Virus record (IMG/VR): IMGVR_UViG_3300031998_000003
Location: 128,001-192,000 of that record
Length of the DNA: 64,000 nucleotides
Strand: one strand, 5' to 3'
DNA from: a virus
Taxonomy: Duplodnaviria > Caudoviricetes
Below are positions 1 through 64,000 of the stretch, piece after piece. Below the pieces are notes generated by a model. The model was not told the DNA's origin and searched no databases. It worked only from the letters and a program-made list of their open reading frames with translations. The position numbers and the translations under genes are program-made. How positions within the stretch are numbered: position 1 is the first letter of the stretch; every line of letters begins with the position of its first letter.

Positions 1-1993
1 TGAATTCCGTCGGATCCCATGATGGTTCGAACGGGTTTTCGATAAGTGCTGAACTGATATCATCAAACGAAATCACTCGATTCAATGTTTCAGTTTTATC
101 TTCGTTTTTACCGATGTAAACCTTATCACCATACCAGACACCGTCACGTTCCTCATAAGTTATGTGATCAACGTACCACCGTTGTGCACGTACATTATCA
201 GGAACAAGTTCTGATGAATAATCAGCATATGTCGCGTTCGACTTAATCGAAATCTCTCCACCATCAGTGGGATATGTTTGATAATATAGCCATACTGCAA
301 CAGGGTCGCCTTCGTCGCGATATAGTGGGTCTACTTCAAGAACTCCACCATTTTCATCGACACGCTTAATCGAGAGCATCACCGTAGACAAAAATCCGTT
401 ATTAAAACGAATTCTAACACGGCTGTATTTTCCTCCAGCAATGTCTTCAGCTATATATCCGCTACCTTTTTCAACAATGTCAACGCGTTTAATTCGATAG
501 CGTCCGATTTTAATAGTTGTCGGATATGTACGTTCTATACCCGGATCGAATATCAAACCGGCGATTTGTCTACTTTCCTGAACCTCAGGATTGTATGACG
601 GTGTATTATGAATTGCATATACCGACAGGTGTTGCGGTGATGAAGTATCGGTTGTTTCACGAACCCAATCCGGAAGACCTTTCATCTTTTCGATGTCGTG
701 CGGATATCTTGGGAATTGGTCCATATAGTTCTTTGACGAACCAAACCGCATACCAGCGTAACCGACATCAGTAGTTGTATCAGTGAATGGGATCGACTGA
801 TCGAGTTGGGCTCTGAATACAGGAATCAACGGATCTTGTTCCTCAACACCTTCAACCAATGCATTCGAATTGAACGCTGACAGTGGAATGCGATATTGTT
901 CGAGGGATTGATTATACACCCATGCGTCATTCTGGACCATTTTCAGAATATTGACACCATGTTGCGTATTGTCAACTGTAAGCAACGCTGTAGCCTGATC
1001 ATCAGAAGGAGCATATATCACTTTGATATCAGTAATCGGGATATTGAAATCGGCTTCAGTTCCGGTAAATGCAGCACCATCAGCCGAGCAAGCGATGTAG
1101 TAATCATCATTTGATTCAACACCTTGGTCGATTGATACCGGGACATTGAGATATAAAGGTCCAACACACGGATACACATATTGTTCATATTTCGAACCAT
1201 TGTTGTCATATCCCATTGTGAGAACTTTTCCGTATGATGAAGTCTCATTTGGGGTAATGATACATTTTGCACCACGATTGGTTTGATCACAATTAAACCA
1301 AATCAACGGGAGTCCGATCATTTCTGGATCATTGATCAGATCTGTAACAAATTCAGATGCAGTCGGATCATCGTCCGGAGTAATGTGAAATGGCTGCAGG
1401 ACTTCATCCAGTGGATAGAAATAAACCGGGTTGGTAACATTCATTGCAGTCGGATCATCATCTGATGTCTTGAATCCGATCGATACAGAATTCTCATAAG
1501 TTTGTGTATTTGGATTATATATCTCAAGAACAGGCGGTACAAGCGTACAGAGCCATCTGTATGTAAACAAATCACCCTCATCAGTCGAGATCGGGACTGC
1601 CATAATGAAGCAGTCCCGAATTCTCATACGGTAATTGAGGTGTGGTGTATCGGCTGTGGAGTCCGTGTTAATCGATTTCACACGAATCATTTCAAGCCCA
1701 TTCATCTCGGGGATAAACGGGAATACTGAAGTACCGAGTTCCAAAGCATTTGTCAAAGCATCATCGTTGAACTTTGCTTTATTCACCAACTGATCAATCA
1801 TGGGGAGTTTCTCAGTTTCGATGATAATGTCAGATCCAAGGTTGTCGATACGTCCCTGGAAGATATCACCCGTGACTTTGTCTTGAACTTGCTTTGATTT
1901 ATCGGTTTTCTTCAACCAATGTTTGCGTTCCTGATCCATTGTCATAGCCAATGTGCATGAACCAAGATACCACTTGATTTTATTTGGTTTCAA
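1..1993 (-). CDS. Large virion structural protein, runs off the left edge of the window; paralog of 2011-6015
   Basis: Missing from the ORF track because it has no stop in the window. TTG start at 1993 follows GAAAGGTG. The frame was open in every segment I translated by hand. It shares a block with the neighbouring protein (KGLPDWV..VYAIH..RQIAGLIFD vs DGLPEYF..MYAIR..KQTAAIILD). Confidence 0.7.
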   Translation of the reverse strand, partial: MKPNKIKWYLGSCTLAMTMDQERKHWLKKTDKSKQVQDKVTGDIFQGRIDNLGSDIIIETEKLPMIDQLVNKAKFNDDALTNALELGTSVFPFIPEMNGLEMIRVKSINTDSTADTPHLNYRMRIRDCFIMAVPISTDEGDLFTYRWLCTLVPPVLEIYNPNTQTYENSVSIGFKTSDDDPTAMNVTNPVYFYPLDEVLQPFHITPDDDPTASEFVTDLINDPEMIGLPLIWFNCDQTNRGAKCIITPNETSSYGKVLTMGYDNNGSKYEQYVYPCVGPLYLNVPVSIDQGVESNDDYYIACSADGAAFTGTEADFNIPITDIKVIYAPSDDQATALLTVDNTQHGVNILKMVQNDAWVYNQSLEQYRIPLSAFNSNALVEGVEEQDPLIPVFRAQLDQSIPFTDTTTDVGYAGMRFGSSKNYMDQFPRYPHDIEKMKGLPDWVRETTDTSSPQHLSVYAIHNTPSYNPEVQESRQIAGLIFDPGIERTYPTTIKIGRYRIKRVDIVEKGSGYIAEDIAGGKYSRVRIRFNNGFLSTVMLSIKRVDENGGVLEVDPLYRDEGDPVAVWLYYQTYPTDGGEISIKSNATYADYSSELVPDNVRAQRWYVDHITYEERDGVWYGDKVYIGKNEDKTETLNRVISFDDISSALIENPFEPSWDPTEF

Positions 1994-2010
1994 AATATCT
2001 CACACCTTTC

Positions 2011-5000
2011 TCATGTATGATAGTTCCATTCCCATTTATTGTCACGGAATACATATTGTCGTCCATTAATAATCAACAATGTCATTTCAGAAATGTCCAT
2101 AGTACCATCATACATTCTGAATCCATCGAGTGTATTATAATTGAAAGCAGCATTATCGATTCTAAATACATACAATGGGTTGTTTTCATATGATTCCATA
2201 CCAACGTGTGCAGTATCATCATATGTGTCTTTCAGCGGAATAAAGCCACCATATTCAGTGTTTTTATTCAGCTCGTTATAATTGTGACCGGAAACATTGT
2301 CACGATTGGAATAGTACACGAGTTTACCGCTGGCAACATCAGATTCAAATGTTGTTGAAGTAAATGGTTCCGAAACTCGGTATACTTCAGGATCATCGTC
2401 ATGATATACAAGCTGTCCTGAAGTATATGCGGTATTGATGAAATACTGTAAGATCTGAATGTCGGTTATATCGATTTCCGATATCTGTTCAACATCAGTT
2501 ATGTGGTATGGTGCCGTAGGATCTATTATACGAGGTATCTGTGTTATCCGATACATCGGATAATTCATGAACTGTGCTCCGTACAATAGATTTGCATCTG
2601 ATGGATAATCGTCGATCACGCTAATCATGTCACTGAAATTCAGATCAGATCCATAATCACGTGTAATGAATCCACCAAAGTCAGTATATTGATGATTGGA
2701 CCGAGAATGAATATCATACATAAATGGGAATCTGTACTGTTGAGACATCAACAGTGACGCTGTATAGATATTGAATGATGATACATTGAGATTCGTATAC
2801 GATGGGAATTTGGATGTATCGAGCATATCCAATGCAAACTTATATGACAACAAATACGCCTTTGTTGAATCAATTGATACACCGTCTTGTTTCTCAACAA
2901 GACCAAAGAACGCACCAAATTGATTCAACCCCTGATTTGACACAAGTTTACTGAAATCAACTCCTTGACGCAAACCCTCGTAAGTGAATCCAGCTGATGG
3001 ATCATAATCGATCGTTCGATATGTCATTTTAACGTATTTGGCAGGATGATTTACAACGTCCATCATGTCAACATTTACAAACTTCCCATCACTGAGCATA
3101 TGATACATCATTGACGAGAATGCTTTCCGCTTATAAGCAGTATCGGAATCGTCATATACTGGATTCATTTCACCCATGAAGCCTGTTAGTTGAATTCGAT
3201 GATCAACGTCCCACACATCATTTTCATCTGTAATCTCAGATTTGACTTCATTGATGTGTACAGAGTTTGACCAACTGTCACATGAGATTGCATATTGTCC
3301 TTCACGCAGCACATCAGCATATGGAGGTTGTGATTCAGGATTATATGGCATACGTCCATATTGCCAATCATACTGCGGTGGTTTATAATGACTCATGATC
3401 GTATCAGACAATACAAATGTGAATGTCGCACCAGATCCTGAACCAGAAATTGTGTGGGTTGTAAAGGTCGTAGTCTGTCCATCAAAATTCGATAACGGAA
3501 TATCTGGAATCACATCCGTCAGTGTACCATAATCATCATAATTCATTCCGGGATATTTCGTATCCATATGGAATTGATAATCTGTGATCTTACCGTCATT
3601 CACATCAATGACATCGATTTTCAGATACACACCACCAATGTTGAAACCGATTTTGTCACCGATCGAATATCCTGATCCACCATTATCGAGATAATACTTG
3701 CATGATGCATTGTACGGCATTGGTGCCTGTTTTGCAACACGCATAATTTCAGAACTCGGGACTTTGAATACCTGGAAATCCTTATGCTTCCAAAGGAATC
3801 CACCATTGTTACCACGAACATCCGATAGACTAGAGAATGGCATTTGTTTAAGACGATTTACATCTGGATTTCTATTGACAATCAGGTTCTGAACATACGG
3901 GGTATAACCTTCAAGTCCAGTGAATCGAAGTGATGGATTGACATTCCATAGCCGATGAATATCATTCTCGATGATGATATGTTTCTCACCTTGTACATCT
4001 TCCGCAACGATTGCGCGGTTCAGCATAACAGGTGCACCCATACGGATATATTGTGAATCCATCAACAATGTTGGTGATTTACCCTTGACACTCAGTAGTT
4101 GTGTGAATGATGTCGGGATATCACAAATACGAGCTGCCGTTCTTTCGGCTTTTGGATTTCTGGAAGTCTCGTTATTTATGTATGCTGCTGGGTCGTTTGT
4201 GATTAGATAACCTCGACCGGTTTCCAACACTGGATCAAAATCAATATAACCAAGTGAGAAATAACCATTTCCATGATATATGAATCTTGGACACTCTTCA
4301 CGCTCTTCAGACGTACATATCTGATCATCAAGGAATCTGTCATTTGAAAGAAATCTGATATCACTAGGATAATTGTTTACTGATACAATCGCGTCCTCGT
4401 TTGTCACATACTTTGGCTGAATAATGGAATCATTACTTCCTTCAGCGGCATATGTAATAACAATACCCATTCCAGTCAGTTCTTTGATTTCATTTTGTGG
4501 AACCGCGGAATCAAGAATGATTGCAGCAGTTTGTTTGTCCATCGGCTTTTGATTGCGATTATTCGCATCATCACGAATTGCATACATCTCAACATGCGCT
4601 CGATGAATAGTTCTTTCTAAATAGCGTTTGAAGTACTCTGGTAATCCATCGAACTCACCGAGACTGTGGATGACACCGAACTTCTTCGGGACAGAATTAT
4701 CTGAATAATCTGTCGTGTAATCCAGATGAACACCTGATACAAAATGATTCAGATCAGCCTCACGCTTAAAGAAGAATTCTTCAGCAAACTTGATTCGGAG
4801 AACTGGTAGGATTGCTCCAAGTTGTGATGTACTGAACGACTTATCGAATTTGAAGTATGTGAAATAGCCCTGATTCAGAAGGTTTGGATCATATCCATGA
4901 ACACCGTCTTTGATCTTCTGGAATTTATATGGACCCTGATAATAGATGTTATCAACATCTAGCAGACAGATGTGGATGATCTTATCATCCACATCAAATG

Positions 5001-6015
5001 TGATGGTGTGAGATTCAAGTACATCGATACCATCCCATCCATTTGATGGATCTGCATCTTCTGGGATCAATACATATTCAATCTTTGTAATACGAACGCC
5101 TGTGTTGTAGATATATGCTGATTCTTTGTCCTGACAGTCAATGAAACCGCCGTAGATCAGAATATACCAAGTGCCCGAATATTCTGTGGCAGGAAGATTC
5201 GTTTCGCCATAAGCTCCAGCATAAATGAATGAAGAAGCCTGTCCATTTGTTCCGATTGATACAAGTGGATTTCCGTTACGGTCAACATTATCTGTCATTT
5301 TGACTTCTGGAAGCGTAATCAATTCATTTGATGTGAAATACAACCAGGCTAATTCAGGATACGATACCATGTCTTCCGTCAGGAATACGTCTGTGTCTGT
5401 GAATGTAATCAGCTTCTCAGTGATATCATTCTTCGGAAAATAATACTTTGTTGAACCATCTGATCCAGCAATCAGATCTTCTTCAATGAACGGCTCCTCA
5501 CCACCGTCATAATATTTGAGTTTTGGTGGCGTTGTGGTAACATAGAACGTTGTTGGATATACACCGGTATCATAGTCCCATGGTTCTTCTTCTTCAACAC
5601 CATCACCATATCCGTCATGTATCGCACGTGGTATGACAACTTCAGTTACGTCAGAAAACTCGATCTTGTATTGCCAAGCAGGATTTAACACGTTTGGTTT
5701 CGGTGTACACATCCGCATTCCAGTTTGCAAATATGAATCCATATAGTCAGCTGCTTCAACCCTGAAAAGTGATATCAGTGGTCGACTCATATTTACAAAT
5801 GTGCTTGGTAATTTATACATCTTCAATTTCTTTGATTCAAGGAACAATTCTGAACCGAAGTTTTCAGATGTACCAACATATTGCAGAGCATCTGCATCCG
5901 AATAACCAAATTGTCTGGGTGTATGCAGATTGTAGAATCTCTTTGATAGTTGGAGGAACGCACGAAGTGTATCAGGTGAACCCAAAGGAGAATGTGTAAC
6001 CAAACGATCTGCCAT
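2011..6015 (-). CDS. Large virion structural protein (tail fibre or baseplate-like), 1334 aa
   Basis: Long ORF with RBS GAGGAG; NGGSGY/GSGSGATF motifs typical of tail and baseplate proteins; C-terminal YTSGQLVY..VYRV segment resembling a small carbohydrate-binding module. Confidence 0.6.
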   Translation of the reverse strand: MADRLVTHSPLGSPDTLRAFLQLSKRFYNLHTPRQFGYSDADALQYVGTSENFGSELFLESKKLKMYKLPSTFVNMSRPLISLFRVEAADYMDSYLQTGMRMCTPKPNVLNPAWQYKIEFSDVTEVVIPRAIHDGYGDGVEEEEPWDYDTGVYPTTFYVTTTPPKLKYYDGGEEPFIEEDLIAGSDGSTKYYFPKNDITEKLITFTDTDVFLTEDMVSYPELAWLYFTSNELITLPEVKMTDNVDRNGNPLVSIGTNGQASSFIYAGAYGETNLPATEYSGTWYILIYGGFIDCQDKESAYIYNTGVRITKIEYVLIPEDADPSNGWDGIDVLESHTITFDVDDKIIHICLLDVDNIYYQGPYKFQKIKDGVHGYDPNLLNQGYFTYFKFDKSFSTSQLGAILPVLRIKFAEEFFFKREADLNHFVSGVHLDYTTDYSDNSVPKKFGVIHSLGEFDGLPEYFKRYLERTIHRAHVEMYAIRDDANNRNQKPMDKQTAAIILDSAVPQNEIKELTGMGIVITYAAEGSNDSIIQPKYVTNEDAIVSVNNYPSDIRFLSNDRFLDDQICTSEEREECPRFIYHGNGYFSLGYIDFDPVLETGRGYLITNDPAAYINNETSRNPKAERTAARICDIPTSFTQLLSVKGKSPTLLMDSQYIRMGAPVMLNRAIVAEDVQGEKHIIIENDIHRLWNVNPSLRFTGLEGYTPYVQNLIVNRNPDVNRLKQMPFSSLSDVRGNNGGFLWKHKDFQVFKVPSSEIMRVAKQAPMPYNASCKYYLDNGGSGYSIGDKIGFNIGGVYLKIDVIDVNDGKITDYQFHMDTKYPGMNYDDYGTLTDVIPDIPLSNFDGQTTTFTTHTISGSGSGATFTFVLSDTIMSHYKPPQYDWQYGRMPYNPESQPPYADVLREGQYAISCDSWSNSVHINEVKSEITDENDVWDVDHRIQLTGFMGEMNPVYDDSDTAYKRKAFSSMMYHMLSDGKFVNVDMMDVVNHPAKYVKMTYRTIDYDPSAGFTYEGLRQGVDFSKLVSNQGLNQFGAFFGLVEKQDGVSIDSTKAYLLSYKFALDMLDTSKFPSYTNLNVSSFNIYTASLLMSQQYRFPFMYDIHSRSNHQYTDFGGFITRDYGSDLNFSDMISVIDDYPSDANLLYGAQFMNYPMYRITQIPRIIDPTAPYHITDVEQISEIDITDIQILQYFINTAYTSGQLVYHDDDPEVYRVSEPFTSTTFESDVASGKLVYYSNRDNVSGHNYNELNKNTEYGGFIPLKDTYDDTAHVGMESYENNPLYVFRIDNAAFNYNTLDGFRMYDGTMDISEMTLLIINGRQYVFRDNKWEWNYHT

Positions 6016-6128
6016 ATTTCCTCATCTCCTCTTTTTTAATTTTGCATATAGGTATTATTTTTTCGGCGGGGATAGAAACACTTTATTACTATCCATTACA
6101 TCATGCCAAAAGAAAGGAATGATTTAAG

Positions 6129-7769
6129 TTGACTGAGTACGTGATCAAAAACATCAAGAATCCTCTTTCGGGGATAAAGGTAAACCTCGGTACCGATCAG
6201 CCGTTGCATATCTATGCAAAGAAGGGCATTCAGGATATCGAAGTTTTGAACATCTTAGGGTTGTATCGTTGCGACAACACGCCTGCACCATATATTCATG
6301 TCATCAACTGGAAATGGAATCCGCACCCGCGAGCTGAAGAAATTCAGTATCGCCGGCGTGAAACCGGCGACAAATTATCAACAAAAATTATTGGTGATAC
6401 GCGTATCGGTATTCTGGAATTCGATATTCTTTGTGGTAGCCGTGACAAGAATAGGTGTATCATTTCCGAGGTCGTTCACAATAAGTTGTATGTTCCGATT
6501 GCAGATGAGCATGGAAACTACCTGATCGAAAACAAACTGTATTCGGAATATCAAATGGTTGATAAACTCCTTTATCCGTCTGGTAAAGATGCTTTCACTG
6601 TTAAATCACTCCTTCCTGTTGTGATTCAATATGATGATTCCACAGAGACGTCAGTGGATGGTTATGTCATTCAGGCTAAAATCGGTATGGTGAAAATTTT
6701 CACAACGATGGAACCGATTTTGGCATGCTTTATGCACATTCCTTCACCGCTGATATACCTCGGCGTGTACCCAATCTTACAGTTCAGTGACCATATCATC
6801 CAGGCAGAAAAGGACCGTTATGAGTATTTCCAGCCCATCGAAGGGCGTGAAATTTACATCAAAGCATACCGTAAGGGTCTTGAACAATTCCGGTTTGTTC
6901 GGTCAATTGTTGTCATGGCAATGTCACTGATCCGAAAGTATTCTCCGGAAGATATTGATCAGCTTCGTAATCCGGCATGGTGGATTTACCAGTTGTCATA
7001 CTATGATAATATCATTGAGCATCGTGGTGCATGTTATGAAATGCATGTTGCCAGAATGCTTGATACGATTTCGGCGAATATTCTTCCGATTTATGAAATC
7101 GACAAATATACAATGATCGCACTGTTGAGATACGTCCTTCAGACAGACTTTGAAAACGTGAACATCTACTCATATGAGAATAAACGTCTTCGCCTGAATG
7201 AGGTTATCTCAACAATCGTGACAGCTGATGTATCCAGTAAGCTGAAGAGAATGTTCCGTTATGGAAAGCTTCTGAAAATGTCAGATCAGCAACCGTCTGT
7301 GAAGTTCCGTCCCGAAATGATTCTGAAGAATCTGTACAAGACTGGAACGATCCATGTGACTGATTTTACGAATGATCTTGATTATCCACAACAGCTACGC
7401 TGGACTAAGAAAGGGCCGAATTCGCTTGGTCGTGTGGATACACACAAGATCAACTTCATGCATCGTCAACTGCATCCGTCTGTTATCGGAAAGATTGATC
7501 TATTGGATTCATCCAAGGATGTTGGTCAATCCGGCATGATTTCTCCTTGGGCAGATGTATCGACAATCTATAATATCAATGAAGCCGATCTCAGTAAATA
7601 CACGAACATCCGTTATGATCTGTTTGATTTCATTCGTAAAGAGTTCCCAGAGCCTGATTTGATTTTCAATGTACATTCTGCAAAGGAATATAATCAGTTG
7701 CTCGACAGACTTGTTATTAGCACATATATGCGGCTTGACTTTGGTCATCATGATACGTCGGAGGCATAA
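6129..7769 (+). CDS. Multisubunit RNA polymerase beta N-terminal subunit (non-virion type, phiKZ gp123-like)
   Basis: RWTKKGPNSLG and HPSVIGKIDLLDSSKDVGQSGMISP match beta motifs RRxSALGPGGL and [21 protein letters not shown]; 546 aa fits the short non-virion beta-N. Confidence 0.85.
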   Translation: MTEYVIKNIKNPLSGIKVNLGTDQPLHIYAKKGIQDIEVLNILGLYRCDNTPAPYIHVINWKWNPHPRAEEIQYRRRETGDKLSTKIIGDTRIGILEFDILCGSRDKNRCIISEVVHNKLYVPIADEHGNYLIENKLYSEYQMVDKLLYPSGKDAFTVKSLLPVVIQYDDSTETSVDGYVIQAKIGMVKIFTTMEPILACFMHIPSPLIYLGVYPILQFSDHIIQAEKDRYEYFQPIEGREIYIKAYRKGLEQFRFVRSIVVMAMSLIRKYSPEDIDQLRNPAWWIYQLSYYDNIIEHRGACYEMHVARMLDTISANILPIYEIDKYTMIALLRYVLQTDFENVNIYSYENKRLRLNEVISTIVTADVSSKLKRMFRYGKLLKMSDQQPSVKFRPEMILKNLYKTGTIHVTDFTNDLDYPQQLRWTKKGPNSLGRVDTHKINFMHRQLHPSVIGKIDLLDSSKDVGQSGMISPWADVSTIYNINEADLSKYTNIRYDLFDFIRKEFPEPDLIFNVHSAKEYNQLLDRLVISTYMRLDFGHHDTSEA

Positions 7770-7772
7770 TGA

Positions 7773-8318
7773 ATGAAGATAAATTATTCACTCTTTCGAG
7801 GGAGTGTTAACAAGAATCTGAGTATACTATATGTATATCGATTCGAACCCGCCGGTGATTTTGCCACAATAAAAGAACGTCCAAATGGCAGTGTTTCAAT
7901 CTATCCAGCATTCGGCATATCTGTATCAAATGGATATGAGCGTGACAGTGTCTACATCACGTCAAGTCAGTACTTTGCTTTCACATCATTGCTTGAGAAA
8001 AGCGTTAAGTTGATTTCTGAACATTTGTATGAGTTGTTTCCAAATGTTGATCGTGCTGAATTTGAAATCGACGGAAAAATGCTTGACCGTTTTCAGACAG
8101 AAAAAGCGGTTTCGAGTGATGGAATCACAATGATCCCTGCAGTATGGGTAAACTCTGAAACAAACCAATGTCATCCCGGATTGAAGATAGAGACTTTGAA
8201 ATACGGCAGCATTTGTATCCCGTTACAGGATGCTATTCCGGCAGCAAAGATGTTTGAAACATTTGATCCACATTTGTTTGGCGTTTCAATGCTGCGGGTG
8301 TGTGGAAGAATTCAATAA
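7773..8318 (+). CDS. Hypothetical protein, 181 aa
   Basis: ORF directly after the RNAP gene and followed by a terminator. Confidence 0.7.
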   Translation: MKINYSLFRGSVNKNLSILYVYRFEPAGDFATIKERPNGSVSIYPAFGISVSNGYERDSVYITSSQYFAFTSLLEKSVKLISEHLYELFPNVDRAEFEIDGKMLDRFQTEKAVSSDGITMIPAVWVNSETNQCHPGLKIETLKYGSICIPLQDAIPAAKMFETFDPHLFGVSMLRVCGRIQ

Positions 8319-8321
8319 TGG

Positions 8322-8356
8322 AAATATGGAGGCGCATGTGCGCCTCCATATTTTTT
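8322..8356 (+). terminator. Intrinsic terminator
   Basis: AAATATGGAGGCGCA-TG-TGCGCCTCCATATTT followed by a T tract. Confidence 0.85.
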
Positions 8357-8371
8357 CTATTATTTTAAATC

Positions 8372-8399
8372 TCTATCTATATATTATTAATGTGAATAA
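8372..8399 (+). promoter_or_regulatory. Early-type promoter; 28 nt identical to 28793-28820 on the minus strand
   Basis: TCTATCTATATATTATTAATGTGAATAA occurs twice, each time ahead of small accessory genes. Confidence 0.75.
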
Positions 8400-8509
8400 G
8401 GAATAAGCATCACCCCTGTTGAAACTTATTCCGGGTAGTAAATTTTCTATGCCGCCCTGACATCGATGGTTCCTGTAGCCGATAAGTACAGGAGAAAACG
8501 GAGGCTATT

Positions 8510-8731
8510 ATGAAAAACACAACATCTACAATCACGAGAGCTGAGAAAAAGTTCCAGAGAGCTCTTGCAAGAGCTGAGAGAGCTGAAGCTCGTTATGAGC
8601 GCAGAATCGAGCGCAAAGCTGAAAGAGCTGTGGCGAAAGCTGAGAGAGCATACCAGCGACTCGCCAAGAAAGCTTTCAAGGAATCCGAGACCATTGAGGA
8701 TTATGCAACGATCCTCCTTCAGAATTTCTGA
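8510..8731 (+). CDS. Small basic R/A/E/K-rich helical protein
   Basis: RBS GGAGG; repeated AERA/KAERA. Confidence 0.75.
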   Translation: MKNTTSTITRAEKKFQRALARAERAEARYERRIERKAERAVAKAERAYQRLAKKAFKESETIEDYATILLQNF

Positions 8732-8778
8732 AGCCTGAACTATTCTGTACGACTAATCATAATGAGGAGGTTATTACA

Positions 8779-9012
8779 ATGATGAACAATGCTAACGAGC
8801 TGCTGCTTGAGCTCAAAGACACATGCCCTGTCAACACCACTAATACCGCTGATAAAAAAGAGGATCGCGCAGCAAAAAGATATCAGCGTGCAAAAACACG
8901 GGCACTCAACAAAGTTGCTCGCAAAGAGCGGCGTGCTAACAGAAAAATTGCGCGGGTTGAAGCTCGATACGAAAAACAGCTTCAGCGCACGCTGGAGAAA
9001 TTTGCGAGCTGA
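8779..9012 (+). CDS. Small basic helical protein, probable paralog of 8510-8731
   Basis: RBS GAGGAGG; shares EARYE and K[KR][FY]QRA. Confidence 0.75.
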   Translation: MMNNANELLLELKDTCPVNTTNTADKKEDRAAKRYQRAKTRALNKVARKERRANRKIARVEARYEKQLQRTLEKFAS

Positions 9013-9021
9013 ATGATGCTA

Positions 9022-9066
9022 AAAGAAGGGTGGCCAACACGGCCACCCTTCTTTCTTCTTTTTTTT
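9022..9066. terminator. Bidirectional intrinsic terminator
   Basis: AAAGAAGGGTGGCC-AACAC-GGCCACCCTTCTTT plus a T tract, between convergent genes. Confidence 0.85.
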
Positions 9067-10754
9067 TACATTAATTCGGTTCCGAGGAATCTGTTGGCAA
9101 CACGATAGAAATCGGATGTAACTGCGTCACCGATATTCTTCAACAGGTTCTTGCCGGATGACGCTGCCAGGATACGTTTTGTCATCAATCTCATAGATGC
9201 ATTTGGTTTATATTTATCAACACCACAGCACTGTGCGATATAATCAAACATCGTATGATTATTCAGCATCAGTGATGGTTTGTCCATAGGTGTTGTAACC
9301 ATAACATGCATTAGATCCTTAACTGATATCTGAACATCAACAGACATAGGATACCCATAAACAGAAATATCATTTCCATCAACGTTCTTTGTGATTGACA
9401 GAGAATCAACGATACCAAGGCGTGTTCCCCATAAACCAGGAACGTTACATTGTACAAGTGGTGGATATGTATATGCTGCACCGGAGTTCTTCGACATCTG
9501 TGGCAATGCCAATCCGAGAGCAAAGAACATCGGTACAAGTATCTCGGTAAAGTATGAATAAGGATCTCCCCCGGATGCACGAAGCTTCACGGTGAATGAT
9601 AATGACGAACTGTTCGATTGGTGATCAGAGAATATCTCTGGATAGATCGTGTGGTCACCAATAAAAGAACGTGACATACTAGATGCAACAGCTGCTGTGA
9701 AGCGACCAATACCACCAGTCAAAGCTGTCATAACTTTTTCGGCAGCATTGATCGCATCTCCAGCAATGTTTACAACCAGGTCGTCAACTTGATTTTGAGA
9801 TGAGGATGTGATGAACGCAATTTCTTTACCAATTGCATCGCCTGCATTAATAACGGATGAATATATCTGTGATTGTGTCGTATTGTTTGTGTAGCTCTCC
9901 GTCACACTCTTAGGATCCGTCATGAATGTAACATAGTTATCTGTCTCACCGTTCTGTTCGACTTTTTCGTTTGACATTGCAGAATCTGTTGTGATCCATT
10001 TGTATTTGTTCCAAATGTCATATTCATTGATCTTCGGATATGTATCACCGATTCGGACAGATGCGTTTGTGAGACCGAGCATAACTGCCGCAGCACTACA
10101 CATCATTGTGACATTATTGATATAAGAATGCCAGTCACTTTCAAATGTGTAGAATGGTTGCTGAACAGATAATGATGTCAAGAGATACGCTGATATATCC
10201 CCAAGCATACTCGTATAATTCTTCAAACTATCGTCTTTCAGAACAAGTGTATCAGGATCGATATCAGCGAAGTCAGTTCCCATTGTAGATGCTTTTGCAG
10301 TTTCATATTTACCATCATCATTTGTCAAAGCTTCTTCATAAGCTTTCATAAGTGCTGCAGTGTTTGCCTGTGTTGCAGCATTTCCTCCAGTACCAACTGA
10401 TGAGTCACCGTATTTACTCATTGCAGTTGTATATTGCATGACAACACGGATTGCATTCCACAATGATGACATACCACCGGTAAACATTGCATGGCCAACA
10501 CAAAAGTTTACGACCTGTGCATCACGAAGAACGTGTCGTAAATAAAAGTCACCAACGGCACCATCACCGCCTTTTATGTCAGATTCACTTTTGTCCGAGA
10601 TCCATCTCATATCATTCAATGTTGTCAATTGAGGTGGTGAACCAAACAACCTTGGTGAGTAGGTTGATAGCAGGGGACTGCGCTGTGAAATATCATTCGT
10701 GCTTCCATCATCAGAAGTTTTTTCTGAAATACCTGGAATCAGATAACTGCTCAT
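9066..10754 (-). CDS. Virion structural protein, probably baseplate or tail-tube-cap fold
   Basis: RBS AAGGAGG; C-terminal YPPLVQCNVPG..GIVDSLSITK..GYPMSVDVQISVKDL resembles T4 gp48-like tube-fold proteins. Confidence 0.55.
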   Translation of the reverse strand: MSSYLIPGISEKTSDDGSTNDISQRSPLLSTYSPRLFGSPPQLTTLNDMRWISDKSESDIKGGDGAVGDFYLRHVLRDAQVVNFCVGHAMFTGGMSSLWNAIRVVMQYTTAMSKYGDSSVGTGGNAATQANTAALMKAYEEALTNDDGKYETAKASTMGTDFADIDPDTLVLKDDSLKNYTSMLGDISAYLLTSLSVQQPFYTFESDWHSYINNVTMMCSAAAVMLGLTNASVRIGDTYPKINEYDIWNKYKWITTDSAMSNEKVEQNGETDNYVTFMTDPKSVTESYTNNTTQSQIYSSVINAGDAIGKEIAFITSSSQNQVDDLVVNIAGDAINAAEKVMTALTGGIGRFTAAVASSMSRSFIGDHTIYPEIFSDHQSNSSSLSFTVKLRASGGDPYSYFTEILVPMFFALGLALPQMSKNSGAAYTYPPLVQCNVPGLWGTRLGIVDSLSITKNVDGNDISVYGYPMSVDVQISVKDLMHVMVTTPMDKPSLMLNNHTMFDYIAQCCGVDKYKPNASMRLMTKRILAASSGKNLLKNIGDAVTSDFYRVANRFLGTELM

Positions 10755-10807
10755 TAGTATCCCTCCTTAAGGATTGTATTAATTTTGGGTATGAAAGGAT
10801 GTTACAT

Positions 10808-11575
10808 ATGAAAGTTAAAGACATTATTCCTCCAAGTCGTTCAGAAGAAACCATGCTTGCTACAATGTTGATGCAGCAACATCGATTCAATGATCCGTTG
10901 TTTGAATCAATTGCGTTCAAAATCACTGTCGAGATTGATCATCCATCATATGCATTTCATCGGTTATACTGGGAAACCTGTTGTACAAAAACGGACTTTG
11001 CTGATGCACCACTGAGCGTCGATGGTAAGATTCTCGTAATGCGGTGTTCGTTATCTGAGTGCATCCAGCTGATTCAGAAATGCACACCACCGCGTTTCCA
11101 AACGAGACTGACTCAAGAGATGGTGACGATCGAAGATGTCACTGATCTTCTGAAGATGTATTTGACGGATCCGCAGACAGGATATCTGGAATATTATAAT
11201 AGTATCTTCAGTAAAGTGATGCATCTTGAGTATACCGATACCGGATTCAGACCAAACCTAGAAAAGATATCAGTGATGATGCATTATCACAAACATGACA
11301 ACGAATTCACATTAATTGTTGATGCATCAACTGTGTCTCTTGACGAGATTATGACACATAGCGTTATCGATCATGGTGCAATCCAACTTACATTGCAAGC
11401 ATACCATGAGAAAGAATGTGTCGATATGTATCATTTTATTGCAAAAACACCTCTGTTGATTGATAAGGTTTATACTGACACAAAATACGGTATTTGTGTT
11501 AGCTGTTATGCGACTGAAATCACTGAAGAAATGATCAGAAAGATCAGAGCTTGTTACAAGCCGATCATGAAATAA
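10808..11575 (+). CDS. Hypothetical protein, possibly a degenerate ThyX-like fold
   Basis: Start moved from 10487 to ATG 10808 behind GAAAGGA; only faint ThyX resemblance. Confidence 0.6.
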   Translation: MKVKDIIPPSRSEETMLATMLMQQHRFNDPLFESIAFKITVEIDHPSYAFHRLYWETCCTKTDFADAPLSVDGKILVMRCSLSECIQLIQKCTPPRFQTRLTQEMVTIEDVTDLLKMYLTDPQTGYLEYYNSIFSKVMHLEYTDTGFRPNLEKISVMMHYHKHDNEFTLIVDASTVSLDEIMTHSVIDHGAIQLTLQAYHEKECVDMYHFIAKTPLLIDKVYTDTKYGICVSCYATEITEEMIRKIRACYKPIMK

Positions 11576-11582
11576 AATATAA

Positions 11583-11616
11583 GGTGGGGGATTATCCCCC
11601 ACCGAATTTATTTTTT
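11583..11616 (+). terminator. Intrinsic terminator
   Basis: GGTGGGGGA-TTA-TCCCCCACC followed by a T-rich run. Confidence 0.8.
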
Positions 11617-11625
11617 CTTGAAACA

Positions 11626-11644
11626 CATATATGATTAACTTGAA
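11626..11644 (+). promoter_or_regulatory. Early-type promoter
   Basis: CATATATGATTAACTTGAA fits the recurring motif at the head of a long plus-strand cluster. Confidence 0.6.
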
Positions 11645-11706
11645 ATGGGGAGATCATAATCCGCAGATCTTACTATTTTAATATCCATGAAAGGAGATAT
11701 GCTGTT

Positions 11707-12237
11707 ATGACATTAACAACGTTAGGTTTCGTCGTTGGTATTGCTGGTTCGCTGTTGGCCGCATTCTTTGCGTTCATCAATCGTTTCGGTATGAATCAGC
11801 CGAGATACATGATCCCGATGCAGGGTCAGTATCAGACCACATATCAGTACGAAGCACCGGCATGGGGTGTCCCGGCTTATAATCAGCCTATGTACAATCA
11901 ACCCATGTACAACCAGCCGGTATACAATCAGCCGATGCCGCAGCAGATGCCTGTTCAGGCTCCTGTTGCAGATCCTGTTATGCAGAACACCATTAGCCCT
12001 TGGGCAAGAATGGCATATGTTACTGCACTTGCTAATGCACCCATCGTCAATAGCCAGACATATTCGAATGCTCCGGTTTATTCGACTAATAACATGGGTT
12101 GCAGCATGGGTGGTCCCAAGTGGGATCCGCCTATGATCAACTATTTCGGAGTGGGGAATGATATCAGACCTAGTCCGACGGGTAGTCCGCCAGGGTGGAA
12201 ACCACCGCAGTTTGTTCCACCCAGTGCATATTGGTGA
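11707..12237 (+). CDS. Membrane-anchored protein with a Q/P/Y/N-rich low-complexity tail
   Basis: RBS GAAAGGAG; N-terminal hydrophobic helix (LGFVVGIAGSLLAAFFAFI); YNQP[MV] x4. Confidence 0.8.
   Translation: MTLTTLGFVVGIAGSLLAAFFAFINRFGMNQPRYMIPMQGQYQTTYQYEAPAWGVPAYNQPMYNQPMYNQPVYNQPMPQQMPVQAPVADPVMQNTISPWARMAYVTALANAPIVNSQTYSNAPVYSTNNMGCSMGGPKWDPPMINYFGVGNDIRPSPTGSPPGWKPPQFVPPSAYW
11878..11937 (+). repeat. Four imperfect 15-bp coding repeats (YNQPM)
   Basis: tataatcagcctatg / tacaatcaacccatg / tacaaccagccggta / tacaatcagccgatg. Confidence 0.9.
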
Positions 12238-12296
12238 TATAATTACATCACCGAAATACCATTAAATACCATATTAATTAAGGAGGAACACGAACC

Positions 12297-12725
12297 ATGG
12301 CACAGCCCAATGATCTTGTGGAAGCCGTATTTACCGGACAGAAGCTCGGTAACGCCATGACAAATGGTGCAATCGATCTGATCAACAGTGTCTCGAATTC
12401 GATTTCCAATGTGCAGAATCAGCTTGCAAATCCTGGTGCTCCTGTGATGCAACCCCAACCTGAATTCGATCAGTTCAGTAGACGTAACTGGGGTGGTGGT
12501 GGATTTAATCCGCAACCTCAGCCGCAGCCGGGAATGCCGATGATGCAGCCTCAACAGAACACATATACGCCCGCCACGTATGTGTGGGGTACCCCGAATC
12601 AGGGTCACGGCGTTTCATCGTCTGATTATCCTGGAATCTCGAATCCCTCATATGGGAAAACTGGATATGTCGGTGCAACATTCCAGAATTTCGGGAATAG
12701 CAGTTCTCCGTGGGGTACATGGTAA
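12297..12725 (+). CDS. Q/P/G/N-rich low-complexity (prion-like) protein
   Basis: RBS AGGAGGAAC; composition; DQFSRRN motif. Confidence 0.8.
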   Translation: MAQPNDLVEAVFTGQKLGNAMTNGAIDLINSVSNSISNVQNQLANPGAPVMQPQPEFDQFSRRNWGGGGFNPQPQPQPGMPMMQPQQNTYTPATYVWGTPNQGHGVSSSDYPGISNPSYGKTGYVGATFQNFGNSSSPWGTW

Positions 12726-13096
12726 TGACCTTTATTGAGTTCTGCGAAAAGTTAACCATTCAATTGGAGATCACACTTCCGGATGCACCGACCGGAAGTG
12801 ATCTCGCTCCTGAGCTGGAGAGTCGTGTTAATGGCTTGGTTGCGTCGATTCGTAATCAGAAGAATCGTCTCGACAGAGTACCGCTCGCATTTGTTCAGCA
12901 TGCGCTTGAAGATACGGATATTGTCAGCAGTTGTCTTGAACAATTTGATGACGGTAATATCCCGGATGCTTTGTTCGAAACGCTTGCGATGAAGTTGTAC
13001 GAAACCAAGTTCAACGATCTCGATATACAGCATCAGAATATAATTGAAATCCTGTCAGTGTACATTATCGTATCCACCGTACAGGATTCCAATTAA
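12719..13096 (+). CDS. Hypothetical acidic protein
   Basis: Overlaps the upstream stop (ATG at 12719, or TAATG coupling at 12725). Confidence 0.7.
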   Translation: MVMTFIEFCEKLTIQLEITLPDAPTGSDLAPELESRVNGLVASIRNQKNRLDRVPLAFVQHALEDTDIVSSCLEQFDDGNIPDALFETLAMKLYETKFNDLDIQHQNIIEILSVYIIVSTVQDSN

Positions 13097-13117
13097 ATAA
13101 TCAAGGAGGAACACACA

Positions 13118-13789
13118 ATGAATTTCAAAGGTAATGTCAGCGCAAATGAAGTTCCGGTAAAGTTCTATCGGTTCTCCGCATCGGATGTCGTCAGACATCT
13201 CCAGGATCAGCTCGGTTTCCAGATCAAGGCGGATTTTCGCGTATGGGACAATCGTGCTGAATGGGAAAAGCCCGGCACTGTCGGTAAGTGCTACGTGATC
13301 ATGCGTGCAATCTTCCGTCCTGAGGACGTGACGATTCCGCAGAACGCTGCAACTTATGCCGAGCGTCAGATCATGGCAATGGGTGCAGGTGTCCAGATGC
13401 AGAAGGATGTTATGGATACCCTGAAGCCGTTCATGTTCCCGCAGAATATGCCGAATATCCAGTGGCAGCCGGATGAGCTTGCACGTTTTGCAACAATGGG
13501 TATTCATGGCAATCGTCTGCAGGAGCTGATTAATCGCCCGGGCATTTTCTATGATCGCGAGAATAATCACTACGGCGTCTATCTGCGTCCTGAGCGTATC
13601 CTGAATGATATCTTCATCGATACTGCAACTGGTCAACCGGCAGGTCTTGTTGACATCATCAATGTTCGTGATTCTGAACAGGCTGAGGCTATCCAGTGGG
13701 ATATGCTTCTCTGGACGAACAAGGCTTCTGGCACATCCGGTTATGGTGTTACCATCGACGACGTGTTCGGTCAGCAGATTCCGCAGTAA
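13118..13789 (+). CDS. Hypothetical protein, 223 aa
   Basis: RBS AGGAGGAACACACA; biased codon usage; hairpin at 13810-13832 follows. Confidence 0.8.
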   Translation: MNFKGNVSANEVPVKFYRFSASDVVRHLQDQLGFQIKADFRVWDNRAEWEKPGTVGKCYVIMRAIFRPEDVTIPQNAATYAERQIMAMGAGVQMQKDVMDTLKPFMFPQNMPNIQWQPDELARFATMGIHGNRLQELINRPGIFYDRENNHYGVYLRPERILNDIFIDTATGQPAGLVDIINVRDSEQAEAIQWDMLLWTNKASGTSGYGVTIDDVFGQQIPQ

Positions 13790-13861
13790 TAAAATCCCAG
13801 TGATAAGTGAGTGGCGGGTTAAACCCGCCACTTGCTTTATCATTATGAAAGGAGGGAGAGT

Positions 13862-14923
13862 ATGGAACTCGATATTTCAGCAATGATCGATAAAGTCGAG
13901 ACCTTTATCGAAGGTGGATGGAGAACTGATACATGTCTGACTGTTGGCGGAATGGCAGGCACATTGACGTTCAAAAATGTTCTGAATGCAATCGTCAAAA
14001 CTGTAGACTTCAACAAGATCATGATTGTTGATGGGTGTAGAGACTATATCGGTCTAGCAAGAAGATCGGTACCAAACTACCTCTTCTACCAAGATCTGTT
14101 TCGTCACATGCCTTCTCCTGATTTGATTGATCTGGTGGATCCTATGCGTGTTCGGGTTGTATTCCCGAAAGAGGGTCATATCCTGTACTTCAATATGAAT
14201 ATGGTGAAAAACTTCGACGTGATGTTGGTCAACAACGCACAGCTGATACCGTATGAGTATATGAAAATGATCAAGACACAATTCTGTGGAAAGCTGGTTC
14301 TGATTGTGGATCCATTTGAGATTCATGCAGAGAATTATGCTAGAGAAGATTATGTGACTGACGTATTGTCAAAACAATCAATGAACATTGCATTTGCCAG
14401 AAGTCTGTTTGATGTTGAAACACGAGCTATTGATCGTAAGGTTCGTTGCAGCTGTGAACAGATCAAAATGGCTAGACGTTCCATAGGTAAAGCTGATACG
14501 AAGCAGTACATCACAAATTCAGATGCGGTGCTGAATGAAGTGCGTGAAAAGCAATATCGTATCGGTGCAGCCAGACGGAATATGAGATTCGTTCTAAAGG
14601 AGGATTACATCACGTTCTTACCGGACCAGGATGAACGTTTGATTACTCTCGGTCCACAGACGATGTTTTCTGTCATGTCTGTTACAAAGACTCTGTTGAA
14701 GTTGCGGATTCATTCAACGCAGTCTCAGATTTGGTCTTCGATTTCATATAAACCGAAGACTGGTGGTTTGTATGTCGAACCAGCAAATATCATATCATTA
14801 GATCAAGCAGTACATCACCGATTTAAAGACGTGGTAATGGTATTGGGCGAAGAGCCCATGACAAAACGACAGTGGTATACACTGTTGAAAATCGCCAACA
14901 ATATTTCTATTGTAAATTTCTGA
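13862..14923 (+). CDS. Degenerate RecD2/Dda-like SF1B helicase homolog, probably ATPase-dead
   Basis: GGMAGTLTF (Walker A lacks GKT), MLVNNAQL (Walker B lacks DE), LIVDPFEI, LDQAVHHRFKDVVMV and RQWYTLLKIA occur in SF1B motif order; start moved to ATG 13862 behind GAAAGGAGG. Confidence 0.6.
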   Translation: MELDISAMIDKVETFIEGGWRTDTCLTVGGMAGTLTFKNVLNAIVKTVDFNKIMIVDGCRDYIGLARRSVPNYLFYQDLFRHMPSPDLIDLVDPMRVRVVFPKEGHILYFNMNMVKNFDVMLVNNAQLIPYEYMKMIKTQFCGKLVLIVDPFEIHAENYAREDYVTDVLSKQSMNIAFARSLFDVETRAIDRKVRCSCEQIKMARRSIGKADTKQYITNSDAVLNEVREKQYRIGAARRNMRFVLKEDYITFLPDQDERLITLGPQTMFSVMSVTKTLLKLRIHSTQSQIWSSISYKPKTGGLYVEPANIISLDQAVHHRFKDVVMVLGEEPMTKRQWYTLLKIANNISIVNF

Positions 14924-14935
14924 GGTGTAGTTGAT

Positions 14936-15565
14936 ATGAGACGGAAAATGCTAAAGAACGAATGCAATGTCTTCCGAAAAACTGTTCCACGGTTGTTTGA
15001 AATGATCTGCTCAATGGACAAAATGATGACAAAAATCATTGGACGTGAAAGTTATTCATTTGATCAAGTCACTGTTATTGAAAAGATGACTTATGACGTA
15101 ATCGCAGTGTCTTGCGTGTATCGTGATAATTTCTTCTTTAATAAGGTCAAACTGGGATCGTTAAATGCATCACTTTCAGGATTATCTGATATCGTTGGTG
15201 ATCTGGAAAAAGTTGCCAGAGAAGCTGATGGACTGGCAGTCACGATTCGTGATTCCATAAAACTCTATCAGCAAAACGAAGATCATATTGAAAAACCTGA
15301 TAATTTTGAGTTTAAACTCCTACAGCTCGATATGCAATTAGGCGAGAAGTTTTTTGAAATTCGAAGAGCTTACTTGATGATTCGCTCATTATTAATGGAT
15401 TTAAGATTCATTGTCATGCGGGATTACACCAGGATCCTAATGGGCGTTGATCTGATTCAGGAATATAAGCGTTCTCAAAAAGGGGCTCGACGAATTGTAA
15501 TAAAAGCTTTACCGCTTGAAGAATTTGCAAAATTGAACCATAAAGGAGGAGATTCTGATGAATGA
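14936..15565 (+). CDS. Hypothetical protein, 209 aa
   Basis: RBS GAGGTG; within the operon. Confidence 0.7.
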   Translation: MRRKMLKNECNVFRKTVPRLFEMICSMDKMMTKIIGRESYSFDQVTVIEKMTYDVIAVSCVYRDNFFFNKVKLGSLNASLSGLSDIVGDLEKVAREADGLAVTIRDSIKLYQQNEDHIEKPDNFEFKLLQLDMQLGEKFFEIRRAYLMIRSLLMDLRFIVMRDYTRILMGVDLIQEYKRSQKGARRIVIKALPLEEFAKLNHKGGDSDE

Positions 15566-17318
15566 TGATCAGTTGGCTTTGGCTGCTGGTTACGAGCGTG
15601 TATATGATTATACGCAGTACAGTCATGAGAATCATGTAAACGTCATCCCGGAAGAAGCATTTGACCGACTCGTCAAAGACACATTCTCAACAATCGCCGA
15701 TACTCTTCGCAAAACGTATGGTCCGTATGCATCAACGGTTCTGATCTCTGAAATGAATGAGATGAGTGCAACCAAAGACGGATACAACGTGTTTAGCGCA
15801 ATATCATTCAGTCAGCCGTACAAGCAGATGGTTTACCGCACCATCAAAAAGATCATCGACGACGTGAATGAAAATGTCGGTGATGGCACAACTTCGTGTA
15901 TCCTGCTGGCTGAAAAGATGTACGGCGAGATCAAGAAGACTCTGACCACGGTTGAACACAAGATGCAGATTCTTTCTGTTCTTACAAACATTGAGAACTA
16001 TCTCAAGGATCGGACGTTCGTGGAAAAAGACACTGAAGCCGGAATTATTAAGCCGCTGACTCGGAAAGCACTGGATCGATTGATCAATGTTGCTGACAAC
16101 TACGACTCGGAACTCGCGCAAATTGTCTATGATGCATTGAATCCAAAGTTCGATAACGACACGGATGAAGATGCAGCGGTTACAGACATCAACAATGTTG
16201 TTGTTAAGAGTTTCATAACACGTGATATTTCATGTGCTTCTACAACATACAAAGTTGATCATTTGCCGGGTGATTACCGCATTAACTGCTATATCGAAAA
16301 TGAGGATATGCGTTGGTGGTATTCTGAGGGTCGTGATGTAAATGTCGCGATTTACGATCACAAGTTCGGTGATTCCGATTGGGATTTCTTCATGAACAAA
16401 TACGATCTCGTCACACCGACGTTGATTATCGCCAGAGACTTCAACAAGGAATTCCTTGAGACGACATTCGTGAGATGGCATCGTCAACGGGCTATCGCAG
16501 ATAAGGATCATGGAGCACCGATGACATTCTGTATCATTAAGAGTGATACGCTAAAGGATGATATCGCTGACTTGGCTGCTGCACTTGGAACATCTCCGAT
16601 CGGAATGAAGTCTGTTGCACTGGATCATAGTCTGCTTCCGAAAGTTCATGCTCAGCTGTATGATCACACGATCATGTGCTTTAACATGAATGCTATTCCA
16701 ACGGAATATATTCGGGCGCTGAAATATGAAATGGATGCGGATACACGAAACAGTATGGTTATCAACAAACTGTATCGTGCACGTATTCGTGCGTTGGAGA
16801 ACACTGCAAATGACACCCTGGTCACAATCACATCAGCATCATCTCTTGAATCCAAGATGATTGGTGATAAGGTTGAAGACTGTTTGGCAATAGCTTCTTC
16901 AGCAATGGAATATGGCATCGTTCCAAATCTGTTTGCGTACGGCTATCATCGTATTGATCAGTATCAGTCCATGCATGAAGATGATCCGATTGTTGAGTCT
17001 GTAACACATGCGATTCTAATTTCTATCCATGGTTTGTTTGAAGAAATTTTCAGGTCAAAACACGGTGATAATTATCAGGAACGCTGCAGGGCGATTCAAG
17101 ATGAGATCTATAAGGATCCGTCATGCTCATTTGATATCAAACGTGAAGCATATACTGAAATCGAGGAATTCCCGACATCTGCACAGTATGACCTTGAGGT
17201 GATCTCGGCAACCATCGAGATTGTGAAGTATCTGCTGACATCTCGTGCATGTGTATTTGACGGAAATCTTCTGAAACCTACAGACGACACAGGGCGATAT
17301 GTACCAATCGGAATGTAA
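15558..17318 (+). CDS. groEL: GroEL-like phage chaperonin
   Basis: TYGP, TKDG, VGDGTTS, VEDCL and GIVP motifs; 586 aa. Confidence 0.9.
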   Translation: MNDDQLALAAGYERVYDYTQYSHENHVNVIPEEAFDRLVKDTFSTIADTLRKTYGPYASTVLISEMNEMSATKDGYNVFSAISFSQPYKQMVYRTIKKIIDDVNENVGDGTTSCILLAEKMYGEIKKTLTTVEHKMQILSVLTNIENYLKDRTFVEKDTEAGIIKPLTRKALDRLINVADNYDSELAQIVYDALNPKFDNDTDEDAAVTDINNVVVKSFITRDISCASTTYKVDHLPGDYRINCYIENEDMRWWYSEGRDVNVAIYDHKFGDSDWDFFMNKYDLVTPTLIIARDFNKEFLETTFVRWHRQRAIADKDHGAPMTFCIIKSDTLKDDIADLAAALGTSPIGMKSVALDHSLLPKVHAQLYDHTIMCFNMNAIPTEYIRALKYEMDADTRNSMVINKLYRARIRALENTANDTLVTITSASSLESKMIGDKVEDCLAIASSAMEYGIVPNLFAYGYHRIDQYQSMHEDDPIVESVTHAILISIHGLFEEIFRSKHGDNYQERCRAIQDEIYKDPSCSFDIKREAYTEIEEFPTSAQYDLEVISATIEIVKYLLTSRACVFDGNLLKPTDDTGRYVPIGM

Positions 17319-17404
17319 AGGAATGGGCGGCTTCGGCCGCCCAATTCTAATTTCAATTTCCGATGAACAGAATAATACAATTTTTAGATTCGGTGGTGAA
17401 AATT

Positions 17405-18647
17405 ATGCCTCGTAAAACATTGAAAGCAAATATTTGGAGAAATATTGCTTCTGTGCTGTCTTCCGATAATACCCAATGGAAATCCGCAAAGAATATCGTG
17501 CTGTTTGCGCGTGTTATATCGGTATATCCATCTAAGAACCCGTTGTATTCTGTATGTGAAAGATTGATTCATTTCACAGAACAGAATATTCGTTCGGTGT
17601 CACTCGTGATTGAAACAATGCGTGAAGAAGGAGAAGACCCTGAAATCATATCGCTGATTGAATCATTGCGAGAGAAGCCGACGATCACAACTTCTGCAGA
17701 AGTATTGCGGTTGTGTACGGTTCTTGCTGATTATGTAAAGTATGCAAAGGTACTGAAAGTCAAGGATTCGTTCTTGGGGTCTCTTGATCTGATTGATGAA
17801 GACGATGCGAACATCAAGGAATCTGTTGATAAAGTCTATAAGCTTGCAGTCGAGATTGTGAATGCTTATGATTCTGCTGCGTATCATGAGGTCGCACATT
17901 CATTCGACACGAATAATCTGGAGCAGATGCGTAATGTTATGGCAGATGCAAAGGATTCTCGTTCAGCAGATAAGACAATCATTACCGGTATTCGAGGATT
18001 GAACAATCTCTTGTCACCCGGGTACTTGTCAGGATGCTTGTATATTTATGCAGCATTACCTGGGTGCTACAAGAGTGGTATCCTACTTGAGTCACATGTT
18101 GACACTTGTAAGTACAATGAGCATATCAAGAATACGACAAACGGAAAGACACCAATATCAATGTATATCTCTATGGAGAATACAATGACACAGACGGTTC
18201 GTCGTCTATGGGCAATCCTATTTCCAAATGCTGACTTGTCAATGTTTACAGTTGATGAGACAATTGAAATGATCGAACGCGAATTGACATCTAAGGGATT
18301 TCGATCTGTGATTCTGTATTACGGATACAGAGAGAAATCGACAGCAGACCTGTATGAGATCATCCGTGGTTATAACGACGATAAGCACGTTGTCGTCGCA
18401 TTGTATCTCGATTATATCAAGCGAATTCGTTCTGCACGTACAGATGCTGCAGCAATGCAGTCTGAGAAGTCTGAGCTGCACGCAATTATGAACGAATTGA
18501 AAACCATTGCATCTCAATTTGATATTCCTGTCGTGTCAGGACACCAGTTGAATAGAGCAGCTGCTCAAGCGATTGATGATATCCGTAGACAAGGTGGATT
18601 CAATAAAGCTTCTGAAGCTCTTGGCAGATCCCATATCGGAACTGCGT
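17405..18647 (+). CDS. dnaB: DnaB-like replicative helicase, exon 1
   Basis: IITGIRGLNNLL, Walker A AALPGCYKS, YISMEN, YLDYI, LKTIASQFDIPVVSGHQLNR; start is 17405 or 17363. Confidence 0.9.
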
Positions 18648-19153
18648 AAAATCTTGCGCCTTGATGTAGTAATACATCTCGAAAAACCTTTTTAATTGCT
18701 GGGAACTCGTAACGAAATGTCGGGATGACAATGTCAGAGAATCAGCAGCCAAGTTACCATCAAGACCCCTACAATGAAAGGGGTTGATATGTTATGACTG
18801 ATTGAATTTCATGTTACTGAAAACACTTTGCGCAATATTATATCAAAGCGAACTTATCGATCCATATCTGATAAATACTTTGATAAAAACACAATTCGGT
18901 CTTGATGGTAAAAGGTTCAACGACTATCGAAACTAACGGTGTTAATCACCAAATAAGTCAATACATTCGTATTGACGAAAGGAGTAGAGTAGCGCCAAGT
19001 GGTTCGGGTGTAGAGTAATCATCTAGTAATTCCCGATTAAAGCGAAATGGAAGGGGTCTCACAAGAGATCGTGATATAGTCTGACCATCCATTGTAATGA
19101 TGGAGAAGTTCATAAGAGAACTGCATGGATTAACGACCCATGTGAACATAGTG
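18648..19153 (+). mobile_element. Group I self-splicing intron, 506 nt, with no intact ORF
   Basis: Conserved cores P AATTGCTGGGAA, Q AATCAGCAGCC, R GTTCAACGACTA and S GATATAGTCT. P1 pairs exon GCGU with GCGC, giving U.G at the splice site. The intron ends in G at 19153. P10 pairs AAUCUU with GAGAUU. Splicing restores the frame GTA-W-EIMEVADW. Confidence 0.93.
18789..18905 (+). pseudogene. Remnant of an intron-encoded homing endonuclease gene
   Basis: RBS GAAAGGGG then ATG TTA TGA, followed in frame by FHVTENTLRNIISKRTYRSISDKYF; looped out by a 14-bp stem (18754-18767 with 18898-18911). Confidence 0.55.
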
Positions 19154-19410
19154 GGGAGATTATGGAAGTTGCAGACTGGTTGGCAGAAATGAATATTGAG
19201 AATAATGGTGAAACAAAGATGTTGTATATCGATGCGGTGAAGCAAAGAGATGTTGACTCGAATGGTACCGATGTTCGTATCACTACGATTCGTCATCCGT
19301 TCTTGTCACCTGAATCATTTGCGTTGCGCACAGATATCAATGAGAATTGCTCGATATCTATCCCAGTCTATCACGGACAACAACAGATCAATTACATGGC
19401 GAATATTTGA
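19154..19410 (+). CDS. dnaB: DnaB-like helicase, exon 2
   Basis: Supplies IMEVADW and the arginine-finger-like KQR; in frame after intron removal. Confidence 0.88.
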
Positions 19411-19420
19411 TTCACAAACG

Positions 19421-19439
19421 TGTATATTATTAATTTGAC
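19421..19439 (+). promoter_or_regulatory. Early-type promoter
   Basis: TGTATATTATTAATTTGAC. Confidence 0.65.
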
Positions 19440-19493
19440 AAAAGGCCACAATGTGGTATCTGGCGTCGAATATTTTAAGAGGAGGAACATCCA

Positions 19494-20153
19494 ATGATTG
19501 AGACCTATCAGAGGAATGTGCTCAGTCCGAATGCAACGGTCGACTATGCATCAGAGATGATGCAGCGTTACAGACCGGAAAACCTGCAGTGCGAACCCAT
19601 GATTGGGTTGCGGGTTTTGCTGAAGGATCTCAATGCACGCGTGACAGATCCGAAGACCAGACTGTCACAGATCGATGCCTACATGGGCGTCAATGCGAAT
19701 TGCGGAGGTGTGCTCCGTGGCACAGGCTGTATTCTCAGAGAGACGATGCCTAATGAGATGCAGGATGGGCTGTGGCTGATCACCTTCCCGGTTCCTACAT
19801 CGGTTCTGATGCAGATTCTCTCGAACATGTCAAATGTACTGACATTCATGCGTGAAAATCTCGGTATCGAATCAACCGAGGTGATTGAGATTAATGCATC
19901 TGGCAGGTGTCCTGTCGCGGAAGAAAGCAATCGTCTCGGTATGGTACAGATTGTGCCGCCGTATAACATGGTGCTTGCTCCGCCGAACAACAGCCCGTAT
20001 AAAATTGGGCATATCACCAGAATCAACGACATGTTTGCTCTGTTGCGAACACGTTGGGATTGGTCTAAATTCCGTGTACCGGGAAAGATCGATTACCACG
20101 TAAACGACATCATGTTGCTTTCTCAGCTGATGGTAAACATGTTCGTCAGATAA
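19494..20153 (+). CDS. Hypothetical protein, 219 aa
   Basis: RBS AGGAGGAACATCCA. Confidence 0.8.
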   Translation: MIETYQRNVLSPNATVDYASEMMQRYRPENLQCEPMIGLRVLLKDLNARVTDPKTRLSQIDAYMGVNANCGGVLRGTGCILRETMPNEMQDGLWLITFPVPTSVLMQILSNMSNVLTFMRENLGIESTEVIEINASGRCPVAEESNRLGMVQIVPPYNMVLAPPNNSPYKIGHITRINDMFALLRTRWDWSKFRVPGKIDYHVNDIMLLSQLMVNMFVR

Positions 20154-20172
20154 AAACAAGGAGGAACACACA

Positions 20173-20817
20173 ATGAACATTTACAACACAAATCCAGAGT
20201 GGAATCCGGACTATCCGGTTCCGAACGGGTATGGCTTCGAGCAGTATTGCTATCAGCAGGCCGCTCCGTCAATGGAGTATTATTATACCGGCCAGAGCAT
20301 CTATCCGGTTAATAATGATCCGTATTCCCGCCGTAATCAGCCGACTTCAGCACAGCAGCCGGCACCGTTTGCTCAGTCGAATGGTATTCCGCAGGCTCCG
20401 GCGGCAGGCTGGGGTTTCAATCAGCTTGCTGAAGCACGTCGCATGCAGCAGCCGATGGCACCTGCACCTGGATTCGCTGCACCGCAACCGCAACAGTATC
20501 AGAATCCGTGGGGAGCACCGGCTCAGGTCAACTTCGCTGCAAGTCCTTGGGATGCTGCTCCACAGATCGGTTATTCGTCTCCGGCTCCGTACATTGATCC
20601 GGCTTATGTGAATGCGGCGATGGCTCATCAGAATGCATTCTCTGTTCAGCCGATGTTCAATGCACCTGTGGCTCCGGCGATTGACTGGACTAACAAGAAT
20701 TCTTACGCTGTTGACACGGCTAAGTATGAACCGGTTCAGTTTCAGCAGGTAGCTCAGATTCCTGTTCAGCAGAATCTGCTTGATCAGGTAAAGATGAACT
20801 TTGCTGATCACAAGTAA
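20173..20817 (+). CDS. Q/P/A/Y-rich low-complexity (prion-like) protein
   Basis: RBS AGGAGGAACACACA; composition with spaced aromatics; DPYSRRN motif. Confidence 0.8.
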   Translation: MNIYNTNPEWNPDYPVPNGYGFEQYCYQQAAPSMEYYYTGQSIYPVNNDPYSRRNQPTSAQQPAPFAQSNGIPQAPAAGWGFNQLAEARRMQQPMAPAPGFAAPQPQQYQNPWGAPAQVNFAASPWDAAPQIGYSSPAPYIDPAYVNAAMAHQNAFSVQPMFNAPVAPAIDWTNKNSYAVDTAKYEPVQFQQVAQIPVQQNLLDQVKMNFADHK

Positions 20818-20836
20818 TTGAAAAGGAGGGTTCCGT

Positions 20837-21694
20837 ATGCAAGTGAACTTTCGTTCCAGACTTGCGGAACTTCCTACAGAAGTGCGAGAGGGTTTGGCAG
20901 AGGTGTCATATCAGATCGGTATGACACCTACTGCTAGACGTAATCGGTGTATTGACGTACTCAAGAAATGGGACATTCCGTTCAAAGACATTGGGACTGG
21001 AACCAATCGATTTATTATCAGATATTCTGGATTCGCGGTTAAAATCGCACTTGACAGAGAGGGTGTCGCGGATAATAAACAAGAGATGGTAATGTCTCCA
21101 GCACTGTCACCACATGTGGCAACAGCTCATGAGATTACGAAAGGCGGCCACCTATTGGTGGCCGACTATGCACCGGCTTTTACCTCTTATTCGGAATTCA
21201 TTATGTATCGAAGCAAGATCGCAAGAATTCTCGAAAGCTGGGGTGGAAGATTCCTCTTGGGTGATGTAGGAATCACCAGTGTCAACTACGCAAACTGGGG
21301 AATATTTCATGGAGAACCTGTATGCATTGATTATGCGTACATCTTTCCCGCATCCATGGATCTATTCACTTGTGTTTGTGGATGCAAACATATGACATTT
21401 ACAGATACGACATTCACACAATATCAGTGTGGTAACCCGAATTGCAAGATGCAGTATACAGATAGAGAGCTTCGCAATCGTATCTCTCAGGATGAGAGAC
21501 TGAAGCTGTTCGCGAATGTATCTCAGAATGCAATTGAAATGACGAGTCCGAATAAACTTGTTGAGGTCGAGGATTATCTGGTGCATCAAGATGTAGATCC
21601 TGATATGCCTGATCCGTATGAGACAATGGATGCTATGATCCAGATGTTTGGATATCCGAGCGACATTCATAATATCGAAGGAGGCAAATGGTAA
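20837..21694 (+). CDS. Protein kinase-like protein with a C-terminal Cys cluster
   Basis: Gly-loop IGTGTNR, AVKIA lysine, helix-C Glu (NKQE), catalytic-like GDV..NWG, IDYA (DFG equivalent); CVCGC..CGNPNC. Confidence 0.75.
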   Translation: MQVNFRSRLAELPTEVREGLAEVSYQIGMTPTARRNRCIDVLKKWDIPFKDIGTGTNRFIIRYSGFAVKIALDREGVADNKQEMVMSPALSPHVATAHEITKGGHLLVADYAPAFTSYSEFIMYRSKIARILESWGGRFLLGDVGITSVNYANWGIFHGEPVCIDYAYIFPASMDLFTCVCGCKHMTFTDTTFTQYQCGNPNCKMQYTDRELRNRISQDERLKLFANVSQNAIEMTSPNKLVEVEDYLVHQDVDPDMPDPYETMDAMIQMFGYPSDIHNIEGGKW

Positions 21695-22455
21695 TGCATT
21701 ATAAAAAATTTATGAAATGTGCAACAACCGGCGGTAAGCCGGTTGACACGTCAGCTTATGACGAAGCCATTCGTGAACTGAAAAACGAGAATGCAAAGCT
21801 TCAGGCTGAACTCTCTGCAAAGCCAAAGGAAGTTGAAGTTCCAACTCAGACATACCTGCGTGATGAAACTGAAGTCAATGAGATCGTTACGATTCTTGAT
21901 GATTTCGGTGAGAAGTATTTCTCTGATATTCCGATTGGAGATATACCCGGCCCAATGCTGTTCAACATTCCGAACACACTTCTGAAGAGTATCAGATTTG
22001 TTTGGGAACGTAGAGATGTATATCCGGATATCCTTAATCCCGCAATGATGCTTTATCTGCTTTGCACTCCTGATCCTGCAGCCGCTATCGGAAGATATCT
22101 TCAGCTCATCAAAAAGCAGATGGATGACAATGCGCAAGCCATCCAGGAAGACGCTGCGATCTATCTGGAGTCTTTGACTGAGGAACCTGCTTTTCAAAAT
22201 GGCAGTGATGAAGACAATGAGGACGAAGCCGGTAATGTTGCATCTCCCGGTGAATATCTTGAACAAGATCGTGAGTTCGACAGAGCCTTGATCGAGGGTG
22301 TTCCTGTCGATGAGGACGATGATCGTGATGTCCCGGACGAAGCAGACTTCCCAACCGTCAATCCGGACGAGGTTGATGTAATCGTGGAGGGAGACTACGA
22401 AGTTGTTGCGATTAACCCTGCTCAGGAGAATGGAGAGATACCTTATGATGAATAA
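21688..22455 (+). CDS. Hypothetical protein with N-terminal coiled coil and very acidic C-terminal tail
   Basis: RBS GGAGG; composition. Confidence 0.75.
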   Translation: MVMHYKKFMKCATTGGKPVDTSAYDEAIRELKNENAKLQAELSAKPKEVEVPTQTYLRDETEVNEIVTILDDFGEKYFSDIPIGDIPGPMLFNIPNTLLKSIRFVWERRDVYPDILNPAMMLYLLCTPDPAAAIGRYLQLIKKQMDDNAQAIQEDAAIYLESLTEEPAFQNGSDEDNEDEAGNVASPGEYLEQDREFDRALIEGVPVDEDDDRDVPDEADFPTVNPDEVDVIVEGDYEVVAINPAQENGEIPYDE

Positions 22456-23815
22456 CAATAATGACAATAAGAATATTAAGTTCACTGGAGACCCCGTCGC
22501 ATTTGACGGGGTCGAAGGCAAACGTGATCCGAAGACCGGAAAAGGCCGCTTTGATCTGATTCCGGAAGAAGTATACTATCCGCTGTTCTCGAAAGCGGAT
22601 CATGATTGGTTGCTCGACTGCCATCCCGCATCCATTCTGATGTCAATCGCGGATGAAAAATTCGTTGAAGCAATCATCAAAATGACTATCTATTCATATG
22701 CTGAACATAATGAAGATTATGCTGCTTCGAGTTCGGAGTTCTGGAATGGTGTATGGCCGATGCTTCAGGATCTAGCTATTCACTTCCAGAAGGGGGCCGA
22801 ACACTACGGTGAGAGAAACTGTCAGAAGGGCATCCCGCTCTGGAGCTTCAAAGATTCTGCAATGCGTCATGCCTCACAGGTATTCGAAGGTAAGAAAGAT
22901 GAGCCACATGCGATCTCTGTTATCTGGAACTGCTGGATGGCAGAGTGGACCGTACTTCATGAGAAGACTAAGGAAAAGATCGGTCCTTATACCGTTAAAG
23001 TTCTGAAGGCTCGAACTCCGGAAGAGATCGAAGCAGCCAAATCAGCAGCATCTACACCGGAACTCAAGGCAATGAAACTGCAGTCGGCGCTGAAAGAAGT
23101 CCGAGAAGCTGGTTATCTTGTCATACAACCGACGGCGGACCTTGATACCAATGATCTGATCAATTATGTTTCAGAGCTTCTTACAAAGAAACGCAGGGAA
23201 CTCAAAAAGCGGATGTTCACTTGCGTTCCTACGACGCCGGAATATCGGGCATACAATAATGAGCAGCAGAAACTGAAACGGGTCAACAATGCGATTTATA
23301 CAGCTTTCGTTTCCACATCATCAGATACTGATGACAAACCCGAGATTACAAAAGAGCATGTAGAGAACAATATCGATGAAATGCGACAGATAATGGCTGA
23401 TCTGATGAAAATCGCAGAGGAAAATGAAGTTCCGATCATCACAGCCATTCAGCATTTCTATACTCGTGAGGAAGCCATCGAAGATTCCCTGACGAAAAGG
23501 GAGAATATCAAAACGATCATCCAGACCATCGTCAAGAAATTCGGCGCCCCCGGCGTCTGTGACATCATCGGAGCACTGGATGAATTTGACTGGTGTAAGG
23601 GTGGCGTATTCAGCAATTGGTTTTCTAAATTCATGGACACACAAGAAGGAAAAGAACGTGCGATGGTATGGTATTCTCCGATATATCTGTTCAATGAGTT
23701 AATTGAACGAGTGACGGAACAACAGGGCCAACATGACTACCATGATTTTGTTCCGTTGCTGCTACAGCTTAACTCAGCATACACTGAGTTCCTGGATAAT
23801 AATGACAAGTCATAA
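22445..23815 (+). CDS. dATP/dGTP diphosphohydrolase-like (DUF5664-type) domain fused to a long C-terminal region
   Basis: GKGRFDLIP..HFQKGAEHYGERNCQKGIP..DSAMRH..DEPH..WN; start moved to 22445. Confidence 0.75.
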   Translation: MMNNNNDNKNIKFTGDPVAFDGVEGKRDPKTGKGRFDLIPEEVYYPLFSKADHDWLLDCHPASILMSIADEKFVEAIIKMTIYSYAEHNEDYAASSSEFWNGVWPMLQDLAIHFQKGAEHYGERNCQKGIPLWSFKDSAMRHASQVFEGKKDEPHAISVIWNCWMAEWTVLHEKTKEKIGPYTVKVLKARTPEEIEAAKSAASTPELKAMKLQSALKEVREAGYLVIQPTADLDTNDLINYVSELLTKKRRELKKRMFTCVPTTPEYRAYNNEQQKLKRVNNAIYTAFVSTSSDTDDKPEITKEHVENNIDEMRQIMADLMKIAEENEVPIITAIQHFYTREEAIEDSLTKRENIKTIIQTIVKKFGAPGVCDIIGALDEFDWCKGGVFSNWFSKFMDTQEGKERAMVWYSPIYLFNELIERVTEQQGQHDYHDFVPLLLQLNSAYTEFLDNNDKS

Positions 23816-23845
23816 ATATATCATTATTCAGAAAGGAGTGATCGT

Positions 23846-24760
23846 ATGATATTATGTTCAAAGCGCGTCTTTCTGAATGTGCTCACACAACTTATGGATC
23901 TTGAGACATTGCTGAATGCAAACTATTACATCCTGGATTCTAGACCTGCAGTTGGAACGAACGCTGTCCCATGGGAAGAACAAAACTTTCCTAAATTAAA
24001 TGAACATGGTGAACTCTGTTATGACTCATCACCATCATTGGATTTCTCAAAACCCTCATCGATGACAAAATATTTCATCAAGTATGAGAATGTATTGAAT
24101 CCAGCACCGTTCCTCACAATTCTCCAAGCAGGTGTCCAGAATGATTATACGTCTCCGATGGAGAGATTCACAAGTTATCTTCGTGAAACGGATACCCAGA
24201 TTTCAGTATATCAGTTTCTGTTTATGTCAAAGCTTCAGGGTAATGGTTTACAGATTCTGATAATGACAGACGATCAATCGACAGAAGATTATGGCGCGAC
24301 AATTGCATCGTATCTGTCCGAAGTATTTGGCGCAGATATAACGTTTGTTGATCCACAATATCGTCCGAACACGATAGGTCAGGTTGAGTATAAGGGAAAC
24401 AAGGTGTTTGCACAGAAACATATCTCCGAGCTACGTGATGTCATGCTATTAACGAACTTCCAGAATGCTGTGACGCAATCAGCGTTTGGTGGTGGAGAGA
24501 ATAACATCATGCAATTCCTGAATCCGATGGATTTTGAACAGCTGATGTATCTGTATCAAAAGCTATTCCCGAATGCTCCATTGAAACCCGGTCGATATAC
24601 GACAGATCATATCAAGCGAATCATCATAGGTCGTGTGATGCAGAGCCTCGGAATTCAATCCGGTGAAAGTTTGATGGACAAAATGGATATTCCGTGGACA
24701 GCATTCGACGAGCTTGCTGGACTATATTCACCGGAAGCAGACTTCTCTGACATATCATAA
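23846..24760 (+). CDS. Hypothetical protein, 304 aa
   Basis: RBS GAAAGGAG; early-type motif at 23815-23833; terminator at 24763-24800. Confidence 0.8.
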   Translation: MILCSKRVFLNVLTQLMDLETLLNANYYILDSRPAVGTNAVPWEEQNFPKLNEHGELCYDSSPSLDFSKPSSMTKYFIKYENVLNPAPFLTILQAGVQNDYTSPMERFTSYLRETDTQISVYQFLFMSKLQGNGLQILIMTDDQSTEDYGATIASYLSEVFGADITFVDPQYRPNTIGQVEYKGNKVFAQKHISELRDVMLLTNFQNAVTQSAFGGGENNIMQFLNPMDFEQLMYLYQKLFPNAPLKPGRYTTDHIKRIIIGRVMQSLGIQSGESLMDKMDIPWTAFDELAGLYSPEADFSDIS

Positions 24761-24854
24761 GTGATGGGGCGCATATGCGCCCCAATCTCTTTTTTTTTTT
24801 GATTCGATTATGGCAAAACGAAAACGTAACAATTTCTAGGAAAGGAAGGTTTCT

Positions 24855-27827
24855 ATGCTAACTTTTCAATCTCAAAAGTCACGTTCAAAGAATCCAATGT
24901 CGGAATATCTGTTGAAGCTGCAATTGATCGTCAGCAATACAGAATTCAAGAATGCCGAAGAAGCTCGCAAATATGAGACACTTGAATCAAAGCTGGATGG
25001 TGAGAAGTATTGCAGAGCAAAAAATAAAACCGATATATTTGAATCATATGAGTATGATGGAAGAGCGGTTTACTCACTTTTGATCGATCTGGGATATTCT
25101 TCCGATGCAGCATACAAAATGATCCAAAATCAGCAGGTTATCCCGCAGCCAATTAAAGATAAACTGAAAGAGAATCGGCGAGAAGCATACATCACACAAT
25201 ACGTAGAACCAAATCCATATTACGTTGAGCTATCCGGTGTACCGTTTCCAGGATCTCTAAAGTATCCACCCGATAAAATCGTATCAATTCCAGCCGGCTT
25301 TTACAATGATTACAAATCTGAAGGCATCATTACCGAGAGCATGCCGGTTCACGAGATGCCAAAGAAATATCAAGATCTTCTGATAAACAGTCCATATTAT
25401 GATGATCTATTGAAGGATCATCCGGATGCAGTATATCTCAAATACATCGGATCAAAGGCTATTCCGATTGAAACCTCACGTATGGCAAAAGATGGCGATA
25501 TCATGCGAATTGATACAAACCATCTTACAACAAATCACGGTGTATTCGGTACTGTTACAGTTGAACCCGACATCATTCATCTGTTCACGAATGTGTATGG
25601 AGAAACACGTCGATATGTATATGACACTTTACGAGGTGACTTCTCCGATATCTATCCAAACTACAATGACTTTATCCGGTTCTTGACAATCTATATGTCG
25701 ATCGGTGGTTGTTTGAATGAATTGATGCGGAAGTCGGTATCAATGATTCATATGAATACATCTACCGCAAATGATTTCTTTATGCTGTACGGACTTCCAT
25801 CAGTGATCATGGAAGGTCCATCAATGATTTCATTCTTGAAACAATTCAGATTGATCCTGATGGACAAAGGTACAAACATTGTCTATCGTGTGAAAGATCT
25901 GATTGGATATGAATACACCGATATCTACACATTGGTCATGGTCAAACAACAAGTATTTGATGACTATGGTAATCCTGTGTATAAAGATGGTAAGCCTGTA
26001 CAGAATATCGTATTTAGAAGACTCGGAACCACTGATGACAATACGTCGTACTTCAAGTACAAAGATTCAAAAGAAACTTATACGCTTGAAGAGATCACAT
26101 CCGGAGATCCAAGATGGTGGAACACAGAAGAAGTAGAACATATGTTGAATGATATGAACTACACACTTTCGAATTCCAAATACATTCAGCTCTCAACGCA
26201 TATGTCAATGACTGACATCTATTGGCAGTGCATTATTTTGATTCGTGGATTGCTGGACAATCGTTTTGAAACTCAGTACATCAATTTGAATGTTGGTGTG
26301 AATCTGAAAAACGACAATAAGGTTTCTGTGTTTGAAGCGGTTCTCATTCTAGAGATCCTTATGAACTGGCACTTCAATACAGCTGCAGGCAGAACGCTCC
26401 GTGGAGATATGTATCGTCCGAGCACACGTATCGACGGTGTTGGTGTATGTCTGGATATGTTATTTGATGGATTGAATGAAGATGGTTCGCCGAAACCTTT
26501 AGTCGAAGGGCACCCATTCAAGATCAGTTCATTTAACTTCAATCTGAAACGTCTGAATCCTGAATTTTACGAATCCATTCAGAAAATGGATTATCTTGAA
26601 CCGAATGTATTGCTTCCGATGCTTGATGCAGTTATGGATCGTGAAGACCTGAATATCGGTGAAATCATCATGACCCAATGCCGTGAGATTTATGATTATC
26701 TGGTATTGAAGCTTAGAGACACTCGTACAATACAAGAATTCCGTCAAGTAACCGATCTATTCAAAGAGCTGTTCCTTGTGGATCCAATCAGAGACACATG
26801 GTTCGATGATGGAGATCCAACAATGAACATTCAAGATTATCTGATGAACGAGTACAATGTCACCGGATATGATTTAAATGTTCTTCATGATCTCACCAAA
26901 GGTCCTGAAGGTGATATCTCTTTCCCATATATTATTGATTCCGAGATCTATGATCCAGATACAGGTATGGTTACCGTCAATGTCGGTAAAATTCTGAGCT
27001 ATGACGCATATGAGGAATTTTCTGATCCAAACTTCGTATCAGCATTCGAGCAAGCGTTATTTGCCAGAGATGATACTGGGGAAGAAAAATGGAAATATGA
27101 TTTCTCCGGAAAGATTGTATCGCGTAATATCAAAGCAAACTACAAGAACATCATTCGCGATACGGTTGAACTGGAATCCGGTAATGACATTGCTGGGCCT
27201 AAGACATTTGAAGTGCTTCTGTTCCGCGAAGATCCTGAGATGTATCAATACATGCGGTCGTTAAAAGAAAACGGTGATTCGTTGTTGATTGTCATGCGTT
27301 CAATCATCAAAGCTCTAGAACAATACACGCAGTCGACACTGCATGCGCTTGAATTCTCAGCACTTGGAAGAGAGGATTATTTCAAGATCCTGAAGGAAGT
27401 CATTACATACTTCAAATCATACATGGTTGAATTTTCAAAGGATGAATTTGTGTTCATCTTTGACGGTTTCTTTGATCAGGGTGGTAATTCAAATATGCTG
27501 AAACTGTACGATGAAAACACCAAGATCAAACTCAAAATGAGACCAGTGGATTCTTTGACATTACATGATGCATCATATGCAAAGGTTCATGAGCATTATG
27601 CTGACAAAGGATTGATGACAATGTATGATGAGATTCTGGTTCGTCATCGTCTACCATATCGCGGTATCAAACAACTGGGATATCCGATTCTGTTTGATAC
27701 AGGTGGAAGAATCAGTCACGATGAACCAAGACCAATTTCGAATGATGAAAAACTACCATTCTCGATATACGAAAAACAATTCGGTGATTCAACACTTCGA
27801 GAAATCACAGTTTATCTTCCTGATTAA
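24855..27827 (+). CDS. Large virion structural protein (baseplate-like), 990 aa
   Basis: YVEPNPYYVELSGVP-type motif recalled from phiKZ/AR9-like structural proteins; late-type promoter at 24817-24828. Confidence 0.55.
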   Translation: MLTFQSQKSRSKNPMSEYLLKLQLIVSNTEFKNAEEARKYETLESKLDGEKYCRAKNKTDIFESYEYDGRAVYSLLIDLGYSSDAAYKMIQNQQVIPQPIKDKLKENRREAYITQYVEPNPYYVELSGVPFPGSLKYPPDKIVSIPAGFYNDYKSEGIITESMPVHEMPKKYQDLLINSPYYDDLLKDHPDAVYLKYIGSKAIPIETSRMAKDGDIMRIDTNHLTTNHGVFGTVTVEPDIIHLFTNVYGETRRYVYDTLRGDFSDIYPNYNDFIRFLTIYMSIGGCLNELMRKSVSMIHMNTSTANDFFMLYGLPSVIMEGPSMISFLKQFRLILMDKGTNIVYRVKDLIGYEYTDIYTLVMVKQQVFDDYGNPVYKDGKPVQNIVFRRLGTTDDNTSYFKYKDSKETYTLEEITSGDPRWWNTEEVEHMLNDMNYTLSNSKYIQLSTHMSMTDIYWQCIILIRGLLDNRFETQYINLNVGVNLKNDNKVSVFEAVLILEILMNWHFNTAAGRTLRGDMYRPSTRIDGVGVCLDMLFDGLNEDGSPKPLVEGHPFKISSFNFNLKRLNPEFYESIQKMDYLEPNVLLPMLDAVMDREDLNIGEIIMTQCREIYDYLVLKLRDTRTIQEFRQVTDLFKELFLVDPIRDTWFDDGDPTMNIQDYLMNEYNVTGYDLNVLHDLTKGPEGDISFPYIIDSEIYDPDTGMVTVNVGKILSYDAYEEFSDPNFVSAFEQALFARDDTGEEKWKYDFSGKIVSRNIKANYKNIIRDTVELESGNDIAGPKTFEVLLFREDPEMYQYMRSLKENGDSLLIVMRSIIKALEQYTQSTLHALEFSALGREDYFKILKEVITYFKSYMVEFSKDEFVFIFDGFFDQGGNSNMLKLYDENTKIKLKMRPVDSLTLHDASYAKVHEHYADKGLMTMYDEILVRHRLPYRGIKQLGYPILFDTGGRISHDEPRPISNDEKLPFSIYEKQFGDSTLREITVYLPD

Positions 27828-27870
27828 AAAAAAAAAGAATAATAGAGGGGACGCGCAATGCGCGTCCCCA
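27828..27870. terminator. Terminator between convergent genes
   Basis: A tract followed by GGGGACGCGCA-A-TGCGCGTCCCC. Confidence 0.8.
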
Positions 27871-27875
27871 TCATA

Positions 27876-28358
27876 TCACGGATTCATGGGCGGATTCTGC
27901 GCCTGCTGCTGAGCGATGACCGCATTGATCGCGGTTTGCATCTGATTCAGTGCAACATAGCCGGGAGCCTGAGGTGTCTGTGAATTGGGTGTCACAGCTG
28001 CACCACAGACTGAGCAGAATTTTGAATTTGCATTTTTAAGCAGTGCCCCGCAGCTGGTGCATGTGCCAGGCATGTTCGCCTTAATCTGACCGGCCATGAG
28101 TTTTACAACTTCATTGAATGCTGCAGTGTAAGTGATCAGATCTTCACCGCAGTTCGGGCAGAACTTCTCAGTGGTGTCAACTGCAGCGTTGCACGACGGG
28201 CAGCTGAAGCGAAGCCCAGCGTTCTGCTGATGATTACCGCAATTGCAGCGGTTGAAGCCACCGTTCTTTTTGATGTTGTGGTCTACAGCCACAAATGCAC
28301 CGGATGTACCAGCGCCAAGGAATGCTGCAATCAGTGCAGACAGTGTGATCGGATCCAT
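27876..28358 (-). CDS. Membrane-anchored double zinc-ribbon protein
   Basis: N-terminal hydrophobic segment; CPSC..FCPNCG and CTSCG..FCSVCG; RBS GAAAGGAGG. Confidence 0.8.
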   Translation of the reverse strand: MDPITLSALIAAFLGAGTSGAFVAVDHNIKKNGGFNRCNCGNHQQNAGLRFSCPSCNAAVDTTEKFCPNCGEDLITYTAAFNEVVKLMAGQIKANMPGTCTSCGALLKNANSKFCSVCGAAVTPNSQTPQAPGYVALNQMQTAINAVIAQQQAQNPPMNP

Positions 28359-28474
28359 AGGGACCCTCCTTTCATAAATAAGCCCTTACGGGCAAAGCAT
28401 TGTGGCTCATCTAAACGCGATGAGCCACTCTTCAAGAAGTGATACAATTTCGATGAAAAGCATGTTATCACTCC

Positions 28475-28669
28475 TCATCTCATTGTGTCCGGCAGCGGGC
28501 TGTAATCCATGCCCAGCCCTGCAAGTGACGTGCTGTTGTCAGCATCACAATCAGCATCACGGTTGCTCGTGATCAGGTAGGTGACACCGACTGCCACGCC
28601 TGCTGCCAGAAGTGCGGATCCCAATACGATACCTGTGATCTTAAGGGCCTCTTTAGTCTGATCGCTCAT
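28475..28669 (-). CDS. Small single-pass membrane protein
   Basis: Start moved to ATG 28669 behind AAGGAG; ITGIVLGSALLAAGVAVGVTYLI. Confidence 0.75.
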   Translation of the reverse strand: MSDQTKEALKITGIVLGSALLAAGVAVGVTYLITSNRDADCDADNSTSLAGLGMDYSPLPDTMR

Positions 28670-28792
28670 GATTTTCTCCTTCCCGCACCACCGCATTGAT
28701 TTGCGGTATCATGATGGTGCATTAAAATATTATAGGAACACACAACGAATTCAGACCCACAGCCAAAGCTTTTGCTAAGGATTCTCGGATCT

Positions 28793-28820
28793 TTATTCAC
28801 ATTAATAATATATAGATAGA
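28793..28820 (-). promoter_or_regulatory. Early-type promoter, identical to 8372-8399
   Basis: 28-nt exact copy in inverted orientation. Confidence 0.75.
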
Positions 28821-28870
28821 TATAAAAAATAATAGGAAAATAAGGGGTGGGGCAAAAGCCCCACCACACA

Positions 28871-31426
28871 TTATTGTTGATTTTTAATGATTTCTGATAT
28901 ATCTACCGTGGATACAATATGACTTAATTGGTCTTTATGAAGGTTATGTGAGATAATGAACATCTGCTCCATTCCGAGAGATGCCATCATGTTTGATAAC
29001 ATCAAAATGAAATCATCTCGGAATGATGAATCCAGATATGCGTCAATTTCATCAACCAGTGGCACATTGTACTGTGTCAACGATGATGCAAGTGACAATG
29101 ACAAAGCCAACGATAATAATGTCGATTCTGACTGAGAACCATACTTGATATCAGCAGAGTGATTTCCACCACATCTGAATGGCAACGTGAACTGTGTCTC
29201 ATCTATAACGGGACGTAATAGTTCGATCTCGTCGTCATACATTACATTCAACAGTCTATTTGCTGTACTGATAGCGCGATCAACTGTATCTCTGATCGCA
29301 AGTACCGGAATGCCTTTTGTCGATGAAGTGGCTTCAGCAATCACTTTGTAACGTTCATCATTTGCCGTATGTGTCTCAATCTCTGCAGACGTCTTGACAT
29401 ATTGATCAAACGCCTTTTCCAATCGATCAAGTTCTTCCTGTAAGACATTTGCTGTACGGGTTGTTTGTTGATACTTTTCGTAGAGCTGATTATACTCACC
29501 GATAGCAACATTATGTTTATCAACAAGCTTTGACAGCTGTGAAATCTTTGTCTCAATACTGTTGATATCAATCTTTTGAATAGACGCAATCACCATCCGT
29601 TTCCTGTCACTCTCTGATATCGTATCGGACATCTGGGCTATTTCTCGTTCTAATTGAAGTTTGCTGTCTTCTTTAATACGAATTAATTGTTTAACAGCAT
29701 CAACATCATCGTCAGTATCAATCGTCAATGACACATTTTTCTTCATGACTTCCAGTGTATGTTGAGAATCTGTGTACTGTTTGATGTACTGATTGAGTTG
29801 CTCTTGTTTTGTAGCTTCTTCAATCATATACTTCAAATAGTCAACGTCGATACCAAGCTTTCCATCAAGAAGATTTGTCATAATGGTTTTGATGTTGAAC
29901 ATTCCACACAGATCATCCGGTAAATCCATACCAATCAGACGCTTGATTGTAAGCACGTTCTTATATGCATGATCCATCTGTTCCAGATCATATCTGGTAA
30001 ACTTACCTTTGGATGTCGCATGGAATGCTTTGAAATACGTCTGCAATGAATCAGCCTGTTTCCGATACAGACATTTCGGATAGTGACAATCCGTAGGGAT
30101 ATCACCTTCAACGGATTGTAGCATTGAATGAATGTATGATATGATAGACTTCTCTTTTTCGGAATCCATCAAAGAAGCACCTTCCGTCATCAGTACTGCT
30201 GATACATCTACATTCTCCAGAATCATCTTCACCAGAAGCTCCAGGTGTTCATGCGTCAACGATGACACGATCTCCTGACAAGATGTGTTCACAGACTGCG
30301 CAACTGACATCATTCCAAACATGAACTGAGACGATGCGCTCACATGAAGTTCAATATGAATTGAGTCAATCTTGTTCTTTAGATCTGCAACAAATCGCTC
30401 CATATCTTCATAGTCTGATTTGGATTTCTGAATTTGCTGAATGATAGATTCAATGTTGTGTTGTTTCTCATACAAGCCATCGATTTCATTCATTAATATA
30501 GAACGATCTGCTTTCATTTGAGATAACTGTTGATTGAGCTGAATCTGTTCATCAACCAGCTTATCATACATCGATGGATCATATGTTCCACCCATTTCAG
30601 CGACGGCATTTTTGTATGATGCACGCTGATTATTGAGCTGATACATCTCGCCTTCTGGATTCTGTTGTTCGATGGTTTGAATCGTTCCAAATAATGCATC
30701 CATTCGGGATTTCATCTGCTGTAGTTCATACAGCATTTTGTCGTATTCAGCACGTTTCGTATCCAGTGTTGCAAACAGTGTTTCATATGATCCATATGTC
30801 TGCAAGAGATATTCCTTTGTATGGTTGAGTGACGTGATGAGTTTATTCGTGAACCGATAATCCTCGGTGGCAAGCTTATGGATCTTATCATAGATATCAA
30901 TACCCATAGCTTTGTTCAACAGATTCTTACGTTGGGTCATTCCCATACCGGCGAACGACGTCAAATTCGTTCCATTAATAATGAATTGGAATATATACTT
31001 ATTTATACCCATGATCTTCTCTATTAATGAATTGAAGGACGTTACACCACCACTTGGATTTAACTCTTCACCGTTATACATGATTGATGAAGATACAGTA
31101 TGTGATTTTCCAGTCGGACGATATGTGTGCGTAATCACATACACTTTTCCGTTGATTTCGTAGATGATTTTCTTACATCCGATTTCTCCCGGAAGAATCA
31201 ACGATAGATCACTACGTTCATCACCAGTCAGATTAATGGATGAGAACGGATGATGTTGCTGTATCATGACAGTCTTTCCACATCTGTTCTTACCGTATAT
31301 TTGTATGATAGGTTGCTTCATCTGGTCATATTTGAACTCAATCTCATTCAGACCTGTTGCAGCCTTGACTCCGATGAAGTTCACCAATTTCAGATAAACA
31401 ATTTTCAAGTTCTTCAGTCCTTTCAT
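28871..31426 (-). CDS. sbcC: SbcC/Rad50-like SMC ATPase
   Basis: Walker A GKNRCGKT, long coiled coil, signature GSQSE, Walker B LVDEIDAYLD, IISHN. Confidence 0.9.
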   Translation of the reverse strand: MKGLKNLKIVYLKLVNFIGVKAATGLNEIEFKYDQMKQPIIQIYGKNRCGKTVMIQQHHPFSSINLTGDERSDLSLILPGEIGCKKIIYEINGKVYVITHTYRPTGKSHTVSSSIMYNGEELNPSGGVTSFNSLIEKIMGINKYIFQFIINGTNLTSFAGMGMTQRKNLLNKAMGIDIYDKIHKLATEDYRFTNKLITSLNHTKEYLLQTYGSYETLFATLDTKRAEYDKMLYELQQMKSRMDALFGTIQTIEQQNPEGEMYQLNNQRASYKNAVAEMGGTYDPSMYDKLVDEQIQLNQQLSQMKADRSILMNEIDGLYEKQHNIESIIQQIQKSKSDYEDMERFVADLKNKIDSIHIELHVSASSQFMFGMMSVAQSVNTSCQEIVSSLTHEHLELLVKMILENVDVSAVLMTEGASLMDSEKEKSIISYIHSMLQSVEGDIPTDCHYPKCLYRKQADSLQTYFKAFHATSKGKFTRYDLEQMDHAYKNVLTIKRLIGMDLPDDLCGMFNIKTIMTNLLDGKLGIDVDYLKYMIEEATKQEQLNQYIKQYTDSQHTLEVMKKNVSLTIDTDDDVDAVKQLIRIKEDSKLQLEREIAQMSDTISESDRKRMVIASIQKIDINSIETKISQLSKLVDKHNVAIGEYNQLYEKYQQTTRTANVLQEELDRLEKAFDQYVKTSAEIETHTANDERYKVIAEATSSTKGIPVLAIRDTVDRAISTANRLLNVMYDDEIELLRPVIDETQFTLPFRCGGNHSADIKYGSQSESTLLSLALSLSLASSLTQYNVPLVDEIDAYLDSSFRDDFILMLSNMMASLGMEQMFIISHNLHKDQLSHIVSTVDISEIIKNQQ

Positions 31427-31559
31427 TCATTGATCATAAAAACAATATATACCTGAAATATTGTTTTACAGAACACATATATTGTTTTTGTGGATAGGGA
31501 GCGTATGGCTTGTCATATGGTTCTGAAAATCCAATACAATAACAAGGAGGAGCTTTTAA

Positions 31560-32240
31560 ATGAGCGAAGAAAACAAGGTAAATTATTCTGAACGTCGCAA
31601 GCGTTTCATGGAGACGTTCAAGGATGACCCGATCCTCACTGAAACACTGCCAAAGCTTGCTGCTGAACTGTTCTATGATGAGTTTGGTGCAAGTCTTCCG
31701 GACATTACAGGTATTCCGGTTGTATGGACAACGTTCTGGCAGCATCTCATGAGTTTCGTACATTCTCAGGAGACTGAGGAGTTCGCAGTATCTGTCTGCG
31801 GTTTCACCGTTCAGTATGTGACTGAGTATTCGGAATCGGATAAAGCGCGTAATATCGTGCCGGAACTCTATCATGAGTATATCCCGATTTTCCGCAAGAA
31901 AGATCACACAGTTGTTCCCGGTTCAAATTATAATGCTGAGTTGTCAGCAAAGTATAACGACTGGAGAACTGTCAACCTCACAGAAATCATTGACAAGGTT
32001 TCGCGTGATGTATTCGAGGAATGTATGAACCGGTGGGGTCTGTATCTCATGATCTCTGCGACAATCTTCCCGTTGGTTGCAGCAATCTATGCGGCGGGTG
32101 TTCACATTGCGTTGGAAACGAAGAAGCCTGTCAACATGTACAACTGGTTCACAATCACTCCGCGTCAGGATGACAAGATTATCCTGACACCGCTTGCGTC
32201 TATTAAGCAGGGTCTGAAAGACGACAACAAAAGAGGTTAA
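31560..32240 (+). CDS. Hypothetical protein, 226 aa
   Basis: RBS AAGGAGG; early-type motif at 31476-31494; UUCG hairpin after the stop. Confidence 0.8.
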   Translation: MSEENKVNYSERRKRFMETFKDDPILTETLPKLAAELFYDEFGASLPDITGIPVVWTTFWQHLMSFVHSQETEEFAVSVCGFTVQYVTEYSESDKARNIVPELYHEYIPIFRKKDHTVVPGSNYNAELSAKYNDWRTVNLTEIIDKVSRDVFEECMNRWGLYLMISATIFPLVAAIYAAGVHIALETKKPVNMYNWFTITPRQDDKIILTPLASIKQGLKDDNKRG

Positions 32241-32286
32241 TGCATGAGGCGCTTCGGCGCCTCATTCATAAATTCTTAAAGGAGGT

Positions 32287-32637
32287 ATGAAAATGATTCT
32301 CTCTATCAATTTGCAATCTTCATCGTTCTCGAATCCACCTGGAAAACATGCGGACACGATGGAGGAAGCGATCGCAACAGCATTCCATGATAAGTTCAAG
32401 GGTTACAAAGACTACAAGGACAACAACGTTCTGGTGAACTTTGAACATGCCGAGGGTGATCAGCCAGCATCAGTATCCGTGTTCATTGATATCGATGGTT
32501 GTACAGAACTGAAAAGTGTCTTCATGCGATTCCAGCAGGCGTTTGTGGATTATATGCATCGGACATATATGAGCAAATTCCAGTCAGAAGCAGAAGCAAT
32601 CATGCCGGTTGATCCAGAATCTGGTTCGGTGGGATGA
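32287..32637 (+). CDS. Hypothetical protein
   Basis: RBS AAGGAGGT. Confidence 0.7.
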   Translation: MKMILSINLQSSSFSNPPGKHADTMEEAIATAFHDKFKGYKDYKDNNVLVNFEHAEGDQPASVSVFIDIDGCTELKSVFMRFQQAFVDYMHRTYMSKFQSEAEAIMPVDPESGSVG

Positions 32638-32894
32638 ATGGTTCCAGATGGGCCGTCTCGATAATGGATGACGATTGTGAAGACTTGATCATCAAAATGT
32701 TTGATACATTCAAAGAAGCCTTTGCATATCTACGTATCAGATATCCATATATGTATTCGGTCGAAACAAACAAGTACCGATATATCTATCAGACAGACCG
32801 CGGATCTAATATCTATGTCTCTATATGGGACAGAAAGGAGCTACCCTATGTATATCGTCGTCGGACTCGGAAACTGCGGCAGCCAAATCGTTAA
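32634..32894 (+). CDS. Hypothetical protein
   Basis: ATGA overlap with the upstream gene. Confidence 0.6.
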   Translation: MNGSRWAVSIMDDDCEDLIIKMFDTFKEAFAYLRIRYPYMYSVETNKYRYIYQTDRGSNIYVSIWDRKELPYVYRRRTRKLRQPNR

Positions 32895-33921
32895 GGCGGC
32901 AGCTCTTTCCGAAAAACTTGCAGCCGACTCCAAGTTCTATGCAATCGATTCAGTCACATCATCGTTTGACATGAAGTCTTTGAGTAACGTGACACCGCTT
33001 CCGATTATCTCGGATGAAAATACCGGTTCTGGTCGTTCACGTGAACGTGGTTCTGAAATGATGCAGATGCATCTGTCTACTCCGGAATTCACAACGCTCA
33101 TACGTGATTGCGGTGAAAGCAAATCCCCTGTTATTCTCATTTCATCAACTGCTGGAGGCACCGGTTCTGGTGCAATTGTTCCTCTATGCAAAAAGATCAT
33201 CGATGAGAATCCGGATATCACATTGATTCCGATTCTCGTTGTTCCCGCAATGGACGATCCGATTGCATATCACATGAATACCGCTGACCTGATGGCTGAG
33301 ATGGGTGAAATCGGTATCAAGACATATTGCGTGTTCCGTAATAAGTCTAAAACGAGCAACTACACTGAAATCAATCAGGAGGTTGTCACTGCAATCGAAA
33401 TCCTTCATGGCAAATGGTATGGTGCAACAGATGTTGATTCCGTTGATGATACCGACATGATCAGAGTTTGTTCAGTTCCTGGTCGCTTGATCATTGTTAA
33501 AACTGAGGCAACGAATACGCAGTATCTGAAACGGCTCATCACCGAAAAGGTTTTGAACGGCAATCAACCATGGTCTGACCCGTCGAACAACTTTTCAATG
33601 CTGGCTATCTCTCTGAAGAGTGGCTTTGCGAATGGTGACATTGATGATGTATTCGATGATATCAAATCACGGTGTCTTGGATGCCTTGATACATTCAAGA
33701 ATCCGATTCAAACAGACGACTCGACAATGGTTGCAACATGCATCATCTCTGGACTTCCGAATGTGAAACTCAGAGAGATTGATTTGAATGATTATCAGGT
33801 TGCATCCGGCATTTCTGATGGAGTTAAGAAATCGACAAGACCCGACTTCATGAAGAAGAATACTTCTGTTAAGAAGTCTACACTCGGATCGATTCGCGGT
33901 CATAAGATTTCTAACGAATAA
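32848..33921 (+). CDS. Tubulin/FtsZ-family GTPase (PhuZ/TubZ-like)
   Basis: VGLGNCGSQI, GSGRSRERG, signature AGGTGSG, T7-loop VDDTD; start ATG 32848 behind GAAAGGAG. Confidence 0.92.
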   Translation: MYIVVGLGNCGSQIVKAAALSEKLAADSKFYAIDSVTSSFDMKSLSNVTPLPIISDENTGSGRSRERGSEMMQMHLSTPEFTTLIRDCGESKSPVILISSTAGGTGSGAIVPLCKKIIDENPDITLIPILVVPAMDDPIAYHMNTADLMAEMGEIGIKTYCVFRNKSKTSNYTEINQEVVTAIEILHGKWYGATDVDSVDDTDMIRVCSVPGRLIIVKTEATNTQYLKRLITEKVLNGNQPWSDPSNNFSMLAISLKSGFANGDIDDVFDDIKSRCLGCLDTFKNPIQTDDSTMVATCIISGLPNVKLREIDLNDYQVASGISDGVKKSTRPDFMKKNTSVKKSTLGSIRGHKISNE

Positions 33922-34005
33922 GATTTCTTTGTGAAGATATATACATAATTTGTGTGATATCTGATACACAAGGATATCTAAAAAATCATAAGGAGGAACA
34001 TCCAA

Positions 34006-34908
34006 ATGTACGTACAAAACTTTCGCGAGGACCAGATCAGTTTTCTCGATAGTGTCGAACGCTATCTTGAAAAGGCTGGTATCAAGGTCCAAGCGATGGC
34101 ACCTCAGCAGCGTCTGGCAGTTATGACCAATGCTCGCAACACATTGTATTCATACGATGCCCAGATCATCGGTGACGTCGCTCGTCGTATCCTCAGATCC
34201 AATCTCGACAATGATACGGATGCACAGGCATTTATGCTGGCATTCTACTATCATGCTCAGGATCCTGCATTCATCACAATCGTGATGAAGTATCTCGAGC
34301 AGAGAAATGATCCGAGTCTGAATGGTGTGGTCGGTGCAGTTCTTCTGAAGGTGAGTGCGCAGTATATTGCGGAGCATAAGCCGAAGGATAAGAAGGACAA
34401 AAAGGACGACGAAACCACCGATGAGATCAAGGAGATTCGTCATATCCAGGCTGCAATCGAGCGTCTGCTCGGTACTGTTGCTGACACAGTTGTTCTGACA
34501 TGCGGAAACATGGCACATCACGAAGCACTCTTTGTCGCGGCATGCCTCGCGATTAACAGTGAGCAGACCATTATCGAGTTGGTGAAGGCTGACCTTCCGG
34601 TAACAGCTGTCATCTTCGATAAGATCATCACTGATCCGAGTTGCATCATCAAGGGTGCACTGCTTCTGAAGAAGAGCGATCTTCCCACGAAGCTCAGCGC
34701 AAACCAGACTGCATTCCTCAACTCTATCAAGAACTGGTTGTTCAAGAAGTTGAATGATACAGTCGAAGACGCTGTACTGCTTTATACCTATTTGGTCGGA
34801 GTATACGGTTCTGTGAAGCCCGATTTGTCTCCGCTGTATATCCAGATCAAGGATTGCGGAACAAGCTATCCGAATCTGCTTACTGTGGCCAAGCAAATTA
34901 CAAATTAA
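34006..34908 (+). CDS. Hypothetical helical protein, 300 aa
   Basis: RBS AGGAGGAACATCCA; early-type motif at 33940-33957. Confidence 0.8.
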   Translation: MYVQNFREDQISFLDSVERYLEKAGIKVQAMAPQQRLAVMTNARNTLYSYDAQIIGDVARRILRSNLDNDTDAQAFMLAFYYHAQDPAFITIVMKYLEQRNDPSLNGVVGAVLLKVSAQYIAEHKPKDKKDKKDDETTDEIKEIRHIQAAIERLLGTVADTVVLTCGNMAHHEALFVAACLAINSEQTIIELVKADLPVTAVIFDKIITDPSCIIKGALLLKKSDLPTKLSANQTAFLNSIKNWLFKKLNDTVEDAVLLYTYLVGVYGSVKPDLSPLYIQIKDCGTSYPNLLTVAKQITN

Positions 34909-34923
34909 GGAGGAACTCGAACC

Positions 34924-35457
34924 ATGGCACAAATTCAAAAGAATCCTATTAAGGAGATCAATCCCGATGTTATCAATCTGATCAAGCCGATCGTTGAAAC
35001 CATGACCCGTAATTACATGGTTGAGCAGCAGATGAAAGGTCAGGTTGGTCCGAATCAGCCGGAGATGCACAAAGCTGAGAAGCTGCGCTGCGTTCACCTG
35101 ATCTGGAAGGGTCTTGAGCCTGAGCCGGCAATGTACATCACAACCGATGATAAGGGCGAGCGCCACATGAAGTGCTATCTCTGCCAGCGTGAAATCGGTA
35201 TGAACTTCGATGACACTGCTATCAAGAAGCTTCTGGATGCACGTACTGTCATCGAGCAGGTGATGTTCTATGGCATGATCAATCACATGCAGGCTGACAA
35301 AGTCGAGATGCTGATTCAGATGAAGTCCATCATTCCGTATATCGCACAGATGGCACAGAACCTGAATAAGTTTGTTGCGAAGGATGACAGCTATCAGGAT
35401 TCCATCGGCAACGTCGGTCGTGAGTATCGGAATTCCATCACTAGCGGCGGATTCTAA
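34924..35457 (+). CDS. Hypothetical protein with a possible Zn site (CxH..CxxC)
   Basis: RBS AGGAGGAAC; LRCVH and KCYLC. Confidence 0.8.
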   Translation: MAQIQKNPIKEINPDVINLIKPIVETMTRNYMVEQQMKGQVGPNQPEMHKAEKLRCVHLIWKGLEPEPAMYITTDDKGERHMKCYLCQREIGMNFDDTAIKKLLDARTVIEQVMFYGMINHMQADKVEMLIQMKSIIPYIAQMAQNLNKFVAKDDSYQDSIGNVGREYRNSITSGGF

Positions 35458-35491
35458 TTGCGATTCTGAGCATTCGAATGTTGAGAAAGTG

Positions 35492-35535
35492 GAATACGGG
35501 GGCAGAAGCCCCCGTATTCCATTTGTTTTTTTTTT
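35492..35535. terminator. Bidirectional terminator
   Basis: GAATACGGGGGC-AGAA-GCCCCCGTATTC followed by a T tract. Confidence 0.85.
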
Positions 35536-36776
35536 TAGTTTGTACACAACTGCATTGTCGTGGTGGCGGTCATCAGATCACCAGTTGTATTGGAGAACAT
35601 ATTAATGATGTACTTTGCGCGATATGCATCATTGATACTCATACCACGGATTGGTGATTCAAATACCAGATTGAATCGAGAGTTTGGATGGAACAATCCG
35701 ACATCAAAACCAGAACCCGACAAGTCAACTCGAGTAATCTGTTCGTTCAATCTAGCAGCCTGTTGAATCGATACATTACTTCTGTCCATTTTATGAAGGA
35801 TATTCGTTTGTTCGATCTTGTTCTCAACGGAATTGATATCAGTTGTCTCGAATAATCTCGTCAATGGTGTATGATTTGTTTTCAACGTCATAATGTTTGT
35901 GTCAGACATAATCTCAGGATTTAGGATTCGTTCTATATCCGTTTCAGAAATGACAGATACTGACGTCGCAATTGTTTGCATTTTGTATCCACCGTCTGTA
36001 TTGAACATACCACTGATATCTGTGTTCTGCTTTGCAGCCTTTACGTAAATTGGTATTGTGGTGGTTCCGTTGGATGACACGGTTGAACACAGATACATTT
36101 TGTCTATGTCGCCATAAAGTATGCCGCCGTATTGATAGATACCGTAATATCTATCAAAATACGAAAATGCATCGATTGCCGATAGATTTGGTATCAATAT
36201 CTGGTCATAACGGTTCTGGTTCTCAATGGGATCCATCTGAACATTTGAAATACCGCAACGTCTGAAAATATCTTGAATGACCGTTTCTAATGAAACATCC
36301 CGGTATATAGATTGGGCTCGTTGTTTCATCTGATGAATCTGCGTATCGTTATATCCATATATTTCGAACTTAACTTTTTTTGATGCGTTCAAGAGCGGTT
36401 CTCCTGAATTGGATGTATCAATCTGATATTCATCAATTTTCGATGTCGGGATATTCTTGTTTTCAATATATCCCTTCAGCTGTAATGAAATACTGGTTGC
36501 TGGAGCAACAAGTGTTGTTTCTTTTGTATCCGTATTCATCTTGTATACACCTGCATCCAAGTTTCCTCTGATCTGGAGATTATCAGGAGATTCATTGATT
36601 TCTTGAATCACAGATAGATCTGCTTGGAGACGGAATCTGATGATTGGATATGTTGCGGTATCATATCGGTGAATCATCGCAATTGATATGATATCTGAAG
36701 CCGGAAGCTCAACAACATTGTCGTTTATGATCAACGCGGCAGTCAATTTGTACATTGTGCTATAGACATCTGCCAT
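35535..36776 (-). CDS. Probable baseplate hub-like structural protein
   Basis: Size and YDQILIPNLS..YGIY segment resemble hub proteins; late-type promoter upstream. Confidence 0.45.
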   Translation of the reverse strand: MADVYSTMYKLTAALIINDNVVELPASDIISIAMIHRYDTATYPIIRFRLQADLSVIQEINESPDNLQIRGNLDAGVYKMNTDTKETTLVAPATSISLQLKGYIENKNIPTSKIDEYQIDTSNSGEPLLNASKKVKFEIYGYNDTQIHQMKQRAQSIYRDVSLETVIQDIFRRCGISNVQMDPIENQNRYDQILIPNLSAIDAFSYFDRYYGIYQYGGILYGDIDKMYLCSTVSSNGTTTIPIYVKAAKQNTDISGMFNTDGGYKMQTIATSVSVISETDIERILNPEIMSDTNIMTLKTNHTPLTRLFETTDINSVENKIEQTNILHKMDRSNVSIQQAARLNEQITRVDLSGSGFDVGLFHPNSRFNLVFESPIRGMSINDAYRAKYIINMFSNTTGDLMTATTTMQLCTN

Positions 36777-36866
36777 TAAAAATCACCTCTTTGATTTTAG
36801 TCGCCGACCCTTTTATAAGCCCGTATGTCGTGTCGGGAATTTCAAAATATGAAAGGAATGAACATT

Positions 36867-37820
36867 ATGATCGTTTTCCAAGAAAGTGCTTTTGATCTTC
36901 CAAAACTGTCACAATCTTCGTTGTTCATAAAGTTTGATGAACAAAGTCAGCTGTCACAAAAGATGCGTGAAGCGATTGCAAATCCGGAAGCTTACGTGAA
37001 ACCGGAAACCATGAAAGAGATCATGGCATTGGTTCGGCTAAACGGTTCCAAGTTTGCAAAACTCGCAGCTGATAAATTCGAGAATGGCAAACTGAAGATC
37101 ATTTATGAGAAGGATAATCCACGTGTGTCATCCGTACTCCCGTTCCTCGTTCGAGGCATGAAAGACGGTTCTGTCGTACCGTATGTATTCGCTGATAAGC
37201 TTGTGTCAAACATACAATCTACAAGCGAATACTATAACCTGATGGCTGTGATGGAAGCTGCTTTCTTTGCGGCTTCTATGACGAAGAGTCCTTCTCAGAT
37301 CCTGCTCAACAGACAGGTCGTATTAAACTTGTGTGAATTGTACATCTATCTGTGGTTGATGCCGCTTGAACAGAGATTGTACATGAAAGGTGACAATCTC
37401 ACCAAGGCGGAAATATACATCATCTCGTATTTCTATCGCATGATCGATGGTGATCGTGCATCGGCTGAATCGATTCCGTTCAATCGTTTTCTGCGTGATC
37501 GCGTTCCGGAATCTGTATTGAAAGCAATGGTTGCTGAAGTGCAGGGATTGGAATCTATGGCGATCGAGAATCTGATCGGTCTTATTCAAAATTTGAATCC
37601 TGTTCGTTACAAAGATTTGAAGTCAACATTCATGTCTCATTTCCAAGCTTCATGCGGTGTTCCGCTTATCTTCGCTCTTGAGAATCCACAGTATCTGTTC
37701 TTGCTGCTGACATCGTCTTATTACAAGACAAAGATTACTGCATATGCATTGAACAAGACTGCGTTGGAAACTTCCAGAAAGTGTATGAAGAGTCTCAGTG
37801 GAATTGACCTGAACTATTAA
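36867..37820 (+). CDS. Hypothetical protein
   Basis: Start moved to ATG 36867 behind GAAAGGAAT. Confidence 0.75.
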   Translation: MIVFQESAFDLPKLSQSSLFIKFDEQSQLSQKMREAIANPEAYVKPETMKEIMALVRLNGSKFAKLAADKFENGKLKIIYEKDNPRVSSVLPFLVRGMKDGSVVPYVFADKLVSNIQSTSEYYNLMAVMEAAFFAASMTKSPSQILLNRQVVLNLCELYIYLWLMPLEQRLYMKGDNLTKAEIYIISYFYRMIDGDRASAESIPFNRFLRDRVPESVLKAMVAEVQGLESMAIENLIGLIQNLNPVRYKDLKSTFMSHFQASCGVPLIFALENPQYLFLLLTSSYYKTKITAYALNKTALETSRKCMKSLSGIDLNY

Positions 37821-37840
37821 TCACTGAGGAGGTGAAATAA

Positions 37841-39988
37841 ATGCCTCAAAAGAATGATATTGTCCAAACAAACAATGGAATGAACGTTGTCAATCCGGGT
37901 GCAACTACGACAACTACCACAACTACTACGACTACCACACCAACAAAACCAAAGGTTGACATTGTTCAAACAAATGATGGAACGAATGTCATCAATCCCG
38001 GAACAAACACACAGTCTACTACGACAACTACTACCACAAACCCACTACCGACGTATACACACAGCGGTGGAGGTGGATCTTGGGAACCGGCTGATACATC
38101 GTTGGTGATGACAGGTTCTCCTGGAACAGGGGCAAAGCATCATGCTGCTGCAACAACAAGTCTTTCGTATAGTTCTCGTGTACTGACACCTGCAGATCAT
38201 TTGCCAAAGAAAGTATTATTTTGGGATATCTCAAAACATGGGACACCGACAAATGATGCTCAATTTGAGCACGCGATTGAAACATATATAAACCCATGGG
38301 ACTTTGTTGCAGCACAAGGTGAAACTATCAACAAAGTGAAATATGATGCTAGCAGAAATGTATACATCGTTCCGTTTGATCCTGCTATTGCGCATTTCAT
38401 TCAAACAGATGTTCCAATCCAGGCTCACGGTAATGGTGAATATGATCAATATCGTCTATCACCTAGCAACAAACCAACTGATACCAATTTACCACCGACA
38501 ATATTCGGAAACAAATTGAACCTGAGAATCCCTCAACAGATTCTTGGGGATAATACTGTGGCCCGTGAAATAACATTCCGTGGAAGTTCAACAGATATCA
38601 CGGATAATATTGCTGGTGGAAACTTTATCCGACTTGTGAAAGGTACTGCGAGCCTTGAGAATATCATTGTTCCAAAGCATCGTAATTTCCAACCATATGC
38701 TTGGGCACACGAACGAGTTCGTGCAAAGTTCCTGAATGGTAGCATGAATGATGGTGATACGGATGTTAGTGAAAGCTACATTACACCCGAAGATGAATTT
38801 GGTGCGAGTGCAGATCAAGCGTCGCCAAAACAAACATTATCGCCATTGCATCCTTTCACTCGAATATATCCGGAGATAGCGCATCGAGCGATCTGGACAT
38901 CGTATAATCGTACGAAATTACCAATTGCTGATATTGAGCACCGGAAAGCATTTCGTCACATATTCATCTCCAGACCGGAATGTTACATTTGTTGCACGAA
39001 AGGTAGTGGTGAGGCTGGTGACAATCGGCTTTCCCAACAAGCCTTCTTTGATGAAGAATTCCATTCATCGTATATGAGATATCCACATGTATCAGAGATG
39101 TTATCTCCGGTGTATGTTTGTCAAGCACCCGGTGATGATCCATTTGCGAACTGGAATTATCTTCTGACAAACCGTGTTCAAGGTCTGAGTGTAGCAGCAA
39201 CATCTCTCGGTGTTCGAGAATCTGTCACTGCAGCAACAAGAGGAGTTCAGATCACACCTGGTACGATTATCACATCAAACAACGGTGGTACATTGGATCT
39301 TCAATTCCGTGATACAAAGTACATGGATGTATACGAAATGATTCGCATGTGGATGTGGTATATTCACAAACGTACCACGGGTGAATTCTTTCCACCATTC
39401 AATGGATATCGTTTCCAGAATAACTGGGGACAAATGTCTGCAGGTAGTGCTTTCGTGAACGGATACAGAGTGTCTCACCCGTTAGATCGAGCGCTTGAAT
39501 ATTGTGCGTCATTGTACGATATTGTCGTTGACGAAACTGGTACGAACATTCTGTATTGGTGTAAATATTACGGGATCTTCCCAGTATCAGTATCGAATGC
39601 AATGTTGACAAACGACAAGAACAGTGCGCTTGCATCGGAAGCAACAATCACAACAACGTTCCGGTACCAGTATAAACTCGAGAATATCTATCGTACATTA
39701 TGTGAGTTTAACTATAATGCTGGAATGGATGACGCATTGATTCGTGATGGATTTGAAGACTCCGGTTCATTCATTAGTCGTAGATGTTATTTCGGCGCTG
39801 GTGGAATGTTTACTGGAACACCGTTTATCGTTCAACAGAAAGTTGGAAAACGGAATCCGTTGAATCCGTCTCAACGAGCAACCTATCAACCAAGACTGTG
39901 TTTCCGTCTACCGAAGGGTCAAAGCAGTGTTGACTTTATGAACGTCGGTTTGACCAGAAACAATGAATCTGCTGATGGAATCTATTAA
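37841..39988 (+). CDS. Virion structural protein with a tube-like C-terminal domain and a Thr-rich N-terminus
   Basis: IFISRPE..LQFRDTK..WMWYI..KYYGIFPVSV pattern; two DIVQTNxGxNVxNPG repeats, each followed by poly-Thr. Confidence 0.6.
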   Translation: MPQKNDIVQTNNGMNVVNPGATTTTTTTTTTTTPTKPKVDIVQTNDGTNVINPGTNTQSTTTTTTTNPLPTYTHSGGGGSWEPADTSLVMTGSPGTGAKHHAAATTSLSYSSRVLTPADHLPKKVLFWDISKHGTPTNDAQFEHAIETYINPWDFVAAQGETINKVKYDASRNVYIVPFDPAIAHFIQTDVPIQAHGNGEYDQYRLSPSNKPTDTNLPPTIFGNKLNLRIPQQILGDNTVAREITFRGSSTDITDNIAGGNFIRLVKGTASLENIIVPKHRNFQPYAWAHERVRAKFLNGSMNDGDTDVSESYITPEDEFGASADQASPKQTLSPLHPFTRIYPEIAHRAIWTSYNRTKLPIADIEHRKAFRHIFISRPECYICCTKGSGEAGDNRLSQQAFFDEEFHSSYMRYPHVSEMLSPVYVCQAPGDDPFANWNYLLTNRVQGLSVAATSLGVRESVTAATRGVQITPGTIITSNNGGTLDLQFRDTKYMDVYEMIRMWMWYIHKRTTGEFFPPFNGYRFQNNWGQMSAGSAFVNGYRVSHPLDRALEYCASLYDIVVDETGTNILYWCKYYGIFPVSVSNAMLTNDKNSALASEATITTTFRYQYKLENIYRTLCEFNYNAGMDDALIRDGFEDSGSFISRRCYFGAGGMFTGTPFIVQQKVGKRNPLNPSQRATYQPRLCFRLPKGQSSVDFMNVGLTRNNESADGIY

Positions 39989-40011
39989 AATATGAAAGGA
40001 GGTAGATTCAA

Positions 40012-42396
40012 TTGCCGACACAAGAAGAACGTAATCAGGAAATTTTGATTCATGGCCTGATGAATGATGTCGTTGGATCCGACATACAAATTTCCGCCGA
40101 AGATCTCGGTAATACGATTCAAGAAATCTTGAAACAGTATAACCTGTCGACAGATCTGTCATTCATCGAACGCGTTGCAAAATTGAAGTTCCCTGATAAG
40201 GATGACAATCTCTCTTGGGAAGAAATCCCGAAAGAGCTGCAGGACGCGGCGTTTCTACCTGTAACGACAATTGCTGATATCGCACTCAGACAGGATATTG
40301 ATATGGTTGTATCTCAGATCCCTGAGTGGTATAATGCATTGATTGTTACCCGTGACGCAATCTGTGAAGCTGATGTTGTTGATGGCAAACTTGCCAGAAA
40401 CATCGTGTTTGATAAGACGAAATTAACTGATCTCGAGCAACAGAACGTCATATCCAAGATCGAAAATCTGGAAGAGAAATACGGTCTACATAAATTGATC
40501 AAGAACCACATCGTGTACAATACGTTGATGTACGGCGAAGGATATTTGTATATTATTCCATATGCAAAGGTCTTCGAGGATTTGTATAAGTACCGTCTTA
40601 ATTCATCCAGTAAGAACAACGGAAGAAACTCCGTTGCAAACATGTTCGATACTTCTTCTGCTTTACGAGGATATGGCTATGGTGAATCTGCCGTTGAGAA
40701 AACCCTGAAGGATGTCATCGTTCAAGAATCTACTGAACCAACATCCAAAAAGGACAAGGAAGCCGGTGGAAAGAAACCGAAGCCAAACGCAATCTTCACT
40801 GAAGCTGAGATCATGGATATTATTCCGGGATATCATGCAAAACAATCTGATCAGAAGAATGTTAAGGTTGATCAAAAACGTGATGCTGAATTCGATCAGT
40901 ATTCCGAATATGTCGCACGTAACGTCAGATATATCGGCGATGATATTGCGGTTCCGGTTATTGAGGAATCTGCACATGATCTTCGCGCTGTTTATGATGT
41001 CAAATACGGTGATACGAATCCGGGATATGTTCAAGAGGCGCATGATGTATTTGAAAGAGTCATGGAGTCTGGTGGTAGCAATATCTACACAGCTCAGCTC
41101 GATAATGAGTTTAGGGGTATCAAGGGCGTATACATGAAGATACTCCCGGCAACGAAGATGATTCCGATTCGTATCGACAGAACCGTTGTTGGATACTATT
41201 ATATCTCAGACCTCACCAGACCTGATCAAACCGGTGATCGTCGAAACTCAGGTCTTTCTGGATATACACTACGATCTCCATCTGTTGGATTCGACACATT
41301 CTCCCCCGACAGAGCATTTTGCGAGAAGCTTGCATCCAAGATCATCAGTAACTTCGATTTGAAGTTCATGCGTGATAATACCGCACTTCACCAGCAAATC
41401 GTTGCGATTCTGGAAGCGCATAAGTTCAATGAATCCATGATGCGGTTTATTTTTATTCCTGCAGAACATGTGTGCCAATGCACAATCAATGAAGACGGCG
41501 CTGGTAAAGGTCACTCCATGCTTGAAGGTGGTTTGATCAATGCGAGAATGTACATGTTCCTGAAACTGTACTCCATTCTGTTCCAAATCAATAACTCCGG
41601 TGTTCGTGTGTATAATCTACACTCATCTGGTATTGATAAGAACTACAAAGCTGCGGTTCAGGAGATCATGCGTAAGTTTGCTGCAAGACGCATTTCGGTT
41701 AATGACATCTTCAATTACAGAAACTCCGTTACAAAGGTTTCTGGTGGATCAGAACTGGTTATGCCTGTTGGTCCTGATGGCAAACCGCCATTGACATTCG
41801 AAACGATCAATGCTTCCGAAGCTCCGATCAATACAGATCTTCTTGATAATCAGCGTGCTGAAGCTTTGAATTCCACACCTGTTCCTGCGATCATGGTGCA
41901 GAACGGTGGTGTGACCGAGATCGAGTTCTCGAAGGAAACTGAACTCGCAAATACACGTTTCGACAGTTTTGTTTCTTCTACCAAACTCGATATGAACCCG
42001 GATGTCACGAAGATCTATAAGAAACTCGCAATTTGGGATTCTGATATCGATCCTGAAATTATCCATGATATGAAGTTTATGTTCCGTATGGCGACATCCA
42101 AGAAAATGGGTATCACTGCAAACAAGCTGAACGATTTCGAGAAGCTTGCAGATGTTGCTGTATCAATCTTCTTGACACAAAAGGAACAGACTGATGCGAA
42201 GGGTAATAAGGAAGATATGAACAACGTCGTTCGTGAATTCAAGAAACAGCTTCTCGGTAAGTATGTTCCGGACATCGATATCGAAGATATGGAGAAGATG
42301 GCAAATGCTGCGCGTAATGAAGCAAACAAGAAAACTTTGAATGACGCAAACACGAAAGAAAACATGCTGAATGATGCAGAATCCGAGGAGGTGTAA
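40012..42396 (+). CDS. Portal protein
   Basis: Size; helical pattern ending in RVYNL..AVQEIMRKF..PVPAIM, similar to T4 gp20-like jumbo portals; near terminase. Confidence 0.65.
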   Translation: MPTQEERNQEILIHGLMNDVVGSDIQISAEDLGNTIQEILKQYNLSTDLSFIERVAKLKFPDKDDNLSWEEIPKELQDAAFLPVTTIADIALRQDIDMVVSQIPEWYNALIVTRDAICEADVVDGKLARNIVFDKTKLTDLEQQNVISKIENLEEKYGLHKLIKNHIVYNTLMYGEGYLYIIPYAKVFEDLYKYRLNSSSKNNGRNSVANMFDTSSALRGYGYGESAVEKTLKDVIVQESTEPTSKKDKEAGGKKPKPNAIFTEAEIMDIIPGYHAKQSDQKNVKVDQKRDAEFDQYSEYVARNVRYIGDDIAVPVIEESAHDLRAVYDVKYGDTNPGYVQEAHDVFERVMESGGSNIYTAQLDNEFRGIKGVYMKILPATKMIPIRIDRTVVGYYYISDLTRPDQTGDRRNSGLSGYTLRSPSVGFDTFSPDRAFCEKLASKIISNFDLKFMRDNTALHQQIVAILEAHKFNESMMRFIFIPAEHVCQCTINEDGAGKGHSMLEGGLINARMYMFLKLYSILFQINNSGVRVYNLHSSGIDKNYKAAVQEIMRKFAARRISVNDIFNYRNSVTKVSGGSELVMPVGPDGKPPLTFETINASEAPINTDLLDNQRAEALNSTPVPAIMVQNGGVTEIEFSKETELANTRFDSFVSSTKLDMNPDVTKIYKKLAIWDSDIDPEIIHDMKFMFRMATSKKMGITANKLNDFEKLADVAVSIFLTQKEQTDAKGNKEDMNNVVREFKKQLLGKYVPDIDIEDMEKMANAARNEANKKTLNDANTKENMLNDAESEEV

Positions 42397-42402
42397 TAAC
42401 GT

Positions 42403-44523
42403 ATGAAGATTGAGAAAACAACTACAGGTGTTATTATACGCGAACCATCGGATGAAATCAAACGGAAGTGTCTGCAATACTTTTCGTTACCGAATCCAGT
42501 ACGAGAATTCTTCGTCTATTGTAAGAAGGATCCTGATTACGAGAAACTTGTATCATTCATGCGTGATCATGACATCATCTATATCACATCAGGTTTTCTA
42601 AATATCAAGGACAAGGTTATTGAGTCATTGAATGTTTCGTCCGAAAAGCCGATTCAAACACCACGACTCATAACACTTGACATGAATCGTGAACCCCGTT
42701 CTCAACTGCAAAGAGACTGTATCGAACTGCTGACTACAGCAAAAGAGAATAAGATCACAGTCGAGCTGAAACCTGGAACTGGAAAAGCAGAGCCGTATTC
42801 CAGAAAGATCCCGACACCAACAAAAGCCGGTTTTACGTTGATGGGTGATCTGAAGATTGGTGATTACGTCTTTGCTCAAGATGGTACACCGACAAAAGTA
42901 ACGGGTATCTTTGAACAAGGTGAACAAGACATTTATAAAGTGACATTCCAGGATGGTCGTGTAGCATACTGTCATGAAGAACATCTGTGGACTGTGAGAC
43001 GAAATGATTGTTCAACTTGGGAAACGGTCATGACAAATAAGATGGATCTATCTGTGGATAATTTCGCTATTCCCTTATGCGAACCAGTTCAATATAATGA
43101 CAAACCATTTGTCGGGTATGAATGCGGATCTGTGAATGAAACGATATATCATTCAATGAAAGATTCATATGTATGTTCACCACCCAGTCGTATTCAGTAT
43201 CTATTTCAGAGCAGAGGGATTGGAACGGAAGGTGAGTTCCAGTGTGATGAATTGTACGCATACAATATATGGCTTCCAATGTTTTATCAGATGGGATATT
43301 CGGCGTACTATTTGGAGAATACCATCCATTATTCAAAACCGGAATCGTTAAAAATCAAATCTATTGAATTCTCACATCGAGAAAAATGCAGATGTATTAT
43401 GGTTGACAATCCTGAACATCTGTATCTGACTGAAGATTTCATTGTAACTCACAACACGTTCATCGCATGTTACTCTGCTGCAAAGCTTGGTCTGAAGCCT
43501 CTGATCGTTGCTCCGACATCTCTATTGAAGAATCAATGGATTGACAATATCGTAGAACTCGGTATTGACAAATCCGATATTGCAACAAAGATCTGGGATG
43601 CTCCTGACAAGAAGGTTTGTGTTGTTACAATATCCTCCCTGGAAGGAGCAATCCGTGATGACTGGAATGGTCTTCTGAAGACACTGGATGCTTCCGGTTT
43701 CGGTATCAAGGTTATCGATGAAGCACATCTCCATTTGAAGGGAATGCTGAAGTTCGATGCATTGTGTAACATCAAACACAACTGGTACATGTCAGCAACA
43801 CTCGGACGTTCATCAGCAGATGAAGACAGGATCCTGAACCGTGCTCTTGGAGATGCCAAACGGTTTGTTGGTAATGCTGCATATGAAGAATATCAGAAAG
43901 AGTACGTGAATGTCTATCTTCAGGACATCTACTACTACCCATCCAATAAATTATGTGAAGCATGTTTCAAATACGGCTCCAAAGGTTTGATCCGTTCATC
44001 ATACTACAACATGTTGATGACATACCATAATGGTGTTCCGTTTATCAAAAACATCATCACAATGTTGAAGCGTGCGAAATCGATCATTGATTATGATGGA
44101 AAGATTCTACTGTTGGTACCATTGTTATCGATCATTGAACAAGTCGTGAAAGCAATGGATCAAGATCCTTTCTTCAAGCAGTATTCGTATTCTGCAGTCG
44201 ATGGTTCAATGCCATTGTCTCAACGTCGCGAAGCGATGGAATCTGATTTCATTCTATCAACATCTCTTTCCATGGGAACTGGTGTTGATGTATCGAATCT
44301 AGGGGTGGTTGTCAACTTTGACCAATACTCTTCTTCGATCATCGGTGAACAGATCTTCGGACGTCTTCGCGACCGTGGTAAAGAGACATACTACATCGAC
44401 GTATGTGATGTTGTTAAACAGGCCAGAATGTTAACACGATGGGGACAAAAACGTCGTATCTTGATTCCATATTATCCTGGAGCAAAACGTGATATGAAAC
44501 GGTTCCCTGCTATACATTCATGA
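42403..44523 (+). CDS. SF2 (UvsW-like) DEAH helicase containing an intein
   Basis: PGTGK|T Walker A split by the intein; IDEAH, MSAT, GTGVD, QIFGRLR. Confidence 0.9.
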   Translation: MKIEKTTTGVIIREPSDEIKRKCLQYFSLPNPVREFFVYCKKDPDYEKLVSFMRDHDIIYITSGFLNIKDKVIESLNVSSEKPIQTPRLITLDMNREPRSQLQRDCIELLTTAKENKITVELKPGTGKAEPYSRKIPTPTKAGFTLMGDLKIGDYVFAQDGTPTKVTGIFEQGEQDIYKVTFQDGRVAYCHEEHLWTVRRNDCSTWETVMTNKMDLSVDNFAIPLCEPVQYNDKPFVGYECGSVNETIYHSMKDSYVCSPPSRIQYLFQSRGIGTEGEFQCDELYAYNIWLPMFYQMGYSAYYLENTIHYSKPESLKIKSIEFSHREKCRCIMVDNPEHLYLTEDFIVTHNTFIACYSAAKLGLKPLIVAPTSLLKNQWIDNIVELGIDKSDIATKIWDAPDKKVCVVTISSLEGAIRDDWNGLLKTLDASGFGIKVIDEAHLHLKGMLKFDALCNIKHNWYMSATLGRSSADEDRILNRALGDAKRFVGNAAYEEYQKEYVNVYLQDIYYYPSNKLCEACFKYGSKGLIRSSYYNMLMTYHNGVPFIKNIITMLKRAKSIIDYDGKILLLVPLLSIIEQVVKAMDQDPFFKQYSYSAVDGSMPLSQRREAMESDFILSTSLSMGTGVDVSNLGVVVNFDQYSSSIIGEQIFGRLRDRGKETYYIDVCDVVKQARMLTRWGQKRRILIPYYPGAKRDMKRFPAIHS
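42787..43455 (+). mobile_element. Class 3 mini-intein, 223 aa, endonuclease degenerate
   Basis: Ala1 (AEPYS..MGDLKIGDYV), block B EHLW, block F CRCIMV, C-terminal VTHN|T. Confidence 0.9.
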
Positions 44524-44541
44524 AAGCAAATACATAATGAT

Positions 44542-44740
44542 AATCCCTGCAGGAATGAGGGTACAGGTGTAGGCCACCACCTTCATCTTCCAATGGAATC
44601 ACTGGTATTGAGCTCACCGTGAGATCCATTGGAGGATATGACTCATTCCACATGGATTGCTCTCCCGTCCTTCTGGCTTTTCAAGAGTCATTTTCAAGAT
44701 TCCTTTCGGTTTGTGCGGTGGGGCTTTCGCCCCACCAATC
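44542..44740 (+). ncRNA. Structured ncRNA candidate 1 (long hairpin plus anti-RBS tail)
   Basis: Nested stems 44542-46/44654-58, 44552-59/44642-49 and 44586-97/44625-36; begins at +1 of TACA-N6-TA; ends at hairpin 44717-44736. Confidence 0.6.
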
Positions 44741-44763
44741 AAATTCTTCTTTAACGGTTTAAT

Positions 44764-44960
44764 AATCCGGGGTGTTCTGGTCAACTATGTTGACACCTCT
44801 CTCGTTCAGGGAGTACGTGCCTCCCTGTGCCGCGTGCGGGCGCGGCGGCCTCCGCTTTAACGCCATGTGTGATGTTCCTCCTAAACATACGCGCATAATA
44901 CACCATTCGGCACCCCGGATTTCATATATACAGTGTGGGGCTTCGGCCCCACACTGTGTC
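44764..44960 (+). ncRNA. Structured ncRNA candidate 2 (closed multi-stem RNA with a CCUCCU loop)
   Basis: Closing stem AATCCGGGGTGTT/GGCACCCCGGATT; at least four internal hairpins; G.U pairs favour the plus strand; begins at +1 of AACG-N6-TA; terminator hairpin at 44931-44956. Confidence 0.7.
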
Positions 44961-45002
44961 TTTGATTGCCGAAAAGCACCCCTACTCAGAATTATTTTTT
45001 TT

Positions 45003-47153
45003 TTAGAATGAACCATTAATATCTACAAACCACGATGGAGAGAATCCTTCCTGAGCAGTCAATGAGACTGGTGCACGTTCCTGTTGAGTACGATATTGTT
45101 TGTTATAGTCCATTGGAGAATAACCATATTCATCAACACCGTGTTCTCTGAAATATCCCATCGGATCTTGTGAGATCGTGTCATGTAGGAGCTGCTCTTC
45201 ATATGGTGCAGGTACATCTGGAAGGACCATGTTGTTTACAACAGCTTCAGTGATGTCATCCACGTATTTCTCAATAGCAGCTGTCGCACCTTGGAATGTA
45301 CTTTTTTCTTTAATGATTCCAAAACGCTCAATATGATCACCATAGTACCAAACAAAGATAGCATGATTGTATGCCATGACCATGTCATCATGGAAACCCT
45401 CTGCAGCCTCAATCTTACCAGTCTTTGAGCGTACAAGATTCGTGATATCCTTGGACAAATACTTCGATGTTAGTAAATGTCTATAGTCCTTCACATGAAC
45501 CTTCAACAGATCGAACATGCTGGTTCTGACAGACGGTGTGACATATGTGCCGATATATCCTTTTTCTTTTGAACGACGCTTCATAACTTCTTCTGGAGTT
45601 TCCTTCATGATTGCGTTCTTAGAAATATCCAATCTCGGATCATGATAGAATCTATATTCAATCTGGGTTTCCTGGATTAGATCGACGATTGCCTTACCGA
45701 TAGAATTTGTTTCAACACAGAAGATACCCTTTGGGCACAACTTTGCAATCTCTAGAATAATCCGCATCAGATCAGTTGGTCCGATGAATGGGGAGATTAG
45801 CTCACCGACAACCTGCATTGTATATGGATGAACGATGCAAATCGCTGTATTGTCTCCATTACCACCGGCAGCAACGTCAATACCAATCAGATATGGGATT
45901 GTTGTGTCGAAATACGGTGTAGATGAGTTGATGTCCGGAATCAGGATATCATGTTTATAGACATATAGATGAACCTTCTTCAGCAGAAAGATATCGTAGT
46001 CTGGTTCTCTGACATTCTGAACAATGTAGTCAATATCTTCCTGACGGAACAGTACTGACTTCGAACCACGGTATCTCTGAAGAAGAACACCTCGACGATA
46101 CTCATCCAGTTTATCAAGACGCACTGCTTCATTATATTGTGCTCTTAACCAAGCTTCGTCTTTTCGTAATTGCTTGTAATTGAATTCAATGTAGAGTGAC
46201 GTAACAGGTTGTGGATTACCATTCTCATCAATTGTATGCATACCTGCAAAATACTCTTTGAGCTCCTGCTCCGTGAAGTCATACAATTGTTCTGAGAATA
46301 CTGGTGTCATATCGATCATGTGCTGTGCCGTTCTACCAGTTTCTGTTTCCAAGTCACCAGGAGTCGAAAGCAGCATAACACATGTACGTCCACCTGTCTT
46401 CGCCGCGATTTCACGTCCAGAGATGATAGCAGGCATCGCACCTTCCATAACGGATGCTTGATACGGAATGTACTCCCACTCTTCAAGCATTGCTGCAAAT
46501 ACAGTGAAACCACGCATCTTGTCCTTCGCTTTGACAACAGAGTCTGCTTGAGATAGGATTGTGATGGATGTACCGTGTTCATCATATTTCAAAGACTTTG
46601 TTCCAGGAAGCTTCTGTCGACCATACCATGGATTCATATATGGTGGTAGTGCACAAATATAATCACGCAACATTTCAGCAGATTCCAAGCAACGGTCTTG
46701 TCGAATATGCATCATTGGAATTTCGATATTTTGATATTCAAATACAAACATGTACTCGAGTAATAGTGTACACCAGGTAGACTTATGCGTCTGACGAGGC
46801 TGACATAAGATGACATCGATACTATGGATGAAACACCATATGAGTGCTAGCGATGCACGTGATAGAATTGGTGGTAGTTTACCAGCACCACGAACAGGAA
46901 CTTTCGCAACTTCTCGGAAGAAATACCAAGGGTTCTGTTTACATTCAATACAGACACGGGCAATGTCTTCTTGTGAAATATTTTCATCATATGCATCAAT
47001 ATCTTGAACACCGAGTTCCGGATGTTTTACTTCTAGCATGAAATACCAGTTCTTGATACCGAGAACTTTCAACTCTTGTGCGGTTAACAAGAACGATTTG
47101 TTTCTTGTACCAAAATCATAGTACCGATTTCCGATTCGTCGGATATCGCTCAT
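45003..47153 (-). CDS. terL: Terminase large subunit
   Basis: ECKQNPWYFFRE, PRQTHKS (Walker A), LSTP, nuclease motifs IGIDVA and VETNSIG, HDDMVMAY. Confidence 0.92.
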   Translation of the reverse strand: MSDIRRIGNRYYDFGTRNKSFLLTAQELKVLGIKNWYFMLEVKHPELGVQDIDAYDENISQEDIARVCIECKQNPWYFFREVAKVPVRGAGKLPPILSRASLALIWCFIHSIDVILCQPRQTHKSTWCTLLLEYMFVFEYQNIEIPMMHIRQDRCLESAEMLRDYICALPPYMNPWYGRQKLPGTKSLKYDEHGTSITILSQADSVVKAKDKMRGFTVFAAMLEEWEYIPYQASVMEGAMPAIISGREIAAKTGGRTCVMLLSTPGDLETETGRTAQHMIDMTPVFSEQLYDFTEQELKEYFAGMHTIDENGNPQPVTSLYIEFNYKQLRKDEAWLRAQYNEAVRLDKLDEYRRGVLLQRYRGSKSVLFRQEDIDYIVQNVREPDYDIFLLKKVHLYVYKHDILIPDINSSTPYFDTTIPYLIGIDVAAGGNGDNTAICIVHPYTMQVVGELISPFIGPTDLMRIILEIAKLCPKGIFCVETNSIGKAIVDLIQETQIEYRFYHDPRLDISKNAIMKETPEEVMKRRSKEKGYIGTYVTPSVRTSMFDLLKVHVKDYRHLLTSKYLSKDITNLVRSKTGKIEAAEGFHDDMVMAYNHAIFVWYYGDHIERFGIIKEKSTFQGATAAIEKYVDDITEAVVNNMVLPDVPAPYEEQLLHDTISQDPMGYFREHGVDEYGYSPMDYNKQYRTQQERAPVSLTAQEGFSPSWFVDINGSF

Positions 47154-47275
47154 AACAAAGCTCCTTTCTGTCGAGATTGTTATATGATCTGTCCGTATAT
47201 AATATTACGAAAAAAAAATAATATACACGGGGGCCACGTGGCCCCCGTATACAAATTCTGTTTATCCGAGCCTGA

Positions 47276-49492
47276 TTAGGCATATTGCTTGAGTTGTTGC
47301 AGAATTGGTAAGATGCGTGTGAACTTCTCATACATGGACTCAACATATTCACGTTTACATCCTTGGAATAGATCGGTTTCATCAATCATTGAGAAGAATT
47401 CAGTCATATCAACAAACTGATGTGTTTTCTGATACTGCATGAAGTATGAGAACATAATCAGATGGAAGCGTAGTTCAGGAATAGAAACTTCGACTTCCAC
47501 GTTGTTGATCAAGACTTTATGAATCTCATCAATGAATCCAATCGTAGAATAGTTAAAGATGTCAGGTTTCAACTTGATGCCCATGAATTTGAGTGTGTTC
47601 TTCAGATTATCAAGTTGTGGGAACTGGTTGTACTTGGTCAGATCAAGACCCATATCATTCAGCTGGGACATCAGCATCGAATTCTCCATGTACTGGGAAC
47701 CACGATAATATGTCGTCAGCTTCGAGAACTCTTTGACACCAACACCCGCCAGGAAGTTTAGGCTATCGTATTCACCATACTTCACCGGATTGTCGGAATA
47801 GTGTCTCAGATTCTTTGTGAACTGATGCGTCTTAACAGGCTGATCGTACAATGTCGTTCTTCCTGTGGAAATGGCAGACAGCGCTTTTGACGGTTCTTGT
47901 TTCAAGACCCATGTGTACTGGAATCCAACAGGATATTCACCATCGATCTTTACCCAACGATGATGGAGCTTCGTAAAGATCTTATACGGCTTCATGATAT
48001 CAGGATATTTATCGTATGCTTCAAGCAACGCGTCGCGCACACATACTTTGTTGAACGGTTCAATCTGAATGAAGATTCCGTGATCCATAATATCCTGGAA
48101 CACGGTGTTCGGCATTTCCTTGTACACGCGCATAATTTCAGATCCTTCATCCGGTGCAAAGATTGAAACGAAATCGCATACACACGTCATAATTTCGTCT
48201 TTCGTTGCGAGTTTCTCTTTCCACAGATGTTGGATGTGTTGATACATACGATCCTGCATGAATGTCATGGATCCTTCATATGTAGCAAATGCAATGATTC
48301 TGTTCGGCACTGCCAAAGCATTTGCCAACATGTGAATCGGGCGGCCATCGTCAGTCTTTGGCATTTCATCAGTCGGAATGATTTTCGAAATAACGGACTT
48401 GTTTCCGTAACGTCCAACCACCTTCTGACCAACTGCGATGCGCATAGGTTGTAACATTGTGAACTTGATGATGGTATCGACGATGTATTCCTTTGTAACC
48501 CATGCTGAACCGTTCAGATACTTTTCAGCCTGATGATAAATATCCAGCAGAGATGTATCATCTTGGTTCGGGTCCGTAATGATCGTCGAAATGTAAGAGA
48601 AGATATCCGTATACCACTGACGAATTTGTGTTAGATATCGATTGAACTGTGCATCCTCCACCTCAACGTTTGTAAAGATATCGATGTCCACAACAGTACC
48701 ATGTGAGAAATACTTTGTATCGTTCACATGTGGAATCGATGCTTCAGCAAATGTCGAAACATAAGAATTCTCACGAATCGAACACAGCACGTCATTCTGA
48801 ACGTCCTCACCAATATCGGGGAAAGGCTTGTATTCACCGTTCTTGCCGTATCGGTTTAACAGATATGACTTCTTGGATACATTGACGGTTACGATGTCGA
48901 CCATGTCATATTCCAAAGCCTTGGCAGCGTCTTCTGATATCACAAGAGAGTCTTCGGTCAGATCAGGATGTACAGCATATGCCATACGGATATTGCATCC
49001 AGCGCAATAGTTGTCATCGACATATGAAGACGACTGTGCAATCGAAGAACCCTTCGGAAGCACATCACCTTCTTTGATTCCACGGATGTTGTCCTTCATC
49101 CGAAAACCATATCGTTCAACAAGATTGACAGCTGGCTTGTAAATCTTGCACAAGTATTTCCCAGTCTCCAGATTCTTGAAGATATACGCAATCGGAGAAT
49201 ATGGGGAATCTTTAAACTTCACGAATTTCTTCATGAGTTTATAATCCGCTGTTGCACGGACGTCCCAAGATGAACGTTTACCGAATTCATTTTCAGCACC
49301 GGTAAACATCATCGGGAATTCAGGATTCCGGACAACGACACGTTGGGATGTATGTTTTACCATCATTCCGCCACGTGTCGTTGATATCTTTTCCGGAAAA
49401 CCGAGTGCGGACATACCAGTCAATGATAACGGGTTTACTTCCGCACAACGCCGTTCAATATCAGCGGCATTGTTCATGATTTGTCTGGGCAT
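47276..49492 (-). CDS. Multisubunit RNA polymerase beta C-terminal subunit (non-virion type)
   Basis: EDSLVIS, GQKVVGRYGNKSVISKIIP..MP..DG, KQEPSKALSAISTG, KYGEYD. Confidence 0.92.
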   Translation of the reverse strand: MPRQIMNNAADIERRCAEVNPLSLTGMSALGFPEKISTTRGGMMVKHTSQRVVVRNPEFPMMFTGAENEFGKRSSWDVRATADYKLMKKFVKFKDSPYSPIAYIFKNLETGKYLCKIYKPAVNLVERYGFRMKDNIRGIKEGDVLPKGSSIAQSSSYVDDNYCAGCNIRMAYAVHPDLTEDSLVISEDAAKALEYDMVDIVTVNVSKKSYLLNRYGKNGEYKPFPDIGEDVQNDVLCSIRENSYVSTFAEASIPHVNDTKYFSHGTVVDIDIFTNVEVEDAQFNRYLTQIRQWYTDIFSYISTIITDPNQDDTSLLDIYHQAEKYLNGSAWVTKEYIVDTIIKFTMLQPMRIAVGQKVVGRYGNKSVISKIIPTDEMPKTDDGRPIHMLANALAVPNRIIAFATYEGSMTFMQDRMYQHIQHLWKEKLATKDEIMTCVCDFVSIFAPDEGSEIMRVYKEMPNTVFQDIMDHGIFIQIEPFNKVCVRDALLEAYDKYPDIMKPYKIFTKLHHRWVKIDGEYPVGFQYTWVLKQEPSKALSAISTGRTTLYDQPVKTHQFTKNLRHYSDNPVKYGEYDSLNFLAGVGVKEFSKLTTYYRGSQYMENSMLMSQLNDMGLDLTKYNQFPQLDNLKNTLKFMGIKLKPDIFNYSTIGFIDEIHKVLINNVEVEVSIPELRFHLIMFSYFMQYQKTHQFVDMTEFFSMIDETDLFQGCKREYVESMYEKFTRILPILQQLKQYA

Positions 49493-49524
49493 AGCTGTAG
49501 ACCACCTTTCACGAAATTGTCTTA

Positions 49525-50367
49525 TCAGATAACTGATAGTACCTCACATACATATTTTGTACATTCGGATTCTATACCGCGTTTGAAATCTGAGATTGCA
49601 AATGACAAGACGAGGTATATCGCCAAAATGATGTATATGTCAGTTTTTAAAACAATATTCGTGATCAATCGATTGATGAGATTATCAACATCGATATTAC
49701 AAGGGCTTTCATCTGACATGTAGAATTTGCAAACGCCATTGTAGTCCTGCTCAAAGAACATTCCGGCATCGTACTTTTCAACTTTATCCGGATCAATCTT
49801 GTTGCGTGACAAGAATGTTCGGATATCATTGATCGTGATGTTGTTTACAACGTACTCAATAGCAGGAGTCATGTTCGAGAACATCTGGAGCCGACATGTT
49901 GTAATCTCGTCGATGTATTTGAATAGACAGAAATAGATGTAGATATCATCAACAACATCCGCGAGTGTCACCTTGTTCTGATCAAGTGCCATGATGACTG
50001 GATGTGTTGGGTTCAGCGTGTTTCGAAGTTCATCCATTGTGACACGCTTTGCGATGCGTTCATAATCCGGAAGCTCATCGCGGTTCACAATGAATTCTCT
50101 TGTACGCTTTTTGTCAGTTTCATTGATTCTGATCGGAATTCTCTCTGGGACAGGAATGAAAGCATCGAGCGGGTTTGATTTCAATTCGATGTCCCATGTG
50201 AAATTCTTATAGTATTGCACATAATCATCACGGGAAAGAATTATGTGTTTACCATTGATCAGACCTGCAGCTTCAATGTATCCCTGGCATTGTGCCACGA
50301 GATACGTATGAATCTTTGATCGTTTGGAATTGATCTCATTGACCATTCCCTGCGGTAGTTTGAACAT
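49525..50367 (-). CDS. Hypothetical protein, 280 aa
   Basis: RBS AAGGAGAG; coupled to the upstream ORF. Confidence 0.75.
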   Translation of the reverse strand: MFKLPQGMVNEINSKRSKIHTYLVAQCQGYIEAAGLINGKHIILSRDDYVQYYKNFTWDIELKSNPLDAFIPVPERIPIRINETDKKRTREFIVNRDELPDYERIAKRVTMDELRNTLNPTHPVIMALDQNKVTLADVVDDIYIYFCLFKYIDEITTCRLQMFSNMTPAIEYVVNNITINDIRTFLSRNKIDPDKVEKYDAGMFFEQDYNGVCKFYMSDESPCNIDVDNLINRLITNIVLKTDIYIILAIYLVLSFAISDFKRGIESECTKYVCEVLSVI

Positions 50368-50552
50368 CAGAACTCTCCTTCCGGTATGTTTTCTTGTTGT
50401 CTGTTTTTGTTTTTCTCATTATAGTATTTCTCACGTAGTGGGCAATAATTGTCCACTACGTAAGGAAAGCCGTTTCTTTGTATATGAACAAAAATGAAGT
50501 CATTCAATCGAATGATCGTCGATTGAACTGAGATTGAAGATGATTGTATCAT
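50367..50552 (-). CDS. Small hypothetical protein
   Basis: ATG 50552 behind GAAAGGA. Confidence 0.55.
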   Translation of the reverse strand: MIQSSSISVQSTIIRLNDFIFVHIQRNGFPYVVDNYCPLREKYYNEKNKNRQQENIPEGEF

Positions 50553-50583
50553 AATTGTATTTCCTTTCAAATAGGATTACCCA

Positions 50584-50814
50584 TTAAGAAAGTTCATCAA
50601 CCATCTCATCAATTGCCGTGCTATCAAATGCTTGGCGTGCTTGTGCAATCGGATTCGAAGGTCCGTTGCTACTTGCAGCTGCCAATTGTTGTTGTTGCTG
50701 TTGATGTTCTTGCTTCTTCTGAAGCTTTCGGATTTCTCGAAGACGGTTTACGAATTTACGAGGCATTCGTAAGAGCATATCAATTGGGAGACATCTATTG
50801 AAGAGGTCTCCCAA
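50584..50814 (-). CDS. Small protein (T4 gp51-like), or a frameshift extension of 50820-52601
   Basis: LPIDMLLRMPRKF; weak start; the frame stays open upstream into the preceding gene. Confidence 0.5.
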   Translation of the reverse strand: MGDLFNRCLPIDMLLRMPRKFVNRLREIRKLQKKQEHQQQQQQLAAASSNGPSNPIAQARQAFDSTAIDEMVDELS

Positions 50815-50819
50815 CTCGA

Positions 50820-52601
50820 TCAGATCGACTCCATCTCTGTCAAGTTTATTTCGGTAGATGACAGCCTCCGAGAAAGCTGGAAAATCAGTGTTCCACCGAT
50901 ATCCGGAATCGGAATACGCTTCTCTTCACGACCACAAGCATCGCACTTGAAGTTCTCCAGATAGAAGTCCATCGGAGAGATGTTTTCAGCAGCAAGCTTG
51001 TTAACCAGTTGGAGGAGGATTGCAGCATCTCTCATGTCGAGGGATGTTGTAATGATCTTCTCAATATCATCCCAGTTGTCATAGCGATATTCAATGCCGT
51101 CGACAATCTTGGAGATTGCGGTAACGAACATCGCGTGTGCAAGCAGGTAAGAATATTCCGGATTGTTGTTGAGATAATCATCAATCTCTTCTTCACCGTT
51201 GAACATGTCACGATCTTCAGGCATGAATCTCTCACGCAACCGATCCATCAGCGGATAACGTCTGTTGATGAAATCATATGCTGACGGACGGTCATCGATC
51301 TCAACGATGTATCCGGTGTTCGGAAGCTTATAACGACGAATCGGGGAATTGAGCTTATTGAAGTGCTCAACTGCAGCCGTTCCAGGAGCGACAGCACCGG
51401 TCTTTTCCCATTCATACTTACCGATCAGCTCATCGTTAACGTGAATCAGTGTACGTGGATTGTACTTGATCTGATGTCTCTTTTCACACTTCGGGTTACC
51501 ACACTTGATCGTGATGGTTTCCTCTTCCTCAGAAGATGCAATCAGGATACCCCACATCAGCAGTTCACGGTCCATATACTTCGTCTTCTTCATGAAGTCT
51601 TCGAAGTCTTTGAAGTCACCGATAGAAACATTGGAAATGTGATCATAGATGATGCTCCACTGCTTCTTATCAGCATCAACACGACTTCCAGATGCAGGAG
51701 ACGAACCGAGCTGAATGAACTCGTAGTAGTTCAGCGGTTTCAACACGAGTCTGTATGCGGACAGCGGAAGTGTCAACGGCGTATCGAATACATCAGACTT
51801 GAACGGAGTGATGATACCATCACGTTGTGAGTTATTCACGATACGAGAACCTTGCAGTTCTTCACGTGTCACCTCAGTCACATAGATGTCAACACGATTG
51901 GTATGTGTCATTTCATTGACGACATTTTCATCAACATTAACCGTTACAGGAGTGCCACTTTCAACGTTGATATTGATTGTTGCCGGTTGATCCTTCGGAT
52001 TGGCCGGTTCTTCTTCCTGAGTAACTTCAGTTGCAGCCTGTGTAGCAGTGTCATTACTTGTATCCGGAGCAGTGTGACGCCAGCTCTTCAGAACAATATC
52101 CTCGAAATTCTGAGACGGTTCATCACCGCAGTAATAGTACTCCGACATCAGTTCGCCCATGACATGCATTCTGAAATCAGGGTCTTCATCTGTCGCGACC
52201 GGAATTTCACCAGATGTGATATGATTTTTCTGAAGGACTTTGTTGATCATGTTGGTAACGATCATCATGTTATTGCCCTGGAAGGCAATGTCCTGAGCTT
52301 GTGCTTCACGGTCATGCGGTTGCGGCGGCATGATCACACTCTTTGAAGCATTCTTCTTCTGAGCGAGCAATGCCTCATATTGTTGCTGACGCAGTTCTGC
52401 TTCCATACGCTCTTCTTCAGCCATCTCAAGTGCGAGATCATTTGTGCCATATTCATCTTCACCTTCAGTAGCAGCTTCCGGCGCTTCGGTGACGGTTTCT
52501 GCTTCAGGTTCTGAGAGAGGAGTGGGTTCCTCAGGTGTAACAATGTTTCCTTCACGACGAGAAATCAGAGCGTCGATCGGATCTACGAACTTGTCACTCA
52601 T
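50820..52601 (-). CDS. Baseplate hub assembly / tail chaperone-like protein (T4 gp26-like) with an acidic N-terminus
   Basis: LPLSAYRLVLKPL, CGNPKC and CDACG; RBS AAAGGAG. Confidence 0.55.
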   Translation of the reverse strand: MSDKFVDPIDALISRREGNIVTPEEPTPLSEPEAETVTEAPEAATEGEDEYGTNDLALEMAEEERMEAELRQQQYEALLAQKKNASKSVIMPPQPHDREAQAQDIAFQGNNMMIVTNMINKVLQKNHITSGEIPVATDEDPDFRMHVMGELMSEYYYCGDEPSQNFEDIVLKSWRHTAPDTSNDTATQAATEVTQEEEPANPKDQPATININVESGTPVTVNVDENVVNEMTHTNRVDIYVTEVTREELQGSRIVNNSQRDGIITPFKSDVFDTPLTLPLSAYRLVLKPLNYYEFIQLGSSPASGSRVDADKKQWSIIYDHISNVSIGDFKDFEDFMKKTKYMDRELLMWGILIASSEEEETITIKCGNPKCEKRHQIKYNPRTLIHVNDELIGKYEWEKTGAVAPGTAAVEHFNKLNSPIRRYKLPNTGYIVEIDDRPSAYDFINRRYPLMDRLRERFMPEDRDMFNGEEEIDDYLNNNPEYSYLLAHAMFVTAISKIVDGIEYRYDNWDDIEKIITTSLDMRDAAILLQLVNKLAAENISPMDFYLENFKCDACGREEKRIPIPDIGGTLIFQLSRRLSSTEINLTEMESI

Positions 52602-52705
52602 ATTACTTTCTCCTTTATCATGTTATTATTTCAAACAGAAACATATATCATTCAAATGATATCCACCAGGTGTTCCGTATTGAAATTATAAGGGGTGTTT
52701 AAACA

Positions 52706-53431
52706 ATGATTAATTTTAATCGAGAAAAATGCGAAAATCCGATGTTCGGAAAAACGCTGTGGTATAATCAGGATATTGAATTTTGTTTCAACAAAGAAAT
52801 TGTTGAATACGATATGCAGCAGGCTTCGTTGTCAGTTAGTAGACGATTTCATCTTCTAGACGATGATCTCCTTGATGAACTTGAACGTATGCCAAAGAAT
52901 ATCCGAACCAAAGAAGTTGGTTTGATCCAACGCAAAGACAAAGAGTTCTCTGACAATATGATCAATGGTGTACTTCAGACAAGAAAAGAATTCATTGAAG
53001 AAAATCAATTATCAGAAGAAGATATCATTACTTTGCATTCAGACGCGTTGATGTTTATCAAAAAGAAGTCAATAAAAGATAAGATCAACGGCGTCCAGTT
53101 TGTACACAAACACACATGGAACTCATACATCCGATATGGTAAAGTCGAGATGTTCTATGTCGATGGAACGATCGATTATAAAGGTATCCCGAAAGACATG
53201 CTTCAACAGCACACCATGGGCTTGAATCTTCATATATTACGGATCTTCGAAATGATGGAGAACTATGACGATGGGCTGATTCCATATCTGAGGAAATTCC
53301 AGAAACGATATCTGATGAATCAACTTCCAGATTACTATTATATTCCATTTGGACATACTGGTGAATTCAGATCATCAAATCTGAAGCTACTATCATATTT
53401 GGCGAAAATTGCAATTCACGAAATGAGGTGA
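52706..53431 (+). CDS. Small family-B-like DNA polymerase palm-domain protein
   Basis: IVEYDMQQASLS (motif A-like), ITLHSDALMF (motif C-like), IDYKGI; early-type motif at 52642-52659. Confidence 0.55.
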   Translation: MINFNREKCENPMFGKTLWYNQDIEFCFNKEIVEYDMQQASLSVSRRFHLLDDDLLDELERMPKNIRTKEVGLIQRKDKEFSDNMINGVLQTRKEFIEENQLSEEDIITLHSDALMFIKKKSIKDKINGVQFVHKHTWNSYIRYGKVEMFYVDGTIDYKGIPKDMLQQHTMGLNLHILRIFEMMENYDDGLIPYLRKFQKRYLMNQLPDYYYIPFGHTGEFRSSNLKLLSYLAKIAIHEMR

Positions 53432-53435
53432 ATTT

Positions 53436-54101
53436 ATGGTCTATGGATTTAATCTGTATCCATTGAATATCACAATTCGAACAAAGCCCGTATATGTCTG
53501 GACTGAAGATCCTAATATGATGCGATTGTTTATGTTACAACATGGCATTGATCCAAAACTTGCACATGTTAGTATGTCTGATATGACAGAAGAATACAGA
53601 CGTCCAGTTCAAAATATGGGAATATATGAATTGACGATGTGGAAGTTTGGTTCCCGAGATGATAAGACGATCCACAACGTTGTTACAACCCAGGACATCA
53701 TGAATACAATCGTGACAAATGTTGCGATTGATCTATCCGGCGTGATGACACTCGGTGCTGCTGCACTCAGAGGAGATATACAAATCTTTGAGCATATCGC
53801 AAAACTTGTTGAAAGCTTGGATTTCGTATATATCAAAGATGCATTGACTGCAGATGCCGGCGGATGTGACGATGATTATTGGCTGGAAGCAAAAGCAGAT
53901 CGTGCGAAAGAGTATCCTTTCTATGAATCTACTGCCGTCAACCAAGATGATTCATTCCTATATGAACGACTGTATGATACGATTTATCCGGGTATGATTC
54001 AAGCTGTAACACTGGAATCGTATGTAAACATTTTTACCAAAATCTATATTATTGGCAATTCGGATTATGATTGCCCACAAGGAGATGAATTTGATGTCTA
54101 A
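53436..54101 (+). CDS. Hypothetical protein
   Basis: RBS GAGGTG. Confidence 0.75.
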   Translation: MVYGFNLYPLNITIRTKPVYVWTEDPNMMRLFMLQHGIDPKLAHVSMSDMTEEYRRPVQNMGIYELTMWKFGSRDDKTIHNVVTTQDIMNTIVTNVAIDLSGVMTLGAAALRGDIQIFEHIAKLVESLDFVYIKDALTADAGGCDDDYWLEAKADRAKEYPFYESTAVNQDDSFLYERLYDTIYPGMIQAVTLESYVNIFTKIYIIGNSDYDCPQGDEFDV

Positions 54102-54489
54102 ACCGAGTCTAAATGTACGTGAGATTGTGGAATCTCATACACCAAAGAACTACAAGTACTACATCAATATCAAGAGCGATGACACGCTAAAAGAACTTGA
54201 AACTTTGGGATATGATGTTTCCAATCTCGATACAATCAACCGTCCTGAGCTGATCAGACTTGCAATCAATGCGAATTACAAATATTATGGGCGTGAAGTG
54301 GTTGCTAGAGCAAAGGAACCGACAATCATGGAACGTGGTGTGATTCTGAATAAGAAGATGGCAACAAAAACCGACAAGAAACTGGAACAGGTTGGATTGG
54401 CGTTCTTCGATGAATCCGATGTTTCATATGTCGCAATTAAGCTATGCTATGCTTTATTCGACATATATGAAATCTTTATATTGACATAA
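54094..54489 (+). CDS. Hypothetical protein
   Basis: Start behind AAGGAG; terminator hairpin at 54494-54521. Confidence 0.7.
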   Translation: MSKPSLNVREIVESHTPKNYKYYINIKSDDTLKELETLGYDVSNLDTINRPELIRLAINANYKYYGREVVARAKEPTIMERGVILNKKMATKTDKKLEQVGLAFFDESDVSYVAIKLCYALFDIYEIFILT

Positions 54490-54530
54490 AGAGATTGGTG
54501 GGGGCGTTTGCCCCCACCAATTCTTTTTTC

Positions 54531-55637
54531 TTAGCGTTGATCCCATGCAGGAGGTGCTGCATACGGATTTGTGATATCCGTAGAGGTTCCATTTGCATCG
54601 GTATAGATCTTGGAGTGATCGCTTGCAGACAGCGTGTGAGATGCCATCTGATCGCGACGCACTGCCTGACCCTGTGCCTGGAAGATCGGAGCATTGCCGA
54701 CAGCAGACTGAACTGCATCGAGGTTCGGGCGATTTCCACCATTGAACATAGCAGTATCGATTTTGGTCGAGTTGGCGTCGGTGAAGAATGCATCGCCAGC
54801 ACCCGGGTTGAGGTTGAGCGAGTTGCCGAAGATGGCGAACTGCTGAACGTATCTGGATGCGAGGTCGTTGACATATGCCGACTGGATGAATTGGCAGCTG
54901 AAGGACAGAGTAACACTCTGAATCTGTGAACCACCAGTTGGGTTAGAGTTGAAGATCTCGTAACCGATCTTGTTCTGCGGGATGCAGCCGAGAGCCATTG
55001 CAGCAGCCTCAACACGTGCACCAGAACGATCCAGTGCAATGACGAGGAATTCTGCAACTTCCCATGCAGGAGACGGTTCGAGTGCTGCGTCGAATGCGAC
55101 ACCTGTCGGTGGCAGGAAGATACGACGTGCAACATTGTTCTCATCAATGCTACCAGCCACAAGACCCTGATAGTGTGTCAAACCGGTGATCTCATCAGAG
55201 ATACCATCAATCCACATGTTGTGGAAGTTGGCGATTGGACGGCCGACAAGTTCAGGAACTGTGATCTGAATTGACTGAGAATTGTTGGTATTCTGCACTG
55301 TCGGAATGTTGATACTTCTTGCAGCGAAACCACCCTGAAGCGGTTGTGATGCAAGCGAGTGATCGCCGAACTGGCACTGAATACCCGTGTTGTAGTATTC
55401 GATGACCTTCTTATACGTTGCGAACTCACGGTTCGTATACGCATCATTTCCATCACCACCGAAGTAGTGCATCAGGAAATACGGTCCGCGATACATAACA
55501 CAGATAACACGGTTTGTTGTCTCGGGGTTGAGACTCCGGAGTGTGTGAATATCCGGAGTCAGTCCGCCGAGCATACCAGTGTATTGTCTCAAGTCGCCGT
55601 TGTATTCACGGAGACCAGTTTGCAGACTAATTGCCAT
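54531..55637 (-). CDS. Tail tube protein
   Basis: Directly downstream of the sheath; ELVGRPI..WIDGISDEITGLTHY pattern of phiKZ/AR9-like tubes. Confidence 0.75.
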   Translation of the reverse strand: MAISLQTGLREYNGDLRQYTGMLGGLTPDIHTLRSLNPETTNRVICVMYRGPYFLMHYFGGDGNDAYTNREFATYKKVIEYYNTGIQCQFGDHSLASQPLQGGFAARSINIPTVQNTNNSQSIQITVPELVGRPIANFHNMWIDGISDEITGLTHYQGLVAGSIDENNVARRIFLPPTGVAFDAALEPSPAWEVAEFLVIALDRSGARVEAAAMALGCIPQNKIGYEIFNSNPTGGSQIQSVTLSFSCQFIQSAYVNDLASRYVQQFAIFGNSLNLNPGAGDAFFTDANSTKIDTAMFNGGNRPNLDAVQSAVGNAPIFQAQGQAVRRDQMASHTLSASDHSKIYTDANGTSTDITNPYAAPPAWDQR

Positions 55638-55663
55638 AGCTATTTCTCTCCTTTCTTAAAAAA

Positions 55664-58600
55664 TTAAGATTCCGTACGTCTGTTGACGTTGACGATGATC
55701 GGAACACGGAGGATGAGGCCGCGGAATGTGACGTTCACGATACAGATGACAATGTCACCGCCATCGATGTTGATGTCACGCTTGAACTCGAAGGTGAGTG
55801 TAGAAACGAGGTTGCCGACCCAGTTACCGAACATGGTGGTGACTTCGTCCTGAATCGTCTTGAGAACAGCGTCGTCGTCATACTCAAACAGCTTTTCATC
55901 CAGCTTGTTCTGCAGGAGATATACGAGCTGTGACAGCGTACGCATATTGGATTCCTGGAGCAGATCGGAAGTCGAGGACTCACGATACAGTGTTCTCTGA
56001 GAACGACGAGTGAGGTTGCCGTTGACATCGATAACCCATGCATTACCACCGGAGTTGTAGAGCAGCTCGCGGAGATCCCAGTCGGTTGCATCGATATCCG
56101 GGAAGTAAGACACGAACTCGTCGGAACGAATTGTGGTGTACTTGCCAGTGAACGGCTTGTTGACAGATGTGGACTTGCAGTGACCAATCAGATAGTCAAC
56201 CAGACGCTTTGCATAGGTGTATGCGATACCATCTGCAGAAGATACATAGCCACCGATATCCCAAGATGCGTTCGGGTTGTCGAAACGCTTCTCGAAAGAG
56301 GTGTTAATGAGCTTTGCTGTGACAGCATCTGTGACACCAGCATCCAGGTGCAGAGACAGACCGGAGCCAGGACCGATCGGACGATGGTCTTCCGGAATAC
56401 CCTGATAGATGCGGTGAATCATCAGATCATACATCGCCTGCTTGACGTCGATATCGTCATCAGCTCTCAGGTTTGCAGTCAAGGACTGATCATACATGAC
56501 GGATTCCTTTTCATCCTCAGTGAAGATGGTGGAAGCCTGGATCTTATCCTGAACGCTGTATGTCAGATATGGCAGAATTGTCTGTCCAACGATGGTGTTT
56601 GTACCGCCGTCAAAGAGATACTTTGCAGGCACACGGTTCGGTGAAAGAATACGAGGATCAATCTCGCCTCTGTATGCCTTGACAAGCAGTGCAGAGTAGA
56701 GCCACTTGAACTCGACATCTGACAAACTCTTGTCATCGAAGAAGCCGGTGCTACCATCTTCCAGCTTAATACCGCCACCCTTTGAAGTCATCTCATTGGT
56801 GCCGTATACAGCGGAGTAGTAGTTTGCCGGAACTTGGATGTACTCTTCCTTGGTGATTCTCCAGAAGGAACCCTGAGTTGAAGAGATGATATAACGATCA
56901 ATGCTTTCCGGTGTCGCAGTCTCATCCTGTGCAGGAACGAGGCTGTGCGCCTTGATGCAGAGTGTCAAAGCAGCACCAGATGCAAGCGTAACAGGAACCG
57001 GCTTATGGACAACCTTTGCAAGCGGTTCACCGGAAGAACCGGTACCCTTGTCATAGTATGTCTTGCCAGCAGTGAAGGTTTCATCTGCAGTCAGGCTGTA
57101 CACATGCGTTGAAGCATTGAGTTCATACAGACCGAGCTCATGAGGATTCGTTTCACCAGCCTGCTTGTTGTGAGCGGTGTACTTTGCAGTCGTGTTGGAG
57201 TACACATCTGCGCCGTTACCGATCAGAACGAATCTGAACTGTCCACCCGTCTGAGGAATGATGTCATCACCAGCATCGAGTGTGAGCGTGATACCATCCA
57301 GATAGCCGTTGGTACCATCGGAAGTAGCATCCTCATATGTGAAGCTGTCATGAACACCGCCAGGAACAACTGCTGTGAGGACGTTGCTACCTGCGGTGGT
57401 GGTGAACACAGTTTCAGCACCGTTTGAAGAAACGTATGCGAGGCCGATTGTTGCACCATTCGGGTAGTCAGCTTCCGGAACATTGACCTGATACTTGCCG
57501 ATTTCCTGGTTATTGCTGTTCTTGATGCTGATGTCCTGCTTCTTATGAACATTAGCTCCGGAGCCAGTTGTTGTAACAGGGCCGAAGACAATTGTCTTAG
57601 CAGTATTGAGGTTGAATACCTGATTATCAGTATCGAACTTGTAACCAGCGATAGCAGACTCATCAAGAGTGATGATGTCATACTCAGTTCCCATCAGATC
57701 AGACTTTTCACTGTCGAGAATCATGACAGGAGGCTTGCCGATCGCAGTCTTGTTACCAACAACTGCAGTACGACCGGTTGTTCCGACATTGTCAGAAGTG
57801 ATGTCGTAGTTGTTGACACGTACTGCATTATTGAAGTCATTGTCCTTCAGAATGACAGTAGCACCCGGCTGCAGCCATGCGAAGTCAGTTGCCTCAGTTG
57901 CAATCACATTACCGGAACCGGCAGAAGGCGGTGCCCAGTTAAGATATGCATAGAGATCATTCTTCGGATACTTCCAGACATAGAATGTCCAGTAGGTAGC
58001 CCAGATGTCATCAGACTGCTTTGCAAGATCCTTGATACCAGTAGTGATGCTTGCCGCAGAGATCGGATTATTCGAAACATAGAAGATGTCGAAGTCGCCG
58101 GTCTGGATGCCGCCCTCATCAACTTGCATAACAGCGACGGTTTCACCAGGGTTGACCTTGCCGTCTCTGAGAGCCTTACGAAGCAGCGTACCGAATTCAG
58201 TCGGTGCATTTGTCGACGGAACAAAGATCGTTGCGATCGTAGAAGTTGATGTACTCGCATTGGTTGTTGAGCCATCATCCGGCCACGATTTTGTCTGCGA
58301 ATCGTAGGTGATCAGGCCAGACAAGCTCGTGAGGGAGTTCATCTTGATCGTTGACACAGCGCCCGTATACTGGTTCACAGAAGCAACGACGTAGAAGTAC
58401 GGGTTCATGTTGCTTGCAAGGCCGGAATACAGATAGACATCACCGAGATGAACAGTATCGCCTTCGTCGGTAATACCTGCGGTGGATGTCTCAAGCAGTT
58501 GCTTGTTGATCGTCTGATATGCCTTGGCCTTAGCCTGCTCAGGAGTCAGAGACTCATCGTCTTCCGTCTTCAGAACATAAATTCTGTTGGTCTGCGGGAG

Positions 58601-59650
58601 CTCCTCGATATCAGAAGATCTCATGTCGACCTGGAAGAATGGCAGCTTATAGCCGTCATCAGTACCGTTGTAGATGTAATTACCGAAGATCACATCAAAT
58701 GTATTGATGTTGAGCATGATGTTGACCTTGTTAATGTAGTCCGGTGTCATGACTCTGTTGTTCGGAATTGTCACACCTTCCTCGATCATCTCACTGAGGT
58801 GCTGACGGTAGTCGTTGTAGAGCTCTTCGATTGCAGGCTCGTTCACATATGGAACAACAATCGAGGAACCTTCAACACGGCGCTTAATCTGTACGTTAAC
58901 AGATTCGATTGCGTCCGGACGAGAAGCATTCTCAGAGTTGATCAGAGAAGCCGAGAACTGTTCGATTGTCGCATCGGTCGTTGTATCGATCGTAGAGAAC
59001 ATGTAACGAACGTTCGGCGGGTTCTTGCCCTGATTGGTCTTATCGATGACAGTTGCAAACTTGTTGTAGACTGCACCGCGGCCAGCAGAGATATTGACGA
59101 TGAATGCACGCTTCTTCCATCTTTCACCATTCGGATCGGTGGAAGGCGGATCGGATGAAGCATTCGCATACGACTTGACAATTGCAGCATACAGCCGATC
59201 ACGGTTCGCATAGTTCGCCAGTGCACGATCCTGTGCAAAGCGATCTGTGTTGTAGCGGACGTGGATCATGTTATCAGTGCTATCTTTACGCCATTCAATG
59301 GTGATGATAGAATAAGCATAGGTTGCATCATCCGGTGTCACACGCAGAAGCTTTACAGGGCCACCCTGGCTGATCAATGATACCGGATAAGTCGCTGACT
59401 GACCGAACTTCTTGATGTCGCCAGAGCTCAGAGCTCTCAGGCCGTACGCAACGTTCAGAACATCCGAACGCTTGACATCGATCACGCGTCTGTCTTCACC
59501 CATCGGGAGACCTGTTACGACGATCGCGCCGTACATAGACGGTTCATCAGCAATGACGACCGGGAGATCACCAGTATACGAAGAATTGTCCACAATGTGC
59601 ACGAGCGTATGCGGAAATGGGTACTTCAGACCAAACTTCGTCTCAATCAT
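55664..59650 (-). CDS. Tail sheath protein, enlarged (1328 aa)
   Basis: N-terminal YPFPHT..IVDNS and LLRVTPDDATYA; C-terminal SQRTLY..SDLLQESNMRTL..VTFRGL; strong codon bias. Confidence 0.85.
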   Translation of the reverse strand: MIETKFGLKYPFPHTLVHIVDNSSYTGDLPVVIADEPSMYGAIVVTGLPMGEDRRVIDVKRSDVLNVAYGLRALSSGDIKKFGQSATYPVSLISQGGPVKLLRVTPDDATYAYSIITIEWRKDSTDNMIHVRYNTDRFAQDRALANYANRDRLYAAIVKSYANASSDPPSTDPNGERWKKRAFIVNISAGRGAVYNKFATVIDKTNQGKNPPNVRYMFSTIDTTTDATIEQFSASLINSENASRPDAIESVNVQIKRRVEGSSIVVPYVNEPAIEELYNDYRQHLSEMIEEGVTIPNNRVMTPDYINKVNIMLNINTFDVIFGNYIYNGTDDGYKLPFFQVDMRSSDIEELPQTNRIYVLKTEDDESLTPEQAKAKAYQTINKQLLETSTAGITDEGDTVHLGDVYLYSGLASNMNPYFYVVASVNQYTGAVSTIKMNSLTSLSGLITYDSQTKSWPDDGSTTNASTSTSTIATIFVPSTNAPTEFGTLLRKALRDGKVNPGETVAVMQVDEGGIQTGDFDIFYVSNNPISAASITTGIKDLAKQSDDIWATYWTFYVWKYPKNDLYAYLNWAPPSAGSGNVIATEATDFAWLQPGATVILKDNDFNNAVRVNNYDITSDNVGTTGRTAVVGNKTAIGKPPVMILDSEKSDLMGTEYDIITLDESAIAGYKFDTDNQVFNLNTAKTIVFGPVTTTGSGANVHKKQDISIKNSNNQEIGKYQVNVPEADYPNGATIGLAYVSSNGAETVFTTTAGSNVLTAVVPGGVHDSFTYEDATSDGTNGYLDGITLTLDAGDDIIPQTGGQFRFVLIGNGADVYSNTTAKYTAHNKQAGETNPHELGLYELNASTHVYSLTADETFTAGKTYYDKGTGSSGEPLAKVVHKPVPVTLASGAALTLCIKAHSLVPAQDETATPESIDRYIISSTQGSFWRITKEEYIQVPANYYSAVYGTNEMTSKGGGIKLEDGSTGFFDDKSLSDVEFKWLYSALLVKAYRGEIDPRILSPNRVPAKYLFDGGTNTIVGQTILPYLTYSVQDKIQASTIFTEDEKESVMYDQSLTANLRADDDIDVKQAMYDLMIHRIYQGIPEDHRPIGPGSGLSLHLDAGVTDAVTAKLINTSFEKRFDNPNASWDIGGYVSSADGIAYTYAKRLVDYLIGHCKSTSVNKPFTGKYTTIRSDEFVSYFPDIDATDWDLRELLYNSGGNAWVIDVNGNLTRRSQRTLYRESSTSDLLQESNMRTLSQLVYLLQNKLDEKLFEYDDDAVLKTIQDEVTTMFGNWVGNLVSTLTFEFKRDINIDGGDIVICIVNVTFRGLILRVPIIVNVNRRTES

Positions 59651-59814
59651 TGGATATACTCTCCTTTTCTATAGATTTTTGGTTTGGTTCCTTATGAGAT
59701 AAAACGGGCATGATGAATCGCAAATCATGTGGTTAAACCTCACAATTATCTTTTTGTGTGAAGCTCGATTAAACCGGCGAAATTGGGTATGTGGGGGCCG
59801 AAGCCCCCACACAA

Positions 59815-60804
59815 TCACACTGAATCATTTACCGAATCGGTATCTGTATTAATCTCAGATTTGTAGATGACCGGATACTTGTTTTCAAGCTCATCTAGAG
59901 CAACTTTCGACTCAAGATCAACTTCTTTGATTGCGGCGTTTGGTGGTGGATAATCCGGCATTATCTCATTATTTCCATTGAGCGTAACGTATTCTCTGTC
60001 GTTGGGATCATCACCAATCATGACATGAATTTTCGGATTGTCCTTTTCAAATTTGACGGTTTCAGGGACTTCGTCAACTGATACGACATTTTCCAGCATA
60101 TTGGAAGCATCAGCAATACTCGTTTCTGGGTATTGAGAGAGCGGCGGTGACGGGACACTCGAGGGATTTGGCATGTTAAAGATATTATCCACGATTGACT
60201 TTCCAACATCGAATGCGGATGCACTTCTTCCAGGTGTTGCCGTTGCAGGACCACCACCAGCAACAGTTTGTTGTTGTTTGATGCGAAGCTCGGTGATGTT
60301 CTTCTTGATAGCCGCCTGCTCCTTTATAATAGAAAGCATTGCACTTCTAGCACTGGTTGCAGCTTGCATGGCAGCAATCGCATCTTCGTTCAGTCCGTAA
60401 GCACCTTTGTCAGTGTACATCTCCATGGCTTTTCTTTCAAAGACTTTGATCAATTTGGCCTGATCAGCAGCAAGTGTTTTCAGAGAAGCGATGTCAGACG
60501 AGAATATACGGTTCGGATCGATCTTTTCAGGACCGAACATTTCCTGGTTGTAGGTGACATCCAGTGTCGTTGTCGGTGTGTTCCACAGACCACCGACAAA
60601 CGGGTTGATGAATCCGTCCATCGGAATATACTGTGGTATTGCGGAAAACTCATGGAATCTTTCCATGAATGTATTCGGGCTGTATGGTTCATCAGTCCAA
60701 TTACTCGTCTGCTGAGGTTCAACACCGTATGCTGAGGAATCCAGACTTTCGAATGGGCAACTGTTATTCATTATTCCAATTGCATCAAACATTGAAGAAC
60801 TCAT
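59815..60804 (-). CDS. Hypothetical protein with coiled coil
   Basis: Start moved to ATG 60804 behind GAAAGGAG; terminator hairpin at 59790-59811. Confidence 0.75.
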   Translation of the reverse strand: MSSSMFDAIGIMNNSCPFESLDSSAYGVEPQQTSNWTDEPYSPNTFMERFHEFSAIPQYIPMDGFINPFVGGLWNTPTTTLDVTYNQEMFGPEKIDPNRIFSSDIASLKTLAADQAKLIKVFERKAMEMYTDKGAYGLNEDAIAAMQAATSARSAMLSIIKEQAAIKKNITELRIKQQQTVAGGGPATATPGRSASAFDVGKSIVDNIFNMPNPSSVPSPPLSQYPETSIADASNMLENVVSVDEVPETVKFEKDNPKIHVMIGDDPNDREYVTLNGNNEIMPDYPPPNAAIKEVDLESKVALDELENKYPVIYKSEINTDTDSVNDSV

Positions 60805-60886
60805 TTCAGCATCTCCTTTCAAAAAAAATAATTTGAATGTTTCCATCCATACTTAAATGTCATTTGCTTCTGATCTTATTATGGTA

Positions 60887-62392
60887 TCATTCCATTTTTG
60901 TCAGACCGTATAGACCATTCAAACATTCAATTTCAATCGGAAATGCTGCATCCATATTTGGTTTTACGCAATATGCTTTTGAATACATCAGCTTCTCAGC
61001 TTGTGCATTTGCTTCTTCGGACCAGATACCTGTGCTCTTGACAGTATCACCGTCATAGTCACCACCAATGTTCTGTAGACGAGAATTTGCCATATTGATG
61101 ACATCAACAAATGACGTGGAAACTTTCATATGTGATGCTTCGGGATTGATGTCAGGATATGTCCGATACACTTCACCCTGAAACTGCACTGGAATTGTGG
61201 TGTTTGTTGATAACACATGAATCTTAGAGAAAAATGCACCAAGATGGTGACCGATCGGATAACGAACTGTGTACATATGTCTGTCAGCAGCGACTGTAGA
61301 ACGATATCCACATAGATAGATCACATCCGTCAACGTTAGTGGACGTGAGATTGTCTCATTCGTTTTCATGTTTAATGCACTGAAAATAATCGGTTTCTTA
61401 TTTTCCGGATCCAGATATAGGATGCGGAATCTGGATCCAGGGTTTCTCATGAAGATCTGAATCAGATCCGAGATCATCTTGTCATCGTAGATATTTTCGA
61501 TATCAGTGCGGTTTACTTCATCCGGATTTGGATGAATGGATACGATGTTATCATATGACAAAAATTGCTTCATGTGGAATTTCACAAATGGTTGGAATGC
61601 AGAGACGATTGTCATCAGCGGATAACCTGTACGAAAAATACCAACCTCTGGAGTATTGGATCTGTATGATGGAGCTGATATAACATTTCTGACAGTTCCA
61701 ACAGTATTCTTTGCCAACAGATTCTTCTGGAAGTAACCATTCTTTGTGCCAACAAATTTGTTGATGTAAGAGTATAGTTCGATCAACGTATCTTGAATTT
61801 GGTTGTTGACACGATGAACTGATGCCGTTGTGTGTGATGTAACACTCTTGAATCCAAGCAGTTTCATGTACAAAGAATTCAGCTCGGACTTTACCTGCTT
61901 ACCATTCTTCATACCACTTGGACGAAATGCCGGTGGTAGCACAAGAACTTTGTCAACAAACAACAACCGTCTTGGACACTTGATCAAAATATCGAGGGAC
62001 GCATCATTACGTGTATTTAGATTTTTCTTAATGTCGATTTCTTCCCAGATATTGTATAGATCACGGAACCCGCTGTATTTGCCGTCTTCAGCTTCAATCA
62101 GTTTTCCATCAATCAGATTGCATCTGATTTCACCATATGCCAACTTACGGATGATACCACCTGACCTGGTGATGATGTTTTTGGCAACATCAGGATTGAA
62201 CACATGAATCGGAAGTTTGATATAACCGCAGCGATACTTCTGCTCTTCTTCAGTCTGACCAAAGATTTCTTCGGAAAAAAGACCATTCGGGTTATATTGA
62301 TTCGGCGTTGAAAACATGACGGCCGATGTGACTTCCTTCAGATTGTTAACCCTGATATCTTGATCGATATCATATAGACCAACAATACGCAT
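60887..62392 (-). CDS. Multisubunit RNA polymerase beta-prime N-terminal catalytic subunit (virion type, phiKZ gp180-like)
   Basis: GLFSEEIFG, GYIKL, VLPPAFRP, RNVISAP, RYP, GGDYDGD; ends shortly after the catalytic motif. Confidence 0.92.
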   Translation of the reverse strand: MRIVGLYDIDQDIRVNNLKEVTSAVMFSTPNQYNPNGLFSEEIFGQTEEEQKYRCGYIKLPIHVFNPDVAKNIITRSGGIIRKLAYGEIRCNLIDGKLIEAEDGKYSGFRDLYNIWEEIDIKKNLNTRNDASLDILIKCPRRLLFVDKVLVLPPAFRPSGMKNGKQVKSELNSLYMKLLGFKSVTSHTTASVHRVNNQIQDTLIELYSYINKFVGTKNGYFQKNLLAKNTVGTVRNVISAPSYRSNTPEVGIFRTGYPLMTIVSAFQPFVKFHMKQFLSYDNIVSIHPNPDEVNRTDIENIYDDKMISDLIQIFMRNPGSRFRILYLDPENKKPIIFSALNMKTNETISRPLTLTDVIYLCGYRSTVAADRHMYTVRYPIGHHLGAFFSKIHVLSTNTTIPVQFQGEVYRTYPDINPEASHMKVSTSFVDVINMANSRLQNIGGDYDGDTVKSTGIWSEEANAQAEKLMYSKAYCVKPNMDAAFPIEIECLNGLYGLTKME

Positions 62393-62465
62393 ATTTCATA
62401 CCTCCTTAAGTGTATAAAGTTACAGAACCGTTTGATCGATGGTGGGGATTTACCCCACCATCGTA

Positions 62466-62711
62466 TCACTTATGGCGCTCGCGCCACCGATCAATGTATT
62501 CAGAAATATCCATATCATTTCTCAGGGAGTACCAGCTAATCAAAAGCATACCAATAAGGCCCGGCCAAATGCCGAATGAATCAATGATATGGTTATTTGT
62601 AAATAGAACAATGAACAGATCTGCGATGATGTAAGCTATCGATATAATTGCGCCGAACCAGCTTACAACGAATCCTACATTCTTCCAGTCGATATGTCGT
62701 TTTGTCTTCAT
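62466..62711 (-). CDS. Small two-pass membrane protein
   Basis: Two hydrophobic helices; ATG 62711 behind AAGGAG; early-type motif at 62845-62863. Confidence 0.65.
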   Translation of the reverse strand: MKTKRHIDWKNVGFVVSWFGAIISIAYIIADLFIVLFTNNHIIDSFGIWPGLIGMLLISWYSLRNDMDISEYIDRWRERHK

Positions 62712-62874
62712 GTAAAACACTCCTTGCTCTGTAAATCATAAACTTGTATTTCAATCGATTTACATATTCACCCATTGAGTACCACCTTCTTTCAATGCAC
62801 GGGTTCATTGAAAAATTGGAATATTCAGGCCCAACCCCTTCATATTCAAAATAATGATATACATTCATAAATAT

Positions 62875-63026
62875 AAAAAAAAATATGTGCGGGCCGAAGC
62901 CCGCACGCAAAAGAATTCTTGGAGGCGTCACATTTCTGTGACAACCCATGGACAACGGAAAACGTAGAAAACATACGTTGGGAATTCTTCACACGGCAAG
63001 TGAAGAAAGGTTCATTTCATGAACTT
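62875..63026 (-). ncRNA. Structured ncRNA candidate 3 (four short hairpins with C/U-rich linkers)
   Basis: Begins at +1 of GACA-N6-TA (63037-63026); ends at the UUCG terminator 62887-62906 plus U tract; no internal ORF with an RBS. Confidence 0.5.
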
Positions 63027-63133
63027 ACAAATTTGTCGTCATCGTATGTATATTATTAAATCGGATAGGGAAGGTGTATAACTTCTAACCGCCTGAACTA
63101 ACTTTTACAAACCATCTATAGGAGGATACAGCA

Positions 63134-64000
63134 ATGCCGAAAATCAAAAACGGTCCAATGAAAGATGATAAGATTACCATTGTTGATTCCGATGTCGAAA
63201 AGATGCGACATCGTCCAACAATGTATATCGCAGCTCTCGGTGAGATGGGTGTACTGCACCTATGTAAAGAGATCATCGATAATAACCGAGATGAATGTTT
63301 GAAGCCGGAATCTCCTGGAGATACTATTAATATTGAGATCACAGATAAGCAGCTTCGTACACGGGATAATGGTCGCGGTATTCCGACGAAGCTGCTCCGG
63401 GTAGTTCATGAGACAAACCAGGCTGGTTCCAATATGACAAGAGCTCACGGTACAACTGCCGGTGAGAATGGAACTGGTACAACTGCAGCACTCGCGATGA
63501 GTGACTATTATGAGGTCACAACACTTCGTCCTCAGGAAAAGAAGAAGCTGACACTGGAATATGTTGACTCGAAGTTGACTGTAGAAGCGCTGGAGGATTA
63601 TAAGGAGAAAGATCATGGTCTGATCACGACTTATCGTCCGTCCAAGAAGATTCTCGGTTATGACAAGATTCCTGTGGATATGCTTGTGAAGTGGATAGAG
63701 GACTTCAAGTTTACATTACCAGCAGACATCAAACTGTTCTACTCCGTTCGTGGTGAACAATTCCAGATCAATCATCGGGCGTTGAATACATACTTTGATG
63801 ATTTCATCCCTGAAGATCAGCGTATGACATCGGCTCTATCATTTACGACGTCTGGAGAATTGAAGGAAGTCTTTGATGATGAAGAGTTCCAGCGTTCATT
63901 CTCATTGGAAGCTGCTATCGTATATTCATCGCCGGATTACCATGGAGAAGACATTCGTAAGAGTTGGATGAATATGATCCACACTTCTCAGAATGGATCA
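63134..64000 (+). CDS. gyrB: Type II topoisomerase / gyrase B subunit, truncated by the window edge
   Basis: Missing from the ORF track. Hand translation gives MRHRPTMYI, KEIIDNNRDE, RDNGRGIP and AGENGTG; RBS AGGAGG. Confidence 0.9.
   Translation, partial: MPKIKNGPMKDDKITIVDSDVEKMRHRPTMYIAALGEMGVLHLCKEIIDNNRDECLKPESPGDTINIEITDKQLRTRDNGRGIPTKLLRVVHETNQAGSNMTRAHGTTAGENGTGTTAALAMSDYYEVTTLRPQEKKKLTLEYVDSKLTVEALEDYKEKDHGLITTYRPSKKILGYDKIPVDMLVKWIEDFKFTLPADIKLFYSVRGEQFQINHRALNTYFDDFIPEDQRMTSALSFTTSGELKEVFDDEEFQRSFSLEAAIVYSSPDYHGEDIRKSWMNMIHTSQNGS

Follow-up and report, generated by a model that had tools for sequence, protein, structure and literature searches.

A conserved structured RNA complementary to a class of translation start regions suggests a translational regulon in an AR9-like jumbo phage

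Why should the translation start regions of unrelated genes be nearly identical, letter for letter? The question is raised by a 64,000-nt stretch of DNA, hereafter the window, in the 248.7 kb genome (223 start regions) of an uncultured AR9-like jumbo phage from bovine gut (rumen) metagenomes. The transcription system of AR9, a PBS1-like Bacillus jumbo phage, has been described (PMC5312081, PMC7598289); the phage studied here resembles it in carrying an early motif, TATATATTAT-N6-G, a late motif, AACA-N6-TA/G, which is the AR9 late promoter consensus (PMC5312081), and split RNA polymerase beta-like genes, and differs from it in that no DNA similarity to deposited phages was found and in its G+C content of 42%. 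Most of its genes have no family assignment. The AR9 paper reports class-specific motifs in 5′ untranslated regions and leaves them unexplained (PMC5312081). Our comparison set comprised this genome and five related contigs (G1 to G5), six genomes that represent about four independent lineages.

The first-pass annotation had pointed to three pairs of matching start regions, and all three were found where it placed them (Table 1): the regions of genes 12297 and 34924 are identical at 28 of 29 letters, the sole difference being A/T at position 15, those of genes 13118 and 20173 at 21 of 21, and those of genes 19494 and 34006 at 15 of 15 (19480-19494 and 33991-34005). Each of the six regions lies 8-10 nt upstream of an ATG, and the open reading frames encode 142-300 aa. 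In an all-vs-all comparison of the -30 to +12 regions of the 223 called genes these pairs came out on top, the 21-mer of the second pair being the longest string shared among the start regions of the genome; a gene at genome position 233189, outside the window (window coordinate +105189), has 18 letters in common with it. Identical runs of at least 15 letters numbered 8 vs 1.4 in column-shuffled controls, and those of at least 13 letters 41 vs 11; the excess is also present in three related genomes. The motif AGGAGGAAC occurs seven times in the window vs 0.24 expected from dinucleotide shuffles, and none of 100 shuffles reached seven. Identity beyond the Shine-Dalgarno sequence (SD) thus exceeds what composition gives. 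Paralogous genes keeping an ancestral 5′ end were considered and rejected as its source: homology between the paired proteins went undetected, BLASTP returning nothing with E below 6 and hhalign comparison of orthologue profiles giving a probability of 1.3% or less.

The proposal of a six-gene regulon, marked by an AAC extension of the SD peculiar to these genes and read through three pair-specific signals, was not supported in that form. Of the 153 start regions that have a GGAG core, 16 contain GGAG(G)AAC, and no tetranucleotide follows that core more often than GAAC (11/153). The three pairs are variants of a single class, AGGAGGAAC(A) followed by an A/C-rich, G-free spacer and often by ATGGC, which has nine sites genome-wide, and the set in this genome comprises at least nine or ten genes, among which are one for an RNA polymerase beta-like subunit and one for an NAD-dependent DNA ligase. 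By a crude promoter-class assignment, no clear link of the class to early or late genes was seen.

Neither is the exact sequence conserved in relatives. Orthologous start regions keep the type AGGAGGAA(A)(A)CAC and not the letters, and their exact spacers differ; hence part of the letter identity looks like lineage-specific copying rather than a requirement for recognition. This holds above all for genes 12297 and 34924, which have a 10-nt spacer, AACNCGAACC, in common: gene 34924 has about 7-8 additional N-terminal codons compared with its orthologues, which marks its start region as acquired in this lineage. The most similar start-region pairs in each relative again involve the orthologues of 13118, 20173, 34006 and +105189, with genome-specific letters; in G1, for example, the orthologues of 20173 and +105189 have another 22-mer in common.

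Table 1. Positions in the window of the start regions, the putative regulatory RNA and associated elements
Feature	Position	Strand	Description
Start region of gene 12297-12725	12276..12304	+	142 aa, no family; SD AGGAGG, AAC, 10-nt spacer, ATGGCA
Start region of gene 34924-35457	34903..34931	+	177 aa; near-identical to 12297 region
Start region of gene 13118-13789	13102..13122	+	223 aa, no family; operon-internal, 21 nt past upstream gene
Start region of gene 20173-20817	20157..20177	+	214 aa, no family; operon-internal, 19-nt gap
Start region of gene 19494-20153	19480..19496	+	219 aa, no family
AR9-type early promoter motif before gene 19494	19421-19441		motif match
Start region of gene 34006-34908	33991..34008	+	300 aa, all-helical, no family
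Leader segment of early minus-strand transcript	28734..28747	-	14 nt antisense to AGGAACACACAATG of 13118 and 20173, one G-U
Late promoter motif AACG-N6-TA, AR9-type	44753..44764	+	predicted +1 at 44765, first closing-stem base
Conserved structured RNA, 156 nt	44765..44920	+	multiloop of hairpins enclosed by a closing stem of 10-12 bp
Anti-start-region segment	44861..44885	+	complement of ATGGCG, spacer and AGGAGG; 5′ arm and loop of last hairpin
Terminator-like hairpin	44932..44955	+	10 bp, UUCG loop; closes the RNA unit

The idea of a trans-acting factor itself survives in part, in that the same window encodes a candidate RNA that is complementary to the class and that, across six genomes, shows co-variation with the 34006 orthologue's start region. 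One AGGAGGAAC site of the window, the seventh (44874-44882, minus strand), does not mark a gene start and falls in a block free of ORFs; its plus-strand reading constitutes the anti-SD loop and the 5′ arm of a hairpin within a conserved structured RNA. This RNA is conserved directly 3′ of a helicase gene in the five related contigs. Its closing stem is 100% paired, both sides having changed in 2 of 10 pairs (compensatory changes GGGG/CCCC, AA/TT and AG/CT). No Rfam match and no conserved minus-strand ORF across it were found, and the indels that distinguish close strains in this region are not multiples of three. The plus strand folds with a z-score of -6.75 (-93.4 kcal/mol) and the minus strand almost equally well (-6.57; -88.9 kcal/mol), so that we infer the strand from the promoter motif, the G-U pairs in the hairpin and the absence of an ORF.

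The sequence AAC(G/A)-N6-TA directly precedes the closing stem in all six genomes, with a variable N6. Several large genes have this late motif conserved 24-28 nt upstream of their ATG, and its enrichment in non-coding DNA is 2.4-3.3-fold; the conserved, fixed distance of the motif from the RNA argues for a predicted promoter of the AR9 late type. A terminator-like hairpin, which probably also stops the convergent minus-strand gene, follows the RNA here, and in the relatives the matching place is occupied by a hairpin whose loop is UUCG or GAAA, so that the promoter motif abutting the first stem and the hairpin behind the RNA are found together in six genomes. An RNA data set that contains this phage has contigs over 34200-35322 and none over the RNA, which is uninformative either way.

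In the minimum free energy fold of the last hairpin, CCUCCU(A) forms the apical loop in this genome, the loop begins one base later in G2 to G5 (CUCCUU or CUCCUAU), and G1 has a longer loop containing two CCUCC. The loop CCUCC is 0.77-0.90 unpaired in the ensembles of the five relatives, and the hairpin arms vary between genomes with pairing retained. These models place a predicted anti-SD motif, exposed in a loop, within a conserved structure. The arm that is complementary to the spacer is base-paired in the free RNA, with an opening cost of about 12 kcal/mol. This genome also has a second CCUCC further upstream in the RNA, 0.71 unpaired.

The complementarity between RNA and start regions differs from one lineage to the next on both sides. 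This genome and G1 combine the RNA arm GUUCCUCC with start regions of the form GGAGGAAC, and G3 and G5 combine the arm GUUUUCCUCC with GGAGGAAAAC, giving 14-15 nt of perfect complementarity to the 34006 orthologue. G2 has the arm of G3 and G5 and start regions GGAGGAAAC, which are one A short, so that its RNA is one A out of register. In G4 the RNA has CAUGGCAU, and ATGCCATG is found only in that genome's 34006 orthologue. The start region of this orthologue thus tracks the arm differences across the six genomes. When duplex energies were computed between the RNA and every start region (119 orthologue groups), the 34006 group ranked first of 115-119 for predicted pairing with the RNA of its own genome, whether by mean energy, by rank or by specificity for own vs foreign RNA (5.8 kcal/mol better, about 3.5 sd); groups 65500, 105189, 20173 and 19494 followed by duplex energy, and after correction for accessibility this order holds, with 34006 still first. 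Shuffled-arm tests on the 34006 orthologue gave p = 0.000, 0.010, 0.015, 0.010, 0.005 and 0.020 in the six genomes. This complementarity exceeds chance and has been maintained by co-variation in about four independent lineages, which makes gene 34006 the candidate conserved core target.

The wider set is less uniform. In this genome nine start regions reach -24 kcal/mol vs 1.3 expected from shuffled arms, and the ten best predicted targets include five of the six genes first noticed, namely 34924 (rank 3 of 223), 12297 (rank 4 after accessibility correction, second by duplex energy alone), 34006, 13118 (rank 8) and 20173 (rank 10), together with gene +105189, which also bears the motif; in the start region of the sixth, 19494, the 12 letters AGGAGGAACATC are wholly complementary to the RNA. 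Against shuffled arms, the 34006 orthologue is alone in standing out in G2 and G3, the wider set fitting no better than they do. The larger regulon may accordingly be peculiar to this genome and G1, or may be an artefact that arises because the start regions have a strong-initiation consensus in common.

Taken together, these data suggest that the phage RNA controls the translation of the start-region set in trans. This regulon is predicted computationally, and we hold it tentatively, with a little less than even confidence. The RNA would be transcribed from the late-type promoter motif and would present in the apical loop of its last hairpin CCUCCU, a copy of the anti-SD of the ribosome, with the 5′ arm of the hairpin carrying the complementarity on into spacer and start codon. 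The loop would contact the SD of a target mRNA, and pairing would then spread from the loop into the arm to reach 17-20 bp. Such pairing would close the ribosome-binding site, so that the RNA would be expected to lower translation of the set once it accumulates. The AAC that follows the SD does not pair with the near-universal 3′ tail of 16S rRNA (GGAGGUGAUC); GGAGGTG is carried by 10-11 other genes per genome. The AAC would pair instead with a GUU of the RNA, and the RNA could thereby tell these mRNAs from others with a strong SD. A second, weak candidate for an antisense contact, specific to this genome, is the leader segment at 28734-28747, the only other non-coding match in the genome to any 11-mer out of these regions; a search of the relatives gave no equivalent.

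Convergent selection for strong initiation is the chief rival. The class would represent the best start region for strong expression on the host ribosome, with a full SD and an A/C-rich, unstructured, G-free spacer; since few sequences meet this optimum, unrelated genes would come to look alike, and the complementary RNA would be either a general anti-SD RNA, directed for instance against host mRNAs or ribosomes, or incidental. The conservation of type rather than letters among orthologues is in keeping with this, as is the unremarkable fit of the wider set in G2 and G3; moreover, 4 of the 11 genes with GGAGGAAC fall in the top tenth for codon score, as expected for highly expressed genes, and in all four full genomes the letter pair that most often follows GGAGG is AA. 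Convergence leaves unexplained, however, that the arm of the RNA and the 34006 start have changed jointly across four lineages, the unique CAUGGCAU/ATGCCATG match of G4 being one instance, as well as the spacer common to 12297 and 34924, which is unlike the supposed optimum, and column shuffles that preserve the composition at each position give 4-6 times fewer long matches. We consider it unlikely, albeit a serious contender.

Copying by itself, in which start regions of about 20-30 nt, sometimes with the first codons, are moved by short-homology recombination or gene conversion and are identical by recent descent without shared regulation, seems improbable. It would account for the acquired start of 34924, for identity that reaches letters unpaired with the RNA, and for the variation between genomes in which pairs of one gene set are identical. 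Left unexplained are the recurrence of the same four orthologue groups in every genome and the presence of the complement in a conserved non-coding RNA; in addition, a length of 15-29 nt is short for a tract of homologous exchange. Copying may well act together with the RNA regulon rather than in its stead; the near-perfect identity of particular pairs, beyond the needs of pairing, is best explained if an entire start region was recently copied from one gene to another.

Recognition of the extended start region by a protein repressor of the T4 RegA kind is very improbable: phage T4 offers a precedent and most genes of this phage lack a known family, but no particular protein is indicated while an RNA with the complement is present, and a six-frame search of the genome for the RegA family (PF01818) gave no match, as did the control genomes, so that this search has no positive control. 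That the AACA behind the SD serves as the -11 element of a late promoter of the AR9 type, making the likeness transcriptional, can scarcely be credited. Even in a phage that uses AR9-like motifs, only one of seven sites (34006, which reads AACA-N6-TG) has T and a purine correctly spaced; transcription would begin at the G of the ATG, destroying the start codon; and, with genes 13118, 20173 and 34924 lying 15-21 nt past an upstream gene, it is simpler to see a perfect SD placed 8-10 nt ahead of the ATG.

The predicted RNA regulon has parallels in known systems. In Firmicutes, small RNAs with C-rich loops, such as RNAIII of S. aureus, RsaE/RoxS, and FsrA and SR1 of B. subtilis, mask SDs. The phage RNA resembles them in its C/U-rich anti-SD motif in a hairpin loop, in predicted pairing that runs from the SD to the start codon and in having several unrelated mRNAs per RNA; unlike them, it comes from a virulent-type jumbo phage, its predicted targets are the phage's own genes, its loop copies the 16S tail in full, as CCUCCU and not UCCC, and it matches no Rfam family. 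In T4, RegA acts at the start regions of many early mRNAs to repress them, and the RegB nuclease cuts GGAG in early-mRNA SDs. Here, too, the regulon would be defined at the start regions of unrelated phage genes, possibly for temporal shut-off, with the difference that RegA and RegB are proteins and recognition would be by base-pairing. The c4 antisense RNA of phages P1 and P7 blocks the ribosome-binding site of the antirepressor mRNA (PMC12197685); it shares with the present RNA, as predicted, a phage-encoded RNA acting on a phage mRNA in trans, complementary stretches in loops and an occluded ribosome-binding site. The two are not related in sequence or structure, and c4 serves a temperate-phage immunity circuit with one target, whereas here the predicted set has about ten start regions and the phage possesses RNA polymerases of its own. 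A key-word search of PMC5312081 and PMC7598289 found no regulatory small RNA of this kind in AR9.

A more far-reaching version, possible though held with less confidence than the regulon itself, is that the system is an RNA counterpart of the T4 RegA circuit: a late small RNA that copies the anti-SD would select a regulon of phage mRNAs through the letters behind the SD, genes would enter or leave it by gain or loss of a 20-30-nt start region, and the RNA and the 34006 family would have co-evolved across the phage group. The predicted regulon can be tested directly without growing the phage. If true, it would be a clear case of a base-pairing small RNA by which a virulent-type jumbo phage controls the translation of a set of its own genes, for which no earlier case was found in the literature searched, in a field, post-transcriptional timing in phages equipped with RNA polymerases of their own, that is largely unexplored; and a regulon addressable through the spacer beside a universal SD would amount to a simple and portable design rule for translational control.

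Comparison of the sequences confirmed, to the letter, the three near-identical pairs of translation initiation regions described in the first-pass annotation (12297/34924, 13118/20173 and 19494/34006, genes being named by start position), each located 8-10 nt 5′ of the ATG of an ORF, and the paired proteins, said there to show no evident homology, were unrelated in BLASTP and in a profile-profile test with the alignments of their orthologues. The same pairs headed the list in an all-vs-all comparison of the -30 to +12 regions of 223 of the 224 called genes (our own calls with a simple caller, 94% of the genome). Long shared runs were 4-6x commoner than in controls in which each column was shuffled among genes with equal Shine-Dalgarno (SD) position, and the same excess was found in three relatives. 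The window holds 7 copies of the motif AGGAGGAAC vs 0.24 expected, and the genome 9. AAGGAGGAACACACAATG, common to 13118 and 20173, is also present at a third gene, +105189, named by its window-relative position outside the window. The other RBSs inspected for the first-pass annotation lacked the AAC extension, but of 153 start regions built on a GGAG core 16 read GGAG(G)AAC, and the six genes therefore belong to a larger class. The gap to the preceding gene is only 15-21 nt for 13118, 20173 and 34924, which argues that the shared element acts in translation and is not a promoter. A fourth pair of unrelated genes outside the window shares AAAGGAGAACATCAAA, one mismatch and ATGAAAGAGAAAAAA (31/32 letters, including the first five codons).

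Five related contigs were obtained, three nearly complete (G1-G3, 258-278 kb) and two fragments (G4 and G5); a GroEL search for relatives gave one distant locus only. Protein identity to the relatives is approximately 35-85%, with an orthologue in G1-G3 for 168/224 genes. Conservation in the relatives holds for the type, AGGAGGAA(A)(A)CAC being kept in orthologous start regions, but not for the exact spacer. The most similar start-region pairs of each relative involve the orthologues of 13118, 20173, 34006 and +105189, in differing combinations and letters: a 22-mer is common to the 20173 and +105189 orthologues in G1, and a 24-mer and a 19-mer to the 20173 and 34006 orthologues in G2 and G3, respectively.

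The seventh window copy of AGGAGGAAC is followed only by a short ORF (about 35 codons), in an ORF-free block of 479 nt flanked by convergent genes. A small minus-strand gene at this site was rejected, the ORF being absent in G1, G2 and strain L091 and the indels between close strains not being multiples of three; these observations, along with a conserved promoter motif and the G-U pairs of the hairpin, favour + as the transcribed strand of a candidate 156-nt structured RNA. Folding alone does not set the strand, since the minus strand (z = -6.57) scores nearly the same as the + strand (-93.4 kcal/mol, z = -6.75). A homologous element is found in the five related contigs directly 3′ of the helicase gene, in the order AAC(G/A)-N6-TA, closing stem, hairpin body and terminator hairpin (UUCG or GAAA loop). 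All 10 pairs of the closing stem form in each of the six sequences, and two pairs have both bases changed; the stem reads ATCCGGGGTG...CACCCCGGAT here, and the relatives have AA/TT or AG/CT. An Rfam search with 44400-45100 gave chance-level rows only and no family for the RNA. Pattern scans returned from IMG/VR only the known contigs and one chance match in a GC-rich phage, and from metagenomes two further strains near-identical to this genome. The X24 contigs, from an assembled sheep gut metatranscriptome, cover parts of 32911-35322 and other genes and not 44282-45349, and are uninformative on RNA expression. Directly 5′ of the RNA lies another structured stretch that lacks ORFs and has a separate terminator hairpin; it is missing in G2, G3 and G5, and G4 has a different extra element in its place.

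In all genomes the apical loop of the last hairpin is CCUCCU, or CUCCUU where the initial C is instead paired at the top of the stem, and the 5′ arm carries the complement of what comes after the SD in this start-region class; the complement of this genome's RNA reads AGGAGGAACATCACACATGGCG. Next to the loop, the arm carries GUUCCUCC in this genome and G1, where start regions read GGAGGAAC, and GUUUUCCUCC in G3 and G5, where they read GGAGGAAAAC and the match to the 34006 orthologue is perfect over 14-15 nt. G2 combines GUUUUCCUCC with GGAGGAAAC, the RNA being out of register by one A, and the arm of G4 has additionally CAUGGCAU, with ATGCCATG only in the 34006 orthologue of that genome.

The 29-nt arm-plus-loop was scored for duplex energy with every start region, using a model that takes the best duplex only. 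RNAcofold of the full RNA with a start region was dropped, as the program has no means of setting an intermolecular helix within a closed multiloop and therefore breaks the closing stem, and was replaced by the duplex energy together with the opening energies of both partners, whose inclusion left the order unchanged. By duplex energy alone, the 34006 orthologue ranked 7, 2, 3, 1, 1 and 1 across the six genomes. Among 119 orthologue groups it was first by rank, by mean energy and by own-vs-foreign RNA difference (about 3.5 sd); after it came 65500 (RNA polymerase beta-like), +105189, 20173 and 19494. With the opening energies included, the ten best predicted targets here were, in order, +105189, 65500, 34924, 12297, the ligase, 34006, a 392-aa gene, 13118, a 207-aa gene and 20173, with net energies of -8 to -13 kcal/mol. 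Shuffling the arm and keeping the loop worsened the pairing of the 34006 orthologue in 6/6 genomes (p <0.005 to 0.020; about four independent lineages). Nine start regions of this genome reached -24 kcal/mol vs 1.3 expected with shuffled arms, and no start region but that of the 34006 orthologue stood out in this test in G2 and G3. Neither Pfam nor PHROGs matched the six paired-gene proteins, and Pfam gave no match for three further predicted targets; all scores were <0.9, and so uninformative, in a protein atlas look-up of the +105189 product (138 aa), and the all-helical AlphaFold model of the 34006 protein (pLDDT 72) had no Foldseek match in the PDB at E <=0.001.

The window spans positions 128001-192000 of a single contig of 248,669 bp with 42% G+C, which also encodes RNA polymerase beta-like pieces, a GyrB-like protein, an NAD-dependent DNA ligase and virion, tail-sheath and head-protease-like proteins. 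Megablast with 12000-36000 gave no DNA-level match among deposited phages, and the stretch was detected in cattle and sheep gut metagenomes from 13 studies. The genome holds many copies of an early-type motif, CTATATATTAT-N6-G, in agreement with the early consensus of the Bacillus jumbo phage AR9 (ATATATATTAT-N6-G), which is given with the late one in PMC5312081 and PMC7598289; these copies probably mark early transcription units read by a virion RNA polymerase. The late-type motif, AAC(A/G)-N6-TA, likewise agrees with that of AR9 and is enriched 2.4-3.3x in non-coding DNA. A third motif, the upstream element AAATCTAT, and a fourth, ATATATCATT, also recur. From the AR9-type promoter motifs, the gene content and the gut occurrence, we conclude that this is an uncultured AR9-like jumbo phage of the rumen, and the strong SD sequences point to a putative Firmicute host.

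Coordinates of features (window positions unless marked as genome)
Feature	Position	Strand	Remarks
Candidate RNA	44765-44920	+	
Seventh AGGAGGAAC site	44874-44882	-	
Second structured stretch	44524-44764		terminator hairpin 44713-44740
Fourth start-region pair	genome 7968-8267	-	
Fourth start-region pair	genome 198492-199223	+	
Early-type motif	8355-8400	+	about 25 nt, strongly conserved, CTATCTATATATTATTAATGTGAATA; many more outside the window
Early-type motif	19421-19441	+	as above
Early-type motif	28790-28835	-	as above
Early-type motif	63047-63067	+	as above
Late-type motif	24817-24828	+	24-28 nt 5′ of a large-gene ATG; kept in G1-G3 (3/3 full-length relatives)
Late-type motif	62421-62432	-	as above
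Late-type motif	6077-6088	+	as above
AAATCTAT	39979	+	also genome-wide; 6-15 nt 5′ of the SD in several large genes, tail-sheath-like 55664-59650 among them
AAATCTAT	54041	+	as above
AAATCTAT	59677	-	as above
GroEL-like gene	15558-17318	+	same cluster as 34006
Tubulin/PhuZ-like gene	32848-33921		immediately upstream of core target 34006
Helicase (DnaB-like) gene	42403-44523		706 aa; orthologues 365-482 aa
Segment of helicase gene	42785-43456		about 670 nt, skipped by contigs from two other metagenome runs; probably an intein or other mobile insertion
ACT/ACA-rich short repeat tract	37902-37946		5′ end of gene 37841-39988; strain-variable length; many unrelated contigs join there

The start regions are most simply accounted for by one extended class that pairs with a single phage RNA. 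AAC, placed after the SD, does not extend the complement of the 16S tail. It does extend that of the RNA, and through this pairing beyond the SD it can serve as a putative address, setting the predicted target mRNAs apart from genes with GGAGGTG start regions (10-11 per genome). Convergent selection for strong initiation is a serious alternative, as A-rich spacers are general and the top tenth by codon score includes 4 of the 11 genes with GGAGGAAC, but it leaves the co-variation with the RNA unaccounted for. The earlier proposal of a six-gene regulon recognised by a trans-acting RNA or protein thus stands in part: a computational RNA candidate with a co-varying complement speaks for it, whereas the class is larger than six genes and a RegA-like protein recognising the start regions has no support. 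Reading AACA in the start regions as a promoter element fails, since neither its spacing nor the point at which the transcript would begin is suitable.

If the class does pair with the phage RNA, the RNA would occlude the ribosome-binding site and repress its targets, as we infer from Firmicute RNAs displaying an anti-SD in a loop and from the c4 RNA of phage P1. Its late-type promoter motif suggests that the RNA would be made late, leading to a late shut-off of the targets, and early-type promoters upstream of 19494, 20173 and 65500 would fit this timing. With a crude assignment of genes, start-region class and promoter class were linked only in G1 (early over late, p 0.02), with no link in the other three genomes. 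The 28/29 letters shared by 12297 and 34924 include spacer letters placed in an internal loop of the predicted RNA duplex, and 34924 has about 7-8 N-terminal codons absent from its orthologues; identity beyond the pairing and these extra codons suggest that an entire start region was recently copied in this pair, and such copying could recruit genes to the set.

Follow-up and report, generated by a model that had tools for sequence, protein, structure and literature searches.

Two noncoding RNA (ncRNA) genes, here called units 2 and 3, were found in an uncultivated AR9/PBS1-like jumbo phage from the rumen, and both are classed as new phage ncRNA families. One of them, unit 2, displays in a hairpin loop a CCUCCU which, judged from its predicted exposure and its complementarity, seems made for pairing with the ribosome-binding sites (RBS) of the phage itself. 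The window, i.e., the whole stretch of 64,000 nucleotides that was analysed, is part of a single contig of 248,669 bp (∼248.7 kb), of which 6.5% is intergenic. The RNA polymerase beta-like protein of the phage has 29% identity to that of PBS1/AR9, and the phage is present in bovine and sheep gut metagenome runs. Among the runs with the phage none is recorded as RNA, and the contigs of X24, a presumed RNA run, cover parts of the window outside the three units.

A sequence-only reading of the window had proposed a family of three late-promoter RNAs, each carrying the complement of an RBS and a start codon. The three strings quoted for this could all be located: complementing 44689-44707 and 44864-44882 gives GAAAGGAATCTTGAAAATG and AGGAGGAACATCACACATG, respectively, and GAAAGGTTCATTTCATG lies on the + strand at 63005-63021. 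The common layout was also recovered, as NAC[AG]-N6-TA (TACA at 44531, AACG at 44753 and, on the minus strand, GACA at 63037), a first stem 0-3 nt from the predicted +1 and a GC end hairpin. The layout is common but the ancestry is not, and the units do not form one homologous family: in the window, a covariance model built from unit 2 recovered unit 2 only and missed units 1 and 3, its other matches being terminator hairpins of at most 36 bits. A comparison of the whole window with Rfam 15 gave zero matches at the gathering score, and in two unit regions searched with E up to 10 only chance-level matches were obtained.

Units 1 and 2 lie on the same strand as a helicase gene, directly after its stop codon and with no terminator between. 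In most relatives unit 2 begins 10-20 nt from the helicase stop or nearer. It follows the helicase gene in every relative with a helicase at least 76% identical, and was missing in relatives with a helicase at most 71% identical. In more distant relatives a plain terminator hairpin closes the helicase gene, which argues that unit 2 is an added module that the message does not require. The neighbours of the unit 2 locus differ among relatives and include no linked gene for a partner protein.

Promoter motif and fold of unit 2

The late consensus of AR9, used by the non-virion RNA polymerase (nvRNAP), is AACA-N6-TA/G on the non-template strand with the start site at its last base (PMC5312081). 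In the genome under study there are 563 copies of the loose motif NAC[AG]-N6-TA (both strands, 2.3 per kb), so that its presence alone proves nothing. The strict form present at unit 2, AACG-N6-TAA, occurs 12 times; seven of these are intergenic and six sit 25-42 nt upstream of a gene start. This enrichment and this position upstream of genes point to promoter use of the motif in this genome. Directly before the closing stem, AACG-, AACA- or CACG-N6-TA was found in 10 unit 2 homologues, and in all of them the predicted +1 is the first paired base. The features of unit 2 are as follows:

44753..44764, + strand: late-type promoter AACG-GTTTAA-TA, predicted +1 at A44764, matching the AR9 late consensus
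44764..44960, + strand: unit 2 RNA, ∼195 nt, single copy, supported by covariance model and covariation
44764-44774 with 44911-44921, + strand: closing stem P1, 11-13 bp in homologues
44780-44794, + strand: P2, in this phage only
44807-44827, + strand: P3
44829-44846, + strand: P4, with loop GCGGG in 9/10 homologues
44865-44896, + strand: P5, with a loop that carries CCUCC
44862..44888, + strand: P5 arm, a putative seed (GCCAUGUGUGAUGUUCCUCCUAAACAU) that complements strong phage start regions (SD, spacer and AUG)
44877..44881, + strand: conserved anti-SD CCUCC in the P5 hairpin loop (UUCCUCCU), invariant in 10/10 homologues
44894..44909, + strand: conserved 16-nt motif CAUAAUACACCAUUCG, single-stranded, separating P5 from the 3' strand of P1
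44930-44957, + strand: terminator-like GC hairpin

The unit 2 model matched 11 relatives with 69.6-149.5 bits, with one copy per genome in three complete genomes, and 10 of the matches were used for analysis by hand. On the stored structure 90.5% of cells pair, compared to 83.4 ± 1.2 in shuffles and 32-52% in slid controls. The covariation score was 0.338 versus 0.211 in shuffles, and the observed score was reached by none of 500 shuffles. Compensatory pairs could be identified in P1 (GG/CC, AA/UU, AG/CU, CCGA/UCGG and CCAG/CUGG). The stems of P3, P4 and P5 vary among homologues, while the loops GCGGG and CCUCC stay. The motif CAUAAUACACCAUUCG is identical or nearly so in 9/10 homologues and mostly unpaired, with a predicted unpaired probability of 0.35-0.97. 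The end hairpins of units 1 and 2 have no adjacent U tract and are accompanied by interrupted T-rich sequence 5-15 nt away; the same type of end hairpin also follows many genes of this phage. From the alignments it is concluded that unit 2 is a real, conserved and folded ncRNA gene on the + strand, the transcription of which would start at the predicted +1.

Complementarity of the unit 2 arm to start regions

The CCUCC of unit 2 has a predicted unpaired probability of 0.75-1.00 in all 10 homologues. Against the ten best start regions, the arm reached a mean duplex energy of −27.3 kcal/mol compared to −17.1 ± 2.4 for random 27-mers, none of which (0/160) was as good. When CCUCC was kept fixed and its flanks were shuffled, the controls reached −20.9 ± 1.3 and again none was as good in this genome (G0, 0/150), the corresponding counts in the relatives G1 and G2 being 5/150 and 0/150. 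Part of the arm signal is generic, since a U-rich flank beside CCUCC fits the A-rich spacers of any strong RBS. Of the homologues, only about half have the part complementary to AUG.

The other two units behaved differently. The unit 1 segment (44685-44711) fell in the top 3% of random 27-mers, with 5/160 as good, which is a modest signal, and the unit 3 segment (63005..63021) was at background, with 47/160 random 27-mers as good. The predicted unpaired probability of these anti-SD segments was 0.39-0.40, with only 0.40 for AUUCCUUUC of unit 1. The proposal that each unit carries an anti-RBS plus anti-AUG segment thus holds for unit 2, is marginal for unit 1 and fails for unit 3, and unit 2 alone is a plausible case of an anti-SD mechanism.

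At gene starts of this genome, the commonest 4-mer after AGGAGG is AACA, with seven sites including the antisense of unit 2 itself and hence six genes, compared to none in G1 and G2. In these two genomes it is AAAA, with 6 and 11 sites, compared to one in this genome. In all three genomes, and in four orthologous gene pairs, the RBS flank (AACA or AAAA) tracks the unit 2 arm of the same genome. In an energy-based swap test the own-genome unit 2 was no better than a foreign one, and the apparent co-evolution of seed and target therefore comes down to one nucleotide position, in effect one evolutionary event. The best predicted target in this genome is the start region of a CHAP+VanY lysin (−31.5 kcal/mol). 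The start regions of its relatives rank 82nd of 283 (G1) and 132nd of 221 (G2), and no specific target was found conserved.

Two further observations concern the arm and its neighbour. The antisense of the arm resembles a true RBS, as a real or former gene start would also do. The motif CAUAAUACACCAUUCG, the best conserved of unit 2, is matched by no complementary site close to a start codon of this genome and gave no signal against translation initiation regions (anti-TIR; 86/160 random 27-mers as good), which hints at a function other than RBS pairing.

Unit 3, unit 1 and the opposite strand

Unit 3 lies on the minus strand and was compared in five sequences, the window, G001, G002, G003 and G004. 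Its features and those of unit 1 are:

63026..63037, − strand: unit 3 late-type promoter GACA-AATTTG-TA, predicted +1 at A63026
62877..63026, − strand: unit 3 RNA, ∼150 nt, five homologues including the window
63024-63010, − strand: unit 3 P1, GUUCAU-GAA-AUGAAC, an invariant palindromic first hairpin
63007-63000 with 62992-62985, − strand: unit 3 P2, a stem that differs in every homologue
within 62877..63026, − strand: further unit 3 hairpin GUCACA/UGUGAC
62906-62887, − strand: unit 3 terminator hairpin, followed by a T run
63044..63063, + strand: early-type promoter-like block ATGTATATTAT-N6-G, facing a gyrB-like gene at 63134
44531..44542, + strand: unit 1 candidate promoter TACA-TAATGA-TA, predicted +1 at A44542, loose motif only and with no homologue
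44542..44745, + strand: unit 1 candidate RNA, ∼200 nt, end hairpin at 44717-44736, unverified

In all five unit 3 sequences GACA-N6-TAA stands at a fixed spacing from the first hairpin, and the GACA variant was also found 26 nt upstream of a gene at genome position 23202. The P2 stems read UCUUCAC/GUGAAGA, GUCUACACA/UGUGUUAGAC, AAUUCAUU/AAUGAAUU, AUCGUC/GACGAU and AGAUUGUCUUUU/AAAAGACAAUCU, with pairing kept in each of the five, a number of sequences too small to test this covariation formally. GCCR is retained in the P2 loop, and the motif UCCAUUGU comes after the loop. The terminator, a GC hairpin with a T run on the minus strand, has no coding gene upstream. Unit 3 adjoins the next minus-strand gene downstream in the same direction, and in relatives a separate AACG-N6-TA promoter for this gene stands after the unit 3 terminator and before the RBS of the gene. 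The quoted anti-RBS consists of the invariant P1 palindrome, which holds the ATG, and an unconserved CUUUC; the GAAAGG of the segment is missing in 4/4 other homologues. As far as comparative sequence can tell, unit 3 is a real conserved ncRNA gene on the minus strand, different from unit 2 and with no conserved anti-RBS.

For unit 1 a folding z-score of about −4 was obtained on both strands, and a 13-bp hairpin with one G.U pair forms on the + strand only. The unit is retained in the near strains X3, X4 and X7. No homologue was found in G001, G002 and G004 or anywhere beyond near-identical strains, and it did not align with the unit that occupies this place in L003. Unit 1, a lineage-specific insertion, may represent either a third RNA or only the 3' UTR of the helicase gene. 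The proposal of standalone ncRNA genes on the given strands is thus borne out for units 2 and 3 by late motifs, fold and compensatory changes, and stays unverified for unit 1.

The RBS-like strings could instead mark true starts of proteins of 35, 25 and 20 aa opposite the RNAs. GAAAGG or AGGAGG followed by N8-10-ATG occurs 84 times in the genome and is usually a true start, with 57/84 at starts of ORFs of at least 60 aa. The rest form a background of 0.054 per kb per strand, and three strings in ∼550 nt are far above it, which makes opposite-strand starts the obvious rival to be tested. The frame opposite unit 2 (35 aa behind AGGAGG-N10-ATG, 44759..44866, − strand) has an ATG 6-10 nt after AGGAGG in 5/10 homologues, and an automatic gene caller placed a 36-aa gene there in L216, L218 and L219. 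In the other five (L001, L002, L004, L224 and L227) no ATG, GTG or TTG stands at the right spacing, the peptides of homologues with a start are unrelated and differ in length, and this mini-ORF was rejected. The 25-aa frame opposite unit 1 (behind GAAAGGA-N9-ATG, 44614..44691, − strand) is not supported, being frameshifted in strain X7 by a 1-nt insertion behind 44683, in codon 3 (weak evidence from a single contig of depth 7.6). Three related strains likewise have 1 nt inserted behind 44813, which shifts the 35-aa frame and falls in the P3 loop of unit 2; such indels in near strains break the frames of units 1 and 2, yet they sit in loops or linkers of the RNAs. The 20-aa frame at 63019-63081 (+ strand) is not supported either. 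Its ATG lies within the P1 palindrome of unit 3, its SD is present in this phage only, and the ORF at this locus ranges from 20 to >40 aa among homologues. The early-type block explains why the sequence upstream of unit 3 is conserved in a way that resembles an open frame; this block is close to the AR9 early consensus AAATATATATTAT-N6-G (PMC5312081), is conserved with no indel in the window, L194, L189 and L197, and is recognisable in G002. In addition, the RNA stems have G.U pairs, which are A.C on the other strand, and promoters and T-rich tails face the RNA strand. Small proteins are thus very improbable as the explanation of these loci.

Relation to known RNAs and proposed role

Base-pairing sRNAs with C-rich loops are known from Firmicutes, such as RsaE/RoxS, the hairpins of RNAIII, FsrA and LhrC, and SprX of Staphylococcus aureus is phage- or island-borne. 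Like these, unit 2 is standalone, has its own (predicted) promoter and terminator and carries a C/U-rich, SD-complementary loop motif, and its predicted action is occlusion of ribosome binding. It differs from them in that its motif is the full 16S-like CCUCCU instead of UCCC or CCCC, in that it has no sequence or Rfam relation to them, and in the long terminal stem that closes a multi-branch fold. Moreover, it belongs to a lytic-type jumbo phage and stands behind a late promoter of a phage polymerase, and its best predicted targets are the phage's own genes. Ribosomes recognise mRNAs through the CCUCC core at the 3' end of 16S rRNA. The loop UUCCUCCU of unit 2 has the same core, but the likeness ends with this short motif: unit 2 is otherwise unlike rRNA in sequence and structure, and Rfam gave no rRNA match.

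With the late units of AR9 (PMC5312081, PMC5449584), units 2 and 3 have in common the AACA-N6-TA/G-type motif with its last base as start (predicted in this phage) and the short distance to downstream elements. The early motif that accompanies it in AR9, AAATATATATTAT-N6-G, can likewise be recognised in this phage and in its relatives. The late motif differs in its fourth base, which here is mostly G (AACG). For the AR9 transcriptome, antisense RNAs and a single tRNA gene were reported, and a search of the text of that paper found no mention of noncoding or small RNA (PMC5312081). The literature yielded no description of an ncRNA from AR9-like phages, nor of one that has an anti-SD loop. The earlier statement that jumbo phages offer no described case has to be narrowed, since ncRNAs of unknown role are reported for phiKZ and PA5oct (PMC13282480, PMC7318152, PMC8244752). 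These are likewise jumbo phages with their own polymerases or large genomes; they are unrelated to the present phage in sequence, and in the parts of these sources that were available no anti-SD loop, conserved fold or covariation was found described.

Unit 2 might also be a structured RNA whose CCUCCU loop and 16-nt motif serve protein binding or work as a decoy, the likeness to the complement of an RBS being incidental; candidate partners would be an RNA-binding protein of host or phage, a defence sensor or, as for 6S RNA, RNA polymerase. This is considered rather unlikely, but it accounts for several features: the strongest conservation falls on the single-stranded CAUAAUACACCAUUCG, which has neither a site near start codons nor an anti-TIR signal, the loops are constant and the stems variable as recognition sites would be, neither a conserved target nor an own-genome advantage was found, and the closed multi-branch fold exceeds the needs of a simple seed-bearing sRNA. 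Against it, the flanks of CCUCC, and not the core alone, beat shuffled flanks on start regions in three genomes, no partner gene is linked to a locus with such varying neighbours, and Rfam families of protein-binding RNAs gave no match. An origin of the units as cis elements appears improbable. Units 1 and 2 would then be a 3' UTR or stability element of the helicase message, in keeping with their place directly behind its stop and the short distance of unit 2 from it in most relatives, and unit 3, upstream of and codirectional with the next minus-strand gene, a leader, attenuator or insulator between divergent promoters. Such roles are at odds with the strict promoter conserved immediately before P1 of unit 2, with a predicted +1 at the first paired base in every homologue, with the separate promoter of the gene downstream of unit 3, and with the plain terminator hairpin at the helicase end of distant relatives.

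It is regarded as fairly probable that units 2 and 3 are separate late-promoter ncRNA genes and that the unit 2 arm pairs with the SD and start regions of a set of mRNAs. Both would be independently transcribed, structured ncRNA genes common to a clade of uncultivated rumen AR9-like jumbo phages, each driven by a late-type promoter of the phage's non-virion RNA polymerase and ending at a GC hairpin. In unit 2 the first and last nucleotides would pair, giving a closed multi-branch RNA with the invariant CCUCCU, similar to that of 16S rRNA, displayed in a hairpin loop. On its 5' side, the P5 hairpin is complementary to the A-rich spacer of the strongest phage RBSs and, in this phage, to the AUG region as well. 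In vivo the arm would most likely base-pair with the SD and start regions of phage mRNAs with AGGAGGAA-type sites, and possibly with those of host mRNAs. A translational control layer, originally proposed as one of several sRNAs, would then be possible, in which pairing by unit 2 would occlude or tune the access of ribosomes late in infection, much as the C-rich-loop sRNAs of Firmicutes do.

Genomic setting and sequence background

The phage genome is a single contig of 248,669 bp with a GC content of 42%, and the window covers its bases 128001-192000. The RNA polymerase beta-like protein encoded at 47276-49492 on the minus strand showed 29% identity to that of the Bacillus phages PBS1 and AR9 and a weaker relation to further jumbo phages, and the same DNA was present in bovine and sheep gut metagenomes of many studies. 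Together, identity and occurrence mark the phage as an uncultivated AR9-type jumbo phage from the rumen. No run recorded as RNA was among those carrying this DNA; a presumed RNA run (X24) gave four short contigs on parts of a 4.8-kb stretch and none on the units discussed below, where missing cover is uninformative. A DNA search with the two regions studied here against 50,697 phage records gave no matches, none was obtained when viral contigs were searched with the gyrB-like protein as bait, and no tRNAs were found within the window.

A sequence-only reading had proposed one family of three ncRNAs, each with a late promoter, an anti-SD and anti-AUG segment and a terminator; the three strings quoted for this were located where that reading had placed them. 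The genes and units concerned are the following.

Positions of the three units and neighbouring genes
42403-44523: helicase gene, upstream of units 1 and 2
44542-44745, plus strand: unit 1
44764-44960, plus strand: unit 2; units 1 and 2 share the 479-nt gap between the helicase gene end (44523) and the end of a convergent 716-aa gene (45003)
63026-62877, minus strand: unit 3, in the divergent gap between a minus-strand gene start (62711) and the start of the gyrB-like gene (63134)

The helicase gene contains an in-frame insertion of ~223 codons (42786-43458), which is missing from relatives and from the near strains X3 and X4 (their contigs lack 673 nt and have 4 nt in between) and is replaced by 915 other letters in near strain X7. 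The same gene carries a LAGLIDADG_3 (PF14528) insertion in many relatives; Pfam detected no families within the inserted residues of this phage, which probably represent an intein or a mobile insertion of a different kind. The stretch separating unit 2 from the 716-aa gene (44972-44995) is a hot spot for variable cargo: X3, X4 and X7 part from the window sequence exactly here, one to several additional genes lie downstream of unit 2 in the related loci L002-L004 and L220-L224, and L003 and L224 carry the 716-aa gene in inverted orientation.

The late promoter consensus of AR9 is AACA-N6-TA/G with the last base as start site, and its early promoter consensus is AAATATATATTAT-N6-G (PMC5312081). 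The loose form NAC[AG]-N6-TA occurred at 563 sites of the genome (2.3 per kb). The strict form AACG-N6-TAA, which is carried by unit 2, occurred at 12 sites, seven of them in intergenic DNA (6.5% of the genome) and six 25-42 nt ahead of a start codon. Because of this intergenic share and spacing, AACG-N6-TAA is, as judged from sequence, a real promoter-like signal in this genome. GC hairpins of the form GGGGC-loop-GCCCC stand 4-20 nt behind many genes and are the usual gene-end signal of the phage. Two sites outside the window, at genome positions 107095 and 122987 (window -20905 and -5013), have AACG/AACA-N6-TA with a strong hairpin immediately behind it and no ORF, and are possibly further tiny promoter-plus-hairpin units. 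Late-type motifs were also seen upstream of tRNA-like sequences at genome 115790 and 117042.

A conserved AT-rich block ATATATATTAT-N6-G, often with ...TATTAATATGAATA, fits the AR9 early consensus and was observed ahead of early-looking genes at 63044-63063 (plus strand) and 28790-28815 (minus strand). In most relatives it comes after the unit 2 terminator (L002 5636-5665; L003 5820-5850; L004 5640-5670; L220 4645-4675). Downstream of the second block, 28669-28800 forms a ~120-nt 5' leader of a minus-strand gene (start 28669) and includes CGUUGUGUGUUCCU, the complement of a cassette, AGGAACACACAAUG, carried by genes 13118 and 20173.

Outside gene starts, RBS-plus-ATG strings of the type quoted are rare: the background is 27 in the whole genome (0.054 per kb per strand). 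Three such strings within ~550 nt are not chance. Since such strings are usually true starts, mini-ORFs of 35, 25 and 20 aa opposite units 2, 1 and 3, respectively, were weighed as a serious rival to the RNA reading.

Conserved fold and exposed anti-SD arm of unit 2

Related loci were collected with the helicase as bait in IMG/VR and by exact-protein look-ups of helicase relatives from a large protein collection. Wherever the helicase was at least 76% identical, a unit 2 homologue followed the gene (L001, L002, L003, L004, L216, L220, L221, L222, L224 and L227), and at 71% identity or below a plain terminator hairpin stood there alone. Matches to the loose pattern TTCCTCCT-N8-28-ACACCATTCG in viral and metagenome contigs were nearly all chance, among the matches listed for metagenomes, and a second search pattern gave no further homologues. 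Both regions were compared with Rfam, and no match to any family was obtained at gathering score or at permissive E-values.

Elements of unit 2, 5' to 3', in the ten homologues
Promoter, plus strand: AACG, AACA or CACG-N6-TA; predicted +1 is the opening base of P1 in all
P1: closing stem of 11-13 bp pairing both RNA ends, in all
CU-rich single strand after P1, in all
P3: hairpin, in all
P4: hairpin; loop with GCGGG in nine homologues and GCGAG in the tenth, L227
P5: hairpin with CCUCC(U) in the loop, in all
Single-stranded 16-nt motif CAUAAUACACCAUUCG: present in nine, diverged in the tenth (L227)
3' end: GC hairpin followed by T-rich sequence, in all

The two strands of P1 change jointly across homologues, as in the 5'/3' pairs CCGGGGUG/CACCCCGG, CCGGAAUG/CAUUCCGG, CCGGAGUG/CACUCCGG, CCGAAGUG/CACUUCGG and CCAGAAUG/CAUUCUGG. 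A covariance model of the 10 sequences gave one strong match per genome in three complete genomes, and all other matches were terminator hairpins. On the model-based alignment, which is fitted to the covariance model and somewhat favours it, 90.5% of cells were paired vs 83.4 ± 1.2 in shuffles and the covariation score was 0.338 vs 0.211, with none of 500 shuffles as high in either measure; when partners were slid by 1-3 columns, pairing fell to 32-52%. The P1 counts were identical on a plain MAFFT alignment. MAFFT with RNAalifold on whole units misaligned the inner stems, and for this reason each sequence was read individually for P3-P5 of unit 2 and P2 of unit 3, in place of column counts.

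Behind the helicase gene of L006 (3632-3770) and L007, whose helicase is 61% identical, lies a ~100-nt RNA-like unit with a closing stem UUUCGGGG/CUUCCCGAAA, a CCUCCU-containing loop, a second hairpin and a terminator. It scored 17 bits with the unit 2 model and is therefore an analogue or a very diverged relative.

The CCUCC core is invariant and had a predicted unpaired probability of 0.75-1.0 in 10/10 homologues. The 27-nt P5 arm (44862-44888), with the complement AGGAGGAACATCACACATGG, was scored by its mean duplex energy with the ten best start regions of this genome.

Mean duplex energy with the ten best start regions
Real P5 arm: -27.3 kcal/mol
Random genomic 27-mers: -17.1 ± 2.4 kcal/mol; 0/160 as good as the P5 arm
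CCUCC kept, flanks shuffled: -20.9 ± 1.3 kcal/mol; 0/150 as good as the P5 arm

With each genome's own arm, 5/150 shuffled-flank sequences were as good in the complete related genome G1 and 0/150 in G2. The anti-RBS of unit 2 is thus real as a property of the sequence: by these controls the arm mirrors the SD with its spacer and, in the case of this phage, the (C)AUGGC start as well. The anti-AUG triplet CAU was present in only about half of the homologues. No site complementary to CAUAAUACACCAUUCG was found near any start codon in this genome.

Several unrelated genes share identical 15-17-nt RBS cassettes, AAGGAGGAACACACAATG three times (window 13104-13120 and 20159-20175, genome 233175) and AGGAGGAACATCCAA(A)TG twice (window 19480-19496 and 33991-34008); orthologues of the cassette genes in two related genomes have AGGAGGAAA(A/C) in place.

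The commonest 4-mer directly past AGGAGG at gene starts was compared with the arm of each genome.

4-mers past AGGAGG and P5 arm
This phage: AACA 7 (six genes and the antisense of unit 2 itself), AAAA 1; arm GUUCCUCC
G1: AACA 0, AAAA 6; arm UUUCCUCC
G2: AACA 0, AAAA 11; arm UUUCCUCC

The switch between AACA and AAAA is visible in four orthologous gene pairs, and the lineages of L216 and L227 have the AACA-type arm of this phage. This gives a hint that RBS flank and arm may co-evolve; the signal is a single nucleotide position (the one behind AGGAGGAA where genes start) and effectively a single event. When own and foreign unit 2 were swapped, the own RNA had no advantage in duplex energy.

The best predicted target in this genome was the start region of a 539-aa cell-wall hydrolase with CHAP and VanY (M15B-type) domains (genome 221397-223016; L262 98-1714), with -31.5 kcal/mol at genome 221397 and a predicted pairing from the SD through the AUG that includes four wobble pairs. 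The related lysins of G1 and G2 have 318 aa and unrelated start regions and rank 82nd of 283 and 132nd of 221, respectively, and the lysin was rejected as a conserved target. Pfam and PHROGs gave no matches for five candidate target proteins.

Units 3 and 1, and the opposite-strand ORFs

Homologues of unit 3 occupy the same divergent position in four related contigs (G001, G002, G003 and G004).

Elements of unit 3
Promoter GACA-N6-TAA: conserved
First hairpin GUUCAU-loop-AUGAAC: invariant, two bases past the predicted +1
Second hairpin (P2): stem different in all five phages but paired in each; GCCR loop
Motif UCCAUUGU, a further hairpin and a GC terminator with T run: conserved

In the relatives the next gene's own AACG-N6-TA promoter stands past the unit 3 terminator, and unit 3 is therefore a separate unit. 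Its proposed anti-RBS was rejected: it consists of the palindromic first hairpin and a CUUUC that is not conserved. Against start regions, 47/160 random 27-mers were as good as this segment, and the excess of its antisense k-mers in the genome came from terminator-loop repeats.

Unit 2 stands directly behind the helicase in most relatives, which makes unit 1 an insertion specific to this lineage. Near strains retain it, and no homologue was found in G001, G002 or G004; at the same place L003 has a different RNA-like unit with its own closing stem and CCUCC, which does not align with unit 1. The unit 1 sequence AUUCCUUUC is the complement of the GAAAGGAAT RBS type used by four genes. Its anti-RBS segment ranked in the top 3% of random 27-mers and was half paired in predictions, and its antisense k-mers occurred in the genome at chance level. 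Unit 1 is regarded as a candidate RNA.

The mini-ORFs would account for the three strings as ordinary gene starts, and folding z-scores, equally low on both strands, give no strand information. Opposite unit 2, an ATG lies 6-10 nt past AGGAGG in five homologues, and the other five (L001, L002, L004, L224 and L227) have no ATG, GTG or TTG there. Where such ORFs exist, their peptides are unrelated and differ in length, and three near-strain contigs carry a 1-nt insertion behind 44813, inside the P3 loop, which would shift the 35-aa frame. The 35-aa ORF is ruled out as a gene by this lack of start codons, the unrelated peptides and the insertion. Moreover, G.U pairs in several unit 2 stems correspond to A.C on the opposite strand. 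The 25-aa ORF opposite unit 1 is broken by an insertion in one strain. At unit 3, the apparent plus-strand frame (MNL..C....YII...) overlaps an indel-free block, which reads as a putative early promoter of AR9 type, ATGTATATTAT-N6-G, directed towards the gyrB-like gene and also contains a TGTATAAT-like element; differences between homologues are concentrated in the spacers and not in third codon positions.

Possible role in translation

Units 2 and 3 represent two new phage ncRNA families, which are comparatively well supported by the sequence comparisons. The proposal of a single family of three with an anti-SD and anti-AUG segment each is right only in part: it was borne out in the exposed anti-SD arm of unit 2 and did not extend to an anti-RBS in unit 3 or to a general anti-AUG in unit 2. 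Pairing with RBSs is the best, although unproven, mechanism for the conserved exposed anti-SD arm of unit 2. C-rich-loop sRNAs of Firmicutes pair with Shine-Dalgarno sequences and are the closest working analogy to unit 2, which has no homology to them. One might go further, albeit rather doubtfully, and regard unit 2 as a phage-made mimic of the anti-Shine-Dalgarno tail of the ribosome. It would be abundant late in infection, and its exposed CCUCCU loop with the tuned flanks would compete with 16S rRNA for the strongest RBSs and give a phage that already has its own RNA polymerases an RNA-level switch over late translation of the phage's own messages (e.g., the lysin in this genome) or those of the host, with unit 1, unit 3 and more of the genome's structured RNAs possibly as additional components.

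ncRNAs have been reported for phiKZ and PA5oct (PMC13282480, PMC7318152), and in a term search the AR9 transcriptome study yielded antisense RNAs and a single tRNA gene, with non-coding or small RNAs going unmentioned (PMC5312081). The literature searched gave no account of anti-SD RNAs from jumbo phages, which does not prove that there are none. AR9-like and other jumbo phages are known to seize transcription by means of two phage-encoded polymerases. To our knowledge, RNA-level regulation has hardly been explored in them.

The AR9-type early and late promoter motifs reach distant relatives at 42% GC, which aids the annotation of metagenomic phages. The two RNA families, absent from Rfam, come from a large clade of uncultivated rumen phages (>260 helicase relatives in public assemblies), and one of them bears in a loop the sequence by which ribosomes themselves recognise mRNA. 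If unit 2 pairs with RBSs, it would offer a simple testable case of a virulent phage that tunes translation initiation, possibly including the timing of its lysin, by an sRNA.

Follow-up and report, generated by a model that had tools for sequence, protein, structure and literature searches.

The segment from 44764 to approximately 44960 on the plus strand of the window is best explained as the gene of a trans-acting small RNA of about 160-200 nt. It belongs to a real, conserved and previously undescribed phage sRNA family whose transcription is predicted. The family would act as a trans anti-RBS regulator, and repression in trans of the initiation region (TIR) of gene 34006 is its probable and best-supported function. 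Since the CCUCC loop and the adjoining arm change in step with the 34006 RBS region in six phages, the sRNA most likely turns off 34006 translation late in infection, with expression, timing and repression all predicted from sequence. The window, the whole stretch of DNA analysed (64,000 nt), covers bases 128001-192000 of an IMG/VR virus record with a length of 248,669 bp and a completeness of ~92%. Because its terminase resembles, at only ~29% identity, that of Bacillus phages PBS1, AR9 and Goe21, and because pieces of a phage multisubunit RNAP are encoded in the genome, the record is regarded as an uncultured AR9-like (AR9/PBS1-like) jumbo phage. Related contigs and sequencing runs originate from rumen or sheep-gut samples. 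The element is located in a 479-bp gap between a helicase gene (42403-44523, plus strand) and a convergent terminase gene (45003-47153, minus strand), and its GC content is 58-60% compared with ~40% nearby. A cmscan of the element against Rfam 15 with E up to 10 returned four sub-threshold chance matches only, with no C4, 6S, Y RNA or tmRNA; ARAGORN found no tRNA or tmRNA within it, and the intergenic region had no blastn match among 50,697 phage records. The features of the element and of its predicted target are as follows.

44753-44764, plus strand: late-type promoter motif AACG (44753-56)-GTTTAA-TA (44763-64), predicted start A44764
44764-44776, plus strand: 5' half of the 13-bp closing stem, pairing with 44909-44921 (fold)
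44780-44794, plus strand: hairpin H1, among the named copies only in the window and its twin L159
44795-44806, plus strand: unpaired pyrimidine tract ACCUCUCUCGUU, a second CUC/CUCC-rich stretch; CCUCUCUC or CCUUCUCC in relatives
44807-44827, plus strand: hairpin H2 (fold; double changes in 3/7 pairs)
44829-44846, plus strand: hairpin H3 with conserved loop (U/A)GCGGG (double changes in 6/6 pairs, 100% of cells paired)
44864-44896, plus strand: hairpin H4 (RNAfold pairs 44865-96), stem co-varying
44864-44883, plus strand: anti-TIR segment, composed of the H4 5' arm and loop, with the CCUCCUA loop at 44877-44883
44893-44909, plus strand: conserved segment GCAUAAUACACCAUUCG, mostly unpaired, identical in 6/7 A-type copies, slightly deviant in L158 and L155
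44909-44921, plus strand: 3' half of the closing stem (fold, covariation)
44928-44959, plus strand: terminator hairpin of 14 bp with CUUCGG loop and U-rich tail (terminator scoring)
33985-34008, plus strand: TIR of gene 34006, with SD AGGAGG, spacer AACAUCCAA and AUG at 34006; best-supported target site (predicted), 12/12 match
34006-34908, plus strand: gene 34006, 300 aa, conserved in the clade, predicted target (sequence comparison)

Folding of 44764-44960 on the plus strand by RNAfold yields a dG of -94.3 (z = -6.95 relative to shuffles), and each of the parts proposed in the first-pass annotation was recovered, namely the 13-bp closing stem, four hairpins, the CCUCCUA loop and a UUCG terminator hairpin. 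The accompanying argument, that G.U pairs form on the plus strand only, does not discriminate between the strands of this copy. Folding of the minus strand is only slightly weaker (-89.8, z = -6.14; core -65.5 compared with -67.2 for the plus strand), so that G.U pairing alone leaves the strand unfixed. A similar balance, with roughly equal folding on either strand, can be observed in the A- and B-type copies described below, whereas the D-type copies clearly favour the plus strand, the fold of which is better by 6-11 kcal/mol.

With nhmmer and locus inspection, homologues were located in 10 or more contigs of related rumen phages. The A-type copies are those of the window, L159, L154/G004, L152/G005, L153/G001, L158/G003 and L155, while L157/G002, L156 and L006 carry the B type. 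All A and B copies except that of L006 lie directly 3' of the same helicase gene, in relatives with 76-99% helicase identity. Shorter or divergent variants (C, D and E) occupy the same locus in phages with a helicase 57-63% identical, and CCUCC is present in or at the H4 loop in every variant from A to E. The terminase of G004 is placed on the opposite side, yet the orientation of the RNA relative to the helicase gene is unchanged. A GC-rich hairpin follows every homologue downstream. In some relatives (helicase 56-72% identical) only a plain terminator is found at the position of the element. Pattern scans of viral contigs gave matches that were mostly chance or coding (L092, L094, L095). Only the C-terminal part of the helicase ORF served as search query; in the window, this ORF (42403-44523, plus strand) carries an apparent intein-like insertion at about residues 150-345, with a Hint-like stretch ending ..VTHNT, as judged by eye from the translation only.

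A covariance model was built on the window structure, and the pair counts were made on its alignment because MAFFT alignments were not structure-consistent in H2-H4. The model aligned the seven A-type copies and did not reach the B, C and D variants. Standard pairs account for 96.8% of pair cells, compared with 83.8 +/- 1.5 in shuffles (0/500 reach 96.8%) and 38-46% (about 40%) in controls with the partner slid. Changes on both sides are found in 20 of the 44 pairs; in helix 1, the closing stem, 98.9% of cells are paired and double changes affect 3 pairs. As the alignment is fitted to the model and contains seven sequences only, these statistics are good but not exhaustive support. The B-type copies, inspected separately, have A-U in place of some G-C pairs of the closing stem, and their H4 is re-paired. 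In the covariance-model alignment, G.U pairs are retained in the stems. Taken at the level of comparative sequence, the pairs show a multi-helix junction closed by the 13-bp stem, in which H4 presents CCUCCUA in its loop.

The promoter motif at the 5' edge is present as first annotated, is conserved at the edge of the stem and equals the late promoter of AR9, placing the putative +1 on 44764. In AR9, dRNA-seq established late promoters of the form AACA-(6N)-TA/G, the last base being the transcription start site, early promoters of the form AAATATATATTAT-(6N)-G, and shortest 5' UTRs of 26 nt (PMC5312081). In every A and B copy, AAC[G/A]-N6-TA directly adjoins the base at which the closing stem begins, and TAC[A/T]-N6-TA is located at the same edge in the C and D copies. 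At the opposite side of the element, no such motif is conserved on the minus strand. In the four complete genomes, AAAACG-N6-TAAC is situated 25-32 nt upstream of the ATG of many large genes (~230-2650 aa). One of these is RNAP beta'-N-like and may correspond to AR9 g145 (virion RNAP beta'-N), an assignment made by a rough coordinate offset via Goe21 with no direct match. It should be noted that the plain noncoding enrichment of AACN-N6-TA is only ~2x and uninformative, the position relative to start codons being the informative measure. The early-type motif is likewise abundant in the phage of the window. Owing to its homology to the AR9 motif, a predicted late promoter with +1 at 44764 is well supported. 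Contigs of four sequencing runs were compared with 43000-47000; the one possible RNA run among them had no contig over the element, an outcome that speaks neither for nor against transcription.

At the other end, the hairpin at 44928-59 scores as terminator-like on the plus strand only, although the U-richness of the tail behind it is moderate only. In L152, L153 and L158 the helicase stop codon overlaps or adjoins the promoter, so a minus-strand transcript in these phages would run antisense into the helicase gene without a terminator. In some phages no terminator separates the helicase gene from the element. The combination of promoter motif and terminator, with no conserved ORF, points to an independent transcription unit.

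Two further observations concern early-type signals. In L152, L153, L154 and L157 a conserved TTTTCATATATATATTATTAwTATGAA, which fits the AR9 early promoter consensus, is found 3' of the sRNA terminator, placing the sRNA gene between the helicase gene and an early transcription unit. In the genome of the window, TGAAAGGAG is the commonest upstream word and TGAAAGGA occurs in 20 of 103 upstream regions; as TGAAAGGAG often stands directly after the early-type TATATTATTAAT motif, very short 5' UTRs are implied for that class.

Regarding complementarity, AGGAGGAACATC occurs exactly at 19480-91, at 33991-34002 and, on the minus strand, at 44871-82. The 12/12 pairing with AGGAGGAACAUC before genes 19494 and 34006 is confirmed by exact match, and the 17-bp matches with two bulges (genes 13118 and 20173) and those of 9-10 bp (12297 and 34924) are as the first-pass annotation stated. 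Its broader description of a shared initiation region of six genes is correct in that the matches exist, but they represent mainly the strong-RBS class GGAGGAAC of this phage, and its regulon and timing claims are only partly supported. GGAGGAAC is found 14 times in the genome, 11 times at RBS spacing before ORFs of at least 138 aa and once as the element itself, and the six genes are not paralogues and encode unrelated proteins. As the targets share this class, a match alone shows only the complement of a canonical initiation region; moreover, CCUCC pairs with any strong SD, so that high-ranking "targets" are partly trivial. A fixed-spacing RBS pattern gave no matches on the relatives, being too strict. 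When the proposed targets were tracked across genomes, only 34006 co-varied with the RNA, 20173 and 19494 doing so partly; the orthologues of 13118 and 34924 display no such tracking.

For 34006, the comparison covered G000 (the genome of the window), the complete genomes G001-G003 and the partial genomes G004 and G005. Orthologues of 34006 share 47-53% protein identity and always lie ~10 kb upstream of the RNA (about 10.7 kb in the window, on the same strand); a second viral-contig scan for them yielded no contigs beyond the five already known. The protein has no recognisable family according to PHROGs, Pfam, tblastn against phages, a PDB profile search and the ESM Atlas. The TIR spacers and the reverse complements of the RNA arms compare as follows.

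G000: 34006 TIR spacer AACAUC..; RNA arm (reverse complement) AACAUC..
G001: 34006 TIR spacer AAAACAC..; RNA arm (reverse complement) AAAACAC..
G002: 34006 TIR spacer AACAC..; RNA arm (reverse complement) AACAC..
G003: 34006 TIR spacer AAACACA..; RNA arm (reverse complement) AAAACACA.. (one bulge)
G005: 34006 TIR spacer AAAACACA; RNA arm (reverse complement) AAAACACA
G004: 34006 TIR spacer GGAGGAAA and a separate block AUGCCAUG; RNA arm (reverse complement) GGAGGAAA and AUGCCAUG

The second block of G004, AUGCCAUG, is lineage-specific and present in both the TIR and the RNA. The longest perfect matches between the RNA and its cognate 34006-family TIR are 12, 14, 10, 10, 9 and 15 nt in the six genomes, and all six cognate duplexes span the region from SD to AUG. 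Duplex and opening energies were used in place of RNAcofold of the full sRNA with the TIR, since pairing within the closing stem counts as a pseudoknot under RNAcofold. The cognate duplexes average -26.0 kcal/mol, a value reached by 4 of the 720 permutations. Opening of the paired 5' arm costs 9-15 kcal/mol, and net of opening costs the cognate value is -12.1 kcal/mol, compared with -7.35 kcal/mol for non-cognate pairs, and 8 of the 720 permutations do equally well. These counts refer to six partly related genomes in which the arms of G001, G003 and G005 are near-identical, and the energy p-values become marginal after correction for the ~64 families screened. In G002 and G003 some non-cognate RNAs pair as well as or better than the cognate one. 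Among all TIRs of a genome, that of the 34006 orthologue ranks 1/225 in G001, 1/221 in G002, 5/248 in G003 and 7/203 in G000. Within the 64 families with an orthologue in each of the four genomes, binding is strongest for an RNAP beta'-like gene, 34006 and 19494, and the same three display the largest cognate advantage, the two measures not being independent. The shared derived blocks, especially those of G000 and G004, appear to be the more persuasive part of the co-variation. For the 34006 family, then, complementarity to the target TIR seems to be maintained by co-variation, in a small sample.

The leader of 34006 (33930-34005, plus strand) carries rGATATrTACATAAT-N6-G and an inverted repeat GATATC..GATATC, unique in each genome and conserved in the six phages. 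It resembles the geometry of the early promoter (AT-rich 13-mer, N6, G), not its sequence, and may represent a distinct promoter class or an operator. From this geometry we infer only that it would fit a late RNA shutting off an earlier gene.

Several other explanations of the element should be weighed. The antisense match might simply be the initiation region of a small protein gene on the minus strand, where AGGAGG, a 10-nt spacer and ATG precede a potential product of 35 aa (44866-44759) and form a canonical RBS of the class used by 11 real genes. Protein-level conservation of this ORF, which the first-pass annotation had set against an RNA, is lacking even in the twin L159 (99% helicase identity), where a 1-nt insertion causes a frameshift to 28 aa. 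No start codon is present at the ORF in L152, L153, L155, L156 and L006, L154/G004 encodes an unrelated 17-aa peptide on that strand, and the ORF was rejected as a gene on these grounds. With a region of 58-60% GC containing covarying stems, and with the promoter motif missing from the minus strand, this explanation is barely credible. Almost as improbable is an element that acts in DNA through its inverted repeats, such as a packaging site, an origin or a recombination hotspot beside the terminase. The terminase gene is a neighbour of the element both in the window and in several relatives; the linkage of the element, however, is to the helicase gene, and the retained G.U pairs, the plus-strand preference of the D-type copies and the layout of promoter plus terminator all argue for a transcript.

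Two alternatives accept a structured plus-strand RNA and give it a different role. In one of them, the RNA is a general anti-SD decoy, a mimic of the 16S tail that titrates the SDs of host and phage mRNAs non-specifically, or it binds an SD-recognising factor, the 34006 match being a by-product of a consensus strong RBS. CCUCC is indeed the sole invariant feature across all variants, the second CU-rich single strand is also conserved, CCUCC or UCC tracts recur in two sibling ncRNAs of the window, and many TIRs reach -24 to -30 kcal/mol. A pure decoy would have no need of the lineage-specific changes outside the SD core (AACAUC, AAAACAC, AACAC, AUGCCAUG) that are common to the RNA and the 34006 TIR, and these changes therefore count against it and leave it unlikely. 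In the other, which we consider a distinctly unlikely account, the RNA is a protein scaffold or a sponge, or it stabilises or insulates the 3' end of the helicase mRNA, and the TIR complementarity is fortuitous. The constant position 3' of the helicase gene, in some phages without an intervening terminator, would suit such a role, as would the conserved parts outside the anti-TIR segment (the GCGGG loop and AUAAUACACCAUUCG) and the plain terminator that alone occupies the locus in more distant relatives. Against it, a separate transcription unit is indicated by the conserved promoter motif, which lies exactly at the 5' edge, and the co-variation with the TIR beats 99% of permutations. A 6S-like reading was also rejected: the similar length and the closing stem formed by the 5' and 3' ends recall 6S RNA, but 6S forms one long, irregular hairpin that has a bubble at its centre, whereas the RNA of the window is a multi-branch junction, and no Rfam 6S match was obtained at E up to 10.

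Under the preferred reading, repression of 34006 in trans, the process would be as follows. The non-virion RNA polymerase of the phage would start at A44764 from AACG-N6-TA and stop at the 44928-59 hairpin. The late transcript would fold into the junction, and its CCUCC loop would kiss, or nucleate on, the SD of the 34006 mRNA. Pairing would then invade the 5' arm of H4 and cross the spacer to the AUG, opening H4. The resulting duplex would occlude the 30S binding site, with a consequent decrease in translation and perhaps in mRNA stability. Other mRNAs with a strong RBS, possibly including that of non-virion RNAP beta'-C, would be secondary targets.

The genome encodes a homologue of this subunit outside the window, at G000 193500-195531 (L215:201-2231), corresponding to AR9 g154, the non-virion RNAP beta'-C subunit, which in AR9 has an early promoter. 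Its TIR has lineage-specific complementarity to the sRNA in G000, G002 and G003 (-27 to -29 kcal/mol). In the six-genome test 11 of 720 permutations were as good, and a clear cognate preference was observed in three genomes only. Non-virion RNAP beta'-C is accordingly a second candidate target, weaker than 34006, and its complementarity raises the possibility of feedback on the polymerase. The 539-aa ORF at G000 221397, guessed to be a lysin gene, was discarded as a target: its pairing of -27.5 kcal/mol is not kept in relatives, and the related ORFs of G001 and G003 have other N-termini and TIRs without an extended match.

Phage-encoded control of this kind has a precedent. The c4 antisense RNA of P1/P7, as outlined in PMC12197685, pairs through loop-exposed segments with the RBS of a phage mRNA and blocks its translation. 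The RNA of the window is likewise a phage-encoded structured small RNA with loop segments predicted to be directed against the RBS of an mRNA encoded elsewhere. Unlike c4, it has no Rfam match, belongs to a virulent-type jumbo phage with its own RNAPs, has its own predicted late promoter instead of being processed from the target operon, and uses the generic anti-SD CCUCC as seed. Among uracil-DNA jumbo phages related to this one, seven late promoters of AR9 give rise to antisense RNAs (PMC5312081), and ten novel "misc" RNAs, one of them intergenic, are described for phiR1-37. These are non-coding transcripts as well; they are mostly cis-antisense, unlike the trans-acting reading proposed here, and in a limited literature search no trans-acting anti-RBS sRNA with a co-varying target was found for AR9 or phiR1-37.

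In Firmicutes, the C/U-rich loop motifs of S. aureus RNAIII and of RsaE/RoxS seed on the SD, and the duplex formed over the AUG represses translation. The same design, a loop seed against the SD and a duplex extending over the AUG, is predicted for the phage RNA. RNAIII and RsaE/RoxS differ in being host-encoded and in using UCCC/CCCC motifs, and there is no homology; the loop of the phage RNA copies the full anti-SD core of 16S, and its specificity would come from the 5' arm.

If the preferred reading is correct, the consequences are several. Timing in jumbo phages with their own RNAPs is currently explained by promoter classes alone, to which a co-evolving sRNA would add control at the post-transcriptional level. 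For a virulent-type phage of Gram-positive hosts, a regulatory RNA that acts in trans would be a rare case, and it would be a new RNA family for the annotation of rumen viromes. The RNA/target pair is small and sequence-defined, and thus open to direct testing even though the phage is uncultured. The anti-SD design is also similar to that of the synthetic antisense oligomers now silencing jumbo-phage genes.

A wider reading, which we offer tentatively and regard as rather unlikely as a whole, joins these elements into an early-to-late translational switch of AR9-like phages, operated by a family of sRNAs with late promoters. At least three members would be present in the window (44542-44750, 44764-44960 and 62875-63037 on the minus strand), each with an anti-SD/anti-AUG segment tuned to particular mRNAs, and the 44764 RNA would repress both 34006 and non-virion RNAP beta'-C. 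Were this true, repression of RNAP beta'-C would constitute RNA-mediated negative feedback on the polymerase that makes the sRNA.

The two additional units have the following properties. The structured unit at 44542-44750 (plus strand) lies immediately upstream of the 44764 element and occupies the interval from the helicase stop codon to a hairpin at 44715-45. TACA-TAATGA-TA stands in front of it, and the folding energy of its 211 nt is -74.8 kcal/mol. Its counterpart in G004 occupies the same place, contains CCUCC and has a closing stem around GGUACCUCCAAUA. The unit at 62875-63037 (minus strand) has a GACA-AATTTG-TA motif, several hairpins, an unpaired GCCUCCAAG containing CCUCC, and a GC hairpin with U9 behind it. 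No ORF is present in this unit, and it diverges from the next gene. Short unalignable RNAs are also found at the helicase locus of more distant relatives with a helicase 57-63% identical (L171/L101, L176, L184, L185/L187/L189 and L172/L175/L201). They still have a closing stem and CCUCC in or beside a loop, together with a promoter-like motif (TAC[A/T]-N6-TA or AACG-N6-TT) and often a GGGCAU loop, which suggests fast turnover of a module whose function would have stayed constant.
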